Positions 1-64,000 of a DNA stretch of 64,000 bases are shown here, one piece after another. Origin of the DNA: an uncultured Methylomirabilota bacterium (GTDB lineage: Bacteria; Methylomirabilota; Methylomirabilia; Methylomirabilales; 2-02-FULL-66-22); contig CAWJHW010000004.1 of the NCBI GenBank assembly GCA_963842855.1, forward strand, positions 72,684 to 136,683, written 5' to 3'. A model generated the notes under the pieces. It worked only from the letters and a program-made list of their open reading frames with translations. It was not told the origin of the DNA and did not search any database. How positions within the stretch are numbered: position 1 is the stretch's first letter; the number at the start of each line of letters is the position of its first letter. A program made the position numbers and the translations under genes.

Positions 1-205
1 TAATCAAGGGGGACAAGGCGCAACTGCTTTTTTTGGAGACTCGGAATTACGATATTGCAGAAATTGCGATATCTGCTATTACATAGCGCTTGATTCCGGT
101 CGGTTGGCTTGTACGTAAGCTTTCTCGTAAACAACTGCCCTATTCATAACGAACCGGACGGTTCTTTATCCGCTAACGGTCGTGTATGGGGCATCAACGA
201 CCGAA

Positions 206-991
206 TCAGGGCTTCTTGATGCTGAGATAGAGCCGTGAAAGGGCTCGGTTGGTATAGACCCTCATCCTCTTCGTGAACCAGGCTATATCGTCCTTGACAA
301 CAATGCGCCTGATCCTGAAAGGGTCCGAACCCGGCCCGACAACCCCGGGAACCGTAGTGAACAAGGCCTCGTATCCCCCCTCCCGCGCAACTTCTACCGC
401 CATATCGTTAAAGCTCCCCTTGGGCCAGCACAGGTAAGGACACGGCCTCCCCAGCTCCTGCTCAAGTACCCGCTTCGATTCGCGGATCTCCCATGCCAGC
501 TCTTCCCGGTCGAGCGTCGCGCATTTGCCATGGCTCGCTGCGTGAGAGTAAAACTCCACCAATCCGCTCGCCTCCATTCTCCGTACGATATCCCAGCCAA
601 GGATGACCTTTGCCGCATCCCCACGAGCAACGAAAGCCTTCGACTCCTCGTGCGTCGGCACGTCGTCCGGGAGGGTGCCGGCTCCTGCCGAGGCGGCGGC
701 TGTCCAGTCGGTGACGAGAAAGATTGCCGCGTTAAGCCGGTAGTGCTCAAGAACCGGAAACGCAAACAGGTAATTGTCGAGCCAGCCGTCATCGAACGTG
801 ATGACGACAGCTTTTTCGGAAACGACACACTTGCCGAGAATATGGCTTACCAGTTCATCGAGTTTAAGGGTCCGATACCCCGATTCGGCGAGATAGCGCA
901 TCTGCCCGGCAAAGACTTCGGGGCGTACCGTCAGCATGTCACTGCGATGACGGGTCACATGGTGGTACATCAGGACGGGGATGGGGCGCAT
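206..991 (-). CDS. polysaccharide deacetylase (NodB-homology, CE4-like)
   Basis: 261-aa ORF. IPVLMYHHV and ITFDDGW motifs are typical of NodB-type deacetylases. Same strand as the adjacent glycosyltransferase. Confidence 0.75.
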   Translation of the reverse strand: MRPIPVLMYHHVTRHRSDMLTVRPEVFAGQMRYLAESGYRTLKLDELVSHILGKCVVSEKAVVITFDDGWLDNYLFAFPVLEHYRLNAAIFLVTDWTAAASAGAGTLPDDVPTHEESKAFVARGDAAKVILGWDIVRRMEASGLVEFYSHAASHGKCATLDREELAWEIRESKRVLEQELGRPCPYLCWPKGSFNDMAVEVAREGGYEALFTTVPGVVGPGSDPFRIRRIVVKDDIAWFTKRMRVYTNRALSRLYLSIKKP

Positions 992-1064
992 GCATCACTC
1001 CAGTCGGCAAAATCGGAACAATACTCAAAAAATGCTTTTCCCGGGTAATCTCAGCGCGTGGCTG

Positions 1065-2168
1065 TCAACCGCTTTTTCTCCGCAGCAGGCGATCGTAGAA
1101 ATCCAGGGTCCGGGCGGCCATCGTCTCGTCGGTGAAGCCTGCCAGCACATGACGCCGCGCGGCCTCTCCAAGACGGCGCCGCAAGGGCATATTCTCCAGA
1201 AGCCTGGCAATCGCAGCAGCGAACGACTCCGGATTGCAGGAGTCGGCAAGCAGCCCGGTTTCCCCGTCTCTGATTAGTTCCGGTATCCCGCCGATGGGAG
1301 ACGCCACCACGGCTTTTTCCATGGCCATGGCCTCAGCAATGGATTGAGGCACCCCTTCCTTCTCCGAGGTCAGGACAAAGATGTCGGAAGCAGCAAGGAT
1401 TTCGGGAATGTCATCGCGATGCCCGGTAAAAACAACCCTGTCTCCGACCCTCGAATCCTCGGAGATCTTTCTCGTTTTTTCCAGACCAGGCCCATCTCCC
1501 ACAACCAGATATTTGACGTTCGGAAAGCGTTCCCCCAGAAGCTGTGCCGCGGCAATGAAGACATCATGCCGCTTCAGCCGCCGGATGACGGCCACCATGG
1601 TAACCACCATGTCCTGAGGAGATAAGCCGAGTTCGTCCCGCACCCGGCTTCCATCAACGTCCGGGGTGAAACGGTCGAGGCAAATCCCGGTCGGGATGGA
1701 GACGATTCTCTCCGGCCGTATCCGGTTGCGGTCGATCATCGCCTGGCGGATATGCTCGCCGGTGGTGATGATGCCGTCGGCCATCCGGTGGATGAAATTG
1801 AGCGGGCTATTTGACAGGGGTAAGGCGATGTGCCTCGTCCTGATAAGGAGGTCGACTCCCGCCAGCTTCGCCGCAAAGCCCCCCACCCAGCTGTCCTTGC
1901 CGCTGTGGGTGTTGACGATGGAGATGCCGTGCTTACGGATGATCCGGCTGATATTCCACATGGCCCGCAGATCGTAGCTTCGCCGGATGACGACCGGCTC
2001 GACGGGAATCCCCCGCTCGGCCGCTTTCCGAAAGAGGGGGCTCCCGGGCTGGCAGGCGATCAGCACCGTGTGCCCGCGGGAAATGAGCTTGGCACACTCC
2101 ATGATGATCCGCTGCTCCTGCCCGCCCCAGCCGGACGACCATTCCGTATGCAGAATCCTGTTTGCCAC
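1065..2168 (-). CDS. glycosyltransferase, GT4/GT1 family
   Basis: ORF 1065..2231, with a likely GTG start at 2168 (VANRILHTEWSSGWGGQE). The C-terminal EGVPQSIAEAMAMEKAVVAS matches the retaining GT4 E-x7-E region. Confidence 0.8.
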   Translation of the reverse strand: MANRILHTEWSSGWGGQEQRIIMECAKLISRGHTVLIACQPGSPLFRKAAERGIPVEPVVIRRSYDLRAMWNISRIIRKHGISIVNTHSGKDSWVGGFAAKLAGVDLLIRTRHIALPLSNSPLNFIHRMADGIITTGEHIRQAMIDRNRIRPERIVSIPTGICLDRFTPDVDGSRVRDELGLSPQDMVVTMVAVIRRLKRHDVFIAAAQLLGERFPNVKYLVVGDGPGLEKTRKISEDSRVGDRVVFTGHRDDIPEILAASDIFVLTSEKEGVPQSIAEAMAMEKAVVASPIGGIPELIRDGETGLLADSCNPESFAAAIARLLENMPLRRRLGEAARRHVLAGFTDETMAARTLDFYDRLLRRKSG

Positions 2169-2169
2169 G

Positions 2170-2595
2170 TTAGCCGGACACCTTGGCTTGCAGTTTTTCC
2201 AGCCGAACCGCCTGCACCTCGCCGGGCGCAATCTCCTCCAGACAGCGGCTCACCTTGCTCCCTGCACAGCCGTCCTTGCCGCACGGAGCGCACTCCCAGT
2301 CGCGCTGGACGGCCGTGTGCCGCCCGAAGGACTGGATGCCGTTGCGCCGGGAATAGGGAGTGGCTCCGCCGAGCTCCGCCGCATCATTGTCCCAGGGACG
2401 CCAGTGGAAGACACCGGACGGGCCGAAGAGGGCGCCGACCGGGGTGCCGATAGCCGCCGCAACGTGCATAGGCGCCGAGTCGACGCCGAAAAAGAGCGAG
2501 GCCCGCTCGGACACTGCGGCGAGTTCCTGGATGGTCGTCTTCCCCAGGAGAGGGAGGAGCGCCGCATGGGGCGGGAGGATTTTCTCTCCCTTCTC
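2170..2595 (-). pseudogene. C-terminal fragment of a GT9 (heptosyltransferase-like) glycosyltransferase
   Basis: The minus-frame translation LLPLLGKTTIQELAAVSERASLFFGVDSAPMHVAAAIGTPVGALFGPS is the conserved C-terminal third of GT9 enzymes. The frame is closed by a TAG near 2596. No N-terminal domain lies upstream, only low-GC filler and then IS630. Confidence 0.6.
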
Positions 2596-2893
2596 TAGTT
2601 CGCTGCGCTTCTAGCTTTTTCATCCGCCGTTCAAGACGCACCATTTAAATCGTGAGTGAGCATACCCCGTACACGCATGAACATAAAACGATGAGCCAGA
2701 ATCCCCACGATTCGAAGTTCATCGGATGCGTTTCTTGGGCAAAATCAATCAGAAACTTTGCGACGGCAAGTACCGGACGAATCGAACGCCCGACGATCTT
2801 GACCCACTCGTTCACGGCGCACCCCCGTATTGGTTAAGATCGTGCGCCAATCCTACTCGCGGCGGGTGTACAAATCAAACTATACACGGCGTC

Positions 2894-3932
2894 TTAAATA
2901 ATACAGCACAATTTCCGCAATGTATCATTGGGAGCATTCCAGATCATATGCTGTTTGGCCACCGCATCGACTAGAGCTTCAAGCCTTTCAAAATAGGTAT
3001 TGTGCGTGCAGAGCCTTCGGGTCAGCTTCCAGACCCGCTCGATCGGGTTCAATTCGGGACTATAGGCCGGGAGAAACTCCAAGGCCAGCTCGTGGCGGTG
3101 GTGCCGGAGGAACGGTTGGAGCACGACCGCGTGGTGGTACTTCGCATTGTCGAGGAGGATCACCATCTCCCGTGCCCTACGTCGGTGTCGGAGCAGCCGG
3201 CCAAGGAAGCCTTGAAACGTCACGGCATTGAACTTCGGGTCAAATTGAGTCACCAGTTTCCCCGTGCTGACGTTGACCGCACCGAATAAGGCCGCCGACT
3301 TGCGGGTCGGCGCCAGCAGGAGAATGGGATCCTTATCCTCTGGGGGCACCCACATGGTGGCTCGGGATCCATGCTGCTGGAAGTGGCATTCATCCAGACT
3401 CCACAGATCCACGTCGTCTCTTCGGGCCAGCCGGCGGCGTTTTTTTAAAAGCCTGCTGCGCCTCCGGATTCGCCCGGGCAATGACCGGCCGCGGTTTTCG
3501 CAGCCGGAACTCCAGGTGATGAAACAACCGTTGACACTGGCGCACGCCCAACACCACCTGCTCGGCCTGGGCGAGGTGGTGCGACAACAGCTTCCCATCC
3601 CAGAGGTTCTGGGCGTATCCGAACGCGCGCGGCGAGGTCCGAAGAGCCCGATTCACGCGCGGCAACTGCTCGGGCGTCAGCCGCTGCGGACGCCCCGGTC
3701 GCTCCTGGTCCTGCAAGCCGCTGAACCCTCTCGTCTCGAAACTCCGGACCCATCGCTGAATGGTGGTCGGATCATGTCCGAACACCCCGCCGACTTCATA
3801 ACAGGACATGCCGTGAGAGACGAGCAACACTCCGTGGAGCCGGTGATCATACCGTGCCTCTTCGGACCGGAGGATTTCGTTCTGCAAGGCGATTTGCATC
3901 ATCTCGCGATCGGTGATCTCCAAACGTCTCAT
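2894..3932 (-). CDS. IS630-family transposase, in two frames joined at an A7 run
   Basis: The HTH frame is 3390..3932. The DDE frame is 2894..3598 (DECHFQQHG, LDNAKYHH, AYSPELNPIERVW). They overlap at AAAAAAA (3440-3446, minus strand). Removing one A gives a single ORF of about 345 aa. This could be slippage, a mutation or a homopolymer error. Confidence 0.8.
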
Positions 3933-4004
3933 CTCGTGTCCCTCCTCAAGCCTAAAATACGCGAGGGACGACGAGAATTCAACAGAATTATGCTGTATTA
4001 CTTA
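2895..4004 (-). mobile_element. IS630-family insertion sequence (~1.1 kb)
   Basis: Imperfect 19-bp terminal inverted repeats match at 17/19: TAAATAATACAGCACAATT (2895-2913) against the reverse complement of 3986-4004, TAAGTAATACAGCATAATT. They enclose an IS630/Tc1-type transposase. Confidence 0.8.
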
Positions 4005-4177
4005 TGACGTCCTATATAGAACGCTCCCATCCCGTTCCTTGTGCACTACGAGAGCGAAGTGGATAGCCCCCTCGAGCGTATTGTCCCCCTCATGATCACA
4101 ACGAACAGCCAAGCAACACGGCTCGAAAGTATAGCAGCTCCCCTCTCGAGCCGAGAGGGCCACCACGATATGAAGAA

Positions 4178-4212
4178 GGCGCGGGGTTCCATGAGCCCCG
4201 CGCCTTTTCTTT
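4178..4212 (-). terminator. GC-rich hairpin, candidate (bidirectional) intrinsic terminator downstream of glnS
   Basis: GGCGCGGGG-N9-CCCCGCGCC stem, flanked by TTTTCTTT on the plus strand and UUCUUCAU on the minus transcript. It lies 40 nt after the glnS stop. Confidence 0.45.
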
Positions 4213-4250
4213 GCCACCCAGTGCTCCGGAGACTGCCGAGGCCGATGGGG

Positions 4251-5948
4251 CTATCCGGCCCGCTGGGCCTTCTCGATCTTGGCCCATTCGTCTTTCAGGG
4301 ACACGGCCCGGTTGAACACCAGCTTTCCGCTGGCGGCATCGGGGTCCACGCAGAAATAACCCTGGCGCTCGAACTGGTAGATGCTCCCGATTTTGGCTTT
4401 GGCCAGGCCGGGCTCGACCCGGCACCCGCTCAAAACCTCCAGCGAGTTGGGGCTCAAGTTCGCCAGGAAATCCTTGCCCCCGGGGGCATCGTCCGGATCC
4501 TCTTTCACGAAGAGTCGGTCGTACAGCCGCACCTCGGCCGGCGCGGCGTGCGCCGCCGAGACCCAGTGGATGGTGGCCTTCACTTTGCGGCCGTCCGGCG
4601 CATCGCCGCCGCGCGTCGCCGGGTCATAGGTGCACCTGAGCTCCACGACGTTCCCCTGCCCGTCCTTCACCACGTCCACGCACTTGAGAAAGTACGCGTA
4701 GCGTAGGCGGACCTCGCGCCCCGGCGCGAGACGGTAATACTTGGGCGGCGGGTTCTCGCGAAAGTCGTCCCGCTCGATGTACAGCACGCGCGAGAACGGG
4801 ACGAGGCGCGTCCCGGCGCCCGGGTCTTCGGGGTTGTTTACCGCCGCCAGTTCCTCTCCCTGCCCCTCGGGGTAGTTCTCGATCACCACGCGCAGCGGTT
4901 TGAGCACGCCCATCACGCGCGGGGCCCGCCTGTTCAGGTCCTCGCGCAGGCAATGCTCCAGCAGGGCGATGTCCACCGTGCTGTCTTTCTTGGCCACGCC
5001 GATCCGGTCGCAGAAATCCCGGATGGCCTCCGGCGTGTACCCCCGGCGGCGCAGGCCGGAGAGCGTGGGCATGCGCGCATCGTCCCAGCCCATCACGTGC
5101 CCGTCCTGCACCAGCCGCAGGAGCTTGCGCTTGCTCAGCACGGTGTAGGAGACATTGAGGCGCGCGAACTCGATCTGGCGGGGATGGTAAATCTCCAACT
5201 CGTCGAGATACCAGTTGTACAGCGGGCGATGATCCTCGTACTCCAGCGAGCACAGCGAGTGGGTGATGCCCTCGATGGAGTCCGACTGGCCGTGGGCAAA
5301 GTCATACATCGGATAGATGCACCACGTGTCGCCCGTGCGGTGATGCGAGGCGCGGAGGATGCGATACATCACCGGGTCGCGCAGATTGATGTTGCCGGAG
5401 GCCATGTCAATCTTGGCGCGCAGGGTGCGCGAGCCGTCCGGAAATTCTCCGGCCCGCATGCGGGCGAACAAGTCCTGGTTCTCCTCCACCGGCCGGTTCC
5501 GGTACGGGCTCTCCTGGCCCGGCTCGGTGAGCGTGCCGCGGTACTCACGCATCTGGTCGGCGCTCAGGTCGCACACGTAGGCCTTGCCCTTCCGGATGAG
5601 CATGACGGCGTACGCGTACAACCGTTCGAAGTAATCGGAGGCGTAGTACCGCCGGTCTTCCCAGTCGAAGCCCAGCCAGCGGATGTCCTGCTGGATGGAC
5701 TCGACGTACTCCACCTCCTCCTTCACCGGGTTAGTATCGTCGAAGCGCAAGTTACACTGGCCGCCGAATTCCGCCGCGATGCCGAAGTCAATGCAAATGG
5801 CCTTGGCGTGGCCGATGTGCAGATACCCGTTCGGCTCTGGAGGGAAGCGGGTGTGGACGCGGGCGTAGCGGCCGGCTTTCAAATCCTCCATCACCGCGGC
5901 CCGGATGAAGTCCACAGTCTGATTGGAGTCGCTCATCGTCTTGGTCAT
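4251..5948 (-). CDS. glnS: glutamine--tRNA ligase
   Basis: HIGH motif ([11 protein letters not shown]), a KMSKS-like VLSKRKL, and end-to-end class I GlnRS-like sequence. Start taken at ATG 5948 ([10 protein letters not shown]). The 46 upstream codons of the track ORF are Arg-rich read-through. Confidence 0.9.
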
Positions 5949-6588
5949 GTCTCTTCCGGGTAGAAGGTCTCGCCGGTTGTCGCAAACGGCGCCCCCCCGT
6001 CGGGCCCGACGGCGTCGTCCTCCGGGGGTCTGGACGCCCGATCGTCGACTGGCCCCAGCATGCCGCAATCGCGCGGCGGCTGTCAAGCCGGAAGAGGGGA
6101 AGGAAGAGGGGACGGGCGGGTCAGGAGGAGACCGGCACGTTCGGGGGGCGCTTGCAGCTTCCGAATCGCGGCTATCGGTTCCCCGCCGGACTCAAGTGCA
6201 AGATCCGCTTCCCGGACTAGACCCTCCTGCCGGAATAGGGAAGCCGCGGGATGACCCCATTCTTCGCTCGGCAATCTCGTGAGCATGAACCCAAGCGCAA
6301 TTCGTGTGTTTGCCTGCCATCCAGTATCGCCGCAGGATGTGGACCAGTGAGCGGGTGGGTTCGGATATCTGCAGTTGTTAGCGGTAAGGAGTTTCGGTAT
6401 ATTAGCCCCCAGATTCCCCTGACAAAAAATGTCCGTGGCGGGTCAAACTGTTTACATACCGAGAAGAATGGCACCTGGTTTCCAGGGACGCAGGGACAAG
6501 GCAAAGAAGGGGAATCCGATTACGGAAGTGCCTGTCTTTTCTGGTGAAAACAGCCCTTGCGGCTACTGGCCTGACGGCCGTGCAGCGG

Positions 6589-6605
6589 TGGCATGGATAC
6601 TGCTT
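6589..6605 (+). promoter_or_regulatory. candidate sigma54 (-24/-12) promoter
   Basis: TGGCATGGATACTGCTT fits TGGCAC-N5-TTGCW with correct GG/GC spacing. It lies about 100 nt upstream of the pseudopilin start. A weaker copy, TGGCACCTGGTTTCCA, lies near 6470. Confidence 0.4.
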
Positions 6606-6701
6606 GGGAAAGTGTAGACTCAGTGTATGACTGCGGGACACCTGCTTCACGACGGGAGGACCGTACCTTCGATTTTCATCCATAATCATGAGGGCGTAGA
6701 G

Positions 6702-7154
6702 ATGACCGGACTCCCGCGCAAGACGGGGAAAGGGTTCACCCTGATCGAGCTGCTCATCGTCGTGGTCATCATCGGCCTCCTGGCAGCCATCGCCATCCCC
6801 AACCTCCTGAGTGCCCAGCGGAAGGCGAAATATAGCCGGGCTGCCGCGGATACGAGAAACGCTGTGACCCAGGCCATTGTGTTCGCAACCGACAAGAACG
6901 TCTACCCGACCAGCATCCAGGCGATCCGCGATGCCGGACTGACCAACGTCAGCGACACGGATCCGTGGGGAGTTCCATATGTCCTCTCCCCGACGCTTGC
7001 CGGGGGCCTGCCGCCTGGATACGCCGACGACATATACATCTACAGCAAAGGCACCGGTGCCGCAGGAACCTATCCCGTTCCATTTGTGACCAACACCGGA
7101 ATCGGCGGCTCCGTCGGATATTCCTCGGTCTATGGATCCTGGGCCGGCAGCTAG
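6702..7154 (+). CDS. GspG-like major pseudopilin / type IV pilin-like protein
   Basis: Prepilin N-terminal methylation motif KG|FTLIELLIVVVIIGLLAAIAIP with Glu at +5. DPWGVPY motif as in GspG. Start taken at ATG 6702 inside track ORF 6627..7154. Confidence 0.75.
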   Translation: MTGLPRKTGKGFTLIELLIVVVIIGLLAAIAIPNLLSAQRKAKYSRAAADTRNAVTQAIVFATDKNVYPTSIQAIRDAGLTNVSDTDPWGVPYVLSPTLAGGLPPGYADDIYIYSKGTGAAGTYPVPFVTNTGIGGSVGYSSVYGSWAGS

Positions 7155-7348
7155 AGGTCCCGCACCCCACCCCATCTCCATCGACAGGCATTTGGCGCGA
7201 AGGGCCCCCCTCACAGGGAGTTGTCTGGTTCAGCAGCCCGATCCTCCTTCCGGCTGGACGAATGCGGTGAAGGCGGGTACGCTCTCTCGCCAGACCGATC
7301 AGACCACGAGCTGAAACAATCACCGGAGGGGATTCAAAGGAGAAACCC

Positions 7349-8134
7349 ATGGCCGAACTCTTTGAGAACCGCGTCAAGCGAATGCTCAAGGCCGGAAAGA
7401 AGACCGCGGGAGCCTGGTCGCAACTGTGCAGCCCCGCTTCGACGGAGATCCTGTGCCGGGCGGGCTTTGACTGGATTCTGATCGACATGGAGCATTCCCC
7501 GAGTGACATGCAGACGCTCTTGGCGATGCTCCAGGCCATGGGGGGATACGGGGCCGTGCCCATCGTGCGCGCGCCGTGGAACGACATGGTGTGGATCAAG
7601 CGGATCCTGGATGCCGGAGCCTACGGCGTCATGGTCCCTTCGGTCAACACGCGGGAGCAGGCGATAGCCGCGGTGCAGGCCTGCAAGTACCCGCCGGTTG
7701 GCGTGCGAGGGATCGCGGGGAGCCCGCGCGCAGCGGGGTTCGGGCGGGATACCGTGAGCTATCTCAAGCGCGCGAATGACGAGATCCTGGTGATCCTCCA
7801 GGTCGAGACGCCCCAGGCCGTCGAGAACCTGGACGAGATCGGCAAGGTCCCAGGTGTGGACGTCCTTTTCATCGGCCCCATGGACCTGTCCACCTCCATG
7901 GGGCACCTCGGGGATCCCGGCCACCCGGAGGTGCAGGCAGCCATTGCCAAAGTCGAGGCGAAGGCCAAGGCCCTGGGCATCCCGCTGGGGACGATTTCCG
8001 GCGGATGGGAGCAGGCCAAGGCTCTGTACGACCGCGGGTATCAACTGATCACCCTGCTTTCGGACGTGATCTTACTCTCGCGGAGTTCGGTGGACAGCAT
8101 CGCCAAGTTCCGGGAGGCGTTCCCGCAGGGGTAG
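7349..8134 (+). CDS. HpcH/HpaI-family 2-keto-3-deoxy-acid aldolase
   Basis: 261 aa. DWILIDMEHSP, VMVPSVNTREQA and LQVETPQAVENLDEI match the HpaI/HpcH aldolase fold family. Confidence 0.8.
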   Translation: MAELFENRVKRMLKAGKKTAGAWSQLCSPASTEILCRAGFDWILIDMEHSPSDMQTLLAMLQAMGGYGAVPIVRAPWNDMVWIKRILDAGAYGVMVPSVNTREQAIAAVQACKYPPVGVRGIAGSPRAAGFGRDTVSYLKRANDEILVILQVETPQAVENLDEIGKVPGVDVLFIGPMDLSTSMGHLGDPGHPEVQAAIAKVEAKAKALGIPLGTISGGWEQAKALYDRGYQLITLLSDVILLSRSSVDSIAKFREAFPQG

Positions 8135-8135
8135 A

Positions 8136-8335
8136 GGTGAGAGCCTAGAGCCCCGAGCCGCGAGCCGAGAAGCGGCACGACAAGAGAGGGCGTACGAAGG
8201 TACGAGGGGACGAAGGGACGAAATACAGGCTGGCAAGCTGGCAAGCCAGCATGCTGGCCTGCAAGCGTGCAAGCAGCGGCGTACATTCGTACGTGCGTAC
8301 ACTCGTACGCCGTTGGCATGGGGATGACCTCACGC
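8136..8335. repeat. intergenic word-repeat element (GAGCC, GTACGA, GCTGGCAAGC and CGTACAYTCGTACG blocks)
   Basis: Four consecutive blocks of tandem short words fill the aldolase-PHP spacer. Block 8278-8311 recurs almost unchanged at 11480-11513. Confidence 0.7.
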
Positions 8336-8372
8336 CGTTGCTCCTGTGGGTCACCCTCGGCCTCGCGGGAAA

Positions 8373-9215
8373 ATGCGGATTGACCTGCACACGCACACGA
8401 CGGCCTCGGACGGACTGCTGAGTCCGGAGGCCTTAGTGCAAGCCGTCCGGGCCGCCCACCTGGACGTATTCAGCATCACCGACCACGACACGCTAGAAGC
8501 TCTGGGGGAGGCTGAGGCGCGCGCTCGCGCCCTGGGTCTTCGTCTGATCCCAGGGGTTGAGCTTTCCGCCATGTGGCGAAACAAATTTGAGTTGCACCTC
8601 CTGGGCTATTTCTTCGATTCCGCTGGTTCACGGCTGCCCGGCTTCCTCCGCGAGAGGCGAGAGGCCCGCCGTACGCGACTCGAGGCGATGCTCAATCGGC
8701 TGCGTGCGCTGGGCATCGTCGTCGCGGCGGAAGAGGTTCTGGCCTGCGCCATGAATGAAAACGTGGGGCGACCTCATCTCGCCCGGGTCCTGGCGCAGCG
8801 TGGCTTCGTCTCCAACACCGACGAGGCGTTCGACAAGTATCTGGCCGAGGGCAAGGCGGCCTTCGTTCCGCGCCCCGATGTGACCGTCGTCGAGGCGATC
8901 CAGGTGATCCACGAGGCGGGCGGGCTGGCCTCGCTGGCCCATCCCGGCCTGCACGACCATGACGAGGCGATCCCCGACTTGGTCGCGGCCGGGCTGGACG
9001 CGATCGAGGCGTACCACGGAACGCATACCCGCGGCCAGGTGAGGCATTACCGCCGCCTGGCCGAGCGACGGGGACTCTTGGTGACGGGCGGCTCGGACTT
9101 TCACGGGGCCGGGGGGCGTGATTACGCTCCCGCGCCCGGGATGCCTTGCCTGCCGGAGGCGGATTTCTCAAGGCTCGAGGCGGCCGCGTCGCGGCGCGCC
9201 GCCGCGCGCCGCTAG
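8373..9215 (+). CDS. PHP-domain phosphoesterase (TrpH/YciV-like)
   Basis: MRIDLHTHTTASDG start plus the downstream His/Asp metal-ligand pattern of PHP domains. Start taken at ATG 8373. Confidence 0.75.
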   Translation: MRIDLHTHTTASDGLLSPEALVQAVRAAHLDVFSITDHDTLEALGEAEARARALGLRLIPGVELSAMWRNKFELHLLGYFFDSAGSRLPGFLRERREARRTRLEAMLNRLRALGIVVAAEEVLACAMNENVGRPHLARVLAQRGFVSNTDEAFDKYLAEGKAAFVPRPDVTVVEAIQVIHEAGGLASLAHPGLHDHDEAIPDLVAAGLDAIEAYHGTHTRGQVRHYRRLAERRGLLVTGGSDFHGAGGRDYAPAPGMPCLPEADFSRLEAAASRRAAARR

Positions 9216-9512
9216 TGCGGCCTTCCTCGACCTCCATCCCCGCCACGCTTCCGGCCTGTTCCTCGGCTCTCCGGCACCCGCGCGGCTACCCGGCTCCCGG
9301 CTCTTCCCCTCCCCCCGCGGGTACTGGCTGCTTTCCCTCAGGCGCATCGCGGGGCCAGGGGGCTGTTTCCGCGCGATGCTTCCGCCAGCACTGCAAGCAG
9401 GCAGCGCTTGTCAGCCCGAGGCAAATCCAGTATCATCCACCGTCCGCCTGCCGACCCACCGGAGCCGGGGTGCAAGGGGTGCGGGCGGCGGTGCGGAGGG
9501 GGGAGCTTTTCC

Positions 9513-10589
9513 ATGGATGATCTGGACAAGCGACTGCTGAATGTGATCCAAGCGGATTTCCCGCTGGTGTCCCGCCCATTCCAGGCCCTGGGTACGCCAC
9601 GTTCGCTCACAGAAGTTGCGGTCATTGACCGGATCGCCGCCCTCAAGCAGCAGCGGATCATCCGCCAGATCAGTGCCATCTTCGACACCCGCAGCCTCGG
9701 GTATCGAAGCAGTCTGGTGGCGATGCGCGTCCAGCCGGAGAGACTGGACGCGGCCGCGGCGGTGGTGAACGGCCATCCCGGGGTCAGTCACAACTACCAG
9801 CGGAACCACGCCTTCAACCTCTGGTTCACCCTGGCGGTGCCGCCGACGAGCGACTTCGAGTGGACGGTGCAGCACCTGCATGCCATGGCCGGGGCCGATT
9901 CGACGCGGGTCCTGCCCACGCTGCGCCTCTTCAAGATCGGGATGCAGCTAGACATGGAGGGAAAGAACGGGGCGGAGCGCGATGAGTCCGGCGCGGGGGG
10001 ATACACCGATGCGCGTCGCCCGTCGGCCGGCCGGGACGGCCTGCGCCCGATCGACATCGCCGCCATCCGCGAGCTGCAGGAGGACATCCCGTTGATCCCG
10101 GAGCCCTATTGGCCCATGGCGGAACGGATGGGCCTTGCGGAGCCGGTCCTTTTCGAGGTGGCGGCGCACCTTGCCGCGCAGGGATACCTCCGGCGGATGG
10201 CCGCCGTCCTGTACCATCGCGAAGCGGGCTTCCGCGCCAACGCCATGGGTGTGTGGGTCGTGCCCCCCGAGCGAACGGAGGAAGTCGGGCGGATCATGGG
10301 GAGCTTCAAGGCCGTGAGCCACTGCTATCTCCGGCCCACCTACCCGGACTGGCCCTACAGCATCTTCACCATGGTCCACGGGCAGAAGGCGCGCGATTGC
10401 CAGGAGATCATCACGGCCATTTGCCAGGCGACCGGCATCACCGAGTACGCCCTCCTGTACAGCACGAAGGAATACCAGAAGATCCGCCTGAAATACTTCA
10501 CCCCCGAGTTGGACGAATGGGAGGCGCGCGCGCGGCGAGCCGTGGACGATGCGGCCGCACTTCCCGCCCCGGCGGGCCAGCGGAACTAG
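9513..10589 (+). CDS. fused two-module siroheme decarboxylase (AhbA/AhbB, NirDL-like; AsnC/Lrp fold)
   Basis: Two tandem NirD/NirL-type modules. The first begins MDDLDKRLLNVIQADFPLVSRPF. The second begins IDIAAIRELQEDIPLIPEPY. Start taken at ATG 9513. Confidence 0.6.
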   Translation: MDDLDKRLLNVIQADFPLVSRPFQALGTPRSLTEVAVIDRIAALKQQRIIRQISAIFDTRSLGYRSSLVAMRVQPERLDAAAAVVNGHPGVSHNYQRNHAFNLWFTLAVPPTSDFEWTVQHLHAMAGADSTRVLPTLRLFKIGMQLDMEGKNGAERDESGAGGYTDARRPSAGRDGLRPIDIAAIRELQEDIPLIPEPYWPMAERMGLAEPVLFEVAAHLAAQGYLRRMAAVLYHREAGFRANAMGVWVVPPERTEEVGRIMGSFKAVSHCYLRPTYPDWPYSIFTMVHGQKARDCQEIITAICQATGITEYALLYSTKEYQKIRLKYFTPELDEWEARARRAVDDAAALPAPAGQRN

Positions 10590-10693
10590 CCGTTGGGCCA
10601 TCGCCTGAGCGTCATGGGGGGAGGGGACCGAAGCGCCCGCCCCGGCCTGTGCGTTTCCCCCCAGGCGGGCGGATAGGCGGCGAGACAGAGCGC

Positions 10694-11425
10694 ATGGCCG
10701 AAGCCATGGTGGACGTCCAGGGCCTCACGAAGGTGTTCGGGACGACGCTCGCCCTGGATGCCGTGGATCTGCGGGTGGATCCGGGCGAGGTGGTGGCGCT
10801 GCTCGGGCCCAACGGGGCAGGGAAGACCACGCTCCTGAAGCTTCTGGCCACGGCGATCAGGCCGACGGCCGGGGGTGGGCGCGTGCTGGGCCTGGATCTC
10901 TTGAAGGGGCGCGACGCCATCCGGCGCCGGATCGGGATGATCTCTCACAACCACCACCTGTACGAGGATCTGACCGCCGAGGAGAACCTCGAGTTCGCCT
11001 CGGTGATGCACGGGATGCGCGTGGACGGCGGGCCGATCCGGAAGGCGCTCACCGAGGTGGGGCTGGACGGCCAGGCGCGCTCCAAGGTCCGGACCTTCAG
11101 TACCGGGATGAAGCGCCGGCTGGTGATCGCCAAGATGCTCCTCTTCGAGCCGGATCTCCTGTTCCTGGACGAGCCGCACAACACCCTGGATCAGGCGGCC
11201 ATCGCCCTGCTCAACGGCTACGTGGCCTCGGTGGCGGCGCGGGGCGGGGCGGCGGTCGTGGCGACCCACAACCTGTCCCGGGCGTACGACATGGCGGATC
11301 GCTTCATTCTGATGCGGGACGGGGCGGTGGCGTTGCGCGTCCAGAAGCAGGGACTGAGCGCCGAAGAACTGCGGGATCTGTACGGGCGGCACGCGGAGAA
11401 CGCCGACTCACCTAATGCGGAATGA
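10694..11425 (+). CDS. ccmA: heme exporter ATP-binding protein CcmA
   Basis: Walker A GPNGAGKTT, an ABC signature region, and position ahead of ccmB and ccmC. Start at ATG 10694. The 438-aa track ORF is an artefactual extension. Confidence 0.8.
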   Translation: MAEAMVDVQGLTKVFGTTLALDAVDLRVDPGEVVALLGPNGAGKTTLLKLLATAIRPTAGGGRVLGLDLLKGRDAIRRRIGMISHNHHLYEDLTAEENLEFASVMHGMRVDGGPIRKALTEVGLDGQARSKVRTFSTGMKRRLVIAKMLLFEPDLLFLDEPHNTLDQAAIALLNGYVASVAARGGAAVVATHNLSRAYDMADRFILMRDGAVALRVQKQGLSAEELRDLYGRHAENADSPNAE

Positions 11426-11530
11426 ACTGAAAACCAAGGGCGTACGAACGTACGAGAGTTCGAACGTACGGCGTCCGCTCGCGTACATTCGTACATGCGT
11501 ACGCTCGTACGCAGTTCGTTCGTGGGGTGG
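11426..11530. repeat. intercistronic word-repeat element (CGTACG words)
   Basis: GCGTACGAACGTACGAGAGTTCGAACGTACGG plus GCGTACATTCGTACATGCGTACGCTCGTACGC. The second block is near-identical to 8278-8311. Confidence 0.7.
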
Positions 11531-11560
11531 AATGCAGAGTGAGGGCCGGGAGCGGGCAGC

Positions 11561-12265
11561 ATGAGCGCGCAAGCTGAAGGCATGGTCGTGGGACTGCTCC
11601 GGCGCACGTGGGCGATGACGTGGAAAGACGTCACGGTGGAACTCCGCGCGCGCGAGCGGATCACTGCCATGCTGTTCTTCGCGGCATTGGTGCTGTTCAT
11701 CTTCAACTTCGCTCTGGGCCCCGACCTGGAGAAACTGCGGGAGGTGGCGCCGGGGCTCCTTTGGCTGGCGTTCCTCTTCACCGGGATGCTGGGGCTCGGG
11801 CGCAGCTTCCAGGCCGAGCGGGAGAACGAGTGCTTCGAAGAGCTCCTGCTCACCCCCGGCGACCGCGAGTCCATCTTCTTCGGGAAGCTGGCGGGCAACG
11901 TCCTGTTCATGGTCACCGCCGAGGCGCTGATCCTGCCGCTCTTCGGCATCCTGTACAACCTGGACATCTGGGCCTACCTGCCGTCTTTGGCCCTGGTGGC
12001 GTTCCTCGGGACGCTGGGCTTCTCGACCCTCGGGACGCTGCTGGCGGCGATGACGGCCCACCTCCGGGCGCGGGAGGTGATGCTCCCCCTCCTGCTGTTC
12101 CCCCTGACGGTGCCGGTGATCCTCGGGTCGGTGCGCGCCACCGAGGTGATCCTGGCAGGCGGGCGCCTCGGCGAGGTGAGCCACTGGCTCAAGCTGCTCA
12201 CCGGGTTTGATCTCATCTTCCTGGTGGTCAGCCCCCTGGTGTTCGAATTCGTCCTGGAGGAGTGA
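11561..12265 (+). CDS. ccmB: heme exporter membrane protein CcmB
   Basis: 234-aa polytopic membrane protein located between ccmA and ccmC. CcmB-like N-terminus. Confidence 0.85.
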   Translation: MSAQAEGMVVGLLRRTWAMTWKDVTVELRARERITAMLFFAALVLFIFNFALGPDLEKLREVAPGLLWLAFLFTGMLGLGRSFQAERENECFEELLLTPGDRESIFFGKLAGNVLFMVTAEALILPLFGILYNLDIWAYLPSLALVAFLGTLGFSTLGTLLAAMTAHLRAREVMLPLLLFPLTVPVILGSVRATEVILAGGRLGEVSHWLKLLTGFDLIFLVVSPLVFEFVLEE

Positions 12266-13014
12266 TGGGAGAGAGAACTGTCGCCGCTGCTGTTCCATGG
12301 GCGTCGGAACGAGGGAGAGCGGGTGCCCGACCATCGTTGGCAGCCAAGGCCCTCGGGGCAGCGGCGGTCGTCGTCCTGGCCACCGGCCTGTACTTGGGTC
12401 TGGCGGTGGTGCCGCCGGATGCGGTGCAGGGAGAAGTCCAGCGCATCATGTACCTGCACGTCCCGTCCATCGTGACGGCCTATCTGGCGTTCTTCGTCGT
12501 CTTCTGTTCGAGCATCCTCTACCTGTGGAAGCGGGATCTGCGCTTCGACGCCGTGGCGGTCTCCTCGGCCGAGATCGGCGTGGTCCTCACCGGGATCACG
12601 CTGGCCACCGGCTCCATCTGGGGCAAGTCGACCTGGGGGGTCTGGTGGACCTGGGATGCGCGGCTGACCCTCACGGCGATCCTGTTCACGATCTATGTCG
12701 GGTACCTCATGCTGCGGGCTTTCGCCGAGGAGCCGCAGGCCGGCGCCCGCTACGGGGCGGTCCTGGCCATCATCGGGTTCTTGGACATCCCGCTGAACCA
12801 CCTGGCGGTCCAGTGGTGGCGAACGCTGCACCAGCCCTCCTCGATCCTGCGGCCCGGCGGCCCCTCGGTGGCGTTGGTGATGCTGGTGCCGCTGGCGATC
12901 AACTTTGCGGGGCTCATCCTGCTGTACACCTACCTGCTGCTGGAGCGGATCCGCCTGGAGCGCCTCCGCCACCGGGCGGCCGAAACGCGACTCAAGCGAG
13001 GGCGACGTGGGTAG
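12262..13014 (+). CDS. ccmC: heme exporter protein CcmC
   Basis: Contains the W-rich WGVWWTWDARLT motif (WGxxWxWDxRL) diagnostic of CcmC. 4-nt overlap with ccmB. Confidence 0.9.
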   Translation: MMGERTVAAAVPWASERGRAGARPSLAAKALGAAAVVVLATGLYLGLAVVPPDAVQGEVQRIMYLHVPSIVTAYLAFFVVFCSSILYLWKRDLRFDAVAVSSAEIGVVLTGITLATGSIWGKSTWGVWWTWDARLTLTAILFTIYVGYLMLRAFAEEPQAGARYGAVLAIIGFLDIPLNHLAVQWWRTLHQPSSILRPGGPSVALVMLVPLAINFAGLILLYTYLLLERIRLERLRHRAAETRLKRGRRG

Positions 13015-13153
13015 CTGGGGATTCATCGGGCTGGCATACGGCGTGGGATCGGTGGCGCTCCTCCTGTATCTCATCCTGCTGAAGCGTCGCCTGCGCGACG
13101 CGCGGGATGAGCTGGCCGCCCTGGAAGGGGACGGCGGGCGGGGGACCCGATGA
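13007..13153 (+). CDS. ccmD: small membrane protein, CcmD-like
   Basis: 48-aa single-TM ORF (GSWGFIGLAYGVGSVALLLYLILLKRRL) with a GTG start overlapping the ccmC stop. It sits in the position CcmD normally occupies. Confidence 0.55.
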   Translation: MGSWGFIGLAYGVGSVALLLYLILLKRRLRDARDELAALEGDGGRGTR

Positions 13154-13601
13154 AGGGGCGCAAACTGAAATACGTGGTCGCGGGCCTCATCGTGGTGGGG
13201 GCCCTGCTGGGGTTGATCTACTCCGGCGTGCGGGATTCCATGGTGTACTTCTACACGCCGAGCGAACTCGCGCAGAAGCAGAACGAGCTGCGGGGGAAGG
13301 CGCTGCGCGTCGGGGGCATGGTCGTGGATGGCTCCGTCCGCTGGAATCCGCAGAGCCTCCTGCTCAGCTTCCAGCTCACGGACGGGCAGGGGACGCTGTC
13401 CGTGCGGCACACGGGGACGGCGCCGGACATGTTCAAGGAGGGCGCGGGCGCCGTGGTGGAAGGGACCTGGATGCCCGACGGCTACTTCCGGGCGAGCACC
13501 ATCATGGCCAAGCACTCGGAGGAGTACAAGCCGCCGGCGCACCCGGAGAGCCTGGAAGGCAAGAAGCAGCTGTTCAAGTCCCTTCTGAAAGAGGGCAAGC
13601 A

Positions 13602-13605
<4 letters not shown>
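13150..13605 (+). CDS. ccmE: cytochrome c heme chaperone CcmE
   Basis: N-terminal anchor plus an OB-fold region. C-terminal AKHSEEYKPP carries the H-x3-Y heme-binding motif. Confidence 0.9.
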
Positions 13606-15593
<1,988 letters not shown>

Positions 15594-15626
15594 GTCCCGC
15601 GCTGACGCGGGAGCGCGGAGTCGCTC

Positions 15627-16151
15627 ATGTCCTGGAAGAAAGCGCTGATCCCCCTCGCATGCGTGCCCCTGATCGTCTTGCTGGCCTACGGCTTCCGGAC
15701 CGATCCCAAGGCCATCCCGTCTCCCCTGGTGGAGAAAGCGGCGCCGGGCTTTCGCATCGCCGTCTACGACGGGGACAGTCTTTCCCTGGAGGGGCTCAAG
15801 GGCAAGCCGGTCGTGCTGAACTTCTGGGCCTCGTGGTGCTACCCCGCCTGCTACGAGGAGGCGCCGCTCTTGGAGGCCACCTGGCGGAAGTACCAGAACC
15901 AGGGCCTCATGATGGTGGGCGTGGATATCCAGGACAAGGAGGTCGACGGGCGCGAGTTCATGGCTCGCTTCAACTTCACATTCCCGAACGGCCCCGACCC
16001 GGGGAGCAAGATCTCCATCGACTACGGCGTGTACGGGGTCCCGGAGACCTTCTTCATCGACCGGCAGGGCCGGATCGCCTACAAGCAGGTGGGGGCCCTG
16101 AGCCCCGACGTCATCGAGGAGCAGGCCCGGGCCATCCTGGAGGAAAAGTGA
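15627..16151 (+). CDS. ccmG: thiol:disulfide oxidoreductase CcmG/DsbE with an atypical C-Y-P-A-C site
   Basis: Thioredoxin fold (LNFWASWC...GVYGVPETFFIDRQG). The active-site cysteines are separated by three residues (15837-15851). Confidence 0.8.
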   Translation: MSWKKALIPLACVPLIVLLAYGFRTDPKAIPSPLVEKAAPGFRIAVYDGDSLSLEGLKGKPVVLNFWASWCYPACYEEAPLLEATWRKYQNQGLMMVGVDIQDKEVDGREFMARFNFTFPNGPDPGSKISIDYGVYGVPETFFIDRQGRIAYKQVGALSPDVIEEQARAILEEK

Positions 16152-16152
16152 G

Positions 16153-16710
16153 ATGGGGCTGCGCCGGAGAGGTCGCGTGGCACCAGGGGGCACCGCGGCC
16201 CGCCGTCGAGGGGGATGGGCCCTCGTGGCGCTCGTGTGCGCGGGCCTGCTGATCCCTCTGACGATTCTGGCCGTGGCGCCAAGTCCGCCCAGGGCAGAGG
16301 CTGGATCCTCATCGCCGGACATGGACGAGCGGGTCCGCGACGTCGCCTCGGAGCTGCGCTGCGTGGTCTGCCAGAATCTGTCGGTGGCGGATTCGCCCTC
16401 GGACCTCGCCAAGGAGATGCGCAACCTGATCCGGGAACTCTTGCAGCAGGGGAAGACCCCCGAAGAGATCAAGGCGTATTTCGTGAGCCGGTACGGAGAG
16501 TTCGTCCTGCTAGAGCCGCCCAAGCGGGGTTTCAACCTGCTGGTCTGGGGCCTGCCATTTGCGGCCCTTTTGGTGGGAGCCTGCGGCGTCTACCTGGCGG
16601 CCAAGCGGTGGACCCAGCGGGGGCACCAGGCCGCACCGCCGCTGGACCCCGCTTACGCGGAGCGGGTCCGCCGCGAGATCAAGGAGCGGGAAGGCTCGTC
16701 CGGCTCCTGA
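16153..16710 (+). CDS. ccmH: cytochrome c maturation protein CcmH/NrfF
   Basis: LRCVVCQNLSVADS (LRCxxCQ motif) followed by a TM segment. Confidence 0.8.
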   Translation: MGLRRRGRVAPGGTAARRRGGWALVALVCAGLLIPLTILAVAPSPPRAEAGSSSPDMDERVRDVASELRCVVCQNLSVADSPSDLAKEMRNLIRELLQQGKTPEEIKAYFVSRYGEFVLLEPPKRGFNLLVWGLPFAALLVGACGVYLAAKRWTQRGHQAAPPLDPAYAERVRREIKEREGSSGS

Positions 16711-16790
16711 TCGCCCAATCGGCCATTGGGCGATCTGGCAATCAGGCAATCGGGCAATCGGGGGGAACCGAAAACTCCGGGTTGCCAGTT
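16711..16790. repeat. intercistronic word-repeat element (GGCAATC words) with a 9-bp palindrome
   Basis: TCGCCCAATcggccATTGGGCGA followed by TCTGGCAATCAGGCAATCGGGCAATCGGGG. It starts directly after the ccmH stop. Confidence 0.7.
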
Positions 16791-16806
16791 CTAGGGTGGA
16801 GGCCGA

Positions 16807-17148
16807 ATGGCGGTGGTGATCTCGCTCGGGATCGCGGCAGTGGTGGTCGCGTTCGTGGCGGCCCCGCTCTTCCTGTTGGCGGGGCGTCCCTCGGAGGCGG
16901 AGACGAAAGGGGCTGACCCTTCCGATGGCTTGGCCGATCTTTTGGCAGAGAAAGAGACGATCTACGCGGCCATCCAGGAGCTGGACTTCGACCTCAAGTC
17001 CGGCAAGCTCTCGGCCGAAGACCATGAAGCTCTGCGGCTGCGTCACGAGGCGCAGGCGGCGGCCGTCCTGAAGCGCATAGACGAGCTGCCAGGGACGACC
17101 ACCGCCGAGAGATCCCGCAGCGCCCGGCGGGAGAAGCGGAAGGCATGA
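16807..17148 (+). CDS. CcmI/CycH N-terminal-domain-like small membrane protein
   Basis: 113 aa with one TM and then a helical region (LLAEKETIYAAIQELDFDLKSGKLSAEDHEALR), as in short CcmI-like proteins. 4-nt overlap with the next gene. Confidence 0.5.
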   Translation: MAVVISLGIAAVVVAFVAAPLFLLAGRPSEAETKGADPSDGLADLLAEKETIYAAIQELDFDLKSGKLSAEDHEALRLRHEAQAAAVLKRIDELPGTTTAERSRSARREKRKA

Positions 17149-19364
17149 GGAGCATCCTGGACCAGCTCCGCCAGGCAGGGCTGGATCGCATCCATGCCAA
17201 GCTGCTGGAGGGACGGCGCCTCGACTTCGATGATGGGATGCACCTGTACCAGACGCCCGATCTCACGGCCGTGGGGTACCTGGCGAACCTGGCGCGCGAG
17301 CGGAAGAGCGGCGCCCGGACGTACTTCGTCCGGAACCTCCACGTCAACTACACCAACATCTGCAACAAGCTCTGCAAGTTCTGCTCCTTCTATGCCGCGC
17401 CGAACAGCACCGACGGGCGCGGCTACGTCCTGAGCCCGGAAGAGGCGGCCGCCCGGGTCGCCAAGTACGGCGGGGAGCCGATCCGCGAGATCCACATGGT
17501 CGCGGGGATCAACCCGAAGCTTCCCTACCAGTACTACCTCGACCTCCTGCGGGCCGTGAAGGCGGCGCGGCCCGACGCGCAGATCAAGGCCTTCACCATG
17601 ATCGAGCTGGCCCAGATCGCCCGCGCGGCCAAGCGGTCCCTGGCGGAGGTCCTGCCCGAGCTGAAGGCGGCGGGGCTCACCGCATGCCCCGGGGGCGGCG
17701 CCGAGGTCTTCAGCGATCGCGTCCACGAGGAGCTGTTCCGCGCCAAGCTGGACAACCAGGGCTGGTTCGACGTGGCCCGGGCGGTCCACGCCGCCGGCAT
17801 CCCGAGCAACGCCACGCTCCTGTACGGGCACATCGAGACGCAGGAGGAGAAGGTCCGCCACCTGCTCCACATCCGGGAGCTGCAGGATGCGACCGGCGGG
17901 TTCATGTGCTTCGTGCCCCTGGCCTTCGACCCCAGCCGGACCGAGCTGTCGCATCTTCCCGTCACCACCGGCTACGCCAACCTGCGGGAGATCGCCATGG
18001 CGCGCCTCCTCCTGGACAACTTCCCCCACGTCAAGGCCTTCTGGATCATGATCACGCCGGCCGTAGCCCAGATGGCGCTCTGGTACGGGGCCGACGACAT
18101 CGACGGCACCGTGTCCCACTACGAGATCACCCACGCTCTGGGGACGACCTCGCACCGGCAGGTCCTGGGGACGGCGGAGCTTCTCGACCTCATCGCCGAG
18201 GTGGGGCGCGAGCCGGTGGAGCGCGATGCCCTGTACAATGTGGTAGAAGAGCCGAGAGCCGAGGGCCGAATGCAGCGGGTCATAAGGTCGGCGGATCGCG
18301 GACTGGCGGATGTCGAAGAGAAGATCCTAAACGGGGAGCGCCTGAGCTTCGCGGATGGAGTGCGGCTGTTCCGCGAGGCGAATCCCCTGCAACTCTCCTC
18401 GTGGGCCAACCTCGTCCGCCGGCGCCTCCACCCGGAGGGTCTGGTTACATACGTCATCGGGCGGAACATCAACTACACCAACGTCTGCTGGGTGCAGTGC
18501 AAGTTCTGCAGCTTCTTCCGGCTGCCCGGCGCCGAAGGGGCTTACGTCCTGCCGAGGGAGGCGGTCTTCCGAAAGATTCAGGGGTTGTTGGCGCTGGGCG
18601 GGACCGAGATCCTCATCCAGGGGGGCCTGAATCCGGCGCTGAAGATCGACTATTTCGAGGAGCTGTTCCGCGCCATCAAGGCGCGCTTCCCGATTCACAT
18701 CCACGGGCTGTCGCCGGCCGAGATCATCTACCTGGCTAAGATCTCCAACCTGAGCGAGGGGGACTGTCTCGCGCGCCTCAAGGGCGCTGGAATGGACTCC
18801 ATTCCGGGGGCCGGGGCGGAGATGCTGGTGGACGAGGTGCGCGAGCAGATCGCCCCTCACAAGGACTCCGCGGCGGCGTGGCTCAACCTCATGCGGACGG
18901 CCCACCGGCTCGGCATCCCCTCCACGGTGACCATGATGTACGGGTCGGTGGAGACGGTAGAGCAGCGGGTCGAGCACCTGATCAAGCTGCGCGACCTGCA
19001 GGACGAGACCGGCGGGTTCCGCGCCTTCATCCCCTGGAGCTTCCAGCCCGAGGGGACCCACCTGCCCAACGTCAGGCGCGCCAGCGGGTTCGACTACCTC
19101 CGCACGGTCGCGATCTCGCGGCTGATGCTGGACAACATCAGGAACATCCAGGCGTCCTGGCTGACGCAGGGGCCCAAGATCGGCCAGATCGCCCTCCAGT
19201 ACGGCGTCAACGACATGGGGAGTACGGTCATCGAGGAGAACGTCGTCACGGCCGAGGGGGCGGTCTTCATGGTGCCGCTAGCCGAGATCGAGCGCCTCAT
19301 CCAAGACGCCGGCCTTCGCCCCGCCCGCCGCGACACCCGCTACGAGATTCTAGCCGTCGCCTGA
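17145..19364 (+). CDS. fusion of two MqnE/MqnC-family radical-SAM modules (futalosine menaquinone pathway)
   Basis: 739 aa. Module 1 has NYTNICNKLCKFCSF. Module 2 starts at M376 (ATG 18270) and has NYTNVCWVQCKFCSF. Each module is about 365 aa, which is full length for the family. The junction is a GAGCCGAGAGCCGAGGGCCGA word repeat (18249-18269) with no in-frame stop. Confidence 0.75.
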   Translation: MRSILDQLRQAGLDRIHAKLLEGRRLDFDDGMHLYQTPDLTAVGYLANLARERKSGARTYFVRNLHVNYTNICNKLCKFCSFYAAPNSTDGRGYVLSPEEAAARVAKYGGEPIREIHMVAGINPKLPYQYYLDLLRAVKAARPDAQIKAFTMIELAQIARAAKRSLAEVLPELKAAGLTACPGGGAEVFSDRVHEELFRAKLDNQGWFDVARAVHAAGIPSNATLLYGHIETQEEKVRHLLHIRELQDATGGFMCFVPLAFDPSRTELSHLPVTTGYANLREIAMARLLLDNFPHVKAFWIMITPAVAQMALWYGADDIDGTVSHYEITHALGTTSHRQVLGTAELLDLIAEVGREPVERDALYNVVEEPRAEGRMQRVIRSADRGLADVEEKILNGERLSFADGVRLFREANPLQLSSWANLVRRRLHPEGLVTYVIGRNINYTNVCWVQCKFCSFFRLPGAEGAYVLPREAVFRKIQGLLALGGTEILIQGGLNPALKIDYFEELFRAIKARFPIHIHGLSPAEIIYLAKISNLSEGDCLARLKGAGMDSIPGAGAEMLVDEVREQIAPHKDSAAAWLNLMRTAHRLGIPSTVTMMYGSVETVEQRVEHLIKLRDLQDETGGFRAFIPWSFQPEGTHLPNVRRASGFDYLRTVAISRLMLDNIRNIQASWLTQGPKIGQIALQYGVNDMGSTVIEENVVTAEGAVFMVPLAEIERLIQDAGLRPARRDTRYEILAVA

Positions 19365-19596
19365 CCATGAATCCCGCCCACATGGGGGATCCCCGCAGGG
19401 AATGGTTGGCGCACGTGGCTGTACCTGGTAGCCTGTTCTCGTACGAGGTGGGGGAGAGGGCGGAGGATAGGGGGTGTTGCGTCACGACGCACCATGGGGT
19501 GCCTGCTGTACAGGAGATGAAGGAGGGCCCTTCGGAGCCGCTGTACAGGCAGAGGCTCCAAACCACCCTGAGCTGCTGCAGCCAAAAGCTGTGGTG

Positions 19597-20112
19597 GTGA
19601 GCGTCAGGGGAAAAGGCGTGACGGTGATCATGTCAGGTGGGGGTTGGGGAGACGAGCGCAAGCGAACCACTGCTGACGCATCGAAAGCCTTTAGACGACA
19701 TCAAAACCAGACTCGCACCCTCGGTCTGGGGGCAGCATGGCGGGAACCTGGTTACTGGCCATGTGGTGTCCGGTGTATAGGTGGCGTGACCCCAATCTGG
19801 GCTCCTGTATGGAACGTGAGAACCTTGCCGGTGATGCCAAGGGAAAAGGCCCAAGCGGCGGACCCGCGAGGCCGAAAGTACCGATGCGCTGGCAAGGGGC
19901 GGACTGCCCCGGAGTAGCGTTGAACCAGGGTAACGCCTGGGGAGCGAAGGGGGCAGGTCACTCCACCGATTCCCCCGGGCCAACCGGTAACGGGAGGAGC
20001 TCGCCGGGATCGGCAGAAGGCGGCAGCCTTCGATGAGTGGCACGAGCCGTATGACTGGAGACAGTCACGTACGGATCTGTGAGGGCCTCGGGGTGAAAGT
20101 CCCCGGGGCTAC
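19597..20112 (+). ncRNA. ORF-less group II intron-like ribozyme (5' boundary uncertain, 19470-19600)
   Basis: Domain V is at 20044-20077 (GAGCCGTATGACTGGAGACAGTCACGTACGGATC) with the AGC triad, an AC bulge and a GAGA tetraloop. A domain VI helix follows and the element ends CTAC at 20112. A domain III-like GGGTAACGCC region is at 19912-19953. A GTGAGCG candidate 5' end is at 19597. No RT ORF is present. Confidence 0.6.
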
Positions 20113-20123
20113 TCGGCACCGGC

Positions 20124-20462
20124 ATGCGACGATTGGGCGCGCTGCTTCTGACAATTCTCGTGCTCTCTGGTTCCGTGGCCTACGGCGACGGCTCCTCTCC
20201 TTCCCAGAAATGCATCGCCCCGTTGAAGCAGACCCGGTTTGCGACGCAGTTCCAGCTCGACTCCTACCGGGCTGCTGTAGAGCTTTACCGATCCTGTCTC
20301 GAAGCCTTTGTCAAGGAGCAGGAGCGAGAAATCGAGAACCACCAACGCGCGGTCCAGAGCGCCATCGACGAATGGAATCGCTTCGTGGGGGAGGAAACGA
20401 AAGGGGCTCCCAGCGCTCCGAAGGACAAGGGGGGGCAGCAGGAGGGCGAGTACCGAAACTGA
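20124..20462 (+). CDS. small secreted/periplasmic hypothetical protein
   Basis: 112 aa with signal-peptide-like MRRLGALLLTILVLSGSVAYG followed by a helical, charged region. The ATG lies 12 nt after the intron-like 3' end. Confidence 0.45.
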   Translation: MRRLGALLLTILVLSGSVAYGDGSSPSQKCIAPLKQTRFATQFQLDSYRAAVELYRSCLEAFVKEQEREIENHQRAVQSAIDEWNRFVGEETKGAPSAPKDKGGQQEGEYRN

Positions 20463-20516
20463 TTGGAGGAGGGATTTGTCTTGACAGCGCAGACACGGCC
20501 GGGTCCCCTGTGTTCG

Positions 20517-20576
20517 CAAGACGCCGGCCTTCGCCCCGCCCGCCGCAACACCAAGTACGAACTCCTGCCCGACTGA
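20517..20576 (+). pseudogene. relic 3' end of an MqnC-type gene
   Basis: Encodes QDAGLRPARRNTKYELLPD* against the live C-terminus QDAGLRPARRDTRYEILAVA*. The first 30 nt are identical to 19302-19331. Confidence 0.65.
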
Positions 20577-20641
20577 CCGGATCTTGCTCCCGATGGGAAT
20601 CCTGCCCTGAGTGAGCGGCCCTCCGCGGACGCCGGACCCGT

Positions 20642-20670
20642 TTGACAAGGGCCAGAGATTCGCATACGCT
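20642..20670 (+). promoter_or_regulatory. candidate sigma70-type promoter for rtcB
   Basis: TTGACA (20642-20647), a 17-nt spacer, then TACGCT (20665-20670). It lies about 60 nt upstream of the rtcB ATG. Confidence 0.3.
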
Positions 20671-20730
20671 CCCCGCTAGGCACCGTTCCTCTTCCAGGAC
20701 AGAGGGTCCTGAGACGGGAGGTGATGGAAG

Positions 20731-22182
20731 ATGACAGTGCCGATCGAGCGCGTTGACGAGTATCGCTGGCGGATCCCACCCGAGGCCAAGCCGGGGATGC
20801 GCGTCCCGGCCATCATCTTCGCCGATGAGAAGCTCATGGAGCAGGTCCGTCACGACCTGTCGCTGGAGCAAGCCGCCAACTCGGCGATGCTCCCGGGCAT
20901 CGTCAAAGCGGCCTATGCCATGCCCGACATCCACCAGGGGTACGGCCTCCCCATCGGGGCCGTGGTGGCGACCGATCCCGAGCAGGGGGGGGTGATCACG
21001 CCGGGAGGCGTGGGCTACGACATCAACTGCGGTGTACGCCTCCTCCGGACGGAGCTCACGAAGACGGAGGTCCTGCTGCGGCTCAAAGAGTTGGTGAACC
21101 TGCTCTTTGCTGAGGTCCCGACCGGGGTGGGATCGCACGGCAAGGTCCGCCTCACCCGCGAGAATCAGACGCAGCCGCTCACGGACGGCGCCCGCTGGGC
21201 GGTGTCGCAGGGGATGGGCGAGCCGGAGGACTTGACGCATACGGAGGCATCCGGGTGCATTCCCGGGGCGGATCCGGACGCGGTGAGCCACAAGGCTCAC
21301 GAGCGGGGGCGCGACCAACTGGGAACACTGGGCTCGGGAAATCATTTCCTCGAAGTCCAAACGGTGGAGCGGATCTACGACGAGCAAGTAGCAAACGTCC
21401 TGGGCCTCTTCCCAGGGCAGGTGACAGTGCTCCTGCACACGGGCTCGCGCGGCTTTGGCCACCAAGTCTGCACCGACCACCTTGCCGTCATGGAGCGAGC
21501 CGTGAAGAAGTACGGCATCCAGCTTCCCGACCGGCAGCTCGCCTGCACCCCGGTCAATTCCGGGGAGGCCAAGGCGTATCTCGGCGCCATGCGGGCCGCC
21601 GCCAACTACGCCTGGGCCAACCGGCAGTGCCTCACCCATTGGACCCGGGAGGTCTTTCAGCGGATCTTCAAAAAGTCGCCCCGGGACCTGGGGATGTCGG
21701 TCGTGTACGATGTCGCTCATAACATCGCCAAGGTCGAGGAGCACGAGGTGGACGGCAGGAAGATGCAGCTCGTCGTGCATCGGAAGGGGGCCACGCGGGC
21801 GTTTCCGCCCGGGCATCCCGAGCTGCCCGAGCGGTATCGGAGCATCGGTCAGCCGGTTCTGGTCCCTGGCGACATGGGACGCGCCTCGTTTGTCCTCGTC
21901 GGGACTCAGGGGGCCATGCGGGAGACCTTTGGCAGCACCTGTCATGGGGCCGGACGGCTCCTGAGCCGGGCGGCGGCCGTGCGGGCCGCGAAGGGGCGGT
22001 CCATCGAGCGGGAACTGGAGGACAAACACGGGGTGTACGTCCGCGCCACCGGCCGTGATGCGGTGAAGGAGGAGATGCCGGAGGCGTACAAGGACGTGGA
22101 GGACGTGGTGAGGGTCTGTCACAACGCCGGCATCTCCAAGATGGTGGCGAAGCTCAAGCCACTCGGGTGTATCAAAGGCTAA
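20731..22182 (+). CDS. rtcB: RNA-splicing ligase RtcB
   Basis: 483 aa. MPDIHQGYGLPIG, GSGNHFLEVQ and HTGSRGFGHQV are hallmark RtcB metal and GMP-His motifs. Confidence 0.9.
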   Translation: MTVPIERVDEYRWRIPPEAKPGMRVPAIIFADEKLMEQVRHDLSLEQAANSAMLPGIVKAAYAMPDIHQGYGLPIGAVVATDPEQGGVITPGGVGYDINCGVRLLRTELTKTEVLLRLKELVNLLFAEVPTGVGSHGKVRLTRENQTQPLTDGARWAVSQGMGEPEDLTHTEASGCIPGADPDAVSHKAHERGRDQLGTLGSGNHFLEVQTVERIYDEQVANVLGLFPGQVTVLLHTGSRGFGHQVCTDHLAVMERAVKKYGIQLPDRQLACTPVNSGEAKAYLGAMRAAANYAWANRQCLTHWTREVFQRIFKKSPRDLGMSVVYDVAHNIAKVEEHEVDGRKMQLVVHRKGATRAFPPGHPELPERYRSIGQPVLVPGDMGRASFVLVGTQGAMRETFGSTCHGAGRLLSRAAAVRAAKGRSIERELEDKHGVYVRATGRDAVKEEMPEAYKDVEDVVRVCHNAGISKMVAKLKPLGCIKG

Positions 22183-22225
22183 CGCAATTTCGAATTGCGA
22201 ATTGCGGATTTCGAATTTGCTGGAT
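22183..22225. repeat. intercistronic word-repeat element (TTCGAAT/GCAATT words)
   Basis: CGCAATTTCGAATTGCGAATTGCGGATTTCGAATTTGC immediately after the rtcB stop. The same words recur at 24395-24430. Confidence 0.7.
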
Positions 22226-22230
22226 CGGGA

Positions 22231-23070
22231 ATGAGTTTCACGGTCAAGGACGCGTTTGGACGGGCATTCGAGCTCGCGGAGCCGGCCCGCCGGATCGTCA
22301 GTCTGATTCCCAGCATTACCGAGATCCTCTTCGGCCTCGCGGCGGGCGAGAGGGTGGTGGGCGTCTCAAAGTTCTGCACCGAGCCGCCGGTGGGTGTGGC
22401 CACCAGGACGAAGGTCGGTGGGCAGAAGGATCCCCGGGTAGATGCGATCGTTGCCCTGAGGCCCGACCTGGTCATCGCGAACGTTGAGGAGAATCGCGAA
22501 TCCGATGTGGAGGCGATGTGGGCCGCAGGGCTCAGGGTTCTGGTGACGTCCCCTCGCACGGTGAAGGAAGGGATCCGGCTCATCCGGGATCTGGGTCTTC
22601 TTACGGGGACACGCGGCCGCGCAGAGGAGATCGCAATTGCATGCGAGGCAGCGCGGCGGGAGGTGGAACGCGTTGTGACCGCGCGGGAGCCGGTCCGTGT
22701 CTTTTGCCCGATCTGGCGCAAGCCCTACATGACGGTGAGCCGCGACACCTACGTGCATGACGTCATCCGAACCGGCGGGGGTGAGAACATCTTTCGCGAT
22801 CGGCCAGAGAGATACCCTAAGGTCACGTTGGCGGAGATGGCAAGCCTAAGGCCGGACGTGATTCTCCTGCCGGATGAGCCCTTTCCCTTCGGAGAGAAAC
22901 ACCTGGAGGAGTTCCGTGCCTTCCCCGATGTCCCGGCGGTAAGCGCCGGTCGCCTCCGTCTGGTGGATGGCAAGCTACTCTCGTGGTACGGTCCGCGAAT
23001 CGCCGAGAGCCTTCGGGCACTCTCGGGCCTCCTGCAACCAGGCTGCGGGGCATTGCAAGGGTCGCCATGA
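22231..23070 (+). CDS. BtuF/FhuD-type (class III) binding-protein-like protein, cobalamin/iron-complex family
   Basis: RIVSLIPSITEILFGLAAGERVVGVS and LRPDLVIAN motifs of TroA/BtuF-like proteins. Start taken at ATG 22231. No obvious signal peptide. Confidence 0.65.
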   Translation: MSFTVKDAFGRAFELAEPARRIVSLIPSITEILFGLAAGERVVGVSKFCTEPPVGVATRTKVGGQKDPRVDAIVALRPDLVIANVEENRESDVEAMWAAGLRVLVTSPRTVKEGIRLIRDLGLLTGTRGRAEEIAIACEAARREVERVVTAREPVRVFCPIWRKPYMTVSRDTYVHDVIRTGGGENIFRDRPERYPKVTLAEMASLRPDVILLPDEPFPFGEKHLEEFRAFPDVPAVSAGRLRLVDGKLLSWYGPRIAESLRALSGLLQPGCGALQGSP

Positions 23071-23609
23071 GCAGAATCTACCGGATTCACGACGGTCGGA
23101 CCGTTCGGGAGCGGCAGTGCGCCCTGCCGAGGGGCACCGTGGTAGAGGCCTGGTTGGATGTCTTCGAGGCGGGGACGGTCTGGGTGAGCCATGCCACCAA
23201 ACGACTGCTGGACGGAGCGGGCCCACCCCTCGCGCCCAGCGCGGCCGTGGAGCGCGCGCGCATCCCCATCTTCTTCCCGGAGGAACCCCGGGATGCGGCC
23301 TCGCTGCCTTCGGAGGACTCCCTCCGGGTCCGCGTCGTGGCGGCCCACGGAATCGCGGTCGCGTGGTACGGCACGACCGGGCAGGCGGGTGGCCGGCCAT
23401 TGCCCGAGCCGACCTCGCCCGAGGACCCTTTCTTCACCCTGATGAAAATGGGCGGCAGCGCCAATCACGCCTGGCGGCTCTTCCGCACCCGGGACGAGGC
23501 GGTCGAGTTCATGGCGCGTCACTTTCCCGGTGAGGCCAAAGCCAGGGCCTGGGCCGACGCCTTGCCAACCGCGAGATACTCCGACCTCCTCTCTCGTGAG
23601 AGCAAATAA
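23067..23609 (+). CDS. hypothetical protein
   Basis: 180-aa ORF with an ATGA overlap with the upstream gene. No family motif recognised. Confidence 0.5.
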   Translation: MSRIYRIHDGRTVRERQCALPRGTVVEAWLDVFEAGTVWVSHATKRLLDGAGPPLAPSAAVERARIPIFFPEEPRDAASLPSEDSLRVRVVAAHGIAVAWYGTTGQAGGRPLPEPTSPEDPFFTLMKMGGSANHAWRLFRTRDEAVEFMARHFPGEAKARAWADALPTARYSDLLSRESK

Positions 23610-23711
23610 GCCCCCAGAACACGCTCCCTACCGGACAGGGATGTGCCTTCGATTCCCCACGATCCGGGGAACCCTGGCGCGGTCCGCGTCCTTGGCGACG
23701 AAGTATGTCGG

Positions 23712-23939
23712 CTACGCGCCGGGGCCGGCTTCCCCTTCCACGGGCGCTTCCGTTGGTGGCGGGGTCGGGGGAGCGGCGGGCGGTGCGGCCCCGGCCGGGG
23801 CCTCGGACCGGCGCTTGGCCTTGGGGCGACTCGCCTCCGCTGCCGCGGGATTGCCCGCCTTGGCGGCCTTCCGACGGGTCTTCAGGCGCTCCTTCCGACG
23901 CCGGCGGCGCCGGCCCAACTCTCGTTCTCGCTCTCGCAC
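23712..23939 (-). CDS. possible small basic, Pro/Ala-rich disordered protein
   Basis: 75-aa ORF directly downstream of the pseudopilin genes with GC-rich third positions. Low-complexity sequence, so it could be spurious. Confidence 0.25.
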   Translation of the reverse strand: MRERERELGRRRRRRKERLKTRRKAAKAGNPAAAEASRPKAKRRSEAPAGAAPPAAPPTPPPTEAPVEGEAGPGA

Positions 23940-23954
23940 GAAGAGCCTCCTTTC

Positions 23955-24458
23955 TCACCAATCGCGATAGCTGTCCTGCTTCTTGCCTACTTGGCTTACA
24001 AGGACCTTCAGGGGCTTCCCCGGGGCCTGGCTGTGCACGTCCTGAATGCCGCTCACGATCCCGCTGCGGTCCACGACGAGATCCAGCTTCCAGTCGGCCT
24101 TGCCGGTGAACGGGTCGGGGTAAATGCGTCGGAGATAGCGGCGCATCTGGAGCTGGGTTCGGTCTTCCAAGAGGTCCTTCAATTTCTTGGGCAACTGGTT
24201 GTGATCGGCCCGGTAGCCGATGATGGCGCGCCGGAACTCGCCCAGCCGGAAGAGAAGCTCGTCTTCCTTCTCGCGCTTGACCTGCGTGCTCCACAGCTCT
24301 GCCACGCCGGCCGTGGCCACACCGATCACCAGGATGCCGATCAGGAGGATGGGGTAGATGACCCCACGGGGGGACGCCCGGCCCCAGCCGGCCCGATTTC
24401 GAATTTCGCAATTCGAATTTCGAAATTGCCGTTTACCAATCACTGTAGCGCGTTCCAT
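23955..24458 (-). CDS. divergent pseudopilin paralogue (no Glu+5)
   Basis: LRRIYPDPFTGKADW and C-terminal SYRDW align with the two upstream pseudopilins. The hydrophobic N-helix reads G|VIYPILLIGILVIG, with Pro in place of the conserved Glu. The N-terminal 30 codons are translated word-repeat DNA. Confidence 0.5.
   Translation of the reverse strand: MERATVIGKRQFRNSNCEIRNRAGWGRASPRGVIYPILLIGILVIGVATAGVAELWSTQVKREKEDELLFRLGEFRRAIIGYRADHNQLPKKLKDLLEDRTQLQMRRYLRRIYPDPFTGKADWKLDLVVDRSGIVSGIQDVHSQAPGKPLKVLVSQVGKKQDSYRDW
24389..24432. repeat. word-repeat element (TTCGAAT/GCAATT words)
   Basis: GATTTCGAATTTCGCAATTCGAATTTCGAAATTGCC. It overlaps the 5' end of ORF 23955..24458. Confidence 0.7.
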
Positions 24459-24909
24459 CCAGGGCGATCGCGTCGGAGCCGCTCCGGACGTCGAAGATGC
24501 CGCCTTGCTGGCCCTGATCGTCCGTGAGGGAGACCAGGGCCCAGGTCTCGGCAGACCCGGTGACGGGGTCCTTGGGGATGCGGCGGATGTACTGCTTGTC
24601 GACCAGGTCGTTCAGCGCCAGGGGGTACTTGCCGTTGTCGGCATAGTACTGGTCGATCACGTCTCGAAGGATAAACAGGTCTTCCTTCAGGGTGGCCTCC
24701 TTGGCGGCCGTGACGGCCCGCTGGTAGTACGGCTGCGCCAGGGTGACCAGGATCCCGATGATGCTGATGACGATCAGCAGTTCGATCAGGGTGAAGCCGC
24801 CGAGCGCCGAGCGCCGAGGGCCGAGTGTCGAACGTCGGACGTCGAGCGTCAGACGGCGGGTGCTGCCGGCTGCCCGCTGCCGGCTGCCCGCTGTCTTACC
24901 AGGTCTCAT
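24433..24909 (-). CDS. GspG-type pseudopilin
   Basis: G|FTLIELLIVISIIGILVTLAQP prepilin motif. IRRIPKDPVTG and C-terminal DGTRYSDW. The only in-frame ATG (24909) gives a leader of about 37 aa encoded by repeat DNA, so the true start is uncertain. Confidence 0.7.
   Translation of the reverse strand: MRPGKTAGSRQRAAGSTRRLTLDVRRSTLGPRRSALGGFTLIELLIVISIIGILVTLAQPYYQRAVTAAKEATLKEDLFILRDVIDQYYADNGKYPLALNDLVDKQYIRRIPKDPVTGSAETWALVSLTDDQGQQGGIFDVRSGSDAIALDGTRYSDW
24793..24895. repeat. word-repeat element (GCCGAGC, GTCGAMCGTC and GCTGCCSGCTGCCCGCTG blocks)
   Basis: Three blocks of tandem short words lie between two pseudopilin genes, inside the putative leader-coding region. Confidence 0.7.
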
Positions 24910-25366
24910 ACGTCGTCCCGTCCAGGGCCACCGCCTTGCTGGCACTCCGAACATCGTAGACGTCCTTGCCGTCCGAGAGGCTGGAGTCCGGGTTGTCGGA
25001 GAAGGACCGGGTGACCCACTTCCCATCGGGGGTCATGGGATCGCGAGGGATCCGTCGAAGGATCTTGGTCTCCACCATTTCGTCCAGGGTCAGCGGGTAG
25101 CCGGTCCGGTCGGCCGAGACCTTCTTCTTGAGGGCCTCCCGGGCGTCCACGGCGTTCACCCTGGCCTTGTCGTACTCCGCCTTGAAGAAGTCGATGCCCT
25201 CGCGCAACTGCCGGAGGTTCCGGCGCAGCTCCAGCTCGCGCGTCCGGGCGACGGACACCTGGACCAGGGGCATAGCCACTGCCGCCAAGACGCCCAGGAC
25301 GGCGATGGAAACCAGGAGCTCGATGAACGTCAGACCCCGCGGGCCCCGAGACGGGAATCGGGTCAT
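24896..25366 (-). CDS. GspG-type pseudopilin
   Basis: MTRFPSRGPRG|LTFIELLVSIAVLGVLAAVAMP prepilin motif with Glu+5. LRRIPRDPMTPDGKW and C-terminal DGTTYETW. Confidence 0.7.
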   Translation of the reverse strand: MTRFPSRGPRGLTFIELLVSIAVLGVLAAVAMPLVQVSVARTRELELRRNLRQLREGIDFFKAEYDKARVNAVDAREALKKKVSADRTGYPLTLDEMVETKILRRIPRDPMTPDGKWVTRSFSDNPDSSLSDGKDVYDVRSASKAVALDGTTYETW

Positions 25367-27321
25367 GGTTGGACACCGCCGGGTGGCGCGCCGCCCGGGG
25401 ACCCGCCGGGCGGACCGGATGGCCGCGCGGGAGGTGCGCTTGGTGGTGGTGGCGAGGGCGGCGCCGGCGCAACCGGGGGGACAGCCGGCGCCGCGGGTCC
25501 GAAGCTCTCGGCGGTGCCGGACTGGAAGGTCTCCAGCTCAGGCTCCGGCCGCTCCAGGACCTTGACGATCCGGGCGGTGATGGAAATCAGGACATCGGTT
25601 CGGGTCCACTCCTGACTCGGGTTGACGAACAGCCGGCCGAGCCCGGGGATATCGCTCAGGAAGGGGATGGGACTGTTGGCCAGGGAGTGCGTGGTCTGCA
25701 GGAGCCCACCCAGGAGGCGGGTCTCACCGTTCTTGACCTTGATGAAGGTGTCCAGGTCCCGCGTCTCTATAGGAGGGAGAAGCTGGCCCCCGGTCACCCC
25801 GGCGATGGCCGCCCCGACGCTGCTGATCTCGAAGCTCAGCTCGACCGTGACCTCGCCGTCGAGGTGAATGGTCGGGGTCAGGGTCACCTTGAGGCCGATG
25901 TCCCGGTACTCCACATTCGTCTGCGTGGTCGTCACCGCCCCGGTGGGAGTCGTGGTGGCCGTGCCCGCGATGGCGGGAACGCTGGTGAGCGAGGAGATCT
26001 GGAATGGGCGCCGCTCCCCGATCAAGAGCCGCGCCTTCTGGCGATCCAGGATGCGGACGGTGGGGTTGGCCAGAGTCTTGGTGCTGCTATCGTTCTTGAC
26101 CAAGTTCAGAACCAGGGAGGGACCGGTGAAGCTCAGCGTGCTGCCTTGATAAATACTGCTCAGTATGCTCCCCGTTAAGGGGAGGCTCGCCGGGGGGGCC
26201 AGGGTCACAGAGAGGGTTCGGGGCTGGATATCAATGCCAAGGTTCTCCAGGCGGTCGAGATCCACTTCCAAAACCTCCAGATCGATCTCCACCTCACCCA
26301 CCCCTCGGTCGTTGGCTGCCAGAAGCTTCCGGACCAGCTCGACCTTGTCTGGCGTGTCCCGCACGACCAGGGCGTTGAGCTTCTCGTTCACGAAGACCTG
26401 GCGGGTGTTGAGAATAGTGCGCACGAGGTTCACGGCCACCTTGGCGTCGGCGTCACTCAGATAGAACGTCTGGACCACGAGGTCGTCGTACTGCTGGCGC
26501 TTGCCGGGATTGTCGGGCACCACGATCACTGTGTTGGGGGCGACCCGCTTCGCGAAGAGCCGGTTGGAGACCAGGATGAGGTTGAAGGCCTCCCGTAAGG
26601 GGAGGTCCTTGAAGTAGGTCGTGATCCGCTTGGCCGGTAGCGACTCGTCGGTGGAGATGTTGACCCCGGCGGTGCGGGCGAAGACCTCCAACGCCTCTTT
26701 GATGTCCGTGTCGCGGAACCGGAGCGTCACCGGCTGGGTGGAGAACATCTGCGCGGCAGCCTGTTCCTCTTCGGCCTCCGCCTTGGGTGGGGTCTCGGCC
26801 TTCAGGTTCAGCGCGATCTCCTTCTGCAGTTCCTTGGCGCGGGGATGGTCGGGATCCAGCCGCAGCGCCGCGGCCACTTCGATCTGGGCGGCCCGCCACT
26901 CCCCCTTCTTCATCCGTTCCTGCGCCCGGGCAAGGCGCTCGTCAACCTGCCGGAGAACTGTGATCCGGACCAGCCCGGCCTGGGCCGCCGTGTTCTCGGA
27001 GTTGTAGTTCAGGGCGCGACGGTAGGCCGCGGCGGCCTCATCCACACGATTGTCCTTCACCAGTTCTTGGGCCTGCCGAACCAACTGCTCTGACGCCTCC
27101 TGCATGGCACGGGCGAGGGCCAGGCGAATCTCCACGTTCCGGGGATCCCGGCTGGCCGCGTCCAGGTAGAACTTGACCGCTTCCTCCCAGCGCCCGGCCG
27201 TGCTCAGCTCCTCCCCGCGCTGGAGAGATACTTCCGCCGCACAGCCCAGCAGCGAGCCGCCCAGAACGAGGATCAGGCCCAGGCAGCCGACCCGACCGGC
27301 GCGCGATATGCTCATGGCCAT
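25363..27321 (-). CDS. secretin (GspD/PilQ family) with a lipobox, an N-terminal TPR region and a Pro-rich C-terminal tail
   Basis: LLGC lipobox. TPR-like repeats in residues about 30-170. Secretin core (LANPTVRILDRQKARLLIGE, IPFLSDIPGLGRLF). The tail reads PAVPPVAPAPPSPPPPSAPPARPSGPPGG. Confidence 0.85.
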   Translation of the reverse strand: MAMSISRAGRVGCLGLILVLGGSLLGCAAEVSLQRGEELSTAGRWEEAVKFYLDAASRDPRNVEIRLALARAMQEASEQLVRQAQELVKDNRVDEAAAAYRRALNYNSENTAAQAGLVRITVLRQVDERLARAQERMKKGEWRAAQIEVAAALRLDPDHPRAKELQKEIALNLKAETPPKAEAEEEQAAAQMFSTQPVTLRFRDTDIKEALEVFARTAGVNISTDESLPAKRITTYFKDLPLREAFNLILVSNRLFAKRVAPNTVIVVPDNPGKRQQYDDLVVQTFYLSDADAKVAVNLVRTILNTRQVFVNEKLNALVVRDTPDKVELVRKLLAANDRGVGEVEIDLEVLEVDLDRLENLGIDIQPRTLSVTLAPPASLPLTGSILSSIYQGSTLSFTGPSLVLNLVKNDSSTKTLANPTVRILDRQKARLLIGERRPFQISSLTSVPAIAGTATTTPTGAVTTTQTNVEYRDIGLKVTLTPTIHLDGEVTVELSFEISSVGAAIAGVTGGQLLPPIETRDLDTFIKVKNGETRLLGGLLQTTHSLANSPIPFLSDIPGLGRLFVNPSQEWTRTDVLISITARIVKVLERPEPELETFQSGTAESFGPAAPAVPPVAPAPPSPPPPSAPPARPSGPPGGSPGGAPPGGVQP

Positions 27322-27346
27322 GGGTGACCTTCCTCCGTTCCGTGCC

Positions 27347-27910
27347 TCAGCGCTTGGGACCGGACGCCGCTTCCTCCACGAGGGGGAGGCGCACTTGCTT
27401 GTCGCCGGAGACGGACGACAGCAGAACGGCGTCCTCCGTGACCGCCTGGACGCGGAAACGCTCCAGAAACGTGGATCCCACCTCGACCGTGAAGATCTCG
27501 GGCCCCCGGGTGATGAAGGCCATCGCCTTGTCCCCGTCCTCCACGAACCCCACGAAGCGCAGCCGCTTGGACTCTTCCTGGAAAGGATCCGGCGGTGGCG
27601 GTTGGGGCGCTGCCGCTGCCGCTGCCGCGATCTGCTGCGGCGAGGGGGGAGGCGGCGGCGGCGTCCCGAAGAGGTTGTGCGCCTCCGGAGGGTAGGCCGG
27701 ATGCGGCAGGACCAGCAATTCCTTTTTCAGGCGGGGAAGCCCTCCGCCTTGGGCCGGTGGCGTCCGCAGGCTGGTGCCCACGCTCGCCCGAGGCTGCGAC
27801 TTGACCGGGCCCCCCCAGGGAGAGCGGAAGGCGAAAATCAGGCCCCAGATGCCGAAAAGGGTCAGCAGGATGAGGAGGTTCCGTTTTCGCGAGTCCATCC
27901 GCGCGCGCAC
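27347..27910 (-). CDS. PilP/GspC-HR-like inner-membrane-anchored protein
   Basis: N-terminal TM, a Pro-rich linker and a C-terminal beta-rich domain (LRFVGFVEDGDKAMAFI...VTEDAVLL), as in PilP. It lies between the PilO-like gene and the secretin. Confidence 0.5.
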   Translation of the reverse strand: MRARMDSRKRNLLILLTLFGIWGLIFAFRSPWGGPVKSQPRASVGTSLRTPPAQGGGLPRLKKELLVLPHPAYPPEAHNLFGTPPPPPPSPQQIAAAAAAAPQPPPPDPFQEESKRLRFVGFVEDGDKAMAFITRGPEIFTVEVGSTFLERFRVQAVTEDAVLLSSVSGDKQVRLPLVEEAASGPKR

Positions 27911-27918
27911 CTTCCGAT

Positions 27919-27948
27919 TCCCTGTCCCTGTCGCTATCGCTGTCGGCT
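27919..27948. repeat. short intercistronic word-repeat (CCCTGT/CGCTRT)
   Basis: CCCTGTCCCTGTCGCTATCGCTGTCGGC lies in the spacer between the PilO-like and PilP-like genes. Confidence 0.5.
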
Positions 27949-27987
27949 TTCGCCCATCCGTCCGTGCTCCGGCTCGTGCCGCGTCCC

Positions 27988-28512
27988 CTACCTGACATAG
28001 ACGGAGAGCTGCAATCGAACCTGCAGCTCCGAGGTGCCCCTGGGATCCGTGAGCGTCATCCGCTCGATCACCAGGTGACGGTGCATCGCCTCCAGCTCGT
28101 AGAGGTAGCGGCGGATCTTGCCGTAGGTGCCCTCCACGGCCATGCTGATCGTGACTTTCGTCAGACCGGCTTCTTTGACCTCGGACGGCGAATAATCCAC
28201 CGTCGGGATGTTCACGGCAACCGATCGCCCCAGCTTGGTGAGCCGGCCGATGAGCCCCACCAGGTCCGCCCGCGGGGGAAACCCCTGGGCGAATTCCTCC
28301 ACCTCTCGGAAGGCGACCAGCACGACGTCGCTGGACTCCCCCTCCCGCTGCAGGCTTCGGATGCGCCGCTGGAGATCCAGGAGTTGTTGTTCCTGCCCGA
28401 GGCGCTGGTCGCGAGCCGCCAGGAGCAGGAAGACCAGGGCCAGGCCGTTGGCCACCAAGAGGACCATGGCCACCAGCCAGAGCCGCTGCGCCCGGGGGTC
28501 GAGGGATCTCAT
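27988..28512 (-). CDS. PilO/GspM-like bitopic protein
   Basis: 175 aa from ATG 28512 with TM, coiled-coil and ferredoxin-like C-terminal architecture. Overlaps the PilN-like stop. Confidence 0.55.
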   Translation of the reverse strand: MRSLDPRAQRLWLVAMVLLVANGLALVFLLLAARDQRLGQEQQLLDLQRRIRSLQREGESSDVVLVAFREVEEFAQGFPPRADLVGLIGRLTKLGRSVAVNIPTVDYSPSEVKEAGLTKVTISMAVEGTYGKIRRYLYELEAMHRHLVIERMTLTDPRGTSELQVRLQLSVYVR

Positions 28513-29081
28513 TTTCCGCCGACCCGATAGATCAGGCTCAGGCTGAACTCCAGTCCTTCGGGCCTCCCCACCTGATTCTGTAGTTCCGTCTGGTGGAGCA
28601 GGAAGACATCCCGGAAGGCGGGACGCTCCTCCAGGCCGCGGAGCAACAGGCTGAGATCCTCGAAGGAAGACGCCACCCCGCGCAGGGACACCCGGCCGGT
28701 CGCCAGATCCGGAGAGATCTCTTTGAGGAAGACGGAGGGCGGCACGGATCGCTCCAGCTCCACCAGGAGGCCGATCCACGAGAAGGCCGAGGCTTCCAGG
28801 ATCTGGTTGTACGCCTTGACTCTCCCCTGGTACCGCTTCATGGTCTCTTCAGGGACGCTGGCCAGGGCGGTGCGCAGCTCCTCCTGATGGCGCCGGAATT
28901 CCCCCTCCATCCGCGCCAGGCGCAGTGCGATGGCCGCTCGCTCGCCGCGGCCCACGGCCCACATGGCGACCTGCCCCGCCAAGAGGAGGCCGAGCACCGC
29001 AACCGCGCAGGTCCCCAAGATCACATCCCGACGCGCCCGGCGGAAGTTTCCGCTGGCCAGATTGAATCCCGCGATTAACAT
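28509..29081 (-). CDS. PilN-like fimbrial assembly protein
   Basis: 191 aa from ATG 29081 (MLIAGFNLASGNFRRARR, then TM, then coiled coil). ATGTTAA overlap with the PilM-like gene. Confidence 0.6.
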   Translation of the reverse strand: MLIAGFNLASGNFRRARRDVILGTCAVAVLGLLLAGQVAMWAVGRGERAAIALRLARMEGEFRRHQEELRTALASVPEETMKRYQGRVKAYNQILEASAFSWIGLLVELERSVPPSVFLKEISPDLATGRVSLRGVASSFEDLSLLLRGLEERPAFRDVFLLHQTELQNQVGRPEGLEFSLSLIYRVGGK

Positions 29082-29977
29082 GGTCGAATGGCCGCCCCGA
29101 TGGCGGGTCCCCACTGGGCGAGATCGTCCGGATGCCCGTCGGTGCGAAGCGCGGCGCACAGATCCAGGATCGTGACGGGGACCCCCAACCACTCCGCCAG
29201 CGCCGAGGCGACCTCGGCTGTCCACGCACCCAGGCCGGCCAGGGTGACTCCCTCCACGGGCTCCAGCCCCTCGGATTCCCGGCAGAAGATCAGCGAATCC
29301 ACCACCTCGCGGAGGAGGCGTGTCCGGTCGTCGCCCATCCACCCGGGCAGTCCCTCGGGCAGGACCCGCCAGAATCGCGGCCGGCCTTCCTGCACCACGA
29401 GGAGCGTGGTCCAGGTCCTCCCGACGTGGAGCAACCCGGCCGTCCCCCGGGCCAGGGGCGCCGACGCGGCCTGGGCCAAGCTGATGCTCCGGGCGTCCAG
29501 GACGGCGGCGCGAAGGCCCGCGTCTGCCAGGATTCGCTCGTACTCCGCGAGAGTGCGGTCTCGCGCCACCAAGCAGACCGCCCGCGCCCGCCCGTCGGGT
29601 CCCGGGCCCAACGGGAGAAAGTCCAGCCGGGCCTCGTCGGCCGGGAAGGGGAGCAGCTCCCGGGCCTGCCAGCGCAGGAACCGCTGGGCGTCCTCGCGCT
29701 TCCCGGGCAACTCATCGCTGGTCAGGGTTCGCAGGCTGAAGACCGGATCGGGCAAGGCCACCCGCACCCACCCCCGACAGCCGGCGTTCTTGCACAGGTC
29801 GCGCAGCAGCCCGCTCAGGGCGGCGGCGTCGGTCACATTCCCGTCCTTCTGGGAGGGCCGGATGAGCCCGGATGGCACCGCAACCTCCGCCCGCCGGCGA
29901 AGCTGGAGCCGTCCCTGCCGCACCTCGGCGCGGCACACCCGCAGCGTCTCCGATTCGATCTCCAGTCCCCAGGCCAT
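29075..29977 (-). CDS. PilM-like actin-fold assembly protein
   Basis: 300 aa with cytoplasmic FtsA/PilM-like sequence. It sits immediately upstream of the PilN-like gene and downstream of the ATPase. Confidence 0.65.
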   Translation of the reverse strand: MAWGLEIESETLRVCRAEVRQGRLQLRRRAEVAVPSGLIRPSQKDGNVTDAAALSGLLRDLCKNAGCRGWVRVALPDPVFSLRTLTSDELPGKREDAQRFLRWQARELLPFPADEARLDFLPLGPGPDGRARAVCLVARDRTLAEYERILADAGLRAAVLDARSISLAQAASAPLARGTAGLLHVGRTWTTLLVVQEGRPRFWRVLPEGLPGWMGDDRTRLLREVVDSLIFCRESEGLEPVEGVTLAGLGAWTAEVASALAEWLGVPVTILDLCAALRTDGHPDDLAQWGPAIGAAIRPC

Positions 29978-30005
29978 CCTTCGCTCTCGCTCCGCCCTTC
30001 CCGCC

Positions 30006-31733
30006 TCACTCGCCGAAGGTCACGCGATTGATCTCCGCCACGGTCGTGGCCCCGGCACGAGCTTTCTCCAGGGCGGCCTCCCGCAGGAGCACCGTGCCAC
30101 CCGACCGGGCGGCACCGGCGATCTCGCTGGCGGGGCGACGGTCCAAGATCAGGGCGCGGATAACATCGGTCATTTCCACCAGCTCGCCCACCGCCGTGCG
30201 CCCGCGGAAGCCGCTGCCCCCGCACTCCTCACAGCCCACTGCCTCGTGGAACGTCCGCGCCTCGTCTTCCTTGGGGTCCAGCCCCAGCTCCTCCAAGGCC
30301 TCCCGGGGATAGCTCGCCGGCCGGCGGCAGGAGCGGCACAGCACCCGGACCAGGCGCTGGGTCAGGATGCAATTCAGGGAGGAGAGGAAGTGGTACGGCT
30401 CCAGCCCCATGTTGAGGAAGCGCCCGATGACGTCCATCACGTTGTTGGCGTGCACGGTGGTGAACACCAGGTGGCCGGTCAGGGCGGACTGGACGGCGAT
30501 CTGGGCCGTCTCGGAGTCGCGGATCTCCCCGACCAGGATCTTGTCCGGGTCGTGGCGCAGGATGCTGCGCAGGCCGCGGGCGAAGGTCAGGCCCTTCTTC
30601 TCGTTCACCGGGATCTGCACCACCTCGCGGAGCTGGTATTCGATGGGGTCCTCGATGGTGATGATCTTGTCCTCGCCCGTGTGGATCTCCGTGAGGGCCG
30701 CGTAGAGGGTGGTGGTCTTGCCCGACCCGGTGGGCCCCGTCACCAGGATCATGCCGTGGGGCCGGTGGATGTGCCGGCGGAACCGGCGCAGGTCGTTTTC
30801 GCTGATGCCCAGGATGTCCAGGCGGAGGTCGGCCAGTTCCTTGGTGATGGCCTCCTTGTCCAGGATGCGGATCACCACCGCCTCGCCGAAGTTGCTGGGC
30901 AGGATCGAGACGCGGAAGTCTATGGAGCGCCCGCGGACCTTGAGCTTGAAGCGACCGTCCTGGGGGACCCGGTGCTCGGCGATGTCCAGCTCGGCCATGA
31001 TCTTGATCCGGGACACGATGGTGGACTGGTGGCGCCGATCCAGAGGGTCCATGGCCGGGCGGAGCATGCCGTCGATCCGGTATTTCACCTGGACGTATTT
31101 CTCGTCGGCCTCGATGTGGACGTCGCTGGCCCGCTGCTCCAGGGCGGTCAGGAGCATAGTGTCCACCAGGCGGATGGTGGGGCTGACGTCCCCCCCGGCC
31201 GCCTCCAGGGAGACCGTGCCCTCCTCGCTGTCCGCCTCGACCAGCTTGAAGTCCTCCGTGACGGCGTTCAGGATCCGCTGGGAGGCGTCCACGCGGCTCA
31301 GCCGATCCAGGAGGGCGCCGCGGGTCACCAGGACCAGGTCCACCGGGCCTCCGTGCCACTGGGCCAGGTCATCCCGGAGCAGGACGTTGCCCGGGTCCGC
31401 CACGGCCACCACCAGCCGGTTGCCCTCGCGATGGAGGGGCAGGAACAGGTCGCGGCGCATCCGTTCCAGGGGGAAGGCATCCAGGACCCCGGGCTCAATG
31501 AGGGTGGTGCCGAGGTCCACCAGGGACAGGTCGTACAGGCGGCTGAGGCACTGGGCCAGCTTCTCCTCGGACAGGAGACCGGCGTCCACCAGGTGCCACC
31601 CCAGGCCGCCCCGCACGCCGTCCCGCTGGGCCAGCGTCCGGTCCAGCTCCGGGCGGCTGATATGTCCCTCGCCGAGCAGGGCGTCTTCCAGGGTGCGATA
31701 GCGGGTCATGTCGGGCCTCGACTCACGCTGCAC
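30006..31733 (-). CDS. GspE/PilB-family secretion ATPase with an MshEN-like N-terminal domain
   Basis: Walker A GPTGSGKTT, Asp/His boxes and a tetracysteine CxxC...CxxC motif. The N-terminus has two MshEN-type motifs (LEDALLGEGHISRPELDRTLAQ and LGWHLVDAGLLSEEKLAQCL). Confidence 0.9.
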   Translation of the reverse strand: MQRESRPDMTRYRTLEDALLGEGHISRPELDRTLAQRDGVRGGLGWHLVDAGLLSEEKLAQCLSRLYDLSLVDLGTTLIEPGVLDAFPLERMRRDLFLPLHREGNRLVVAVADPGNVLLRDDLAQWHGGPVDLVLVTRGALLDRLSRVDASQRILNAVTEDFKLVEADSEEGTVSLEAAGGDVSPTIRLVDTMLLTALEQRASDVHIEADEKYVQVKYRIDGMLRPAMDPLDRRHQSTIVSRIKIMAELDIAEHRVPQDGRFKLKVRGRSIDFRVSILPSNFGEAVVIRILDKEAITKELADLRLDILGISENDLRRFRRHIHRPHGMILVTGPTGSGKTTTLYAALTEIHTGEDKIITIEDPIEYQLREVVQIPVNEKKGLTFARGLRSILRHDPDKILVGEIRDSETAQIAVQSALTGHLVFTTVHANNVMDVIGRFLNMGLEPYHFLSSLNCILTQRLVRVLCRSCRRPASYPREALEELGLDPKEDEARTFHEAVGCEECGGSGFRGRTAVGELVEMTDVIRALILDRRPASEIAGAARSGGTVLLREAALEKARAGATTVAEINRVTFGE

Positions 31734-31740
31734 TACCTTT

Positions 31741-31840
31741 CAATGTAAAACTGACAACCGACAACTGGCAACCGGGCCATGTTCGTTTTCGGCTGTCGGT
31801 TTTTCGTTGTCAGTTGTCGGTTTCAAATTTTCCATTGGCC
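31741..31840. repeat. intercistronic word-repeat element (TGTCGGTT / AACCGACA words, inverted)
   Basis: CTGACAACCGACAACTGGCAACCGG ... CGGCTGTCGGTTTTTCGTTGTCAGTTGTCGGTTTC. The two arms are inverted copies able to form a long hairpin between the GspF-like and GspE-like genes. Confidence 0.7.
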
Positions 31841-31845
31841 GCAGT

Positions 31846-33060
31846 CTACCGGACGACCGCCGACAGGTGGAAGATGGGCAAGTACATGATGATGACGATC
31901 GTGGCCACGACCAGGCCCATGCCGATCATGACAATGGGCTCGATCACGGCCGCCAGGGCGGTGAGCTGGGTGTCCATCTCCGCGTCGTACAGGTCGGCCA
32001 CATGGCCCAGCATCTCTTGAAGCGATCCACTGCTCTCCCCAACGGAGACCATCTCCAGGAGGAGCGAGGGGACGACCCCCGAACTCCCCAGCGCATCGGC
32101 TAGCGTGTTGCCGGCCGTCACCCGCGGGATCACGGGTTGGAGCGCCTCCGCCACGTACGCATTCCCCAGGACGCCAAACGTCGCTTGAAGCGATGGGATC
32201 ATCGGGATGCCGCCACCCAGCGTCATGGACAGGGTGCGGGCAAACCGGGAGAACAGATATCCACGCACGAGGTCCCCCACGAAGGGGAGGCGCAGGGTCC
32301 AGCGGTCAATCGAGCGCCGGCCGGTCGCCGTCGCGCGCCAGCGCCACGCCCCCAGCAGAAGAAGCGCGACGACCCCGCCGACGATCGGCAGGGTGCCCCG
32401 GAGGCGCTGCGTCAGGGCCACCAGCATCCGGGTTGCCACGGGGAGTTCAGCCTCCATGTCGCCGTAGATCCGGGTGAACGTGGGGACCACGAACGTCAGC
32501 AGGAAGGTGATGACGGCCCCTGACGCCACAACGAGGACAGCGGGGTAGGTGAGGGCCGCGCGGAACCGCTGTCGCATGGCCATGATCCGCTTCTGGTACT
32601 CCAGGTACCGCGAGAGCGCGTCCACGAGATTCCCGCTTTGCTCCCCGGCCTGCAGGGCCCCCGTGTACAGTGGGGAGAAGATGCGCGGGTGCTGGGCCAG
32701 GGCGGCGGAGAGGGCCGCGCCGCCCTTCACCGCCTCCCGCGCCTCGGCCAGGACGGCGCGCAGGTAGGGCTGCTGGGTTCGTTCCCCCAGGAGATCCAGG
32801 GCCGTGAGGATGGGCAAGCCGGCCTTGATGAGCGCCAGGAGTTCCTGGTTGAACACCAGGAGCGCCTGGAGTCCGACGCGACCGTGGCCGAGGGCGAAGT
32901 GCGGACGCAGACCCCGATCCTCGGTCGAGCCCTCGACGGCAAAGACGAAGTACCCCTGGGCTTCCAGGCGTCGCCGGGCGGCCTCGGGGCGTTCCTCCTC
33001 GACCTCCTGGGTGAGGAGGCTTCCCGTGGGGGTCCCGACCCTGCAAGAGAAACGCGGCAT
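31846..33060 (-). CDS. GspF/PilC-family platform protein
   Basis: 404 aa with duplicated T2SSF domains and three TM segments. First gene of the minus-strand cluster. Confidence 0.9.
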   Translation of the reverse strand: MPRFSCRVGTPTGSLLTQEVEEERPEAARRRLEAQGYFVFAVEGSTEDRGLRPHFALGHGRVGLQALLVFNQELLALIKAGLPILTALDLLGERTQQPYLRAVLAEAREAVKGGAALSAALAQHPRIFSPLYTGALQAGEQSGNLVDALSRYLEYQKRIMAMRQRFRAALTYPAVLVVASGAVITFLLTFVVPTFTRIYGDMEAELPVATRMLVALTQRLRGTLPIVGGVVALLLLGAWRWRATATGRRSIDRWTLRLPFVGDLVRGYLFSRFARTLSMTLGGGIPMIPSLQATFGVLGNAYVAEALQPVIPRVTAGNTLADALGSSGVVPSLLLEMVSVGESSGSLQEMLGHVADLYDAEMDTQLTALAAVIEPIVMIGMGLVVATIVIIMYLPIFHLSAVVR

Positions 33061-33394
33061 TGCCTCCCCGCTGCTTATTGAAGCCGGATTCTAACGATCA
33101 GTGGCCGAGCTACGCAAGGGAATTATCGCGGAGAGCTACGGGGCATTCCGTCCGTCCTGATCGGCAGGGTCGGGTTCCCCTGCTACCCCCAGTTTCGGGT
33201 GTCGGTTTTTCCTGCTGGCTAGGGCGTTCCGGGACCGGAAGATCGCGCTTGACCATCTCGCGTTAAGAGAATAGAAAGACCTGACAGCCATCCGAAGCGC
33301 TCGCCTCAACCTTAGAACTCCGTGAAAACCTGTAGCGCCCCCGGGAACCTTTTGGTAGGCGCGGAGTAAGGGGCAGAAGATATTTCAATAATTA

Positions 33395-33682
33395 TTGTCC
33401 TTTCCCTGTGCTATCCTCCGGGCCATGGAACCCCGACAGGAGGCGTTCATGGGACCGGAGTGGAAGCCGATGCCGCTCGTCGACGTGCAGACGGTCGCCG
33501 GGACCCGGGTGGTCCGGGTGGCCGCGACGGTCGTGGCCTGCTACCCGCAGGGCGACCCGGGGATGGAACGCATCACCGCGGTGAACCTCGCCGAGGCGGG
33601 CCTGAAGGCCGAGCGCGTGGCCGCGGCCTTCGGCATCACCCCGCAGCACCTGAGCCGGCTCCGCGGCCGGGCCCGGCGCTAG
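33395..33682 (+). CDS. HTH-containing ORF, probably the N-terminal fragment of a transposase or regulator
   Basis: The C-terminal LAEAGLKAERVAAAFGITPQHLSRLR looks like an HTH. The ORF ends about 75 nt before the IS4 terminal repeat. Confidence 0.35.
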   Translation: MSFPCAILRAMEPRQEAFMGPEWKPMPLVDVQTVAGTRVVRVAATVVACYPQGDPGMERITAVNLAEAGLKAERVAAAFGITPQHLSRLRGRARR

Positions 33683-33758
33683 GGCTCGGCGGCGCTGGCC
33701 ACCCGCTGTCAGCAATCACTTGGCACTTGTCACCTGGCAATTATTAGTGGGAGCGGAT

Positions 33759-35084
33759 CACTGCTGTCCCAACATTATTCGAAAAGATTCAACTGGTTAC
33801 CGATATCGCTCTCCTCCACAGAGGCATGGGGTAGCGTAAGGGCCTGCAAGAGCGAGATCTTCTCGAAGAGGGAGACGCTCAGGATCTGGAGGATCGTGTA
33901 GGGGGTGGCCGCCAACTGGAGCCGCTGCTTGACGATGGCGACCAAGACGTACACTGCGATGGCGATCCAGATCTGGGTCTTGACCGCGTTCTCGGAGGTC
34001 CCGTAGAAGGCCTTGATCCGCAGGTGCGGCTTGGTCCACTTGAAGAACAGCTCTACCTGCCACCGGCACTTGGAGCGCTGGGCAATGGTCAGCGCCGGGA
34101 GCGCGAAGTTGGTGGTGAGGAACACGAGCCGCTTGCGCGTCTCCACGTCGAAGAACCGGATGCGGCGCAGGCGTTCGGGATAGCCCCGCGTGCTGTAGAA
34201 GCCGTACAGGCGGAGGGTCTGATCGGAGTGGACCCCGGTCGTCCAGTCGACGGGCCGCGAGTCGAGGTAGCGGTAGCGGAAGTTCCGCTTGGCCCGGGTC
34301 ACGAAGAAGCCCAGCGCCTGGGGGGAGGCGGTACCGCCGGGCGAAGTCCAGGTAGCCCCGATCGAAGACAGAGATGGCGCCGGCCTCCACCACCAGGGTA
34401 TCGAGGATATTGACGTCGTGCACGGTCCCCGGCGTGAGGAAGAGCACACTGGGGATGTGGCCGCGCAGGTCCAGCAGGGTGGGGAGCTTTACCGCCCCGT
34501 TGCGTTTGCGGAACGTGGCCCAGGGGAACAGCGCCAGGCACAGATCGATGACGGTGGAGTCCAGGGCGTAGACGGTCTGCGCCAGTGCGACCCCGAACGC
34601 TTCCGTGGCGTACGGGGTACGGGCGGTCGCGATCAGCCCCTGAGCGAAGTCGGCGTAGGTCTGCCAGTCGCGCACCTCGTTGGCATGGGCGAGCGTGTTG
34701 CGGGAGACCGTGCCGCGGAACCCCATGTGGTAGAGCTTGGGTTGGGCGACCCGCAGGCAGGCCTGAATATCCCGCAGGCTCTCCCGGAAGGTCAACTGGG
34801 CAAAGGCCATGCAGAGGCACTGGTCCTAGCACGAGAAGCTCTTGACCTTGTAGTTTCCCTGGTAGCGGTCGACGCACTTGCGGAACTCGTACGGGGAAAC
34901 GAAGTCCATCCGTTGGGCGAAGATCGTTGTGCCAGCGTTCACGGGCCTTCTCCCCGCTCGAAAATGCGAGAGTATGGCCCATGGAGGCTTGCCAGTTCAA
35001 ATCGATAAATGGACGGATGCGCATAATCCCCTGTAACATCAGCACGTATCGCTACGCTGGCGACTCAACGTTGGGACAGCAGTG
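33759..35084 (-). mobile_element. IS4-family insertion sequence (1326 bp), transposase inactivated
   Basis: Perfect 15-bp terminal inverted repeats: CACTGCTGTCCCAAC (33759-33773) and GTTGGGACAGCAGTG (35070-35084). Confidence 0.8.
33775..34942 (-). pseudogene. IS4-family (DUF4372 + DDE_Tnp_1) transposase with a nonsense codon and a frameshift
   Basis: The N-terminus reads VNAGTTIFAQRMDFVSPYEFRKCVDRYQGNYKVKSFSC*DQCLCMAFAQLT. The TAG at 34826-34828 sits where homologues have Trp. The frame switches near 34325-34345, between DRGYLDFARRY and ALGFFVTRAKRNFRYRYL. Confidence 0.8.
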
Positions 35085-35375
35085 TTCTCATACAGGTGAT
35101 GAAGTCTGCGCCCAATGTGGCAGGGAAATTACGAGGGACAAGGACGGGAAGCCAATCCCAACACCATGACCAAAGTCGGGGTGAGGGGATCGTGTGGCTG
35201 CAAGGAAAGGCAGACAAGCTTCCACACCTTTGTAAAACGGCTAGAGATTCGCCCTGCTTGGGAAGCCAAGCCAGGCTCGAAGTCCGAATCTCCCAGGCGA
35301 TGTCCCACCCAAGACCCTTCTCGCGGCCTTTGCTGTTGACACCGAGGGAAGCATCCACTAGCCTGCCGAACAGCC

Positions 35376-35603
35376 ATGCCGAACCCAATTCTCTACCTGT
35401 ACCGAGGTGAACACACCTGGATGGTTTCCCAAGTCATCCCCGAGGACGAGGACGGGTGGTCCTCTCGCTCCAGCGCGACACGGGTCCTCTGCGAGGTGGA
35501 CGTGGAAGCCGCTCTCCGGATCGTGCAGGCGGAGCATCCCGGATACGAGATCCGGGTGCTGAACTGGTATCGCCCCAAACGGGACTATTCCCCGCCCGCC
35601 TAA
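35376..35603 (+). CDS. hypothetical small protein
   Basis: 75-aa ORF in a lower-GC stretch. No recognisable motif. Confidence 0.3.
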   Translation: MPNPILYLYRGEHTWMVSQVIPEDEDGWSSRSSATRVLCEVDVEAALRIVQAEHPGYEIRVLNWYRPKRDYSPPA

Positions 35604-35982
35604 GGCCGTTCACCGGGCTTTCTGTTGACCCACCGAGGGGCTTTCGATAGCCTTTTCCTAATGCGTCCCCCACGACGTTACCACCACGCCTAGCCCTCTC
35701 CCTCGGGCAACCGGGGCTCCCGCAGCCCTCGCACCATATAGGCCCACAATCAAGCCATAGGCGGGAGCTCTCACTGTGGGGTGGCGAATGAAGAACAAGG
35801 ATGTCCTAGGCGACTCCTGGGATGCATTCGCAGTCCGTTTGAATAAGTACCGGCGTAGAAGAATGCGAAGAGAGTGGATAGATATCATTTTCCCATGGTT
35901 AGGTGTATTTGCTGTTGTCCTAGGCGTGTTATTTTTGTCAAAGGTGTATTCTGAACCGACTGATCCTCACCGAATCCCCGGT

Positions 35983-36807
35983 CTACCGTTCGCGACGGGA
36001 AAAAGCCCTCCTGAGGCCCGGAACCTCGTCACCACCCTGCCATGCCAGGGTAATTCGTCGCAGCTCAAAATACGCCCGGGACTTTGCGCCCTGGACCTCG
36101 TCACCACCCCGCAATGTCAAGGTAACGGAACCCAGCCCAGCGACCTCCTTTGGGTCCAGCGAGACTTCATCCCCGCGTTCCAGGATTCTTCCCCTCCGTA
36201 GCCCGGCCTCATACTCCTCCGGAGAACTCTCCACTGGCTCCCCACGCTCGATCAGAACCGGGCGGAACCGCTTCTCGCTCCGCGCCTGATAGAAGGACCT
36301 CTTCGCGCTGTCATGGGATAAGAAGTAGAGTTCCTCTAACTGCCTGAAGGCCTGCTCGGGGTTCTCCGCGCGTCCCATCTCAATCAGATGCGTCACCAGC
36401 CCGTAGACCAGAAGCGGATGGGCTTTGAACGTGCCATGCGGACGGCCGCGCTTCCTGCCTGAGAGTCCTCCCTCCAGGAGGTGCAGAGCCGTTTTGCAAA
36501 CCCATCTGTCCGCGATGAAAGCGGGGTTCATCGCGAGGAGATCCGAGATTGCTGCACGATCCCCTCGGCGCACGCGACTGTGGCACTCTCGGAGGAGTTC
36601 CTGCGCCAAATGCTGGGCCTTCGCGACACAACTCGGTAGCGCGAAGGCGCCCGCCACCTGGAGTTCTTCAGGAAGGCAAAACTTCTCTCGCTCGGTGGAT
36701 CGCTCCTTGGGGATCGCATTGTGGGCGAAACGTGGAGCCAACGGAATGCTGATCCGAGCTGGCATGGCTTCGTAACGCGGTGATCTCATGGAGGGTTTCC
36801 GCTCCAA
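35983..36807 (-). CDS. hypothetical protein
   Basis: 274-aa ORF in a lower-GC islet. Its C-terminal part contains a duplicated L(T/A)xxGGDEV segment. It overlaps the alternative plus-strand ORF 35776..36201, so the 3' part is uncertain. Confidence 0.4.
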   Translation of the reverse strand: MERKPSMRSPRYEAMPARISIPLAPRFAHNAIPKERSTEREKFCLPEELQVAGAFALPSCVAKAQHLAQELLRECHSRVRRGDRAAISDLLAMNPAFIADRWVCKTALHLLEGGLSGRKRGRPHGTFKAHPLLVYGLVTHLIEMGRAENPEQAFRQLEELYFLSHDSAKRSFYQARSEKRFRPVLIERGEPVESSPEEYEAGLRRGRILERGDEVSLDPKEVAGLGSVTLTLRGGDEVQGAKSRAYFELRRITLAWQGGDEVPGLRRAFSRRER

Positions 36808-36961
36808 TTATCGTCACAGACCGGCAGGAACGAAGTGAGTATAACAGAGCCCAACTCGGAAACAGAGGATTGCGGAGGGTGCTATGAAGCTAGCCCTGAT
36901 CCGAAATAACCCTTTGGGAATTGGTCATTCCCCGTGTCCACATTCGGGCTGAGGAGGGCCG

Positions 36962-37432
36962 ATGCAGGTCGAGCAGTGGATGAACCGGGATGTGGTCACG
37001 CTGGGACCCGATGACAGCTTCCGCACCGCCTTGCACTTGATCCGCCAGAAGGGCATCCGGCACCTCCCGGTGGTGGAAGGCAAGCGCCTGGTCGGCATCG
37101 TCACCGACCGGGACCTGCGGCAGGCCTCGCCCTCGGGCGCCACCAGCCTGAGCATCCATGAGCTTCACTACATTATTCTGGAGAAGCTGACGGTCCGCGA
37201 GATCATGACCAAACAGGTGGTCACCATCCGCCCGGACCAGACGGTGGAGGAGGCGGCCCTGCTGCTCCTGGGGCACCGGATCGGGGGGCTGCCTGTCGTG
37301 CGGGACGGCGAGCTGGCGGGCATCATCACCGAAACCGACCTCCTGCAGGCGTTCCTGCAGCTCCGCGGCAAGGGACCGCTGGACATCGCCGCGTCCATCG
37401 TGGCCATCGAAAGGGAGAAGCGCGCGCCATGA
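36962..37432 (+). CDS. CBS-domain pair protein
   Basis: Two CBS motifs (VVTLGPDDSFRTALHLIRQKGIRHLPVVEGKRLVGIVTDRDL and VVTIRPDQTVEEAALLLLGHRIGGLPVV). Confidence 0.8.
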   Translation: MQVEQWMNRDVVTLGPDDSFRTALHLIRQKGIRHLPVVEGKRLVGIVTDRDLRQASPSGATSLSIHELHYIILEKLTVREIMTKQVVTIRPDQTVEEAALLLLGHRIGGLPVVRDGELAGIITETDLLQAFLQLRGKGPLDIAASIVAIEREKRAP

Positions 37433-38085
37433 ATCGGGCTCCCGGCGTGACAGTCCTCCTGTTGGCTGCGGCGGTCTCCGCCGCCGGATGTGCCGTGACC
37501 TCGGGGTCCCCCCGCGAGTCCGTGGGCGGGGCGGTTCACAGCAGCAGCGTCAGTAACACGATCCAGATCCGATACCAGGCAGACCGACTCCTGGCGCCCC
37601 TGGGCTTGACGGTGGAGACCGACCGGCGGGAGGTCTTCATCTCCGGCCTCGTCCAGAACGACGCGCAGCGGGCCCGCGCCGTGGCCATCGCGCGCGACAC
37701 GCCGGGCGTCCTGGACGCCTACTTCGTGGACACGGACCTCCCCGGCCGGCCGGTGAGCCGCCAGCACTACCGCGCCAGCGCCCAAGACGTCTGGGCCGCC
37801 ACGGTGGCCGCGGTGCGCGCGAACGGGTACCAGATCGAGCAGCAGCAGGAGGGCCGCACCCTCGTCACCGGCTGGAGGCGTTTGAACCCGAGCTGGCCGA
37901 CGCTGTGGCTCCCCCCCCAGGAGCGGGTGCGCCTCGCCCTGTACCCCCACGGCGATGTCGTCACGGTGATCGCCGTAGCGGACCGCTTGGACGAGGGGAC
38001 TCTGTCCTGGCACCTCGGGCGCGAACAGACCATCCTGCGCAACATCCAGGAGGTCCTCGCCTCCGCCGCCTCATCGGGTTCGTGA
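37429..38085 (+). CDS. BON-domain lipoprotein
   Basis: Lipobox LLAAAVSAAGC. BON-like segment (LTVETDRREVFISGLVQNDAQRARAVAIARDTPGV). Confidence 0.65.
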   Translation: MNRAPGVTVLLLAAAVSAAGCAVTSGSPRESVGGAVHSSSVSNTIQIRYQADRLLAPLGLTVETDRREVFISGLVQNDAQRARAVAIARDTPGVLDAYFVDTDLPGRPVSRQHYRASAQDVWAATVAAVRANGYQIEQQQEGRTLVTGWRRLNPSWPTLWLPPQERVRLALYPHGDVVTVIAVADRLDEGTLSWHLGREQTILRNIQEVLASAASSGS

Positions 38086-38348
38086 GCCCTCCCCCGCAGT
38101 CACGTTCCCCCGGCTTGTTCCGCCGCCATTCCCGGTTCGTCTGTCGAGTATCCGTCGGCGCTCCTCGCGCGAGGCGGCGCCCCTGTGCGTCGGGGCAGCG
38201 GCCGGCACTCCTCGGCCGGAAACGCGTCACGGCGGCGGGCGTGTGAAGAGGGGGGCTACAGGGAAAGGATCGGGAAGGACCGCGAGATGGGCCTGCGCGC
38301 TCTCGGAACAGCGCGCAGGATGGTCTGGGGCCAGGGCCGTCCCGGCGG

Positions 38349-38573
38349 CTAGTCGATCTCTTCCATCGAGATCACCTGCCGCTTGTTGATCGCCAGGAAT
38401 CCAAGACGGGGCTGGGCTTCCCCTTCGGCGGAAGCCTCGGTCAGGGCAAAGAAATCTGCCTTGAGGTTGAGGGCGTCCAGGGTTCGGACGTTCCTTGGTT
38501 TGCTCATTGTGCCGATGAGGACCCCGGCGATGGTCACCACCCTCACCTTCGCCGAGGTTTCGTCGATCGCCAT
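38349..38573 (-). CDS. hypothetical small protein
   Basis: 74 aa from ATG 38573 (MAIDETSAKVRVVTIAG...). No motif recognised. Confidence 0.4.
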   Translation of the reverse strand: MAIDETSAKVRVVTIAGVLIGTMSKPRNVRTLDALNLKADFFALTEASAEGEAQPRLGFLAINKRQVISMEEID

Positions 38574-38845
38574 GATGTTCCTCCCTGGTGTCGGTCGGAG
38601 CCTGGTTCGAGCCGGGAACGTGCCCGCCATCCCATATCACTTCCAGCTTGAGATTGTCAACCATTTTGCCGGTCGAGTCGGCGCCCCTGGAGGTCGTCTG
38701 TCCGGGTGGGAGTGACGCGCAGATGGCTTTCCCCGTCGTCTACGAGAGGGTGCGGCGGCCCGCCAGGGGATGTATCCTCGTGAGCGGCATCGCCCGGGCA
38801 AATCCGCAGGACCCGGCAGGGAGGAACCACTTTCGAGGAGGACCC

Positions 38846-39641
38846 ATGCAACGCATCGGCTTCATCGGACTCGGCCTGATGGGACAACCCATGTCGCGGC
38901 GCCTTCTGGATGCCGGGCATCCCCTGACGGTGTGGAACCGGACAAGAGAGAAGGCCACGGGACCTGGTGGCCAGCGGCGCGGTCTGGGGGGCCTCCCCCA
39001 AAGCCGTGGCCCGGGCCTCGGATGTCGTGATCACCATGGTCACCGACTCGTCGGCGTCGGAGGAAGTCATCTGCGGACGGGACGGCCTCCTGGAAGGCGC
39101 GCACCCCGGTCTCATCCTGATCGACATGAGCAGCATCGCGCCCGAGATGTCCCGCTCCATTGCCGACCAGGCCGGGGCCAAGGGCGTGCCCATGCTTGAC
39201 GCCCCGGTGACCGGAGCGCCCCGGGTCGTCACAGAGGGAAAGCTGGGGATCATGGTGGGCGGCCCCCGGGAGACCTTCGAGGCCTGCCGTCCGGTCTTCG
39301 AAAAGCTGGCGGCGAAGATCGTCTATGCCGGCCGGAACGGGATGGGCACCACACTGAAGCTCGTGAACAATCTGATCCTCGGCGTGGCCATCCACGTCTC
39401 GGCGGAAGCCCTGGTGCTGGCGGCCAAGGCGGGGCTGGATCCGCAGTCCGTCATCGAGATCACCTCGGTGGGCGGCGCCCGCACGGGAGCCATGGAGACC
39501 CGCGGTCCCCGGATGGTGACGCGCGACTTCACCCCGCATTTTTCCGCCAACAACATGTACAAGGACCTGTCCACCGCCCTCATGCTCGCCGAGGAGTGCG
39601 GCGTGTCCCTGCCGGTGGCGAGCGCGGCCCGACGACTGTGA
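38846..39641 (+). pseudogene. NAD(P)-dependent 3-hydroxyisobutyrate/6-phosphogluconate-dehydrogenase-like oxidoreductase, frameshifted
   Basis: MQRIGFIGLGLMGQPMSRRL Rossmann start in one frame. The rest (DLVASGAVWGASPKAVARASDVVITMVTD onward) is in the +1 frame. The shift is at a G run near 38958-38961. Confidence 0.75.
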
Positions 39642-39656
39642 CCTTGATCTCGAGCA

Positions 39657-40130
39657 TCAGCTCACCCGGATTCCGTCACCCGTTTCCGGCTCGCCCTCGT
39701 CCTGGGGGCTCTCCCTCGTTTCCACAGGGATCAGCGGCTGGCCCTCCTCCGCTGGCATCTTGATTTCCCCGTGGAAGAAGCCGCCTTCGGCCACGGCAAG
39801 CGTGTTGCACCGGATGTTGCCGGTCACCCGGCCGCTGGCTCGGACGTCGATCCTTTCGGAGCAGTCGAGGTTCCCTTTCACCTGCCCCTCAATGATCATC
39901 TCGCGCGCGGTGACCGTGCCCTGGACCGACCCGTCCTCCTCGATGCACACCAGGTCTTCGCTGCGGATCTGTCCTTCAACAAAGCCGGCGACGCGCACGC
40001 GGTTCCGGCCCTGCATCGTGCCGTGGACCCTGGTGCCAGTGGCGATCACCGTCTCCTGCACGCCGACCTCATCTTCCCGCCGGCGTTGGGGACTCTCGGG
40101 ATGTTCTTGGCCCGCTGGCTTTCGGGACAT
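39657..40130 (-). CDS. bactofilin (polymer-forming cytoskeletal protein)
   Basis: Repetitive beta-helix pattern (VHGTMQGRNRVRVAGFVEGQIRSEDLVCIEEDGSVQGTVTAREMIIEGQVKGNL) typical of the DUF583/bactofilin domain. Confidence 0.8.
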   Translation of the reverse strand: MSRKPAGQEHPESPQRRREDEVGVQETVIATGTRVHGTMQGRNRVRVAGFVEGQIRSEDLVCIEEDGSVQGTVTAREMIIEGQVKGNLDCSERIDVRASGRVTGNIRCNTLAVAEGGFFHGEIKMPAEEGQPLIPVETRESPQDEGEPETGDGIRVS

Positions 40131-40289
40131 CGGCGCTCTCCTTGTATGCTACTTGGCAGAGGTCCCGACGTGAGATGGCGGCCCCACTCTGGATGGGACA
40201 GCCCGCCCCGCCCCGACGGCTTGGGCCACGCGGCGGAGGAGCCAGGCCGCGAACGACTCCACCGGCTCAGGGACGGTGCAAGCCATGGG

Positions 40290-40625
40290 TCAGCAATTCT
40301 CGCTGTGGAACAGAGCCAAGGCAAAGTCGTGCCCACGTGGTTCTCGGAAGGCAATGCCGTGGCTAATCTGGGTGCCCGGAGGATCGGCCCACGCGACCTG
40401 CCCGTTGACTGCCAGGAACCCCCGGCGGGTCTGGAGGACGAGGGCCAGGACGCTCCCCGGGACGATCCGGACGGGAAACTTGGCCATCAGCCCGCCCCCG
40501 CCGATGTTCCACACCGTGCCGTGCACCTCGGTGTCGCCGAACTGCGCCGCCCGGCCGACGACCGGCACCGACACGGGCAGCCGCACGAAGCGGCGGTGTC
40601 CCACCTCTTGGCTGCGCTGCCTCAT
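40290..40625 (-). CDS. PilZ-domain protein
   Basis: RRFVRLPV ... VWNIGGGGLM (RxxxR plus a [D/N]xSxxG-like motif). ATGA overlap with the upstream receiver gene. Confidence 0.7.
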   Translation of the reverse strand: MRQRSQEVGHRRFVRLPVSVPVVGRAAQFGDTEVHGTVWNIGGGGLMAKFPVRIVPGSVLALVLQTRRGFLAVNGQVAWADPPGTQISHGIAFREPRGHDFALALFHSENC

Positions 40626-41026
40626 CCTCTCCTCACTCTCCGGGGGTCCCCAATCCCTTCCACGCCCTCGGGGACCGTGGCCAGGAGCTCCGCGTGGTGG
40701 AAGGGCTTCGAGAGGAACCCCGCCACGGGCACGCCGGCCATCCCGACTGGGGCCAACGGCTCGTTCACCGCGGTCATGAGAATGCTCCGCGTTCCTGGGT
40801 GCGTCCGGTACATCGCCTCGCAGACCGCCTTCCCCGACATCCTCGGCATCCACAGGTCCAGGAGGACGGCCCGGATCTTCGCCGCATGCTAGCGGAAGAG
40901 TGCGAGGGCCTCCGGCCCGGCCGTAGCGATGAGGACGTGAAAGCCCTCCGCGGCCAGGACCCCCTGGAGAAGTTCACAGGTGAGCTGATCATCGTCCACC
41001 GCCAAGATCGTCCCGCGATCAGGCAT
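40622..41026 (-). pseudogene. CheY-like receiver protein interrupted by an in-frame TAG
   Basis: MPDRGTILAVDDDQ...ALALFR*HAAKIRAVLLDLWMPRMSG...FLSKPF. All receiver signature residues are present (DD, D57, T, K). TAG at 40889-40891 is codon 46. Confidence 0.7.
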
Positions 41027-41245
41027 CTAGCGCGCTCCCTGACCCTGTGCGGTCTGGTGGGCGCAGTAGCCCGCCACAGCAATCAGTAGGAGAGCTTCTG
41101 CGCCATGGACGATGCCCCCTGGCGTCAGCCGAAAGGGAAAGGGCAGGCTGAACACCAGCAGAAACACTGCCAGTGCGAAGTAAGCAACGCCGAGCCAGAG
41201 CGCAGTGGGAATAAACGTGCGGTAGAAGTTGTCCATGGCTGACAC
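41027..41245 (-). CDS. small two-TM membrane protein
   Basis: 72 aa. Its TAG stop abuts the ATG of the receiver gene. Confidence 0.4.
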   Translation of the reverse strand: MSAMDNFYRTFIPTALWLGVAYFALAVFLLVFSLPFPFRLTPGGIVHGAEALLLIAVAGYCAHQTAQGQGAR

Positions 41246-41403
41246 CTCCCTGCTCCCAACATCTCGTCATCGGCCGTCCAGCCCCCAGGTGACTCCGTGC
41301 CCGCCGCGAACGGGAGGCTGGGGAAGCACCCCTCCAGGTTGCCCCAGGTTCAACGATCTCCCTTCCACCCTGTACCTGTCCCCGCTTGTTTAGCCGCCAG
41401 CTC

Positions 41404-41943
41404 TCAGCGTACCGTGAATTCGCTCATGAAGAGTTCCACGGCCAGCCCCGGCACCACGGGGCCGGCGAACCGGATCCCGTGGGCGATCGGGGGCGCATTG
41501 GAACGGCGCTCGGCGTCGTTCCACACCACAGCCCCCTCGAAGGCACGCCCCCCCTGGCGGGCCTGGAGTTCCAACCGGAGGTGTGTGGACGGAGGGAGGA
41601 TCTCCTGGGTGACGAGGAGCAGCCCGCCGTCGCTCAGGTTCTTCACCTGTCCCCGGCCCTCTCTGCCTTCCGGCCCCCAGAAGCTCGTCGGGAGGTCGAA
41701 GGGAAGGCGCAGGTGCCGGCGGCGGGTCCGGCCCTCCGCCGGAAGGGGGCCGACGGTGGGCGACAGATTCAACGCTCGCTGGAGTGGCCTGGCCAAGCTC
41801 GTCCCGCACGTCGGGCAGCGGAGTGCTTCTCCGTTCCCTTGCTTGAAGGCGGCGACCAGTGCTCCCACCTCCCGCTGGTCGAACGTCTTCGAGCCACCGC
41901 ACATGTCACACGTCAGCGTGATTGCTGTCATGGTGCCGCTCAC
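41404..41943 (-). CDS. zinc-ribbon + PilZ-domain protein
   Basis: CDMCGG...CPTCG four-Cys ribbon, then RRRHLRLPF...VKNLSDGGLLL PilZ motifs. Confidence 0.65.
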   Translation of the reverse strand: MSGTMTAITLTCDMCGGSKTFDQREVGALVAAFKQGNGEALRCPTCGTSLARPLQRALNLSPTVGPLPAEGRTRRRHLRLPFDLPTSFWGPEGREGRGQVKNLSDGGLLLVTQEILPPSTHLRLELQARQGGRAFEGAVVWNDAERRSNAPPIAHGIRFAGPVVPGLAVELFMSEFTVR

Positions 41944-42106
41944 AAACAGCGAGGCCCCGGGCGCAAGGCAGGAAGCCGCACCCAGGGCCTCGCATGCCGG
42001 AAGGACGGAGCCTCCCGGATCCTATTCGATTCGTCCCCCCCCCCGTAATTACCTACACACCTTTACGCGCAAGACTGCCCGAAGTCAAGGGAAATACCGC
42101 TACACA

Positions 42107-42150
42107 TGGTGGCCCTATCGGGACTCGAACCCGAGTTTCAGCCCTGAGAG
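42107..42150 (-). other. tRNA 3' fragment (anticodon loop to CCA), possibly tRNA-Glu-derived; att-like remnant
   Basis: The minus strand reads CTCTCAG GGCTG AAAC TCGGG TTCGAGT CCCGA TAGGGCC A CCA. That is a perfect T-arm, a 3' acceptor strand and CCA. No complementary 5' acceptor or anticodon-stem strand lies upstream. Confidence 0.55.
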
Positions 42151-42371
42151 TTCACCTGCGGGGATTGCGGAGGATTTGGTATGAGTGATCGCGAGTAATC
42201 GCGAATGCAGCAGCGTGGCGCGGAGCGCGGGATTGCGGGTCCTTCGGCGTACTCGTGATCGATCCTGGGTGCCCTCCGGCCAGGTCGCCAGGAGGCTCGT
42301 CAAGACCTGGGAGGGGATCTCCGCCTGGCCAGGGGGAACGCCTTGCGTTGGGTCTTGACGGACGCTGCCGG

Positions 42372-43073
42372 TCAGCTTCCGCCTGCCACCTTGGCGACCG
42401 CCCCGATCAACCCGGCGGCCTGGGGGGTCGAGACCTCCCGCCGGATCAGGATCTGGGTCGGCGTGACGGGTTTCCCGTAGTAGGCCGTGTTCAGGCCCTC
42501 CCGCACCGCCACGACCGCGCCCTCGAGCGAGAGCCCGGCGTACAGGCCCTGGTTGCGCGAGTAGCTGACGATGTCTGCGCTGATGTTGGCCGTCGCCCCC
42601 TCCAAGCCTGCCCCGACCGGCCCGAGCGCAATGCTGACGTTGGCGCCGAGCTTGGCGCTGGTGGATAGCAGGGCCGAGACCCCCCGCTCGCTCAGGGCCA
42701 CGAGGACGACTTCCGAGGCGTCCGCGCCCGCCTGGAGCCCGAAGCTCGCCTCCCCGAGGGTGTAGAAGGCCGGGCCGCCCCACTTGCCGCTGGCCACATC
42801 CCGGACCAAAAGCACCCCGCTCCCGCCTGAGGCGCCGATGATGAACGCGCCCCGGAGGACCTGCGGGTAGATGAGCACCCCCCGGGCCTTGTTGACGAGG
42901 ATCCGCAGGTTCCCGCCCAACTCCGGGTCCGCGATGAAGCTCTCAAAGGTGAGGCGTGCCTTCTCGACGAGTTGGTGCGCCTCCTGAACGTCATCCGCGA
43001 TGGCGGGCTGCGCGGCGAGGGCCCCCCAGGCGAACAGCACTGCGGCCACCGCGCCTCCCCTGATCCTCGTCAT
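42372..43073 (-). CDS. SYLF (Ysc84/DUF500) domain protein, secreted
   Basis: Signal peptide MTRIRGGAVAAVLFAWGALAAQPAIA. ADIVSYSRNQGLYAGLSLEGAVV matches the SYLF core. Start taken at ATG 43073. Confidence 0.7.
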   Translation of the reverse strand: MTRIRGGAVAAVLFAWGALAAQPAIADDVQEAHQLVEKARLTFESFIADPELGGNLRILVNKARGVLIYPQVLRGAFIIGASGGSGVLLVRDVASGKWGGPAFYTLGEASFGLQAGADASEVVLVALSERGVSALLSTSAKLGANVSIALGPVGAGLEGATANISADIVSYSRNQGLYAGLSLEGAVVAVREGLNTAYYGKPVTPTQILIRREVSTPQAAGLIGAVAKVAGGS

Positions 43074-43796
43074 CCGAAGTCCCTTGACCTTCCTCACCGG
43101 TCGCCCCTTTCCTCGGGTGTGCGGGCCGTGACGGCTTCGCCCAGCGGTGGTGGCGTCTTGCGACTCGACTGTCGGACTTCTCCGAGGGGCTGCCGAGACG
43201 CCCGCTGCCTCGGGCCCACCCCTCATGTCCCAATGGGCAAAAGAATAGAGCAATTCCGCCCAGTATGCAACGGCTCCTCTCTTTTCCCGGGCGGCGCAGG
43301 GGAGCCTGACGATCCGGATTGAGGCTGCCGCCCTTTGCGGTGCGTCGCCCAATCCCGAGTTTAAGCTCGGATCACGTCGCCCCCTATTGTTGGTATGTGG
43401 TTACAGGATCGGAAGGTGTGAAAAACTGAGTGCGACTAAAACACAAGAGGCTGATTTTGGCCACTCAAGGCGAGGCGCCCAGTTCGAGGCCAGCACGGCT
43501 CCCCAAGCTGTATAATAAACAGAACCTTCAGAACGAGTTTTAGGTTGGAAAGAGATTCCCTGGCTACCTAGGCTGCGCTTGGCGACCGCCCACCAATCGC
43601 TAAGTTGGCGGGAAATCATAAAGACAAAATGTCAATCGGATAGGATCATCGACCGGGTGTTCTTCAATCGGAAAGTATCGGCTCAGGCGGTACCCTTCAT
43701 CTGGGTCTGGGCACTGTGTCCCGGTCGCTCGCCTTGCCTTAATGACCGAAAGCGCTTCCGCATGGTCCCGCCGCGCCCTTGGGGTCGCGTGGCTTT

Positions 43797-44469
43797 TCAG
43801 AACGCCTCCGCCAAGAGGAGCCCGAGGGCTAGGCTGGTAGTCCAGGTAAGCGACGTAAACCGCACGCCATGGCAGATCGGGGCTCCCGGCGTCCGTCGCT
43901 CCGGGGGATCCACCCATACGGCAACGCCTTCCACTATGACCGGCCCTTTCGCGGTGTGCAAGGTGAGGCCGAGCAGGGTGCTCGGCGGCACCGCCTCGGA
44001 GAGGCGGACGAGCAGCCCGTCCCGGCTCATGTTCCCCGTGCGCCCCTGGAGGGGAGGACCCGGCGGCTGCTTGGCCTGACAGGTGACCGGAATGTCGATC
44101 GAGAGGCGAAGGCCAGCGTGGGACGCCATGCTCAGCGGCAGCAGGAAGTCCCGCAGGGCCTGCAGCCTGGGGTGGGGAAGCCTGGGCGAACACCAGCCCA
44201 TGCAGCACCCCACCCCCCGCGCTGGCTTGCTTTCCCGCCCAGTCCACCTGGGCCGCCAGCTCGATGGGACCGCCCTCGGTCTGGAGGCGCACGATGAAGA
44301 GAGTCTCCGGGCTCAGGCGGTCCGCGAGCTCCACGCATGCGCCGCCCTCGCTGAGGTTGTGGGTCCAGCCGGCCCCCACCCGCGGAGACGGGGAGCCTTC
44401 TATCCGGTACAGAATGGGGAGCTGGACGGGATAGCGAGTAAACCGGCGCTCGGTCACCCGGTCAGGCAT
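43797..44469 (-). pseudogene. tandem PilZ-PilZ protein, frameshifted between the domains
   Basis: Domain 1 is MPDRVTERRFTRYPVQLPILY...GWTHNLSEGGACVEL. Domain 2 (LRLSIDIPVTC...GRTGNMSRDGLLVRL) is in another frame. The switch is at CCCCACCCCAGG (plus coordinates about 44167-44178). Confidence 0.65.
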
Positions 44470-45117
44470 GGGCGTTCCCGCAGATCCATAGCTTCCTGTC
44501 TCCCTGGCTCGGGCGATTTCACGAGGGAAGCGCCAGGCCCTGGGTGCCCAGTGGACGATCAGTCCCGGGGCGTCGGAGATGTGAACAGATGAGAACCAGG
44601 GGCTGATAAGTGTTCGGCATCCCTATGCCGTCAAATCGGAAAGAGACCTGAGAGCCGATGTGGCTCCTCGGATGGGGTCGCTAGTCAGTGACTGCTCTGT
44701 GGAGATACCGAGTGGTCGGGGAACGCTTGTCCGACATGCTACTGAACCCGGTCCTGGGTGTCAAGGCGGAAACTTCGAAACTTCGAGGACTTCTGGGAGC
44801 GCCGATCCCTGGCCCGTGGCGTCGGATGACCTCAAATCATTTTCTTGTCGTGCACCCGCCTGCCTGGAAGTCCGTCTCGCAATGGTCCCACGGTTCCGAA
44901 TCTCACTTGTCCCGGGGGAAGGCCACCAGGGAATCAGTTCTGAGCCGGTACCGGGCAATTGTCAGTTGTACCAGGCGATCCAGGTCGCCTGGGCGGCATT
45001 GAGCGCGTCCAGGGGGGCCGGTGGAGATTCCCCCGGCCGTACTCCCCGCTGGGCGAACCGAAACTGGTTCTTGTTCTTCCCTTACGGAGCTGGGCATCGC
45101 AGGGCACGCACGGGCGA

Positions 45118-47259
45118 TCAGGAGGAGAAGAACGCCCTGAGCCGCCGGGCAGACTCCGGGTTCGGATGGTCGAATCGAACCAGATGGTCAAACGTGGGGG
45201 GAGCGCCAGGAGCCGCCGTGGGTGGTTGAACCTGGACCACCCTGCCGGGAACTGCAATCTCTCGATCGCGCCGAATCAGTCGAAGCTTCAGTTTCTGCCC
45301 CGCGGAAAGTCGCTCCTCGAAGGCCGCTACCATCCCCACTTCGTTGATGCTGGAGATGCGACCTCGCAGCCGCTGGAGGGTCTCCCCGCCCGAGCTCTCG
45401 ACTGTGCACTCAACCACCATGTCCGCGAAGCGGCCTTGGCGCCTCGCCCCTTTCTCGTCCACCCGGTGGGGTCCGGCGGAGGGCGGCGAACCCCCCGGCG
45501 AGCCTGGTGCCTCCACCTGGGCCTGCGTCGCGCCAGACATCCTCCGGGTCAGATCGGCCTCGCGGGGCGGGGGGGCCGCTCGGGTTCCGGCCTCCCGGGG
45601 GCCGAGGTCTGGCAATGTCAGGCCGGGAACGACAGCGAACTGGAGGCCTTCCTCGCGCTGTTGCGTCGAGGCCGCCTCAGCCCTCTGGACAGGGTGGTCG
45701 TCCGCCCGCGGCTGCCGCCGCCGTTCTGCTTCGGCGCGCTGAATCTCAAGCTCTCCGGTGAGCGCAGTGACGCGAGCGGCCAAACGTTCGTTCTCCTCCC
45801 GAAGCTGTTGTTCCCGCCCGGCGGATTCCGCTCGCTCTTGCCGGAGCCGTCGCCAGTCGGCAGTGATCTGCTGCACGCGTTCGATCAGGAGCGTCCGCCC
45901 CGCCACGAGCTTGCGGAGCCGCTCGGGAAGCTGATCCGTAGTTCCCAGCACCTCCCGAACGGACTCGGCGAGCTGCCTCAGGCTCGCGAGCTCCTCCTGA
46001 GTCTGCGCCGACGTCTCTGTCTGAAGTTTCACGCGCTGCACTAGCTCCGCCCAGTGCGCCTCCTCCTGATCGGCTTCCCCACCTCCGCCGGCCCAATCCT
46101 GTGGCCCCCCCACGATGGCCGCAATCTCGCGGAGGAACCCCCGAGCGGCTTGCATCGTCGTGTTCAGGCTGGAGAACTCTTCCCACTGAGAGCGGAGCCG
46201 ATCCTGGAGATGTTCCGCTTGGGCCCGTTCTCCCTCCAGGGAACTCTGGAGGCTCGTGATCTGCTCCTGCGAGCCGGCGAGGTCTCTCCGGGCCGTTTCC
46301 AGGAGCCCCTCCGTGCTGGCCAGGCTGTCGCGCAGCGCGCCCTGCTCCTGCTGGGCCTGGGCGGCGGACTGGCGTGCCTGCTGCAGCGCCTCTTCCATCT
46401 CCGCCAGGCGCGCGCCATGCCGTTGGGCGTCGCGCTCCCTCTCGCGCTCCACCTCCTGGATCCGCTGGCGGAGTTCCACCCCCTGCCGGGTGGACTCTGC
46501 CATGGCGGCCTGGATCTGCTGGATCTCCCGGGTGCGGCCCTCCAGCGCCGCCTGACTTTGCGACAGCTCCTGGCGGAGCTGATCGAGCTTCCGCGTCCGC
46601 TCCTCTGCAGTAAGCTGCAGTCTCTTCCGCTCGGCGGTCAGAGAGTCCATCTGCGCCGTGAGGGAACTCTGGAGGCTCGTGATCTGCTCCTGCGAGCCGG
46701 CGAGGTCTCTCCGGGCCGTTTCCAGGAGCCTCTCCGTGCTGGCCAGGCTGTCGCGCAGCGCGCCCTGCTCCTGCTGGGCCTGGGCGGCGGACTGGCGTAC
46801 CCGTAGGAGCTCCCGCTCCAGGGTACGGACCATCTCGCGCAGTTCCCCCGCCTGCCGGGTGGAATCCCGGACCGCGGCCTCGAGTTTCTCGATCTCCCGG
46901 GTGCGGCCCTCCAGCGCCGCCTGGCTCTGGGCCAGCGCCTCCCGGAGTTGGTCCAGGTCCCGCCTCCGCTCCTCAAGGCCGGACCGCAGTTCATCCCGCT
47001 CGGCGGTCAGAGAGCCCATCGGCGCCGCAAGCCCGCCCCGCTCCGCCAGGATCGTACGTCGCTCATTCTGGAGGATGGTCAGGCGGTCTCGCAGTTCCTC
47101 GATTTCTCGCCCCCGCCGACGGAACCCCTCGTTCAAGGAATCCAGGATCGTGACGAGCCCCTTGGTATACCCGATGGCGTCGCCCAGGACCTTATCGTGC
47201 CACGCATCCGGTGGTGGCGGAACCTGCTGTTTGTTATCGGTGGCGTCCGACTCGGGCAT
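45118..47259 (-). CDS. large coiled-coil protein with a C-terminal PilZ domain
   Basis: 713 aa from ATG 47259, with GGAGGA 5 nt upstream. About 550 aa of heptad-like Glu/Arg/Leu/Gln sequence. C-terminal RRQGRFADMVV...GRISSINEVGM PilZ-like motifs. Confidence 0.7.
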   Translation of the reverse strand: MPESDATDNKQQVPPPPDAWHDKVLGDAIGYTKGLVTILDSLNEGFRRRGREIEELRDRLTILQNERRTILAERGGLAAPMGSLTAERDELRSGLEERRRDLDQLREALAQSQAALEGRTREIEKLEAAVRDSTRQAGELREMVRTLERELLRVRQSAAQAQQEQGALRDSLASTERLLETARRDLAGSQEQITSLQSSLTAQMDSLTAERKRLQLTAEERTRKLDQLRQELSQSQAALEGRTREIQQIQAAMAESTRQGVELRQRIQEVERERERDAQRHGARLAEMEEALQQARQSAAQAQQEQGALRDSLASTEGLLETARRDLAGSQEQITSLQSSLEGERAQAEHLQDRLRSQWEEFSSLNTTMQAARGFLREIAAIVGGPQDWAGGGGEADQEEAHWAELVQRVKLQTETSAQTQEELASLRQLAESVREVLGTTDQLPERLRKLVAGRTLLIERVQQITADWRRLRQERAESAGREQQLREENERLAARVTALTGELEIQRAEAERRRQPRADDHPVQRAEAASTQQREEGLQFAVVPGLTLPDLGPREAGTRAAPPPREADLTRRMSGATQAQVEAPGSPGGSPPSAGPHRVDEKGARRQGRFADMVVECTVESSGGETLQRLRGRISSINEVGMVAAFEERLSAGQKLKLRLIRRDREIAVPGRVVQVQPPTAAPGAPPTFDHLVRFDHPNPESARRLRAFFSS
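46239..46798. repeat. internal tandem duplication within the coiled-coil gene
   Basis: The 137-bp segments 46239-46375 and 46662-46798 differ at about 1 position (offset 423 bp). A second shared block, GATCTCCCGGGTGCGGCCCTCCAGCGCCGCCTG, lies at about 46522 and 46891 (offset 369 bp). Confidence 0.75.
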
Positions 47260-47778
47260 CGGTTCCTCCCCGGCGCTCCTAACTACAGACCTTGCGGGAA
47301 CACCCGCGGCCTCGGGCAAGCCGGAAAATCGGCGACTCGCTTCTCTCCCACAATCGGATTCCGTGGGAAGAGAGATACCGCCCGCCGAAATCGGAAATGT
47401 CAACGGATGCCAGTCCGGTCAGCGCCAGCGGCATCCTGTGGAATCCTATAGCTGACGCTGAAGCGGACGTCAAGCCTACAGGTGCACAGCCAGGTGATTC
47501 TGGCGCGAGGGTGAAGCAGCCGGTGGCCCCTGAGATATGGCCTGGATGGAGGCGACGTCCGCGAGAGGGTTTTGCGCTCTCCGAAAAACGGGTCGGGACC
47601 GCCCGCCTCCTTTCACCCTAGCACCACGAGCCGCAGCCCCGCATCTGGCCGAACGTGGGCGGCCATCACTACCACTGTTCTTGACCGTCCGCCTGCCGTG
47701 TGTTACATAGTCGAGCAGTCGGCTTCCTTGGCATCGGCTGTGGTATCCTGCGAGCGCAAGCCTTGCGGAGGCGCCAGC

Positions 47779-48816
47779 ATGGTCGAAGGTAAGTTCCTGT
47801 TTCTTCCCCCCGCCGCCACTCCCAGGGACCTCGATGAGTTGCTACCGACTGAGGAGGACCGCGCACACATTCTTGTGGTGGACGATGATGCGCTGATCCG
47901 AGAGATTCTCGCGGATCAATTGATGGAGGCGGGCTACGCGGTGAGTTCCGCTGAGGACGGCGAAGAGGCCCTGGCGAAGGTGGCGAGCGAATCACCGGAC
48001 TTGATCCTCCTGGATATCATCATGCCCAAGCTCGACGGCTTTGAGGTGTGCCGGCGCTTGAAGTCCGACGAGCGGACAATTCTGATCCCCGTCGTGATGC
48101 TCACGGCGCTCACCGCGACGCAGGATCGGATCCGGGGCATCCACCTGGGGGCCGATGAGTTCCTGAGCAAGCCGTTCGACCGCCAGGAGCTGATGGCCCG
48201 CGTCCGCTCCTTGCTGCGGCTCAAACGGCACACCGACGAACTGGAGAACGCAGAGACGGTGCTGTTCAGCCTGGCCGTCAGCATTGAGGCCAAGGATCCG
48301 TGGACCAACCAACACTGCGAACGCCTGGCCCGCATGTCCGTCACCTTGGGGAATACCCTGAGGTTACCCCGTAAGTTGCTGAGGGCCATGTACCGGGGCG
48401 GCATCCTCCACGATCTCGGCAAGATCGCGACCCCCGAGGGCATCCTGCTGAAATCCGGGCCCTTGACCGAGAGCGAGCGCACCAGAATACAGGAACATCC
48501 GATCATCGGCGAGCAGATCTGCGCCCCCCTGAAGTCCCTCCACTATGTCCTCCCCATCATCCGCCACCACCACGAACGCTGGGACGGGACCGGCTATCCC
48601 GACGGGCTCGCCGGCGAGGCGATCCCCCTCACCGCACGCATCCTGCAGACCGTGGACATTTACGACGCTCTCACCTCCGCGCGCCCGTACCGGCCGGCCT
48701 ACAGCCACGAGGAGGCCTGTGCCATCCTGCGCGAGGAGACCGCCAAGGGCTGGCGGGACGCCCGCTTGATCGAGGCCTTTCTTGCCCTGACCTCCACAAA
48801 CCCGGTGAGTTCGTAG
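47779..48816 (+). CDS. response regulator with an HD-GYP c-di-GMP phosphodiesterase domain (RpfG-like)
   Basis: Receiver (ILVVDDD...LILLDIIMPKLDG...LSKPF) followed by HD-GYP (GGILHDLGK, HHERWDGTGYPDGL). Start taken at ATG 47779. Confidence 0.85.
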   Translation: MVEGKFLFLPPAATPRDLDELLPTEEDRAHILVVDDDALIREILADQLMEAGYAVSSAEDGEEALAKVASESPDLILLDIIMPKLDGFEVCRRLKSDERTILIPVVMLTALTATQDRIRGIHLGADEFLSKPFDRQELMARVRSLLRLKRHTDELENAETVLFSLAVSIEAKDPWTNQHCERLARMSVTLGNTLRLPRKLLRAMYRGGILHDLGKIATPEGILLKSGPLTESERTRIQEHPIIGEQICAPLKSLHYVLPIIRHHHERWDGTGYPDGLAGEAIPLTARILQTVDIYDALTSARPYRPAYSHEEACAILREETAKGWRDARLIEAFLALTSTNPVSS

Positions 48817-49213
48817 CCCCTGAGTCGTTCCCGGGGGCCGGGGGATTTCCCACGCGCGGCACTCGGCTCACGTGACAGTCAGAAGCGTCATGTGTCGGGC
48901 GGGGCAATCCGGATTTCCTGCAGCGCGGCTTCAATCAGCGAGCGGACCCGTCCCACAACCATGTGTTTTCGGGAAGCCGGGAAGCGGCGGCGGGGGTCGG
49001 CTCGGCGCTCGTGCTTCTTGAGGCCCGGCTCGTCGTCTGTAGCGCCATCTCGGCAGGAGGCGGGGGACGAGCCGCTCTGGGCGGCTGCTGTGGACACCGC
49101 CAACCGGCGAGGGCGCTCTCCTTGCCTCGCAATCTAGGCGCCGGGTGTGCTGGCAATTCCCTTTGCGCAGGGGCTGCCGCTCGGGGTATGCTGGCCAAAA
49201 CCGGGGGCCAGCC

Positions 49214-49897
49214 ATGCCCACCATCACGGCGGACTAACGACGCCCTCCCCGGCATCCGGTACAACTCCCCCTCCGCCACAAGCAGAAAGCGCCCGCATCG
49301 CCGTGGACCGGCATCGGTTGGACGCACAACCTGAGCGAGGGGAGTGCCTGTGTGGAGCTCAACGAGCGGCTCAGACCCTCGACCCTGCTCCCGGTCTGCC
49401 TCCAGACAGAGCGCGGGGCCATCGAGGTAGAGGCCCGGGTCATCTGGGAAGTGGGGGCCGAGCGGGCAGGGGGGACGGAAGGTGGCATCCTTCACGGGGT
49501 GCTCTTCACGCACCTGGCCCCGGCCCAACTGCACCTGCTCCGCGACCTGCTCCTCTCCCGGCAGGGAGAGCGGCGCGCCGGGCTCCGGCTCCCTGCCGAC
49601 CTCGTCGTAACGTGTCGGCCCCAGGGGCAAGGGGACCTCCCGCTCCAGGGCCGGACTGAGGACCTCGGCCGGGGGGGCCTCTTGCTCCGGCTCACCAAGG
49701 CCTTTCCACCCGGGACGCCAGTCGAACTCACGTTGCACCAGCCGAGTGGTCCGGTCACCGCAGAGGGAGAGATCGTCTGGACGGACCCACCCGAGAAGTG
49801 CAAGCGCGGAGAGCCGATCCGCCACGGCGTCCGCTTCACAGCCCTCGGCTGGTCTCGGTCGCTCTCCCTGGCGCTCGTCCTCTCGCGGGCGGCGTAG
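49214..49897 (+). pseudogene. tandem PilZ-PilZ paralogue with TAA at codon 8
   Basis: MPTITAD*RRPPRHPVQLPL...GWTHNLSEGSACVEL...GRTEDLGRGGLLLRL aligns with 43797..44469. TAA is at 49235-49237. The next in-frame start (GTG 49352) would delete half of domain 1. Confidence 0.65.
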
Positions 49898-50129
49898 GTG
49901 GGCTCTCCCCTCTGTCGCGGCGCTCGCGGTGGTTGGGGGCCGGGCGGCCTCTGCACTGACGTCCCGGGAGCAGTCGGGCTACGATCGGCATCGGGGGCTG
50001 CCGGGGACACGGGCGGGACCGCGGACGTGCTCTCTGCGCCGCACCGGCGGGCCCGGTGGCCAGAGGATCCCTCTGTGGAGGCGTTGGCGATCGTCGGATG
50101 CTCCTGACAACTGGAGGCGCACCCTGCCC

Positions 50130-50795
50130 ATCCCATCGGAGGACTGTCGCAACCCGCGCTGGCCGATTCGGCTTCCCGTCCTCCATTGGCCCGACGATCC
50201 CCCGGCCCCGAGCGGGGGCGTGGGCTGGAGCCGCGACCTAAGTGAAGGGGGCGCCTGCCTGGAGCTGAACGAATGCCTGCAGCCGCAGCGGTCGCTTCGG
50301 CTTCGCCTCCAGACAGAGCGCGGGGCCATTGAGGCGGAAGCCCGAGTCGTCTGGGTGGGGGACCCGGCCTCTCCTGCGAGCGGCATCCCCCACGGCGTGA
50401 CCTTCACCCGCCTCGCCCCGGACCAGTGGCGGGCGCTCCACGACGTGGTGCACCGCAAGGCCGAGCGGGGAGACACGCGATTCCGCGTCCCGATCGACCT
50501 TCGCGTCACGTGCCACCCCATCGGCGCAGGGGGGCCGCTGATCGAGGGACGGACCGGGAATGTGAGTTGGGGAGGGCTCTTGCTTCGCCTCTCCGTGAGG
50601 TTCGCGCCCGGGACAGCCCTGGGAGTTACCCTGCACGCCCCGGGCGGGCCGCTCAAGACGGAAGGCGTGGTTGTGTGGGCCGAGTCGCCACAGCAACCGC
50701 CCCATGGGGGCCCTGTCCGGCACGGCTGCCAGTTCACAACGCTCGGCTGGGCCACCGCGCTGCCCCTGGGGCTCGTCGTGGCCGAGTCCTTGTAG
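50130..50795 (+). pseudogene. tandem PilZ-PilZ paralogue without a recognisable start codon
   Basis: IPSEDCRNPRWPIRLPVLHW...GWSRDLSEGGACLEL...GRTGNVSWGGLLLRL. ATC (50130) sits where the paralogues have ATG. The in-frame upstream sequence is Arg/Ser-rich read-through. Confidence 0.55.
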
Positions 50796-51447
50796 AGTCC
50801 GTCCTGGATCTCGCATCCCAGGACAGATCGTCTGCGAGCAGTAATTGCACCTGTCGGTGATGGAGGCACCGGTTGTCCTGAATGCCCCTGTCACTGTGTC
50901 GGTGCCATTTGGACGTAACGATCACCCTGGGTGGCTGGACACAGCACCCTCGCCGCTGACCGGCTGTAATTCCCAGAGCGGGGCTCCCCCCTCTCATGGA
51001 GCGAGAAGGCTGCTCATCGGCGTGAGGGGCTCCGAAACGCTGACCACCCAGCGAGGGGGCCAGCTGGGCAGGGGTTCCGCTCCGGGATGGGACACAGTTC
51101 CAGATTGGAAGACTGCGGAGGAAGATCGGGCAAAAACTCCGCAACAGTTCGTGACGGGTTATCCAGCGTTAGCGGTTGCCGCCGGGGCCAACTCGCACCA
51201 GTTGTGCCCTTCCGTTGCGAGTCCGGAGTCTCGCCCCCGACTGAATCCAGCGACTGACTGCCGTCGAGAAAAGGGGCAAATGTCTTGCCAGGTTCGCTCG
51301 CTCAGTTCATCTTCAAACATTGGCCCGGCGGGGGGGCAATGTACGCTGGTGAGTCGCTGGCCGGGTTGTCATTTTCGTGCTGACTCTAATCCCGTGCTAA
51401 AGTGAAAAGGCCGGAGACCTTCCTCCGGCTGGGGCGGGCGCAAACGG

Positions 51448-51891
51448 TCAGCGTATGCCGAGGCGTGCACAGAGCAGACCGAGGTACTTGTTCAGGGGGT
51501 GACTGCGGGGGAGAGAGCGGAATACGGGCTCCTTGCGGATGCCAAACTTTTTCAACTCCTCGAGGATGAGGCGGTTTCTGCCAAGCTTGAGTCCCCGGTA
51601 CAGGGTCTTAATGGCCAACTCCCTTTGTCCAGCGGCCAGATAGACGCGCCCGAGGTTGAGGTAGTGGATGGCCTGCCCCGGTTCCTGCTCCAGTGCCTCA
51701 AGGCAGAGGCTCGCGCCCTTTTCGAACTGGTGCCGCTCCCGTGCCAGGCAGTAGCCGAGGTAGGATGCGAGAAGCGGCGTGGAACCGTGGAGGGCAGCGT
51801 TTTCGAGGTGGATGAGCGCACCCAGGGTATTGCCCTGCTCGGCCGCGGCGGCCCCCCGTTCCACCTGCTGCAGGAAGTCATGACCGGTCAT
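51448..51891 (-). CDS. TPR-repeat protein
   Basis: 147 aa with about three TPR-like helical hairpins (ALIHLENAALHG, AIHYLNLGRVYLAAGQRELAIKTLYRGLKL). Confidence 0.6.
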   Translation of the reverse strand: MTGHDFLQQVERGAAAAEQGNTLGALIHLENAALHGSTPLLASYLGYCLARERHQFEKGASLCLEALEQEPGQAIHYLNLGRVYLAAGQRELAIKTLYRGLKLGRNRLILEELKKFGIRKEPVFRSLPRSHPLNKYLGLLCARLGIR

Positions 51892-52221
51892 AGCTCTTCC
51901 GTCCCTTGGCCAGCGGCCGCCACGCGGCCTGTTGTGCGCGGTAGCGAATGGTGTAAGCGATCACCCACCCCTCATTTGTACATTCCTATTGGTACATTTG
52001 TGAGGCATGCCAGAAGGACCGTCAAACTTCCCTTTTCTCCTCGGGCAAAGCGGCGTGCCTGGGCTTGCTGCGGCTGCGCTGCCTCAGCGGTTTTGCAAAA
52101 GCGTGTGACTTCACAATTGCCTCCGCCGTCGCGGTTCCTTAAGATGGTTCCAGGGTCAAGCCGCTCACCCAACGGAATGTGCAACACGTTTTGCCAAGGC
52201 TCCCTCTGGGAGAGATGCGGG

Positions 52222-52677
52222 TTAGCCGTTTTTCAGGAATTGAAAACGTCCAAACCTGCCCATCGGCACGGATAGTGGTGCCATGCGAAGACCGGCATCG
52301 GTAATCAGCGCCTCTCGAATCTGAGAACCGTTTCCAGAATCGTAAATTGCCTCATCATGAATGAATTTCTCCGAGAATGTCGTATCGACTGAAAGCCCAT
52401 CAAGAAACACTTCTCGGAATCTGAGATTGGCCAGATCCGCCTCGAGATAGCGGACATAAAGTTCCGTGACCGGTCCGGAGGGCGACGAATGGGCCGAGAG
52501 CTTTACCGGGGAATCCGACGTGTCAATTTGGCGAATGGGGGTGTGCTGGCTGACCATTCCCCAGTTCCCGAATGAGACTGCGGGACGATCCATGAAACCG
52601 ATCTCCTCGGCGATCAATAGGAGACGCTTGAAGCTTGCCTGATCGCAAATAGCGCGCCCGCTAAACAGGAGTTTCAT
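52222..52677 (-). CDS. hypothetical protein (lower-GC DNA)
   Basis: 151 aa from ATG 52677 (MKLLFSGRAICDQ). No motif recognised. Composition differs from the flanks. Confidence 0.35.
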   Translation of the reverse strand: MKLLFSGRAICDQASFKRLLLIAEEIGFMDRPAVSFGNWGMVSQHTPIRQIDTSDSPVKLSAHSSPSGPVTELYVRYLEADLANLRFREVFLDGLSVDTTFSEKFIHDEAIYDSGNGSQIREALITDAGLRMAPLSVPMGRFGRFQFLKNG

Positions 52678-52727
52678 AGACGTCTCCTCCTTCTCGCGCC
52701 CAATGCCCGCTTCATCATCCGGTATGA

Positions 52728-53100
52728 TCACGCGTCGAGGACGGCATACTCCTGCCTTTGAGGATCATTCCGATTCTCCGGAAAGGCGCCCATCTGCAAC
52801 GCCTGGCGCCCCGTCTCTTCCTCATTCACCGCCGTGACCATGGTGACGCCTGCCTCCGGGTCAATCTCCTGCACCCGCCCCAGCATCTTCGAGCCGACGG
52901 GACAGCCGACGACCATCACAGCCTTCTGCTCGAATGACAACCGGAGGCCGCAACGGCTCCCGGGACGGAGGATGCCCGGGTGCTCCAAGCGGGCACCGCC
53001 TATATTCGAGTCCAGGGTGCGGGCCTCGTGGCTCACCGTGACGTCGCCGGTCACCACTTCTCTGAACGTGAGCCGGCCGTATCGCCGTTTCGGGGAGTAC
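52728..53100 (-). pseudogene. PilZ remnant fused to a 23-aa receiver-gene fragment; no start codon
   Basis: KRRYGRLTFREVVTGDVTVSHEARTLDSNIGGARLE PilZ motifs lie upstream of the first possible start (GTG 53057). The frame is -1 relative to the preceding PilZ gene. 52781-52849 copies 53961-54029 (GVTMVTAVNEEETGRQALQMGAF). Confidence 0.5.
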
Positions 53101-53101
53101 T

Positions 53102-53491
53102 CTAACCTCGTGGCGCTCCTTCTGCCTGGTGGGCCAGCCGCCCGAGGTAGAGGCGGTGAAAGAGGGCATCTGCCTCGGATTCATAGCCGGCCAGTGCGAT
53201 CCCGTGGAAGACGCCCGCCGCCGTCTCTTCAGCCCAGACCACCCTCCCGCGAATCCGCAGGCCAAGACCGCCGATGTCACATCGGACCTCAATCTGCGTG
53301 CCCAGGGATACGGGTCTGTCCAAGCGGAGACAGCATCCAGCCGCAGAGAGATCCTGGAGGGTCCCCCGGAATACGACCCCGCCATCCAGGGGTTCCCCTT
53401 CGACGCGGTGCCAGGTAGGGTACCTGGGGAATTGCCGCCGCTCGGGACCGGACTTCCTGGCCATGGGTGCTCGCTCCCTCTGGTGACTCAT
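53102..53491 (-). CDS. PilZ-domain protein
   Basis: ERRQFPRYP...GTLQDLSAAGCCLRL. ATGA overlap with the upstream PilZ gene. Confidence 0.65.
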   Translation of the reverse strand: MSHQRERAPMARKSGPERRQFPRYPTWHRVEGEPLDGGVVFRGTLQDLSAAGCCLRLDRPVSLGTQIEVRCDIGGLGLRIRGRVVWAEETAAGVFHGIALAGYESEADALFHRLYLGRLAHQAEGAPRG

Positions 53492-53850
53492 CCGAACGTC
53501 GGCCAGGGTGGGAACTCCTCGTGGGCAATCTCTGCAACCAGTTCTCCGGGCAGCTCCTCGCTGAACTGGATCCCCAGGGCCCAGCCGGGAAACCTGGAGC
53601 GCGGCCGCACCCAGATGACGGTTCCCGTGAGGAAGAGGGGTGGGCGCCGACAGGGGCTCAGGGCCACCTCCACCTTCGCGCCGGGGAGGAGGGGTTTGGT
53701 CAGGCGCAGGAGCATCCCGCTCCGGCTCAGATTCTCCACTTCCCCCACATCGGGGCCGTCCGGACCCCCGACCGGCTCAGACACGGCTGGGACCCGAACG
53801 GGAAAGCGCGGAGCCACGGTACGCCAGAGCTCGAACGGCAGGCCCATCAC
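53488..53850 (-). CDS. PilZ-domain protein
   Basis: APRFPVRVPA...GEVENLSRSGMLLRL, 120 aa. Confidence 0.65.
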   Translation of the reverse strand: MMGLPFELWRTVAPRFPVRVPAVSEPVGGPDGPDVGEVENLSRSGMLLRLTKPLLPGAKVEVALSPCRRPPLFLTGTVIWVRPRSRFPGWALGIQFSEELPGELVAEIAHEEFPPWPTFG

Positions 53851-53882
53851 ATCCCCTCAGGGATCTGCCGACGGTACGCCCG

Positions 53883-54251
53883 TCACAGGGTCATCATCTG
53901 GATCTTGACCCAGAGGCTCCGCTCCAGGTATGTGAAGTCCAAGGGTTTGGTAATGTAGTCGAAGGCGCCCAGCTGGAGCGCCTGGCGGCCCGTCTCTTCC
54001 TCGTTCACCGCCGTGACCATGATGACGCCCACCTCGTGGTCCATCGCCCGCACCCGCTTCAGGACCTCCAGGCCGTTCATCCCGGGCATGCGCACGTCCA
54101 AGAGGATCACGTGGGGCCGTTCCTCCTTGACCTTCCGCAAGGCTTCCTCCCCGTCGGAGGCCGTGAGGACCTCGTACCCCTTGGCGACCAGGAACTCCTG
54201 GAGCATCTCGACCGCGTCCGGTTCGTCATCCACTACCAGAACCCGCGGCAT
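53883..54251 (-). CDS. single-domain CheY-like response regulator
   Basis: MPRVLVVDDEPD...VILLDVRMPGMNG...VIMVTAV...ITKPLD. Start taken at ATG 54251. Confidence 0.85.
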   Translation of the reverse strand: MPRVLVVDDEPDAVEMLQEFLVAKGYEVLTASDGEEALRKVKEERPHVILLDVRMPGMNGLEVLKRVRAMDHEVGVIMVTAVNEEETGRQALQLGAFDYITKPLDFTYLERSLWVKIQMMTL

Positions 54252-54285
54252 GGCACCCCCGCTCGTATGCGTGGCTGTCCGTCCC

Positions 54286-56785
54286 TCAAAGCGCCGGGGG
54301 CGCTTGGGGGCCGCCAAAGGGGAGGAAGACTGTGAAGGTGCTGCCCTTGCCCTCGCCCTCCGACTCGGCCCGGATGCGCCCGCCGTGCATCTCCACCAGG
54401 CGTTTGGTCAGGGCGAGGCCGAGACCGGTTCCCTCGTGCTTCTGGGCCTGGGTCGTCTCGAGCTGCACGAACTCCTGGAACAGCCGCGGCAGATCCTCGG
54501 CCTTGATCCCCACCCCGGTATCCGTCACGCGAATCTCAAGGAGAGTCCTGTCCGCAGCCGACCGACTGGCTGCGAGGCCGATCCTGCCATTGTCCGGGGT
54601 GAACTTGACCGCGTTGCTCAGGAGATTGAAGAGAATCTGCTTGAAGCGGACCGGATCGGCCCGGAGGGGTGGGAGGTCCGCCTCGATTTCGGCCTCGACG
54701 GTCTGCGCCTTCTTGTTGGCGAGCGCGCGGCCGATGACGAGGATGTCCTCCAGGGTGGCCCCCACCGGCAGGGTCTTCCGGCTGGAGAACGAACTTTCCC
54801 GCCTCGACCTTGGCGAGATCCAAGACATCGCTGATGAGCTGGAGGAGGTGCTTGCCCGCGTTGTCGATGTGCCCGAGGTACCGGGCCTGCTTCTCGGTGA
54901 GCGGCCCCACCCCCTCGCCCAACAGGAGTTCGGAGAACCCCATGATGGAATTGAGCGGCGTCCGGAGTTCGTGGGACATGTTGGCCAGGAACTCCGACTT
55001 GTGCCGGGAGGCCTCTTCAATCTGGCGCATGACCTCCTGAAGTCGAGCATTCGCAATGCGAAGTTCCCGGGTCCGGTCGTCCACGGTGGCCTCGAGCTGG
55101 ATGGCGGCCAGACGCTGCTCCTCGTAAAGCTGGCTGTTCTCCAGGGCCACAGCCATCTGGCGGGCAAAGGTCTCCAGGAGGCGCAGGTCTTCGGCGGAGA
55201 ATTGGCGCCCGGCCTCGGTATGGTTCAGGGTCAGCACTCCAATGAGGCGGTCCCGATATTTCAAGGGGGCCGCCATGCAGGCCAGCAGGGGCTCGTGCTG
55301 GAGGAGCTGCCGGTCGTGCCGGGGATCGGCGGCGTACTCATTCCAAATGAGCCCCCGTCCCGCCTCTGCCGCCCCCCCCGTGATGCCCTGGCCCAGGCGA
55401 TACCCCACCTGCCGCATAAAGTCGCCCAAGTTGAGCCAGGCTCGAGGCCTGAGAACCTGTTCGTCTTCATCCCAGAGATACAGCGTTCCGCTATGGGCTT
55501 GGATCAGGGTAACGACGCGGTTCACCAGCTCCCGGAACAGCGCCTGAAGGGGCCGCTCGCCCACAATGTCGCGGCTCAGATCCATTACGGATTGCAGCTC
55601 GCTCGTGCGTCGCCGCTCGCTCTCGTAGAGCCGGGCGTTCTCCCTGGTGATGGCGGCGTGGGCGGCAAAGGCTTGGAGCAGGCTCGTCTCCTCGTCGGAG
55701 AAGTCGTGGGGCACGCGCGTGTAGATCGCCAGGGCGCCCGTGACCCGGTCGCCGAAGGTCAGCGGCACGATGATGCACGAAACCAGGCCTTCCGCCATCG
55801 CCCAGGCCCGATTGATGAAGCGCGGATCTTGAGTGACATCCCGGCTGGTGACGGGCTGCCGCGTGGCGGCGGCAATACCCAGCAGCCCCTCGCCGGGGCG
55901 GAGTTTCAGGGTGAGCCCACCCCGCGCCTCGCGGAGGCCGACAGCGGCGACCGCCTGGAGCACCTCCGTCGATTCGATTCGCTCCCAGAGCCGGCCCGCG
56001 GTGCCCGGCAGAAGACGCTGGACGGCCGTGAGGATCTCCTGGCCGACGCGGACGGGATCCAACTCCCTCGCTAACGTGCGGGTCAGCTCGTTGAGTGTTG
56101 CGAGCTGTCGGCTGCGGGCACCCAGCGCCTCTTCGGCTCCCTGGCGTTCCGCGCGGGCGCGCAGGGAGACGGTGCCACACGCGAGGTCGTCTGCCAGTTC
56201 ACGGACGAGCCGTACTTCCTCCGCGTCAAAGGCATCCGGCTCCGCCGCATAGATGTTGAGGGCGCCGAGGGTCTGCCCCTCGGCCACCAGCGGAAGGGCG
56301 ATGGAGGAGGCATAGCCGCGCTTGGTCGCCTCGGCGCGCCAGGGGGCGAAACGGGGATCGGTCGGAATGTGGCGGGCGATGACGGGCTTGCCTGCCCGGA
56401 TGGCGGTGCCGGTAGGGCCTCGTCCCTGCTCTGTGTCGGCCCAGGTGATGTGGAGCGTCTCGAGGTAGCCCTCCTCATAGCCCGCCTGCGCCACCGGGCG
56501 CACGGTCTTCCGCTCGTCCTGCTCGGCGAAGCCGACCCACGCCAACCGGTAGCCGCCGGCCTCCACAAGGATCTCGCAGGTGGCGCGCAGGAACTCGGAT
56601 TCCTCCCGGGCGCGAACCAGCGTCCGGTTAAATCTCGTGAGCACCCTGAGAGCCCGGTGGACCCTGGGGAGCTTCCTCTCCTCATCCGCTGATGCCGGGA
56701 TTCCCTTGTGGCAGCTCGGCCCGTCGCCGGACACGGAACACCATCCTTTGTGTGGGGGAGCACGCGAGGCATCTGCCCCGAACAC
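54286..56785 (-). pseudogene. multi-GAF sensor histidine kinase, frameshifted between HisKA and HATPase_c
   Basis: Three GAF-like regions and HisKA (SEFLANMSHELRTPLNSI) are in frame 54536..56785. The ATP-binding domain (LLSNAVKFTP, GTGLGLALTKRLVEMHGG) is in frame 54286..55167. The switch is near 54770-54790. Confidence 0.8.
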
Positions 56786-56833
56786 AGGTCCCAGGACGAA
56801 CGCTTCGCGCCAGACACTCCTGCGGACGCATCC

Positions 56834-57403
56834 TCAAGAAGGCTTCTCGCCCTTGAAGACGATCTCCAGGACCGCGTGGATATCCGTGAGCTTGATCGGC
56901 TTCCGAAGCAACATCGCCGGCCCGTGCTCCAGGGCCGCCAGGGTGTCGTCGTGGTAGGGATAGCCGGTGATGAGGACGACCACGGCCTCAGGATCCCGCC
57001 GCTTGATGGCCTTGAGGACGCTGGCGCCACCGACTTCGGGCAGGAGGATATCGAGGAAGATGAGGTCGAAGGATTCTCGCCGGACGATGCGCAGGGCTTC
57101 CCGGCCGTCGCGGGCCAGGGCCACCGCGTACCCTTGGACCTCCAGGGCGGCCTTGAAGGCCTCCCGCACCACGGCCTCATCATCCACCACGAGGACGCGC
57201 CTGGGCGCGGGGGGATCGAGGGTGAGGGGGATCTGGTTGTCGGCGAGGAACTTCCGGAATACCGGCCGGGGGATCCGGTAGTGACCTCCCGGGACGCGGT
57301 AGGCTGTGAGCTTCCCGGCGCGGATCCAGCCAAACACGGTGACCCGCGTGACGTGGAGGAGCCGGGCGATCTCCCCGGTGCTCAGGGGCTTTTCCTCAAG
57401 CAC
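56834..57403 (-). CDS. excisionase-type HTH + receiver domain response regulator
   Basis: LSTGEIARLLHVTRVTVFGWIRAGKLTAYRVPGGHYRI (excisionase/MerR-like HTH), then VLVVDDE...LIFLDILLP...LRKPI receiver. Confidence 0.75.
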   Translation of the reverse strand: MLEEKPLSTGEIARLLHVTRVTVFGWIRAGKLTAYRVPGGHYRIPRPVFRKFLADNQIPLTLDPPAPRRVLVVDDEAVVREAFKAALEVQGYAVALARDGREALRIVRRESFDLIFLDILLPEVGGASVLKAIKRRDPEAVVVLITGYPYHDDTLAALEHGPAMLLRKPIKLTDIHAVLEIVFKGEKPS

Positions 57404-57575
57404 GGTCAGGCCCCCTTGGTCTGTTTTTCACAAGATTAACGTACTTACTCTCCCGGGTATTTGTCAATCAGAAAATGTGGCAGCCGCACCCATTTGCTGG
57501 TAGTCTCCACGCCAACCCGATTGCCTGTCTTCGGCCCAACTGAACACTCGAGAACCCACACCGACAGGAGGACTC

Positions 57576-57863
57576 ATGGCCATCCACGTGACAAAGACCC
57601 TGCAGAAGGCCCTGGTCGAGCTTCAGGCGGAGCGGGAGCGGATCTTCAAGCAGAGCGTCGCCATTCAGAAGGCATTGGCGGCAGGCGGGTCGCGGCGGCG
57701 GCCTGCCGTTCGGGGCCAGGCCGCGAGTCGTGGGAAGCGGGCGCGAAAAGGGATGAGCGCCGCCGCACGCAAGGCCGTGAGCCGACGGATGAAGGCGTAC
57801 TGGGCGAAGCGGAGGGCAGCGTCGGCGAAGGGCAAAGCGCGGGGGACGCAAAAGGCCGAGTAA
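57576..57863 (+). CDS. small basic coiled-coil protein, possible DNA-binding/nucleoid-associated
   Basis: 95 aa with a strong AGGAGGA RBS. N-terminal helix, then a Lys/Arg-rich tail (RKGMSAAARKAVSRRMKAYWAKRRA). Confidence 0.5.
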   Translation: MAIHVTKTLQKALVELQAERERIFKQSVAIQKALAAGGSRRRPAVRGQAASRGKRARKGMSAAARKAVSRRMKAYWAKRRAASAKGKARGTQKAE

Positions 57864-58352
57864 GTCACGCAGGCAAGCTGCTCCTCCGCATTGAGGACCC
57901 AAGCCGGGACCCCCCGATAGCAAAGCCGCCACCCATTTCACTGCATGCCGCGACCCATTCCGGCGGGGAAACCCGCCCGGCGCCTTGGGGTGGTCGCAGG
58001 AAGGAGCATGGCTGGAAAAGGAGGTGGCGGTGAGGAGGGACCTTTCCCTGAAGAGCGCCTCCCAGGCACGGTGACCGGGTTCGAGTCCTGCCCGGCCCCC
58101 CAAGCGGGGCGAATCTGGGCACTGGATGGAGCGATTACGCCTGCACGGAGAGGCGGGTGCGATACCCCGTGGTAGATGAACCCTGGGCGAGGTGAGCCGA
58201 AGAGGAGAGCGGTCAAGGCACTTCAAGAGGAACCGGAGGCCCGAAACACCACGACTGCCGAGGCGAACACCGACGGTTCACCTCCAGGTGACGCCACCGA
58301 GCCTGGCGAGGCCGCTGCCCCGTGGGAGCGCAGGTTCTGACACGGACGCGGT

Positions 58353-58919
58353 CTAGTCGGCCAGCCCGGTGATGTCATACCGGAAGCAGGTCCAGCCGAG
58401 TGTCGAGGGGGACGGGACCACGGCGGCAAAGGTGCCGGTCCCGCCAGGCGGGATAGTCCGCGGGAGGACGGCCGCCTCAGTCGTCGTGACGAGCTGATTG
58501 CGGGTGTCATAGAGCGCGAACCCGACGCTCACTTCGGACAGCGCCCGCTGCCCAACGTTCCGGTAGGTCCCCCGGATCTCTTCGCCCGGGGCCCCCTCGA
58601 GGTTCCGGATCTCCACGGCGGTTTCATCCGGGCACCGGAAGGTGTCGGCCGAGCGCAGCGGGAGGTCCAACGATTGGCTGCGACTGGTCTCCAACGCCTT
58701 CTGCCGCTTCAGCTTCGCCTGGATGTACTCGCACTCGGTCCAGGCCAGGGAGTCGGGCGGGAGATTCGCGCAGGCAATCTCGGCAGGCGCGTTGGTCTTG
58801 ACGTTTCCGGATCCAGACCAAGAGACAGTTGGGGTATATCCGGGAGCAGACGCCACGATAACGGCACTGAGCCAGAGGGTCGGCCAGAAAGCCACCATGG
58901 CGATGACGAGGGGTAACAT
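58353..58919 (-). CDS. secreted protein with a C-terminal FxLYD-like domain
   Basis: Signal-like MLPLVIAMVAFWPTLWLSAVIVASA. VGFALYDTRNQLV resembles the FxLYD domain motif. Start taken at ATG 58919. Confidence 0.5.
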   Translation of the reverse strand: MLPLVIAMVAFWPTLWLSAVIVASAPGYTPTVSWSGSGNVKTNAPAEIACANLPPDSLAWTECEYIQAKLKRQKALETSRSQSLDLPLRSADTFRCPDETAVEIRNLEGAPGEEIRGTYRNVGQRALSEVSVGFALYDTRNQLVTTTEAAVLPRTIPPGGTGTFAAVVPSPSTLGWTCFRYDITGLAD

Positions 58920-59068
58920 GGATCGCTCCTTAATGCATTCTCCCCGCTGCCCGAGAACCGTGCAGGAATTCGGATCAATCTCGGACAGAGTGCACCCGGT
59001 TACAGCGGTGGCCCCAGGGAGCTGGACAGAAACGTGAGCTCTTTCAGTGAAGCTCTGCCGGGTGCACC

Positions 59069-59896
59069 TCACGCGGCCTCACGCTGGGGCCGCAGGGCAA
59101 AGTAGACCATATCGGGGGTCTGGCCGTCAAGGGCCGAATGGGGCCGGCCCTGATGGGAAAAGGTGAAGTAACGCGCCAGGCGCCGACGGGCCTCGGCCAC
59201 AGAGTCATAGGCATGCAGATACACTTCTTCGTACTTGACGCTCTTCCACAGGCGCTCGACAAAGAGGTTGTCGCGCCAGGCGCCCTTGCCGTCCATGCTG
59301 AGCCGGATGCCGTGCTCCCGCACCAGGCCGACAAAGGCGGTGCCGGTGAATTGGCTGCCCTGGTCGGTGTTCACGATCCCTGGAGGACCGTAGTCCCGGA
59401 TCGCGGCCTCGAGGGCGTCGAGACAAAAGTCCACCCTCATACTATTCGAGAGGCGCCAGGCCAAGACCCGCCGCGTGGCCCAGTCCAGCACGGCTGCCAG
59501 GTAGACGAAGCCTCGGCGCATTGGGATGTAGGTAATGTCCATGGCCCACACCTGATTGGGGGCGGTGATCGCCCGGTCGCGCAGCAGGTACGGAAACACC
59601 GCATGGCCCGGGTGCGGCTGGGTGGTCCGGGGGCGCTGAGACCGGGCGGCGATCCCCCTCCGGCGCATCCGCGTGGCCCCGGGCGTGCGCCCGACGGCCA
59701 CCCCGGCCAGCCGCAACAGATCCCGGAGCATCCGGCGACCGGCACAGGGATGCGGGAGATGCCGTTCATCGAGGTGGCGCATCCACGCCACATCCGCCGC
59801 CGCGACCGGCTGGGGGACGGCGTACACGGACGACCGGGCAACCGCCACGAGGTGACACTGGCGCCCCACCGGCAGTGGGTGCTGGCGGTCACTCAT
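59069..59896 (-). CDS. IS3-family transposase OrfB (rve integrase core)
   Basis: PNQVWAMDITYIP, NTDQGSQFTG and WKSVKYEEVYL are DDE/rve motifs. The ATG at 59896 overlaps the orfA TGA (ATGA). Confidence 0.85.
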   Translation of the reverse strand: MSDRQHPLPVGRQCHLVAVARSSVYAVPQPVAAADVAWMRHLDERHLPHPCAGRRMLRDLLRLAGVAVGRTPGATRMRRRGIAARSQRPRTTQPHPGHAVFPYLLRDRAITAPNQVWAMDITYIPMRRGFVYLAAVLDWATRRVLAWRLSNSMRVDFCLDALEAAIRDYGPPGIVNTDQGSQFTGTAFVGLVREHGIRLSMDGKGAWRDNLFVERLWKSVKYEEVYLHAYDSVAEARRRLARYFTFSHQGRPHSALDGQTPDMVYFALRPQREAA

Positions 59897-60195
59897 CGCT
59901 TCGCGCTCGCAGCGGGGATGCGACCGAGCGCGCCGGCCCAACAATCGTTCTGCATGGCCCACTGGCCGCTCGTGGCGTGCAACTCCTTCCCGTTGGGCGT
60001 GGCGGCCTTGCGCTCGCCTGCCGTGGCGAACCGGTCCGCAGCGCCCTCCTGCAGTTGGGTCTTCCACTGCACGATCTGGTTGGGGTGGACAGCCTACTGC
60101 GGCGTGAGCTCCGCGAGGGTCCGATCGCCCCGCAGGGCCGCGCGTGCCACCTTGGCCTTGACGGGTGCGGCGTGATTTCGTCGGGGTCGTTTCAT
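59893..60195 (-). pseudogene. IS3-family OrfA (HTH) with an in-frame TAG
   Basis: MKRPRRNHAAPVKAKVARAALRGDRTLAELTPQ*AVHPNQIVQWKTQL. TAG at 60094-60096 sits where homologues have Tyr. RBS AAGGAGA is upstream. Confidence 0.7.
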
Positions 60196-60252
60196 GGGCT
60201 GCTCTCCTTGAGGGACGGGGGATTCTCCCATCCAGTAGAGCAGAGTTTTCAC

Positions 60253-61098
60253 TTAAACGCCTGTCCTATTTTCCGGAGCCGGCTCTGTTGCCTGAGGGCC
60301 TTTGCGAGGCCCGAGGATTTCGAGAAGCACCAGCAGCCCCGTGTAGACGTCGTGCTCCCAGACAGGGGTGAAGCTCGCCGCGAGGAGTCGTCCCGTTAGG
60401 TCAACGGTCAGCGTGTGGCTCTCGGCCTCGGGGTCGGTCCGGAGCTTCTCCGTCGTCCTCTGCACGGTTTCCCGATACGTCGGTCCGAAGACGTCCCAGA
60501 GCTTTGCCCCGATCAGCGTCTGCTCGCCGGACTCCACCATCCGCAAGGCCGCTGGGTTCACGTAGCAGATCCGATCTTCCCCATCCGCCTCGAGGACCCC
60601 CTCGCTCAGACTCCGCAGCAGCACGTCGACGTGGCGTCTCATGCTGAGCAGCTCGCTCACCAGCCGCCGCGGGCGAAACCCCTCATACCCGAAGACCGCC
60701 TCCGCAAGGGGGGCCGATCGGCCGGCGCGTTCCAGATGTTGGAGCGCGGCCAGGAGGTTCTTGGTCACAATGGGCAGCGGCCCCTTGGCCACATAGGCAT
60801 CGGCCGACACCTCCGGCATGCCCCCGATATCCCGGGCCGCCAGCGCCGAGAAGACGACGATGGGGATGTGCCGGAGGCGGGAATCTTCCCGGAGATACCG
60901 GCACAGCCGCCCTCCATCCACCTTGGGCATGACGAGATCGAGGACGAGGAAATCCGGCGGGTCCGCTCGGACCGCCTGCAGGGCTTCCAGACCGTCCGGC
61001 GCCACCCGCACCTGGTATCCCTGCTCGTGCAGGAATTCCCCGACCGCCTCCCGGACGAACCGATCGTCGTCGACGAGGAGGACGGTTTTCTGCTTCAC
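60253..61098 (-). CDS. response regulator receiver + PAS domain protein; stop codon abuts the IS3 end
   Basis: VLLVDDDRF...FLVLDLVMPKVDG...YVAKGP receiver, then a PAS-like region (LSEGVLEADGEDRICYVNPAALRMVE). The TAA at 60253-60255 lies 1-2 nt from the IS3 terminus. Confidence 0.75.
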   Translation of the reverse strand: MKQKTVLLVDDDRFVREAVGEFLHEQGYQVRVAPDGLEALQAVRADPPDFLVLDLVMPKVDGGRLCRYLREDSRLRHIPIVVFSALAARDIGGMPEVSADAYVAKGPLPIVTKNLLAALQHLERAGRSAPLAEAVFGYEGFRPRRLVSELLSMRRHVDVLLRSLSEGVLEADGEDRICYVNPAALRMVESGEQTLIGAKLWDVFGPTYRETVQRTTEKLRTDPEAESHTLTVDLTGRLLAASFTPVWEHDVYTGLLVLLEILGPRKGPQATEPAPENRTGV

Positions 61099-61682
61099 GG
61101 GATCCGCTCCGCCTGTTGCAGCATGTGCCCGAGCACCCGCTCCAGCCTCGGGCCGAGCTTGTCGGGGGTCGCGTCGGCTCCCTTGTTCAGGTAGAGCGCG
61201 GGGGCGCAGTGACTGATGGCCTGCTTGAGGGTCTCGTTATACCGGACGGCCGACAGGAAGAGGAGCGGCGTGGGGCGACCCACCTTCAGGGCCTGCTCGA
61301 GGGCCCGGTAGGCGACGGCCGTGGCGAGGCCGTCGAGCGGTTCCATGAGGATGTCGAGGATGGCCACCTTGTTGGGCAGGCCCTGGAGCAAGCGTTCGGT
61401 GGCCAGGGTCAGGAACGTCGCGCCGCTCTCACAGGCGATGACGTTGGCCGTCAAGCCCCGGTCCACCAAGAGGTCGGCCACGAGCGTCCGGAAGAAGCGG
61501 TCGTCGTCCGCGATGAGGATGCAGTCCACGCCGCGGAGGGGATGGCTCTCCTCGGTCCCCAACGCCAAACCGCAGGAGCTGCAGCGGACCTCGAGGGCCC
61601 CGGACTTCACGACGGTATAGGTGTAGACCTGCTCGCCGCAGCTCGGGCAGTATCGGAAGGGCGCCTTTGGGTCGGCCGGCAC
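61095..61682 (-). CDS. zinc-ribbon + receiver-like domain protein
   Basis: CPSCGE...CSSCG ribbon, then ILIADDDRFFRT...VAILDILMEPLDG. GTG start at 61682, 6 nt after AGGAGG. 4-nt overlap with the next gene. Confidence 0.55.
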   Translation of the reverse strand: MPADPKAPFRYCPSCGEQVYTYTVVKSGALEVRCSSCGLALGTEESHPLRGVDCILIADDDRFFRTLVADLLVDRGLTANVIACESGATFLTLATERLLQGLPNKVAILDILMEPLDGLATAVAYRALEQALKVGRPTPLLFLSAVRYNETLKQAISHCAPALYLNKGADATPDKLGPRLERVLGHMLQQAERIP

Positions 61683-61987
61683 CACGAACCTCCTCGGACA
61701 AGCCGGTGACCGCCACCGGCGCCCACCTGACGCCTGGTTCCCCTGGCGCCAAGCTGGGTGGGACCCCGAGCGGCAGTGAGGTACGTCCACTCTAGAGGAC
61801 AGGATTTCCGGCGTCAAGGAGCTTTTCGCTCAGCGTGCTGCGGCTCGCCCAGCGGCTCGGCGATCCCCGGCCGGCCGCCTGCGGTCGCCGGTCAGGGGGA
61901 ATCTCGGGAGGATCGACGCCGAGGCGACGTGTCCAACGCCCGGAGTGGTGCGGACGCGGGAATGAGCCGTCTCCATCGCTGACGCGC

Positions 61988-62419
61988 TCACTGGTGGCGA
62001 CGGGGCACCACGCGTGAGGCCGCGGGGGTCGCGCTCAGGAAGCACTCGGTTCTCGCTTCAGGCGGATCCTCCCCCGCGTGCCCCACAAAGCCACCCTGCC
62101 GCCTCGACCCGCCCGCACGCTCGGTCGCGCTGTTCAGCGAGGAAGCGGTCCAGGGCGAAGCCGGACCATGGGGGGTTCGGACAGCGAAGCCGTGGCGAAT
62201 CCTGCCCCCCGTCTCGGAAGTCCAGACGACCCGGCCTTCCACAGGCAGGGGGCCATGACGCCTCTGGAGGACGAGGGCCACGACGCTCCCCGGGACGATC
62301 CGGACGGGACACTTGGCCATCAGGCTGCCCCCGCCGAGGTTCCATACCGCGCCGTGCACCTCTGTGTCGCCGAATTGCGCCGCCCGGCCGACGACCGGCA
62401 CCGACACGGGCAGCCGCAC
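61988..62419 (-). pseudogene. 5'-truncated, frameshifted paralogue of the PilZ gene at 40290..40625
   Basis: About 150 bp (62264-62417) is roughly 90% identical to 40431-40577. The copy begins at RLPVSVPV and lacks the RRFV codons. The C-terminal part matches only in another frame, with a C run near 62175. Confidence 0.6.
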
Positions 62420-62471
62420 AAAGACCCTGCAGAAGGCCCTGGTCGAGCTTCAGGCGGAGCGGGAGCGGATC
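62418..62471 (+). other. 54-nt exact copy of the 5' coding region of the gene at 57576..57863
   Basis: ACAAAGACCCTGCAGAAGGCCCTGGTCGAGCTTCAGGCGGAGCGGGAGCGGATC is identical to 57591-57644. It is joined head-to-head to the truncated PilZ copy. Confidence 0.8.
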
Positions 62472-62860
62472 GGTCCTCCGGGCGCTTCGCTTCCCCGGCG
62501 TCCCCGCACCCGTCTGTCCCGGCCCGCCATGTGATCATGTCAAACTTGGTGCTGGCCATGGGGTTCTTGGTGGAAACTGGCCACTTGAGACCGGCGCTCC
62601 CAGACGGGCGCCTATTCTCCCTATGTCGCCCCTCACCCGACCATTTTCGGGGGCGATTTTCCTATTAAATCCTGCATCGGGGGTTCGGGGATCGCCCACG
62701 GTACCCATGCCGCCCTGCAGTCCCGGCCACGGCAGCGCCGGGAGCGGGGAGCCACGGCCCGCGAGCTCCCGAGTGGCACGCCGGCCGCGAGGTCAATGAA
62801 TCAAAGGAGTTAGCGAAGTGGTCAGATCCATGGCACCCGCACTGGGCCGCCCGGGCGAGG

Positions 62861-62975
62861 CTCCCGGGGGCAGCGCAGGGGTGAGCGCAGGGGGCAGCGC
62901 ACCCCCCCAGCGCAGTGGCAGCGCAGGGGTGAGCGCACCCCCCCAGCGCAGGGGGGGCGCAGTGGGGGCCACCAC
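62861..62975. repeat. AGCGCA word-repeat with alternating G and C runs
   Basis: GGGGGCAGCGCAGGGGTGAGCGCAGGGGGCAGCGCACCCCCCCAGCGCAGTGGCAGCGCAGGGGTGAGCGCACCCCCCCAGCGCAGGGGGGGCGCA contains the AGCGCA word 8 times. Confidence 0.7.
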
Positions 62976-63034
62976 ACTGCGCCGTATCAAAAATATGGTG
63001 ACAGCCATCCGCGGGGGTGTATACTCCCGGCCCG

Positions 63035-63285
63035 ATGGCCCCGTCCCCCGTGCAGCCCGCCCTCCCGATTGTCCTGACCGCCGCCGAGCGCGCCACCCTG
63101 GAGCGCTGGGCTCGGGGGGCCGGGTCCCGCGCCGGCTCGTCCGGCGGGCCCGTATCATCCTCCACGCGGCTGCCGGCCGCTCCAATGCCGCCATTGTCAA
63201 CGGCCGGCCATTGAGAGCCACCCAGGGTCGCCCCATGGTGAGCCAGCGAAGGACGTGGCCGGGTCCCTCGCAAGTGGGTTGTCCG
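63035..63285 (+). pseudogene. N-terminal HTH fragment of an IS630-like transposase, frameshifted and truncated
   Basis: MAPSPVQPALPIVLTAAERATLERWARG, then in another frame RRLVRRARIILHAAAGRSNAAIV. The shift is in a G run near 63113-63120. The sequence ends where IS21-type DNA begins. Confidence 0.5.
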
Positions 63286-63290
63286 GACCT

Positions 63291-64000
63291 TTACTCTGGT
63301 CGTGCCTCCTGCTTCGGTGACAGCTTACTGCGCCGCTGGGCCGCGAGCTGCTGCTTGGTCTGCTCGGCCCGGTAGCTGGCCCCCGTGATCTCCACGAAGT
63401 GGGCCCGGTGGGTCAGCCGATCCAAGGCGGCGGAGGCCAGGAGTGGCTCGCCGAAGATGTCCGGCCACTCGCTCACGGCCCGGTTGCTCGTGAGCACGAT
63501 GGACGCGCGCTCGTACCGCTCGTGGATGATGTCGTAGAGGTCCTCGGGGCCGGGGGCCCGGAGGGCCTTCAGCCCGAAGTCATCCAGGACGAGCACGTCG
63601 GGCCGCAGGTACTTGGCCAGCCGGTGGGCGAGCGTGCCGTCGGCCCGGCCGCCGGCCAGGTGGGCCAGCAGCTTCCCCGTGGACACAAAGAGGACCTCGT
63701 ACCCGCGGCGGCACGCCTCGTGCGCCAGGGCTTGCGACAGGTGGCTCTTGCCCACGCCGGTCGGGCCGTAGATCAACACGTTCTCGTGCCGCTCGACGAA
63801 CTGGCAGGTGGCCAGATCGAAGACCTGGGCCTTGTTCAACTTCGGGTTGAAGCCGAAGTCGAAGCCCTCGAGCGTCTTGCCGGGATCGAAGGCCGCGCGG
63901 CGGAGGCGGAGCCGGAGAGTGGACTGGGCCCGCCGCTCCACCTCGTCCTGCAGGAGCAGGGTCAGGAACTCGACGAACGAGGCGCGGCTCTCGATCGCCT
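63291..64000 (-). CDS. istB: IS21-family helper ATPase IstB (5' end beyond the window)
   Basis: GPTGVGKSHLSQALAHEA Walker A, VLVLDDFG Walker B, IVLTSNRAVSEWPDIFG. The ORF stays open to position 64000. Confidence 0.85.
   Translation of the reverse strand, partial: AIESRASFVEFLTLLLQDEVERRAQSTLRLRLRRAAFDPGKTLEGFDFGFNPKLNKAQVFDLATCQFVERHENVLIYGPTGVGKSHLSQALAHEACRRGYEVLFVSTGKLLAHLAGGRADGTLAHRLAKYLRPDVLVLDDFGLKALRAPGPEDLYDIIHERYERASIVLTSNRAVSEWPDIFGEPLLASAALDRLTHRAHFVEITGASYRAEQTKQQLAAQRRSKLSPKQEARPE

Follow-up and report, generated by a model that had tools for sequence, protein, structure and literature searches.

Gain of a small gene within the mqnC 3′ end of a Methylomirabilota bacterium, most likely by ordinary recombination, and later entry of a group II intron

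Introduction

In E. coli, e14 and phage 21 are known to integrate into the icd 3′ end and to leave the C-terminal pseudogene icdC (PMC13626634, citing Hill et al. 1989). The locus described here resembles icd as outlined in that source: inserted DNA sits at the 3′ end of a housekeeping gene and gives it a different C terminus, the native end persists as an orphan beyond the insert, and a chimeric gene would be regenerated if the insert were excised or the copies recombined. However, e14 is a 15-kb prophage that encodes an integrase of its own and is excised upon SOS induction, whereas the insert here comprises 574 bp, with one cargo gene and no recombinase. The two also differ in that the right junctions vary across the lineages related to the window, i.e., the 64,000-nt stretch of DNA from an uncultured Methylomirabilota bacterium that was analyzed.

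Integron gene cassettes provide another comparison; their attC sites are imperfect inverted repeats with GTTRRRY cores. The likeness lies in the size of the unit (~0.6 kb, one promoter-proximal ORF) and in the two tandem units of the related locus L103. The present insert, however, is bounded by a coding gene end, and an integron cassette was rejected, as there is no attC structure, no intI, and no attI.

De Vries and Wackernagel (2002) and Prudhomme et al. (2002) reportedly described events in which foreign DNA enters beside a conserved gene through one homologous anchor and one nonhomologous or microhomology join, with no need for an element-encoded enzyme. These are said to be laboratory events, usually with deletion of recipient DNA; here, in contrast, 30 nt are present twice and the recipient has lost no sequence. 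The term homology-facilitated illegitimate recombination is used in studies of Acinetobacter and others (PMC8116780, PMC3410848). With regard to the intron in the insert, ORF-less bacterial introns are rare and thought to depend on a related IEP in trans (PMC4424553).

Organization of the locus

The features of the locus are listed in Table 1. The gene at its left is a fusion in which the C-terminal half is MqnC (NCBIfam TIGR03699, 472 bits versus a cut-off of 428) and the N-terminal half is MqnE-like at 419.8 bits, below the cut-off of 434.6. Pfam assigns two Radical_SAM and two CofH_C domains to the ORF. A first-pass annotation had reported two copies of a 30-mer, CAAGACGCCGGCCTTCGCCCCGCCCGCCGC, at the end of this gene and downstream, and an exact-match search of the window bears this out. 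Translation also confirms the two reading-frame ends that it gave (tails 1 and 2). No third copy was found in the window at up to three mismatches, and 100 shuffles gave 0 matches. The left edge of copy 2 is sharp, and beyond the 30-mer a diverged similarity between the two copies extends to 55 nt at 84% (family D8).

Table 1. Coordinates of the features at the mqnC–rtcB locus
Feature	Position in window	Strand	Remarks
Fused mqnE-mqnC ORF	17145–19364	+	739 aa; C-terminal half MqnC, 3′ end duplicated
30-mer copy 1	19302–19331	+	Exact match; codons Q720–R729 of the live gene
Tail 1 (DTRYEILAVA-stop)	19332–19364	+	Replacement 3′ end supplied by the insert
Leader	19365–19476	+	112 nt; Shine-Dalgarno GGAGGA 19462–19467; probable GTG start 19474–19476
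Group II intron	19477–20117	+	641 nt, ORF-less, RmInt1-like (IIB3/class D); 5′-UUGCG...CUACUCGGC-3′
Small secreted-protein gene	20118–20462	+	ORF; ATG 20124, 112 aa
Trailer T54	20463–20516	+	54 nt; right-hand joint of the insert
30-mer copy 2	20517–20546	+	Exact match; start of the orphan mqnC end
Tail 2 (NTKYELLPD-stop)	20547–20576	+	Displaced original mqnC 3′ end; stop 20574–20576
Original mqnC–rtcB spacer	20577–20730	+	154 nt; conserved TTGACAAGGG...CATACGCT block
rtcB	20731–22182	+	483-aa ORF; PF01139 in precomputed annotation; original downstream neighbor of mqnC

The empty site

An empty site, which the first-pass annotation had expected in related genomes, is present in L188 (JGI 3300056618). 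The sequence reads ...GAGCGCCTCATC, one 30-mer, AACACCAAGTACGAACTCCTGCCCAACTGA, and CCGGATCTTGCTCCC..., such that the single 30-mer leads into the live end ...NTKYELLPN-stop, the same spacer, and rtcB. The window and L188 share 95–98% identity along mqn up to 19331; from 20517 into rtcB the identity is 96%, and the spacer of the window is colinear with those of L188 (96%) and L017. Tail 2, a type also found in L107 and L108, differs by one nucleotide from the live mqnC end of L188, and the empty site therefore identifies copy 2 as the displaced original mqnC end. This supports the earlier claim to that effect, together with the claim that the DNA between the copies brings a replacement 3′ end. 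The ancestral order in this Methylomirabilis lineage is mqnC (30-mer, tail 2), the spacer, and rtcB, as retained by L188. In the more distant species L017, mqnC is directly followed by rtcB and has a tail 2-like end (...ILPG-stop).

In the live mqnC of the window, the final codons are now of a type that belongs to another haplotype (tail 1), and the resident tail 2 has become part of a 60-nt orphan ahead of rtcB. At sites that differ between L188 and L096, the window is mostly L188-type through 19331, while at 19332 it changes to L096-type; the final six such sites, all in tail 1, are L096-type. A mosaic mqnC with a donor tract upstream of the 30-mer is excluded by the L188-like sequence up to 19331, and copy 1 itself is of the backbone type, identical to L188. 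At the protein level, the MqnC of the window is equidistant from relatives with tail 1 and tail 2.

The states CAA and CTT-CGC in the 30-mer are lineage-specific and absent from 13 other lineages, and on this ground the identity of the two copies was at first not attributed to mere coding conservation. It was later re-explained, since close relatives with either tail carry the same motif. The lineage-specific ...IQDAGLRPARR is common to P0037, P0033, P0040, and P0032, and the ~45 residues preceding the tail are identical in all of them, although the ends read NTKYELLPN (P0037), NTRYEILAVA (P0033 and P0040), and NTRYEILAN (P0032). Identity of this length in front of either tail type provides ample homology for a crossover.

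An older 574-bp insertion

The single 1.2-kb cassette of the first-pass annotation resolves into an older insertion of 574 bp and a separate, later, strain-level intron of 641 nt. The older insertion consists of tail 1, the leader, the secreted-protein gene, the trailer, and the second 30-mer. The addition is clean, with no backbone sequence lost, and it is fixed in the species of the window. Both 30-mers occur in the same order in at least nine other samples, processed by different assemblers (ENA, JGI, NCBI MAG, Logan). The "about 230 nt" previously left unassigned consist of the leader, the initial 42 nt of the intron, and the trailer.

The 112-aa protein is the only supported ORF in the insert, and it has no Pfam or NCBIfam match above cut-off. 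If the intron is spliced out and translation starts at the GTG at 19474, the predicted product would be 115 aa. Homologs of the small gene, 59–96% identical, reside elsewhere after bpMoxR-DUF58-DUF4129 or upstream of rtcB. Copies at the native locus begin ATGACCGGCATG, and homology to L094 and L095 starts ~30–35 nt upstream of the ATG. The DUF4129 gene at the other locus, with its 3′ end and spacer, is the source of the last ~30 nt of the leader. Homology between the leader and the L103 spacer is not convincing.

No source of the trailer T54 was found among the sequences compared, and related modules resemble it only weakly at their right ends; a global alignment with trailer2 is not significant (p=0.17) and local matches are weak. 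CAAGACG is present at +54 in the L096 and L102 trailers, with CAAGACA in L094 and L098, where the homology to the window's trailer is weak (p about 0.02–0.03, or not significant). A CAAGAC microhomology at the joint is only suggestive.

A later group II intron

The "group II intron-like RNA" of the first-pass annotation is a real group II intron, as it matches Rfam RF01999 at 19519–19638 (117.5 bits, cut-off 36) and the D5/D6 family RF00029 at 20042–20117 (52.9 bits, cut-off 40). The fold has a z-score of −6.2. Its ends are set by intron-less alleles in which GGGGGTG is directly followed by ACCGGC, and the insertion site is thereby placed immediately after the probable GTG start of the small gene. 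At intron position 240, a hairpin loop holds an EBS1-like CACCC that is predicted to pair with GGGTG of the IBS1-matching insertion site. Because no ORF in the 641 nt is supported, with no domain IV RT/maturase found, the intron is ORF-less; it was presumably mobilized by an IEP encoded elsewhere in the genome.

The D1–D4 match (RF01999) and the D5/D6 match place the intron with the RmInt1 (IIB3/class D) lineage. It is ~70% identical to RmInt1-type introns with ltrA in S. meliloti and 72% identical to a 605-nt ORF-less copy on the Methylosinus plasmid pMSC49b. It differs from this lineage in U1, the 3′ GC, and its place between the start codon and codon 2. The canonical termini GUGYG and AY are absent, with UUGCG and GC in their stead; U1 is shared with the ORF-less Methylosinus relative (UUGUG), whereas RmInt1-type copies start GUGUG. 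The intron is carried by the strain of the window, and the L013 assembly, the only further copy among the loci compared, independently has its 3′ end. It is lacking in all other contigs of the species and in L183, L101, L096, and L102. The intron is thus a separate event in the strain of the window, later than the 574-bp insertion.

Variable joints and orphaned gene ends in related lineages

Tail 1 and the leader are also present in L096, L102, and L183. Across related lineages, four right neighbors are found next to the unit of tail 1, leader, and small gene: an orphan followed by rtcB (window and L183), a 150-nt orphan followed by asparaginase (L096), asparaginase without an orphan (L102), and a Y1-transposase gene (L101). 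The mqnC–rtcB spacer is hypervariable between species, with 157 nt alone in L017, MazE and PIN genes in L014, a solute-binding protein gene in L015, and a Y1 transposase gene in L016. The mqn 3′ half and the small gene of the window are nearest to L096 (91–93%), while its rtcB is 80–81% identical to that of L096, no nearer than to L017 or L014 (82%). This phylogenetic incongruence across the joint counts for recombination between haplotypes. The small gene adjoins rtcB in three contexts (window, L184, and L094).

Recombinase-free duplications of a gene end were found for mqnC in the window, L096, L103, and L032 and for DUF4129 in L094, with the same cargo family. When 1.09 Mb was compared with itself, such orphans were essentially the only repeats of this kind. 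They differ in left boundary and in size (30, about 80, 88, about 130, and 150 nt), and L103 has a true tandem duplication of mqnC tail, spacer, and coiled-coil gene with units 76–89% identical. Two different target genes have a right-end motif, ACAAGACGACTAGAACTGCGACG, ahead of the orphan, at a distance of 21 nt in L096 and 3 nt in L094 (p=0.0003).

Searches for recombinases and element signals

As the first-pass annotation had stated, the DNA between the 30-mers encodes no integrase, transposase, or RT, which ORF and Pfam scans confirm. No Tyr/Ser recombinase, RT, or IntI-like protein was found among the window ORFs scanned, and the five bracketed inserts and their surroundings likewise lacked a recombinase. 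The only transposases among the ORFs scanned are distant DDE genes (33775–34449 and 59069–60067). The window also encodes PilM, PilO-like, and secretin genes. No att-like, attC-like, inverted-repeat, or arm-type structure was detected at the insert, the joint having only a weak 15-nt hairpin (73% complementary). Viral contigs searched with the 30-mer, leader, and small protein gave no match, and the window has no tRNA genes that could serve as alternative att sites. A transposon target-site duplication was also rejected: it cannot produce an insert whose first part is a diverged homolog of the gene tail, and terminal inverted repeats and a transposase are both absent. As at icd, direct repeats flank the insert, with a replacement end, an orphaned original, and an empty site; a recombinase is absent and the same boundaries do not recur, since the right junctions differ in L096, L101, and L102. 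The first-pass annotation read the structure as site-specific integration, which is not borne out in view of the lack of a recombinase and of any att-like structure, the variable right junctions, and the different orphan lengths.

How the insertion arose

The insertion most likely reflects ordinary recombination and not a new kind of mobile element. The 574-bp addition is probably the result of haplotype recombination at the mqnC end, with the intron entering separately and later. Two haplotypes of one species complex would have recombined across the hypervariable mqnC–rtcB spacer, with a first crossover in the conserved mqnC end. This is consistent with the uninterrupted backbone identity up to 19331 and donor-type sequence thereafter, and with the tail 1 relatives P0033 and P0040, which have the same 30-mer coding. 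The second join could have been illegitimate (homology-facilitated illegitimate recombination or Campbell-like additive integration), or the donor may already have had an orphan in which a homologous crossover took place. The 30-bp repeat would then be the mqnC stretch between the right-hand joint and the point at which the haplotype tails diverge, and explained in this way it needs no dedicated recombinase. A joint upstream of the end of homology also accounts for 30 nt being duplicated and nothing lost. Of the two routes in the first-pass annotation, mobilization in trans or homologous exchange with another allele, the latter is favored. Some data count against haplotype recombination: 30 nt of identity is short for RecA-dependent exchange, the orphans at mqnC in four lineages and at DUF4129 in L094 look more systematic than random scars, and the ACAAGACGACTAGAACTGCGACG motif beside orphans resembles an element terminus. 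Nor did the sequences compared include the donor haplotype, in which T54 would follow tail 1, or a source of T54.

An alternative is a 574-bp satellite with an att core in the 30-mer, moved by a Tyr/Ser recombinase encoded elsewhere or by a host recombinase, with cycles of integration and excision keeping the att block host-identical. The exact 30-nt identity with its sharp edges and lineage-specific states, the clean empty site in L188, the recurrence of orphans at the same gene end with the motif beside those of L094 and L096, and the toxin–antitoxin and transposase genes in the same spacer of other species are all in line with such a satellite. We nevertheless consider it unlikely, given that neither the five bracketed inserts nor the scanned ORFs include a recombinase, repeat sizes and left boundaries vary, the L102 module has no orphan, inverted and arm-type repeats are missing, and viral contigs carry no attP-like copy. 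Moreover, the lineage-specific 30-mer occurs with either tail in relatives, and no "resetting" of an att block is therefore needed. The systematic look of the orphans could also mean that gene-end brackets act as a recombinase-free cassette system, with the mqnC (window, L096, L103, and L032) and DUF4129 (L094) brackets stemming from one homology-armed traffic. Cargo held between a gene 3′ end and an orphan copy would have both flanks matching the same target; the unit would enter any naive allele by homologous recombination, so that a clean insertion results, with the gene end duplicated and no sequence lost, and would exit by recombination between the repeats. We regard this as decidedly unlikely.

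The direction of change could also be the reverse: L188 would then be derived, through a precise secondary deletion between the 30-mers, rather than ancestral. In this scenario, the filled state would have arisen by an ancient tandem duplication in situ, followed by divergence of the tails, replacement of the cargo, and a 30-nt gene conversion. The tandem duplication in L103 is a precedent, recombination between the 30-mers would regenerate the exact L188 sequence, and the small gene adjoins rtcB in the window, L184, and L094. The units in the window, however, have only the mqnC tail in common, the more distant L017 also has mqnC followed directly by rtcB and an end like tail 2, and tail 1 clusters with small-gene haplotypes and not with the backbone; a conversion tract of exactly 30 nt between 55-nt repeats of 84% identity is improbable in itself. 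This history is very unlikely. Finally, the metagenomic source and the coexistence of related haplotypes with either tail in public data could suggest that reads from two strains were joined into a chimera at the duplication or the intron. Such an artifact is hardly credible in the face of the identical filled structure in at least nine independent samples and assemblers, the independent assembly of the intron 3′ junction in L013, and the presence of the exact 739-aa protein on an 845,616-nt contig.

Implications

L188 and the window form a natural before/after pair for the gain of a single gene inside the coding end of mqnC, which acts in menaquinone biosynthesis. By means of a donated tail, mqnC was kept intact with no element-encoded recombinase, a kind of restoration earlier documented mainly for integrase-bearing prophages. 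For annotation, neither the "cassette" nor the short orphan ORF should be labeled a mobile element. The polymorphism of the intron between strains, rare for an ORF-less IIB3 intron, provides a population snapshot of mobility and adds a non-canonical U1 intron from an uncultivated methanotroph lineage. The NC10 mqnC–rtcB spacer is a recombination hot spot, and the final ~10 codons of mqnC move together with the islet and not with the gene.

The displaced mqnC end and its empty site

The 30-mer CAAGACGCCGGCCTTCGCCCCGCCCGCCGC has exactly two copies in the window, and a search of shuffled sequence for it gave zero matches. The gene that holds copy 1 is a fusion: its N half is MqnE-like, and its C half exceeds the equivalog threshold of MqnC (cyclic dehypoxanthinyl futalosine synthase). 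Past the exact 30 nt, the two gene ends, tail 1 (live) and tail 2 (orphan), stay alike in diverged form, to 55 nt at 84%. The exact repeats and the two ends are thus as the first-pass annotation described them.

Clustered at 90%, the window's protein groups with close relatives that have ...IQDAGLRPARR in common and differ after that motif. The contig of P0037 (L188) represents the empty site that was expected in relatives: it reads mqnC body, the same 30-mer one time, tail 2 (1 base off), the same spacer and rtcB. Its identity to the window is 95-98% through mqn to 19331 and 96% from 20517 on. At sites that discriminate L188 from L096, a second relative, the window is mostly L188-type to 19331, while the last six, all within tail 1, are L096-type. 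The L188 structure and the site switch at 19331 therefore define the window as an empty site with a clean 574-bp addition. The earlier proposal that the insert brings a replacement end agrees with both L188 and this site pattern; 30-mer copy 2 is the displaced original mqnC end, as the first-pass annotation had also concluded.

In the window's species, mqnE and mqnC form a single 739-aa ORF (P0026, P0028 and P0029, on ~29 contigs); they are separate with a 4-nt overlap in the close relatives L188, L096, L014 and L103. The mqnE/mqnC junction (18191-18435) is the most diverged part of the ORF, with 57-84% identity to L188. A possible 31-codon ORF (20481-20576), with a TTG start preceded by GGAGGAGGG, would span the trailer, i.e., the 54 nt between the small gene stop and copy 2, and the orphan mqnC end.

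Features of the window and of related loci (positions refer to the window unless prefixed or otherwise stated)
Feature	Position	Remarks
mqn ORF	17145-19364	739 aa; ends ...DTRYEILAVA*
30-mer copy 1	19302-19331	codons Q720-R729 of mqn ORF
Intron D1-D4	19519-19638	Rfam RF01999, 117.5 bits
Intron D5/D6	20042-20117	Rfam, 52.9 bits
Extra segment	19477-20117	641 nt
30-mer copy 2	20517-20546	
Orphan end	stop 20574-20576	in-frame NTKYELLPD* after copy 2
rtcB	20731-22182	downstream of orphan end
P0037 C-terminal end		NTKYELLPN*
P0033, P0040 C-terminal end		NTRYEILAVA*
P0032 C-terminal end		NTRYEILAN*
Window, L183, 3′ of small gene		orphan, then rtcB
L096, 3′ of small gene		150-nt orphan, matching the lineage's own mqnC end at 95% identity; asparaginase next
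L102, 3′ of small gene		asparaginase, no orphan
L101, 3′ of small gene		Y1-transposase gene
L017 mqnC-rtcB spacer		157 nt, no gene or other content
L014 mqnC-rtcB spacer		MazE + PIN
L015 mqnC-rtcB spacer		solute-binding protein
L016 mqnC-rtcB spacer		Y1/IS200-like transposase
L096 bracket		mqnC end, 150 nt; cargo: small gene module
L103 bracket	L103:3437-4964	mqnC tail in ~794-bp tandem units; cargo: coiled-coil genes
L032 bracket	L032:2787-5031	Chthonomonadia MAG JBGPOG010000307; mqnC end ~130 nt; cargo: RNB-domain RNase gene
L094 bracket	L094:3900-3987 and 6279-6366	DUF4129 3′ end, 88 nt; cargo: small gene, Zn-ribbon ORF, MazE, PIN

A separate, later intron gain

Exact matches to the RtcB protein and to the 112-aa ORF of the small secreted-protein gene were sought in other samples and gave 11-15 contigs (ENA, JGI, an NCBI MAG, Logan). 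Each carries mqn (739 aa), the 112-aa ORF and rtcB in that order together with both 30-mers, and the repeats are spaced 574 nt apart, compared with 1215 in the window. Alignment allows a single placement of the extra 641 nt, and the allele without the intron reads GGAGGATAGGGGGTG directly into ACCGGCATG. The intron is a recent, strain-level gain, because L183 (99% identical to the window), L101, L096 and L102 lack it and L013, from a separate run, starts with its final 28 nt. The single 1.2-kb cassette of the first-pass annotation accordingly resolves into two events.

Rfam identifies the extra element as a group II intron. It carries no supported ORF, its fold is far stronger than those of shuffles (z = -6.2), and one hairpin loop presents an EBS1-like CACCC complementary to the final five bases of the exon. 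The nearest relatives comprise a 605-nt ORF-less copy on the Methylosinus plasmid pMSC49b (72%), further ORF-less copies from Rhizobium plasmids, and S. meliloti introns of RmInt1 type that carry ltrA. The window's intron thus belongs, without an ORF, to the lineage of RmInt1, which is classed as IIB3/class D (PMC5894124). Its 5′ end is UUGCG (UUGUG in the pMSC49b copy, L189:1465-1475) versus GUGUG in the RmInt1-type copies with ltrA, and position 1 is therefore a non-canonical U; the 3′ end is GC, not AY. At its other loci the small gene starts ATG-ACC-GGC-ATG, which the window's GTG/ACC-GGC-ATG (slash, intron) matches, so that the intron lies between the probable start codon and codon 2; GGAGGA is found six bases upstream of the GTG. 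Bacterial introns without an ORF are rare and thought to need a related IEP in trans (PMC4424553). None of the window ORFs scanned encodes an IEP.

Origin of the insert

Homologs of the small protein show 59-96% identity. The 115-aa type is the final gene of a bpMoxR-DUF58-DUF4129 operon (L094, L098-L100), and in L184 a 112-aa type is flanked by an aldo-keto reductase gene and rtcB. The window resembles these loci only from roughly -35 to +10 relative to the ORF, with the -35 region covering the final bases of DUF4129. Other lineages have tail 1, leader and small gene too, with differing right-hand neighbours. In the 3′ half of mqn and in the small gene, the window is nearest L096 (91-93%); its rtcB is 80-81% identical to that of L096, no nearer than to L017 or L014 (82%). 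The source organism is related to Ca. Methylomirabilis (NC10), and the mqnC-rtcB spacer itself is hypervariable across species. Y1/IS200-like transposase genes (PF01797, weak DnaA_C-like HTH) occur in or beside variable islets of three lineages (L016:5123-6232, L101:498-1515, L098:7300-7348).

In topology the insert matches e14, which sits in icd and has the icdC pseudogene (PMC13626634); unlike e14, the window insert comes without a prophage or integrase. Site-specific integration, as put forward in the first-pass annotation, finds no backing: no recombinase is present there or among the window ORFs scanned, the insert has no attC-like or att-like structure and no terminator, and the 30-mer, the leader and the cargo are all absent from the viral contigs scanned. 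There is no sign of a dedicated recombinase, and a site-specific mini-element mobilised in trans is unlikely. Within a single species complex, both tail types occur on the identical 30-mer, preceded by ~45 residues that are also identical. We consider it probable, with some reservation, that the insert arose by recombination between small-gene and empty haplotypes. An older in-situ duplication of the gene end would call for secondary loss in L188, and we regard it as very unlikely.

In the simplest account, a small-gene haplotype would have recombined with an empty one through one crossover within the conserved mqnC end. The second join would lie 30 nt upstream of the point of tail divergence and was possibly illegitimate; alternatively, the donor may already have carried an orphan, in which a homologous crossover took place. 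Related modules have CAAGAC(G/A) at the equivalent position, but the homology of the window trailer to them is weak. CAAGACG lies exactly 54 nt past the small gene stop in L096 (4510-4516) and L102 (1103-1109), the same offset as the start of copy 2 in the window (20517-20523), and the intervening 54 nt are unrelated. This common offset may reflect coincidence, microhomology or a motif.

Gene-end brackets at other loci

Cargo bracketed by a gene 3′ end and its orphan copy, without recombinases, recurs at L096, L103, L032 and L094. Each L103 tandem unit joins an mqnC tail to a spacer and an ORF for a coiled-coil protein (142 and 164 aa), with units 76-89% identical; L094 has a homolog of this cargo ahead of its bpMoxR operon (L094:1-210). 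In L032, the gene for the 664-aa RNB-domain RNase begins 1 nt past the mqnC stop and is followed by an orphan mqnC tail of ~130 nt that resembles normal mqnC tails of other Chthonomonadales. A truncated rtcB 5′ fragment (ORF 6565-6843) lies 200 nt beyond the L094 bracket.

Elsewhere in the window, a 54-nt exact direct repeat (57591-57644 and 62418-62471), which duplicates the beginning of a 95-aa ORF at its 5′ end (MAIHVTKTLQKALVELQAERERI...), flanks a 4.8-kb segment with response regulators and an rve-type DDE gene (59069-60067); this may be another recombination bracket. A 202-nt repeat adjoins it (40389-40590 versus 62222-62423, 87% identical). GTACG-rich repeat clusters (e.g., GCGTACATTCGTACGTGCGTACACTCGTACG) at 8187-8314 and 11437-11516, ~3.2 kb apart, lie either side of genes 8346-11392, and internal tandem repeats (46238-47027; 369-423 nt, 76-94% identical) fall within a 761-aa coiled-coil/PilZ-domain ORF (45118-47403, minus strand).

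When 170 loci (1.09 Mb), a sample biased because it was collected around mqnC, were compared against themselves, the gene-end brackets of L096, L103, L032 and L094 were essentially the sole such repeats besides mqnE/mqnC paralog motifs. L096 and L094 have a right-end motif, ACAAGACGACTAG...ACG, in common just before their orphans (p = 0.0003). This motif fits common descent of the modules; it would equally fit a more systematic traffic in cassettes with homology arms, which we think rather improbable.

Follow-up and report, generated by a model that had tools for sequence, protein, structure and literature searches.

A probably mobile, RmInt1-like group II intron without an ORF, inserted between the likely ribosome-binding site and the start codon of a small gene

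Introduction

The gene row mqn – small ORF – rtcB is interrupted by an RNA element between the mqn-type gene and the small ORF in the window (the whole 64-kb stretch of DNA that was analysed, in which all positions are counted). Is this element a mobile intron, a decayed copy of one, or an autonomous ribozyme? A preliminary description, based on the letters of the DNA, read it as a compact ORF-less derivative of a group II intron that would favour hydrolysis and possibly resemble the hydrolytic endonucleolytic ribozymes (HYER; Liu et al. 2024, Science). The first part of this reading, an ORF-less group II intron, is supported by the analysis presented here, while the boundaries and the HYER-style chemistry had to be revised.

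ORF-less group II introns of bacteria are a known kind, and the intron described here is already recognised by Rfam. They were considered rare in a review from 2015 (PMC4424553), and Miura et al. counted 888 ORF-less introns among 13,041 bacterial group II introns (PMC8919778). The natural ORF-less introns of Thermosynechococcus rely on the intron-encoded proteins (IEPs) of related introns (PMC2882425), and ORF-less introns of archaea home into intron ORFs, according to Dai and Zimmerly (2003), cited in PMC4424553. In published descriptions, HYERs are class IIC introns that lack an ORF and recognise a target of 6 nt, and HYER1, which has a length of 637 nt, dimerises via a palindromic domain III loop (bioRxiv 10.1101/2024.08.31.610620; PMC12990946).

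Results

Identity and boundaries of the element

When the whole window was scanned with Rfam at gathering thresholds, exactly two matches were obtained, both on the + strand and both full-length (Table 1). Group-II-D1D4-2 lies in the 5′ part of the element and Intron_gpII covers its 3′ end, and both exceed the gathering score, in agreement with the group II intron suggested earlier. The ORFs overlapping the element had no match in Pfam, and tblastn with two class D IEPs detected no RT in the element or anywhere in the 64-kb window; the earlier statement that no RT or maturase is encoded here is therefore correct. Judged by its sequence, the element at 19477–20117 is an ORF-less group II intron, a designation that follows from the two Rfam matches, the covariation-supported fold with six domains (see below) and the lack of an RT or maturase ORF.

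The exact ends of the intron were derived from empty sites. An identical copy of the 112-aa protein encoded downstream of the intron is present on 15 public contigs. On each of the six of them that were listed, the gap between the mqn-type gene and the small ORF comprises 118 nt, versus 759 nt in the window. The flanks of the six intron-less contigs are 99.3–99.5% identical to the window on both sides, and the alignments break exactly between 19476 and 20118, so that the intron extends exactly from 19477 to 20117. Neither a target duplication nor a positional ambiguity was observed at the intron junctions in comparison to the six empty-site contigs. An nhmmer search with a family profile returned the same interval (E = 5.5e-172) as the sole copy within the 64-kb window.

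The intron starts with UUGCG at 19477 and ends with CUACUCGGC at 20117. It is inserted in sense orientation into a row of co-directional genes, 112 nt past the mqn stop codon and 6 nt ahead of the ATG of the small ORF (20124), and it separates this start codon from its likely ribosome-binding site. Both ends differ from those assumed before. GTGAGCG at 19597, which had been proposed as 5′ end, is a conserved internal loop in the D1D4-2 match, and the true 5′ end at 19477 is given by the empty site; the 3′ end had been placed at 20112, 12 nt before the ATG, but is at 20117.

Table 1. Features of the intron and its insertion site; positions refer to the window.
Feature	Position	Strand	Description
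Whole ORF-less group II intron	19477–20117	+	641 nt, 5′-UUGCGUCACGACG...GGGGCUACUCGGC-3′; from empty-site break points and family-profile nhmmer
group-II-D1D4-2 (RF01999) match	19519–19638	+	117.5 bits (gathering score 36); model positions 1–118; within domain I
Intron_gpII (RF00029, domains V–VI) match	20042–20117	+	52.9 bits (gathering score 40)
IBS2 candidates, 5′ exon	19456–19466	+	GGAGG 19462–19466 (5 bp) or GAGGGC 19456–19461 (6 bp)
IBS1	19471–19476	+	GGGGUG, last 6 nt of the 5′ exon; pairs with EBS1 CACCCU
Domain I	19482–19819	+	basal helix UCACG 19482–19486 / CGUGA 19815–19819; helix 1 99.5% paired, 3 of 5 pairs with double changes
EBS2	19687–19692	+	loop GCCUUU; changes together with the upstream flank across lineages
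EBS1	19716–19721	+	hairpin loop CACCCU; pairs with the last six bases of the 5′ exon
EBS3	19778	+	U; pairing of this column with flank base +1 in 62 of 62 insertions, six pair types
Domain II	19820–19900	+	helices 19–22, 93–100% paired, compensatory changes
Domain III	19904–19956	+	helices 23–25, 98% paired
Domain IV stub	19957–20041	+	85-nt short stem, no ORF; helices 26–29 with compensatory changes
Domain V	20044–20077	+	RF00029, 52.9 bits; helix 30 of the consensus fold
Domain VI	20081–20114	+	bulged branch-site A at 20111; Rfam alignment and consensus fold
IBS3	20118	+	A, first base of the 3′ exon; pairs with EBS3 U19778
Downstream small ORF	20124–20462	+	112 aa, signal-peptide-like N-terminus; identical protein on 15 contigs

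Covariation supports a six-domain fold that the element shares with its family

A single-sequence MFE fold of 19365–20125 was uninformative (z = −1.84), and comparative folding was used instead. The fold was derived from an alignment of 42 diverse copies with a mean column identity of 73%, and the resulting consensus consists of the six canonical domains (Table 1). Pairing was found in 97.0% of the cells, compared to 34–42% when the partners were slid by 1–3 columns, and 133 of the 194 pairs showed changes on both sides, compared to 38–44 with slid partners. None of 500 shuffles matched the observed values for pairing and double changes; the consensus structure was tested on its own source alignment and is somewhat favoured by this, yet the margin is very large.

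Several features that had been recognised from the single sequence reappear in this fold. The region 19912–19953, reported to resemble domain III, lies within domain III (19904–19956), and domain IV is indeed a short stem, with a length of 85 nt. The proposed long-range pairing of GCGTCAG (19601–19607) with CTGACGC (19673–19679), on the other hand, is not part of the consensus fold of the 42 relatives and conflicts with the Rfam helix formed by UCAGGG (19604–19609) and CCCUGA (19566–19571). Domain IV retains the region CCAACCGG...GGGAGGAG, which in the ORF-containing relative L124 is located upstream of the IEP start codon, and it also holds a lineage-specific hairpin, GAAGGCGGCAGCCUUC, in its 3′ half.

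Domain V is a 34-nt hairpin with the AGC triad at 20045–20047, a lower helix of 9 positions, an AC bulge, an upper helix of 5 bp and a GAGA loop. Sequence and RF00029 score (52.9 bits) are in accordance with the full architecture that had been claimed for 20044–20077. As also stated before, A20075 is positioned opposite G20046 of the triad (G·A). This had been regarded as a deviation of this copy, but among 67 copies of the family 42 have A and 23 have U at this position. G·A is a family trait and the majority state, and no lesion of the window copy.

Domain VI had been described as having no obvious bulged branch adenosine. However, A20111, located seven nt from the 3′ end, is bulged between the 10-bp upper and the 3-bp lower helix of this domain, and this branch-site A (A635 of the alignment) is invariant in all 42 sequences. 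With a branch site that is present and invariant, the argument for hydrolytic chemistry that was built on its absence falls.

In comparison to the consensus GUGYG/AY for the termini, the 5′ end UUGCG fits at positions 2–5 and deviates at U1, and the 3′ end is GC. The same termini are found in the relatives, with U1 in 38 of 42 and a GGC end in 41 of 42 sequences. Relatives that encode an RT have GUGUG at the 5′ end and AU (L124) or CC (L222) at the 3′ end. The combination of U1, the ...GGC end and the G·A, all common to most of the family, could alter the chemistry of the reaction.

Of the 196 consensus pairs, two are non-standard in the window copy and the other 194 are intact. The copy departs from columns with at least 90% conservation at 15 positions, of which 11 are paired, and 10 of these 11 changes preserve the pair. 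Two oddities are uncompensated: G19731 (A in 41 relatives) and G19912, which replaces a U with 98% conservation and breaks one pair of domain III. These two changes could somewhat impair the window copy and its 99.5% identical twin (see below). The catalytic triad, the AC bulge, the GNRA loop and the branch A are all present, and the window copy is predicted to have an intact ribozyme fold.

The insertion site matches EBS1, EBS2 and EBS3

For target recognition, 62 independent insertions were analysed, and their flanking sequences were compared to the alignment of the introns. In addition to the invariable pairing of the EBS3 column (Table 1), flank positions −1, −3, −4 and −5 pair with EBS1 columns in 95–98% of the 62 insertions, with 2–5 pair types each. 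IBS1 was switched among lineages (UGGGUC, AUGGCA, GAGGGG, AGUGCC, CUGGUG and others), and the EBS1 loop shows matching changes. The complement of EBS2 lies 2–4 nt, possibly 9 nt, further upstream, and the longest complementary run between EBS2 and flank had a mean of 5.93, compared to 4.79 ± 0.13 in 1000 permutations (maximum 5.21). Of the two IBS2 candidates at the window site, GGAGG has a 4-nt spacer, as in most relatives. The site in the window fits EBS1, EBS2 and EBS3, with GGAGG or GAGGGC, then GGGGUG and, beyond the junction, A.

The RNA is of the class D / IIB3 type

A blastn search revealed a relative in Sinorhizobium (L123) with 65% nucleotide identity over intron positions 40–484. 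This relative is located on pSymA, pSymB and accessory plasmids; it is RmInt1 according to this copy distribution, which matches the published pattern (PMC5894124), and it bears the D1D4-2 motif. The IEPs of the closest RT-encoding relatives comprise about 415–430 aa and are 54–59% identical to the IEP of RmInt1. Use of EBS2 is a trait of IIB and not of IIC introns (PMC4424553), and the IIC prototype from O. iheyensis belongs to a different model, Rfam D1D4-3 (PMC3965019). The homology to RmInt1, the similarity of the relatives' IEPs, the use of EBS2 and the match to D1D4-2 and not D1D4-3 assign the RNA, as far as can be read from sequence comparison, to the RmInt1-like class D / IIB3 type.

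Class IIC had also been considered, prompted by plasmid matches in Serratia, Shigella and Pseudomonas and by the IEP of relatives matching best to IIC RTs in the PDB. It was ruled out: the relative in Sinorhizobium, RmInt1, is of class D, covariation links EBS2 to the flanks, and the PDB is without a class D IEP for comparison. Class IIC introns have no EBS2 and insert after a terminator or attC stem-loop; no terminator-like site was found upstream of the insertion.

The window intron and RmInt1 from Sinorhizobium meliloti (class D IEP, IIB3 RNA) share the D1D4-2 model and recognition by EBS1, EBS2 and EBS3, and the IEPs of RmInt1 and of the closest RT-encoding relatives are alike in having no endonuclease domain (PMC5894124). 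Unlike RmInt1, the window intron has no ORF in domain IV, an extra hairpin in the 3′ half of this domain, U1 instead of G1, and A·G instead of U·G opposite the triad G.

A near-identical second copy and a large family of ORF-less relatives

A twin of the window copy was found in soil or peat metagenomes (L202, L220). It differs by 3 mismatches in 641 nt (99.5% identity) and is inserted at an unrelated locus, where IBS1 and the +1 A are the same.

More distant relatives are numerous. Comparison with plasmids by blastn resulted in 494–498 records, among them plasmids of Methylosinus and Rhizobium with contiguous copies that lack an ORF. When species-representative genomes were scanned with a pattern, at least 113 loci were obtained, and nhmmer identified at least 76 full-length contiguous copies on at least 68 of them; as a domain IV hairpin was part of the pattern, the excess of ORF-less copies in this set is in part a matter of design. 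Among the genome-scan matches listed, most are from MAGs of Alphaproteobacteria, and others are from Acidobacteriota, Chloroflexia, NC10 and Verrucomicrobiota; a single genome often holds many copies. The closest relatives in this list are about 70–75% identical to the window copy. A scan of metagenomes with the domain V pattern only gave at least 120 contigs with at least 49 contiguous ORF-less copies, and among the matches listed three contigs (L190, L191, L222) carry a class D-type RT. In total, more than 120 contiguous ORF-less relatives from several phyla were collected, and the median length in the family is 641 nt.

Most of the 8-kb loci of the relatives contain no RT. Two loci with split nhmmer matches, L066 and L100, were considered as RT-containing relatives and rejected, since an unrelated membrane ORF and an IS110-like transposase, but no RT, were found in them. 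The RT-encoding relatives L222 and L191 are of the class D type, have very similar domains V and VI and stem from comparable metagenomes. Some ORF-less relatives are nested in introns of another class (Rfam D1D4-6), 1–73 nt past the RT ORF of the host intron. Among the matches listed in these pattern-biased scans of short loci, the copies form a single lineage of the class D type that lacks an ORF, has the stub of domain IV in common and keeps its fold under clear purifying selection.

Discussion

A recently inserted intron that probably depends on a foreign RT

We conclude with a probability of roughly 80% that the element is an intact mobile group II intron that lacks an ORF, is non-autonomous and belongs to the RmInt1-like RNA type (class D / IIB3; Rfam D1D4-2). 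The empty sites, the flanks matching the EBS motifs and the twin copy bear the signature of recent retrohoming or retrotransposition by complete reverse splicing. The direction, gain and not precise loss, is inferred; on this reading, empty sites and twin show that the intron entered the stretch between ribosome-binding site and start codon very recently.

The intron would be co-transcribed with the mqn – small ORF – rtcB row. Its RNA is expected to fold into the six-domain ribozyme and to be excised as lariat through A20111. Ligation of the exons would join GGGGGUG to ACCGGCAUG, i.e., ...GGAGGAUAGGGGGUG to ACCGGCAUG (GGGGGUG-ACCGGC-AUG), and would thereby restore the ribosome-binding site of the small ORF. 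It is likely that IBS1 doubles as Shine-Dalgarno sequence of this ORF. Unspliced RNA should be translated poorly with regard to the small ORF, since the G-rich IBS1 is the only plausible Shine-Dalgarno sequence at a workable distance. Expression of the small secreted protein should consequently depend on splicing, because the insertion splits the ribosome-binding site from the start codon.

For spread of the intron, the excised RNA would reverse-splice into DNA sites that fit EBS1, EBS2 and EBS3, and would then be copied by an RT/maturase. Mobilisation probably depends on a reverse transcriptase acting in trans; as the element encodes none, a different intron of the same cell would have to provide it. 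Engineered ΔORF derivatives of RmInt1 are reportedly mobilised by the IEP in trans, according to work from the Toro laboratory. Candidate sources of the RT are class D-type introns like L222 and L191, or the Rfam D1D4-6 introns that host ORF-less copies. The nesting in D1D4-6 introns follows the precedent of archaeal ORF-less introns homing into other introns (cited in PMC4424553).

The natural ORF-less introns of bacteria and archaea resemble the window intron and its relatives in several respects: the ribozyme is complete, the ORF is deleted, several copies exist, and some of the relatives are nested past the RT ORF of another intron. Those introns were described as sporadic derivatives in one genome, whereas here one lineage with about 70–75% identity is distributed over five phyla or classes among the matches listed (Alphaproteobacteria, Acidobacteriota, Chloroflexia, NC10, Verrucomicrobiota). 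C.te.I1 of Clostridium tetani is likewise an ORF-less bacterial intron and, in a genome without any IEP, may need no maturase (PMC4424553), but it occurs singly within a gene, is spliced alternatively and does not form a mobile lineage with many copies.

Other explanations

A broader reading concerns the lineage as a whole. It could be an old, single ORF-less class D-type lineage that persists in at least five phyla without an RT of its own, either by parasitising the RTs of unrelated intron classes, in which its copies are often nested, or by having gained an enhanced protein-free activity. We regard this as rather unlikely. If the protein-free activity were real, the lineage would be a IIB counterpart of HYER with programmable recognition of about 12–13 nt (EBS1 + EBS2 + EBS3) versus about 7 nt. 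The extra EBS2 pairing would then address the main stated limitation of HYERs, the recognition sequence of about 7 bp.

The suggestion that the window element itself is HYER-like, i.e., an RNA endonuclease that cleaves by hydrolysis and needs no intron-encoded protein to act or to multiply, is improbable. Similarities to HYERs exist: there is no ORF, the size of about 0.6 kb is close to that of HYER1 (637 nt, PMC12990946), the lineage is present in multiple copies in resident genomes, among them several MAGs, and most 8-kb loci lack an RT. The derived U1 and the G·A in domain V, which could shift the chemistry, would also be compatible with it. However, the G·A is the norm in the family, the branch A does not vary, and domain VI is conserved, with changes that compensate each other. 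The exact 5′ junction at every copy indicates complete reverse splicing and not cleavage, and with exact presence/absence polymorphism, flanks matching the EBS motifs and a near-identical second copy the element behaves as a retro-mobile intron. Published descriptions of HYERs as class IIC with a 6-nt target further set them apart from the window intron, which is RmInt1-like (IIB3-like) with EBS2 and a conserved branch A; its sequence has no palindromic loop in domain III like that of HYER1/5. On the features compared with these descriptions, the element does not appear to be a HYER, and nothing seems to require HYER-like chemistry.

We see equally little reason to consider the copy an inactive relic that was inserted once, is now unable to splice or move, and would represent a 641-nt insertion uncoupling the small ORF from its ribosome-binding site. 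Such a fate would fit the two departures from highly conserved positions (G19731, G19912) and the lack of an RT in the 64-kb window. RmInt1 itself splices poorly in vivo in its natural host, where its insertion blocks the spread of the host IS element (PMC5894124). Against decay of the window copy speak the 194 of 196 intact consensus pairs, the compensation of nearly all changes, and the presence of triad, bulge, GNRA loop and branch A. The twin at the other site, which differs by just 3 nt, argues that the intron sequence was mobile very recently.

Presence/absence polymorphism alone gives no direction, but precise loss of an ancestral intron from the other strains is very improbable, since it needs an RT-mediated event and is rarer than insertion, all six contigs listed of the 15 with the small ORF are intron-less, and a 99.5% identical copy at a different locus fits recent spread.

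Significance of the locus and its lineage

With the mobile RmInt1-like intron as the preferred reading, the annotation of the locus itself is ordinary: a mobile intron of a well-known kind. Its relatives indicate that ORF-less bacterial group II introns do not occur only sporadically, and that a single ORF-less lineage of the class D type is abundant among bacteria from soil and peat that belong to several phyla. The members of this lineage have some marks in common, namely one architecture of domain IV, the derived U1, the ...GGC end and, frequently, the G·A in domain V.

Derived features and nesting of the ORF-less introns

The ORF-less lineage, to which the intron of the window belongs, carries several derived features. 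In 38 of the 42 aligned ORF-less copies the first position of the intron is a U and not a G, whereas RT-encoding relatives start with G1. The 3′ end reads GGC instead of AY in all but one of these copies (41 of 42), and the base opposite the G of the catalytic triad was A rather than U in 42 of 67 copies. The positions in the window are compiled in the table, together with those of the other features.

Positions of features in the window and at other loci
Feature	Sequence	Position
First intron nucleotide (U)	window	19477
Intron 3′ end (GGC instead of AY)	window	20116-20117
Base opposite triad G	window	20075
G-rich IBS1 next to the intron	window	19471-19476
Direct repeat, first copy	window	19302-19356
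Direct repeat, second copy	window	20517-20571
Stop codon of second repeat copy	window	20575-20577
Second repeat copy in intron-less strain	L001	10384-10453
Overlaps of blastn alignments with L001	window	11414-11542; 16729-16762
End of synteny with intron-less contigs	window	24245
Secretin/PilO/T2SS-F cluster	window	25363-33060
Array of four to five intron copies	L077	95-2692
Array of two intron copies	L035	2452-3744
Intron copy split by a 390-aa ORF	L100	2433-4771

At a number of loci (L185, L136, L207, L217, L233, L105, L144, L208, L211, L243) an RT ORF from another class of intron is followed on the same strand, after 1-73 nt, by an ORF-less copy, which is therefore nested within the domain IV region of that other intron. 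Rfam model D1D4-6, which represents another class, was seen at L185 and L233, and also at L222, a multi-layer nest that additionally contains an RT-encoding intron of the D1D4-2 type, the model of the ORF-less introns' own lineage.

Insertion sites and tandem arrays

Both known sites of the window's variant, the second being the flank of the copy in L202/L220, are located directly 3′ of a G-rich, Shine-Dalgarno-like GGGGGUG, with an ATG 0-6 nt downstream, and EBS1 (CACCCU), the intron loop that pairs with the 5′ exon, resembles an anti-Shine-Dalgarno sequence. With two sites, this placement may be due to chance; in L202 the ATG beside the intron opens no ORF of at least 80 aa.

An alphaproteobacterial subfamily has the EBS1 UGCCA (L017, L023, L081, L107, L114, L121). 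At all six loci the gene 41-57 nt upstream of the intron is a diverged paralogue (34-41% identity) of one ORF with the C-terminus ...RADEVIE, which by eye looks like a periplasmic substrate-binding protein. The homing target of the subfamily appears to be a sequence repeated behind such genes.

Two loci harbor head-to-tail arrays of ORF-less copies without spacer, in which ...CUACUCGGC is followed immediately by UUGUGUCACGAG... at the copy-to-copy junction. Repeated insertion at one and the same 5′-exon junction would explain these arrays, while copying of circular or concatemeric RNA is also conceivable. The ORF that splits the copy in L100 looks, by eye, like an IS110-type transposase.

Comparison with intron-less strains

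The 3′-terminal 20 codons of the double radical-SAM gene of mqn type are duplicated in a direct repeat of 55 nt (84% identity). The intron-less strains share the second copy of this repeat, which reads QDAGLRPARRNTKYELLPD up to the stop and lies as an orphan on the 3′ side of the small ORF. The repeat looks like the trace of an older insertion of a cassette of about 570 bp into the 3′ end of the mqn-type gene; this cassette would have comprised a replacement tail, a spacer and the small secreted ORF, and its insertion looks independent of the intron.

Synteny with six near-identical intron-less contigs ends upstream of the secretin/PilO/T2SS-F cluster of the window; in three of them (L001-L003) a class II ribonucleotide reductase is found instead. 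The overlaps between the L001 alignments suggest that the strains differ locally by short duplications or indels.

Follow-up and report, generated by a model that had tools for sequence, protein, structure and literature searches.

We conclude, with a probability of roughly 0.7, that a stretch of 64,000 nucleotides (the window) from an uncultured Methylomirabilota bacterium (NC10/Rokubacteria phylum) contains a strain-variable signalling neighbourhood which is rich in small PilZ receptors and is being dismantled by mutation in this strain. Named homologues belong to Ca. Methylomirabilota, Methylomirabilales and NC10.

PilZ loci of the window

Pfam hmmscan identified 12 PF07238 domains above the gathering score of 22.5 bits, located in nine loci across 22.1 kb (Table 1), and no PilZ turned up between 1 and 40 kb when the window was scanned in all six frames. 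The genome of M. xanthus comprises about 9.1 Mb. PilZ density in the cluster is roughly 200-fold above that of M. xanthus. M. xanthus is itself PilZ-rich, with 24 PilZ proteins (bioRxiv 10.1101/2021.03.04.433885). The local PilZ density is unusual, as the preliminary description had claimed; of its approximately 13 domains in ten loci, 12 domains in nine loci pass the PF07238 cut-off and locus 9 falls below it.

Table 1. Coordinates of the PilZ loci and neighbouring features in the window
Feature	Position	Strand	Description
Type IVa pilus cluster	24433..33090	-	Pfam; context, outside the PilZ cluster
Bactofilin gene	39657..40130	-	157 aa; PF04519 91.9 bits
Locus 1	40290..40625	-	stand-alone PilZ, 111 aa, intact; PF07238 31.6 bits
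REC134	40622..41026	-	single-domain response regulator, 134 codons, in-frame TAG
Membrane protein (predicted)	41027..41236	-	69 aa; conserved between ZnR-PilZ and REC genes
Locus 2	41404..41931	-	zinc-ribbon (CDMC...CPTC) + PilZ (ZnR-PilZ), 175 aa, intact; PF07238 32.4 bits
Indel segment	42143..43353	-	carries Ysc84/SYLF-domain gene (42372-43352; PF04366 113 bits)
Locus 3	43797..44469	-	tandem PilZ-PilZ, frameshifted; PF07238 in two frames, 29.3 bits (43797) and 32.5 bits (43600 frame)
Locus 4	45118..47259	-	713 aa, C-terminal PilZ, intact; PF07238 27.3 bits
RpfG-type response regulator	47779..48816	+	REC + HD-GYP phosphodiesterase domain, intact
Locus 5	49214..49897	+	tandem PilZ-PilZ, 227 codons, stop at codon 8; PF07238 72.6 bits, two stretches (ORF from 49238)
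Locus 6	50124..50795	+	tandem PilZ-PilZ, 223 codons, CTG start; PF07238 66.7 bits, two stretches (ORF from 50130)
Locus 9	52728..53180	-	chimeric remnant: half PilZ + REC-gene copy
Locus 8	53102..53491	-	stand-alone PilZ, 129 aa, intact; PF07238 49.2 bits
Locus 7	53488..53850	-	stand-alone PilZ, 120 aa, intact; PF07238 41.8 bits
Single-domain response regulator	53883..54254	-	intact; Response_reg 116 bits; dN/dS 0.08
GAFx3-HisKA-HATPase histidine kinase	54286..56734	-	frameshifted; HATPase in second frame
HTH_17-REC response regulator	56834..57403	-	first operon gene; Pfam
Small gene	57576..57863	+	95 aa
Transposase	59069..60067	-	IS element inside cluster; rve integrase core 89.6 bits; common to L086
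REC-PAS gene	60253-61098	-	Pfam
Zinc-ribbon/REC-like (ZnR-REC) gene	61095-61829	-	Pfam
Locus 10	61988..62419	-	PilZ pseudogene; PF07238 24.1 bits
IS21 IstB helper ATPase gene	63291..64000	-	PF01695 223.6 bits; marks IS at cluster edge

Both c-di-GMP binding motifs are present at aligned positions in only about four of the 12 PilZ domains, and some variant motifs are conserved in orthologues. They are canonical in locus 2 (RRHLR, NLSDGG) and locus 8 (RQFPR, DLSAAG), while locus 1 keeps RRFVR and has NIGGGG as its second motif (Ser to Gly). Orthologues of equal length exist for loci 1 and 2 in the related contigs L171-173. Locus 1 and its upstream REC gene share an ATGA stop/start overlap and are translationally coupled; reading them as a frameshifted REC-PilZ fusion was rejected in favour of two overlapping genes. 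Locus 7 runs onto locus 8 by the same type of overlap. In the protein of locus 4, about 550 aa form a coiled coil that repeats internally (46238-46658 / 46661-47027). It is a member of a rare family whose proteins, 570-760 aa long, end in PilZ; 30 clusters were counted in 1.84 billion representatives. Two loci are older debris. The PilZ half of locus 9 is degraded and marginal (RRYGR...NIGGAR) and has no proper start codon; Pfam PilZ was not reached at 52728-53100, and a profile of the window's own domains gave 10.6 bits, with 1 in 1000 shuffles scoring higher. Its 3' part is a 114-nt copy of the REC gene segment 53962-54075 (82% nucleotide identity; 71% over 38 aa to the neighbouring REC gene, E=4e-16), and the remnant is common to contig L086. 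Locus 10 is 5'-truncated at a rearrangement junction at 62418 and frameshifted near 62170, with 94% identity to the locus 1 PilZ of L171 and only 80% to the window's own locus 1.

The other signalling genes proposed before, namely an HD-GYP regulator, five further receiver genes and a GAF kinase, were confirmed by Pfam. The HD-GYP regulator (HD_5 135.6 bits, REC 110 bits) has visible HDxGK and GYP motifs, a dN/dS of 0.16 and an exact copy in contig L001. Within the window a non-exhaustive check of Pfam-scanned ORFs and motifs detected no GGDEF or EAL domain, which agrees with the initial reading, and no diguanylate cyclase was found in the window. The PilZ cluster adjoins the bactofilin gene and a type IVa pilus cluster with two pseudopilin genes, TPR-secretin, PilO-like, PilM, PilB-type ATPase and PilC genes. 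The PilB-type ATPase (30006-31739) has an MshEN N-domain and matches the PilB structures 5TSG and 3JC8 at E~1e-123. This pilus block is conserved at 95% nucleotide identity in L171, and the bactofilin gene lies directly downstream of the REC/PilZ pair, in identical position in L171-L173.

A mosaic of modules across strains

Comparison with contigs of related strains shows the cluster to be a patchwork made up of at least five modules, each conserved on its own, with strain-variable junctions and IS elements. Module A consists of ZnR-PilZ, the 69-aa membrane protein, REC134, the 111-aa PilZ and bactofilin, abutting the pilus cluster; module B is the single tandem PilZ-PilZ gene of locus 3; module C is the coiled-coil protein with PilZ at its end; in module D two tandem PilZ-PilZ genes come after the HD-GYP regulator; module E reads HTH-REC, GAFx3 kinase, REC, PilZ, PilZ and chimeric remnant; and module F, the end rich in IS elements, contains REC-PAS, ZnR-REC and the truncated PilZ. 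L171-173 carry module A with pilus genes at 95-97% nucleotide identity; the REC134 protein, a marker of this module, has index entries in 44 collection blocks, and the three contigs inspected among them contain module A in full. Module B recurs in L170 and module D in L085 and L001, and a 13-kb stretch of L086 matches modules D and E plus the IS at 96.6%. The operon order given in the preliminary description for module E recurs in L086, with an intact kinase and a 189-aa HTH-REC orthologue. That the cluster is one single module is not supported; the blocks appear separately in relatives.

Strain contigs part from the window at 41942, 42142/43354, 43362, 43565, 44778 and 51222, and no independent contig spans 44779-47339, 60629-62449 or the join at 43565. 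The indel segment is missing from L171-173, where 42142 joins 43354, and has the 9-bp repeat CCCGAGTTT on either side. The 5' 54 nt of the 95-aa gene (57591-57644) are repeated exactly at 62418-62471.

Inactivating mutations and constraint

Five lesions were compared with intact alleles, four of them in independent assemblies of strains with 96–98.5% identity and the REC stop with protein orthologues of 88% identity. In REC134, codon 46 is changed from CAG to TAG (40889-40891); orthologues have CAG (Gln), and the orthologous proteins P0241 and P0242 are intact with 134 aa. In the linker between its two domains, locus 3 has one extra base at 44167 (CC vs C, +1), relative to an intact 223-aa orthologue (P0084 in L170, 98.5% nucleotide identity). 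Locus 5 has CAA to TAA at codon 8 (49235-49237), where P0001 and L085 have Gln; the same TAA is found in the independent assembly L001, which has its own G7 to G6 change, and L086 has CAA with its own 2-bp deletion at 49577. The start of locus 6 is CTG, also in L086, instead of the ATG of L085; it is preceded by GGAGG and may allow some translation. The kinase reading frame is broken between HisKA and HATPase by one added base at 54777 (TT vs T, +1), the orthologue in L086 (P0121, 815 aa) being intact. Both +1 frameshifts occur only in the window.

The point lesions are confined to 13 kb of cluster coding DNA, with none in the 27 kb of Pfam-supported, housekeeping coding DNA at 1-40 kb (P~1e-3 with six lesions by hand calculation; P~4e-4 with seven before the count was corrected). 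As the TAA is reproduced and relatives carry intact alleles, decay is supported and sequencing error is an unlikely source; the inactivating mutations are probably real and recent, and about half of the PilZ loci appear to be knocked out in this strain. The earlier count of lesions in six of ten loci holds approximately, except that the PilZ gene of locus 1 is intact and the stop lies in the REC gene upstream.

Substitution counts point to relaxed constraint with raised dN/dS in the PilZ genes. The pooled PilZ genes gave Nd 30 and Sd 14, against Nd 21 and Sd 40 for HD-GYP, REC, HTH-REC and the small ORF together (Fisher's test P=8e-4), and module A shows a similar trend; dN/dS values derive from small counts. 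The three tandem-PilZ paralogues are only 43-54% identical per domain, whereas every one of them is 97-98% identical to orthologues of its own, therefore the duplications are old and only the decay is recent. From the birth-and-death turnover suggested previously, the decay thus stands, with intact alleles in L085, L086, L170 and P0241/P0242, and rapid birth is not supported.

Alternative explanations

It is rather unlikely that such density is ordinary for Methylomirabilota, in the sense of very many PilZ genes that are often arrayed. The tandem-PilZ family is large in the phylum (180 matches), L167 has three tandem-PilZ genes consecutively, L168 has two plus GAF-GGDEF, and module A is widespread. 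However, contexts centred on a tandem-PilZ gene in relatives contain 1-3 PilZ genes per 13-20 kb, none of five sampled exceeding three genes per 20 kb, and orthologues of locus 5 (79-84% identity) lie in unrelated, PilZ-poor contexts. Contigs centred on Ysc84, probably mostly of the same phylum, gave one PilZ in 391 kb and other loci none in 1.19 Mb, both with a narrow local profile that probably misses distant PilZ domains. That the density was inflated by chimeric metagenome assembly of PilZ fragments is very unlikely. The parting sites, the exact 54-bp repeat at a junction and the two segments without independent support would fit a chimera, yet L086 confirms contiguity over 13 kb with six domains and the remnant, and L171 over 7 kb with loci 1 and 2 and on into the flank of locus 3. 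Furthermore, the 42142 junction is spanned by L088 and L089, a transposase-like end in L171 accounts for the break of that contig at 43566, and the HD-GYP gene is recorded on a 0.2-1 Mb contig.

Sequencing or assembly errors, with all ten loci intact in the living cell, had been left as an alternative, which we now regard as the least probable of all. It could draw on the two single-base insertions private to the window and on G-run lengths that vary between assemblies at 49671-49677 and 51337. Three lesions are substitutions, atypical of indel-type errors, and the inserted bases lengthen one-base runs, not long homopolymers. The recurrence of TAA and CTG in independent assemblies speaks against error as well, as do the absence of frameshifts from the housekeeping DNA and the comparison with L085 (59 substitutions, no indels over 2.8 kb). 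A working, integrated control centre that tolerates its lesions, for example by CTG start, re-initiation after TAA or a kinase and a tandem-PilZ protein made in two pieces, is also unlikely. Domain-sized products are conceivable from a stop at codon 8 and a frameshift in a linker, GGAGG precedes the CTG, and several PilZ genes have dN/dS < 1. On the other hand, in the first PilZ domain both binding motifs precede the next start after the TAA (GTG 49352), the kinase is deprived of its ATPase domain, one gene carries different disabling mutations per strain, as in neutral decay, and what is left at loci 9 and 10 is clearly debris.

Predicted fold and possible function

The tandem genes are predicted to encode a two-barrel PilZ-PilZ fold. 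The AlphaFold model of P0001, the intact orthologue of locus 5 (pLDDT 84.8), shows two six-stranded barrels with a helix after each, and its best Foldseek matches are the c-di-GMP receptors VCA0042/PlzD, PP4397, MotI, MrkH and YcgR; single PilZ domains of BcsA and Alg44 match with TM~0.7. Phosphorylation of the HD-GYP regulator would lower c-di-GMP, and the PilZ proteins would bind c-di-GMP through RxxxR and [D/N]xSxxG and relay the signal to partners. As they lack output domains, whether enzymatic or DNA-binding, we propose an adaptor role. The most plausible partners would be the adjacent bactofilin, the coiled-coil protein and the pilus machine; for the bactofilin and pilus genes, it is adjacency that suggests the connection. 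The neighbourhood is unusual but decaying, and its parts are known ones.

PilZ domains and neighboring genes

As the window has a G+C content of about 66%, real genes were chosen by their third-position G+C and then tested against Pfam. With the gathering score of PF07238 (22.5 bits) as the threshold for a PilZ call, the Pfam search of the predicted ORFs yielded 12 domains in 9 loci with scores of 24.1-72.6 bits, two domains each being present in the tandem PilZ-PilZ genes at 43600-44469, 49214-49897 and 50124-50795 (loci 3, 5 and 6). A profile made from these domains recovered the same 12 in a six-frame scan of the 64 kb and gave zero PilZ hits in all six frames of positions 1-40 kb; this local profile is narrow and was applied as a background counter among relatives only, not as a general PilZ detector. 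The preliminary description had placed PilZ domains in ten loci, nine of which were recovered by the PF07238 search, while locus 9 (52728-53180) remained below the Pfam cut-off. Its upstream half scored 10.6 bits with the local profile (1 of 1000 shuffles scored higher) and contains RRxxxR, and further downstream it consists of a copy of the adjacent receiver gene. We therefore consider locus 9 a chimeric remnant, as had been suspected.

Both signature motifs, RxxxR and [D/N]xSxxG, are canonical at aligned positions in about 4 of the 12 domains (41404, the N-terminal domain of 43600, the C-terminal domain of 50130, and 53102), and the remaining domains show Ser to Gly, Gly to Ser or Arg to His/Cys replacements or offset arginines. 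The consensus of the tandem family keeps both motifs in both domains, and the locus 5 variants NLSEGS and DLGRGG are also kept in the locus 5 orthologues. The Ser of the second motif, missing from several domains of the window, is likewise absent from PixB (bioRxiv 10.1101/2021.03.04.433885). Exact-protein look-ups found no record for locus 8 or for the bactofilin.

Named homologues were assigned to Candidatus Methylomirabilota, Methylomirabilales and NC10. The first 40 kb contain housekeeping genes with full-length domain matches (GlnRS, ccm operon, FO synthase, RtcB) as well as the pilus genes, which we assign to the type IVa machinery, characterised by a PilB-type ATPase, PilC, PilM/N/O, secretin and pilins with an N-methylation motif. 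The secretin bears N-terminal TPR repeats, and the ATPase matches PilB structures with E~1e-123. At its N-terminus the PilB-type ATPase carries an MshEN domain (Pfam, 58.2 bits), as do the PilB/MshE ATPases, and the MshEN family is known to include c-di-GMP binders. The MshEN motif, reportedly defined in a 2016 Nat Commun paper as a tandem 24-residue RLGxx(L/V/I)(L/V/I)xxG..., is only partly recognisable by eye in this N-terminus; with the MshEN-bearing PilB, the region would hold c-di-GMP receptors of a second class. Beside the IS630-type element, a glycosyltransferase family 9 gene is present as a fragment (2170-2610); apart from this site, the first 40 kb contain no likely gene disruption. 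The coordinates of the surrounding features and of the lesions are compiled in the table.

Features surrounding the PilZ genes and lesions within the cluster (window positions; L-handles, contigs of relatives; P-handles, homologous proteins)
Feature	Position	Strand	Change	Remark
IS630-type element	2894-4001			HTH + DDE_3, two frames
Type IVa pilus cluster, complete-looking	24433-33090	-		Pseudopilins, TPR-secretin, PilO-like, PilM, PilC, PilB-type ATPase (Pfam)
Bactofilin gene	39657-40130			Directly downstream of first PilZ gene
REC134, upstream of locus 1	40889-40891		CAG->TAG	Orthologues read ALFRQHAAK
Locus 3, tandem PilZ	44167		+1 C	Intact in L170/P0084, 223 aa
Locus 5, tandem PilZ	49235		CAA->TAA	Intact in P0001/L085; TAA also in L001
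Locus 6, tandem PilZ	50124		ATG->CTG	ATG in L085; CTG common to L086
GAF kinase	54777		+1 T	Intact in P0121/L086, 815 aa
rve transposase	59069-60067			IS-type element
IS21 IstB	63291 onward			IS-type element

Pfam bore out the five further receiver-domain genes that had been read from the DNA as well as the HD-GYP response regulator and the GAFx3 histidine kinase, and GGDEF or EAL domains were indeed found neither in any Pfam-scanned ORF of the window nor by motif. The HD-GYP regulator (HD_5 135.6 bits, REC 110.1 bits, with HDLGK and GTGYP seen in the translation) is by its architecture of the RpfG type, which has the same REC and HD-GYP domains with HDxGK and GYP motifs, and is a predicted phosphodiesterase. 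Its neighbors are two tandem-PilZ genes rather than rpf genes, and its nearest homologues in reference genomes are only 60% identical.

The C-terminal region of the 713-aa coiled-coil-PilZ protein (locus 4) matched 30 clusters among 1.84 billion representatives; the family is rare. About half of these clusters comprise proteins of 570-760 aa with PilZ at the very end, and the N-terminal motif and repeats of the locus 4 protein recur in the relatives. Within the coiled coil we noted an internal tandem duplication of about 420 nt (46238-46658 and 46661-47027, 74% identity).

Directly upstream of the bactofilin gene, a 134-aa receiver (REC134) and a 111-aa PilZ protein (PilZ111, locus 1) are encoded by separate ORFs with an ATGA overlap, both in the window, where the receiver TGA overlaps the PilZ ATG, and in three contigs of related strains (L171-L173). 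A frameshifted REC-PilZ fusion was rejected for locus 1, since the orthologues are likewise separate, and the two ORFs also rule out a PilZ-receiver fusion of the PixA type; a PilZ-REC fusion was seen in one distant homologue only (P0250, 42% identity). For M. xanthus the PilZ-REC response regulator PixA, PlpA and a repertoire of 24 PilZ proteins have been described (bioRxiv 10.1101/2021.03.04.433885). That organism likewise combines a PilZ domain paired with a receiver, many PilZ paralogues and type IV pili; unlike in PixA, REC and PilZ in the window are separate, translationally coupled genes that are physically clustered. In the papers on PilZ that were consulted, a physical clustering of PilZ genes was not found described for Myxococcus or elsewhere.

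Comparison with related strains

As seen from independent assemblies of close relatives, the cluster is a mosaic of modules. L171-L173 (95-97% nucleotide identity) contain the ZnR-PilZ gene, a 69-aa membrane protein, REC134, PilZ111 and bactofilin (module A), after which come CBS, BON and pilus genes, as in the window. REC134, the marker of this module, is indexed in 44 collection blocks, and the full module is present in the three contigs shown. Another contig, L086 (96.6% over 13 kb), carries in window order the HD-GYP gene, both tandem-PilZ genes, the remnant, PilZ, PilZ and REC, continuing with the kinase, HTH-REC, the small gene and the rve IS. The HD-GYP/tandem-PilZ part is also covered by L085 and L001, and the third tandem-PilZ gene by L170.

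The stretches between these modules vary among strains. L171 and L170 diverge from the window at 43565 and L085 at 51222. The end of the L171 contig (reverse complement, 11716-11843) translates to ...PKPFVWTKSAEAILEKV..., which resembles a transposase C-terminus and points to an IS that inserted in this strain at window position ~43566. A Ysc84 segment (42143-43353) is missing from L171-L173, where 42142 joins 43354 across the 9-bp repeat CCCGAGTTT; it was found in other contexts in L087-89, and outside the segment tblastx of these contigs against the window showed nothing but noise. Positions 42100-42142 and 43340-43360, flanked by CCCGAGTTT, resemble a tRNA 3' end with T-arm, acceptor stem and CCA. 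That the 42142 junction marks a tRNA integration site was rejected, as neither the window nor L171 has a tRNA according to ARAGORN and Rfam. A 54-bp direct repeat with identical copies lies at 57591-57644 and 62418-62471, the second copy being a 5' fragment of the small gene (57576) placed head-on to the truncated PilZ pseudogene at 62418; this is a rearrangement junction, which none of the independent contigs covers. Short tandem repeats of 12 and 36 nt (GGCAGCGCAGGGGTGAGCGCA...) lie at 62869-62955 between this PilZ pseudogene and the IS21 istB. In L171, about 570 bp stand in place of a 1.7-kb segment of the window (33397-35083), in which a high-GC3 ORF is located on the minus strand (33775-34488); the G+C content drops to 0.61 nearby.

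More distant orthologues of locus 5 (79-84% identity) are located in unrelated contexts with one or two PilZ genes, and one to three were counted around tandem-PilZ genes elsewhere in Methylomirabilota. The PilZ density of the window therefore exceeds that of all sampled contexts, which are contigs of relatives. In other Methylomirabilota three tandem-PilZ genes in a row adjoin a phage-type integrase (L167, 9168-13310), and one adjoins a type III-A CRISPR-Cas locus (L169, 1-10657); in L168 (8785-10684) a tandem-PilZ gene immediately follows a GAF-GGDEF cyclase gene, the stop of the cyclase abutting the start of PilZ. The integrase and CRISPR neighbors prompted a search for a defence island, which was discarded: PADLOC gave nothing specific, only generic coiled-coil, REC and HD matches, and matched no PilZ protein.

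Lesions and turnover of the PilZ genes

In addition to the lesions in the table, locus 10 lacks its 5' end and contains a frameshift, and the debris of locus 9 is common to the window and L086. In locus 5 the lesions differ by strain: 2 bp are deleted at 49577 in L086, and the run that is G7 in the window (49671-49677, inside the second PilZ domain) is G6 in L001. A further G-run polymorphism (51330-51337, G7 versus G9) is located in the unannotated ORF 50845-51405. Both nonsense mutations (40889-40891 and 49235-49237) are C to T transitions at glutamine codons.

Sequencing errors, raised as an alternative in the preliminary description, are an unlikely explanation of these lesions. One or both of the single-base insertions (44167, 54777) may be errors, but three lesions are substitutions and one was reproduced in an independent assembly. 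Moreover, the comparison with L085 revealed zero indels over 2.8 kb, and about 27 kb of Pfam-supported coding DNA in positions 1-40 kb showed no such lesion. For seven lesions, the probability of this concentration was computed as P~4e-4; for six, which is the corrected count, a hand calculation gives P ~1e-3.

Compared with L086, the pooled PilZ genes showed 30 non-synonymous and 14 synonymous differences, while the HD-GYP, REC, HTH-REC and small genes together showed 21 and 40 (Fisher P=8e-4; small counts). Similarly, dN relative to L171 was 0.03-0.06 for the PilZ and REC genes of module A versus 0.005-0.013 for bactofilin, dehydrogenase, CBS and PilB. These values, some from small counts, are consistent with weak or relaxed constraint on the PilZ genes.

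The paralogues are old: between the three tandem genes the domains share 43-54% identity, whereas every gene has an orthologue of its own at 97-98%, and two have further orthologues at 71-84%. Only the locus 10 fragment looks like a recent copy; it is 94% identical to locus 1 of another strain and 80% to that of the window itself; this suggests exchange between strains. Rapid birth-and-death turnover of the receptor family, as had been proposed, is thus supported by half: the evidence speaks for death, and for reshuffling, but not for rapid birth.

The tandem PilZ-PilZ family

The AlphaFold model of P0001, a 98% orthologue of locus 5 (pLDDT 84.8), consists of two six-stranded barrels with a helix after each. 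Single PilZ domains of BcsA, Alg44 and PA matched this model with TM scores of 0.64-0.78 (Foldseek; tandem family only), and the top Foldseek matches were VCA0042/PlzD, PP4397, MotI, MrkH and YcgR. Judged by the model, the tandem family has the predicted PilZ fold. No solved PilZ structure is detectable from it by sequence, the family profile having no significant match among PDB sequences (best E=0.29).

The PilZ-PilZ architecture seen in the model was described by Galperin & Chou, mainly in alphaproteobacteria (bioRxiv 10.1101/814665). Bll4394 and Blr5568 of B. diazoefficiens and SMc00999 of S. meliloti likewise hold two canonical PilZ domains in one protein of about 225 aa, and a C-terminal helix on each domain is common to them and the modelled window family; in contrast to those proteins, the window genes belong to a Methylomirabilota family with three paralogues within 7 kb. 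At full length, the structures that match best (Foldseek E~1e-7) are YcgR, MotI and PlzD (VCA0042), which have the same size and the same adaptor-type logic without an output domain. However, identity to them is 9-16%, domain orientation differs (rmsd 12-18 A), and the N-terminal domain scores as PilZ itself, whereas that of the YcgR type is PilZN/YcgR-N. A YcgR-like flagellar brake (PilZN-PilZ) was ruled out, as both halves match PF07238 only and no flagellar genes were found in the Pfam-scanned ORFs of the window; the likeness is structural only.

Possible role and significance

The finding holds up and is better than chance, and the domain calls of the preliminary description are right. What is unusual is the arrangement and the density; the parts are known domain families, so we regard it as an interesting arrangement rather than a new principle. 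To the descriptive account of the cluster we assign a probability of about 0.7. In the literature searched, no link of PilZ to Methylomirabilota/Rokubacteria and nothing relevant on bactofilin-PilZ operons, PilZ clusters or PilZ pseudogenes was found.

Since the PilZ proteins have no enzymatic or DNA-binding output, they would act as c-di-GMP-dependent adaptors, following the precedents of YcgR, MotI, PlpA and PixA. The phosphorylated HD-GYP regulator would lower c-di-GMP, and the input would come from the GAF kinase together with REC and HTH-REC as its partners. Three features lead us to suggest, tentatively and from adjacency only, a control of cytoskeletal scaffolds and pilus function, with the odds somewhat against it: the conserved order of REC, PilZ and bactofilin next to the pilus genes, the presence of the coiled-coil-PilZ protein, and the MshEN domain of PilB. 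It is rather unlikely that the conserved core (module A beside type IVa pilus genes, the coiled-coil-PilZ protein and the kinase-REC-PilZ-PilZ operon) represents a previously undescribed c-di-GMP/phosphorelay polarity module, in which PilZ adaptors would couple the second-messenger level to cytoskeletal scaffolds and pilus placement. If true, it would parallel, in physically clustered form, the dispersed PixA/PlpA/bactofilin circuitry of Myxococcus, and the strains with different knock-outs would form a natural allelic series.

To our knowledge, the host phylum is uncultured and its signalling unstudied. PilZ receptors are usually scattered over the genome, and their partners are hard to guess. 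Here, nine PilZ receptors adjoin candidate partners, namely a bactofilin, a coiled-coil protein, the MshEN-bearing PilB ATPase and an HD-GYP regulator. The comparison across strains shows, in a clean and verified case, how a set of second-messenger effectors is lost piecemeal, with the same gene hit independently in different strains, which bears on the speed at which c-di-GMP networks are rewired.
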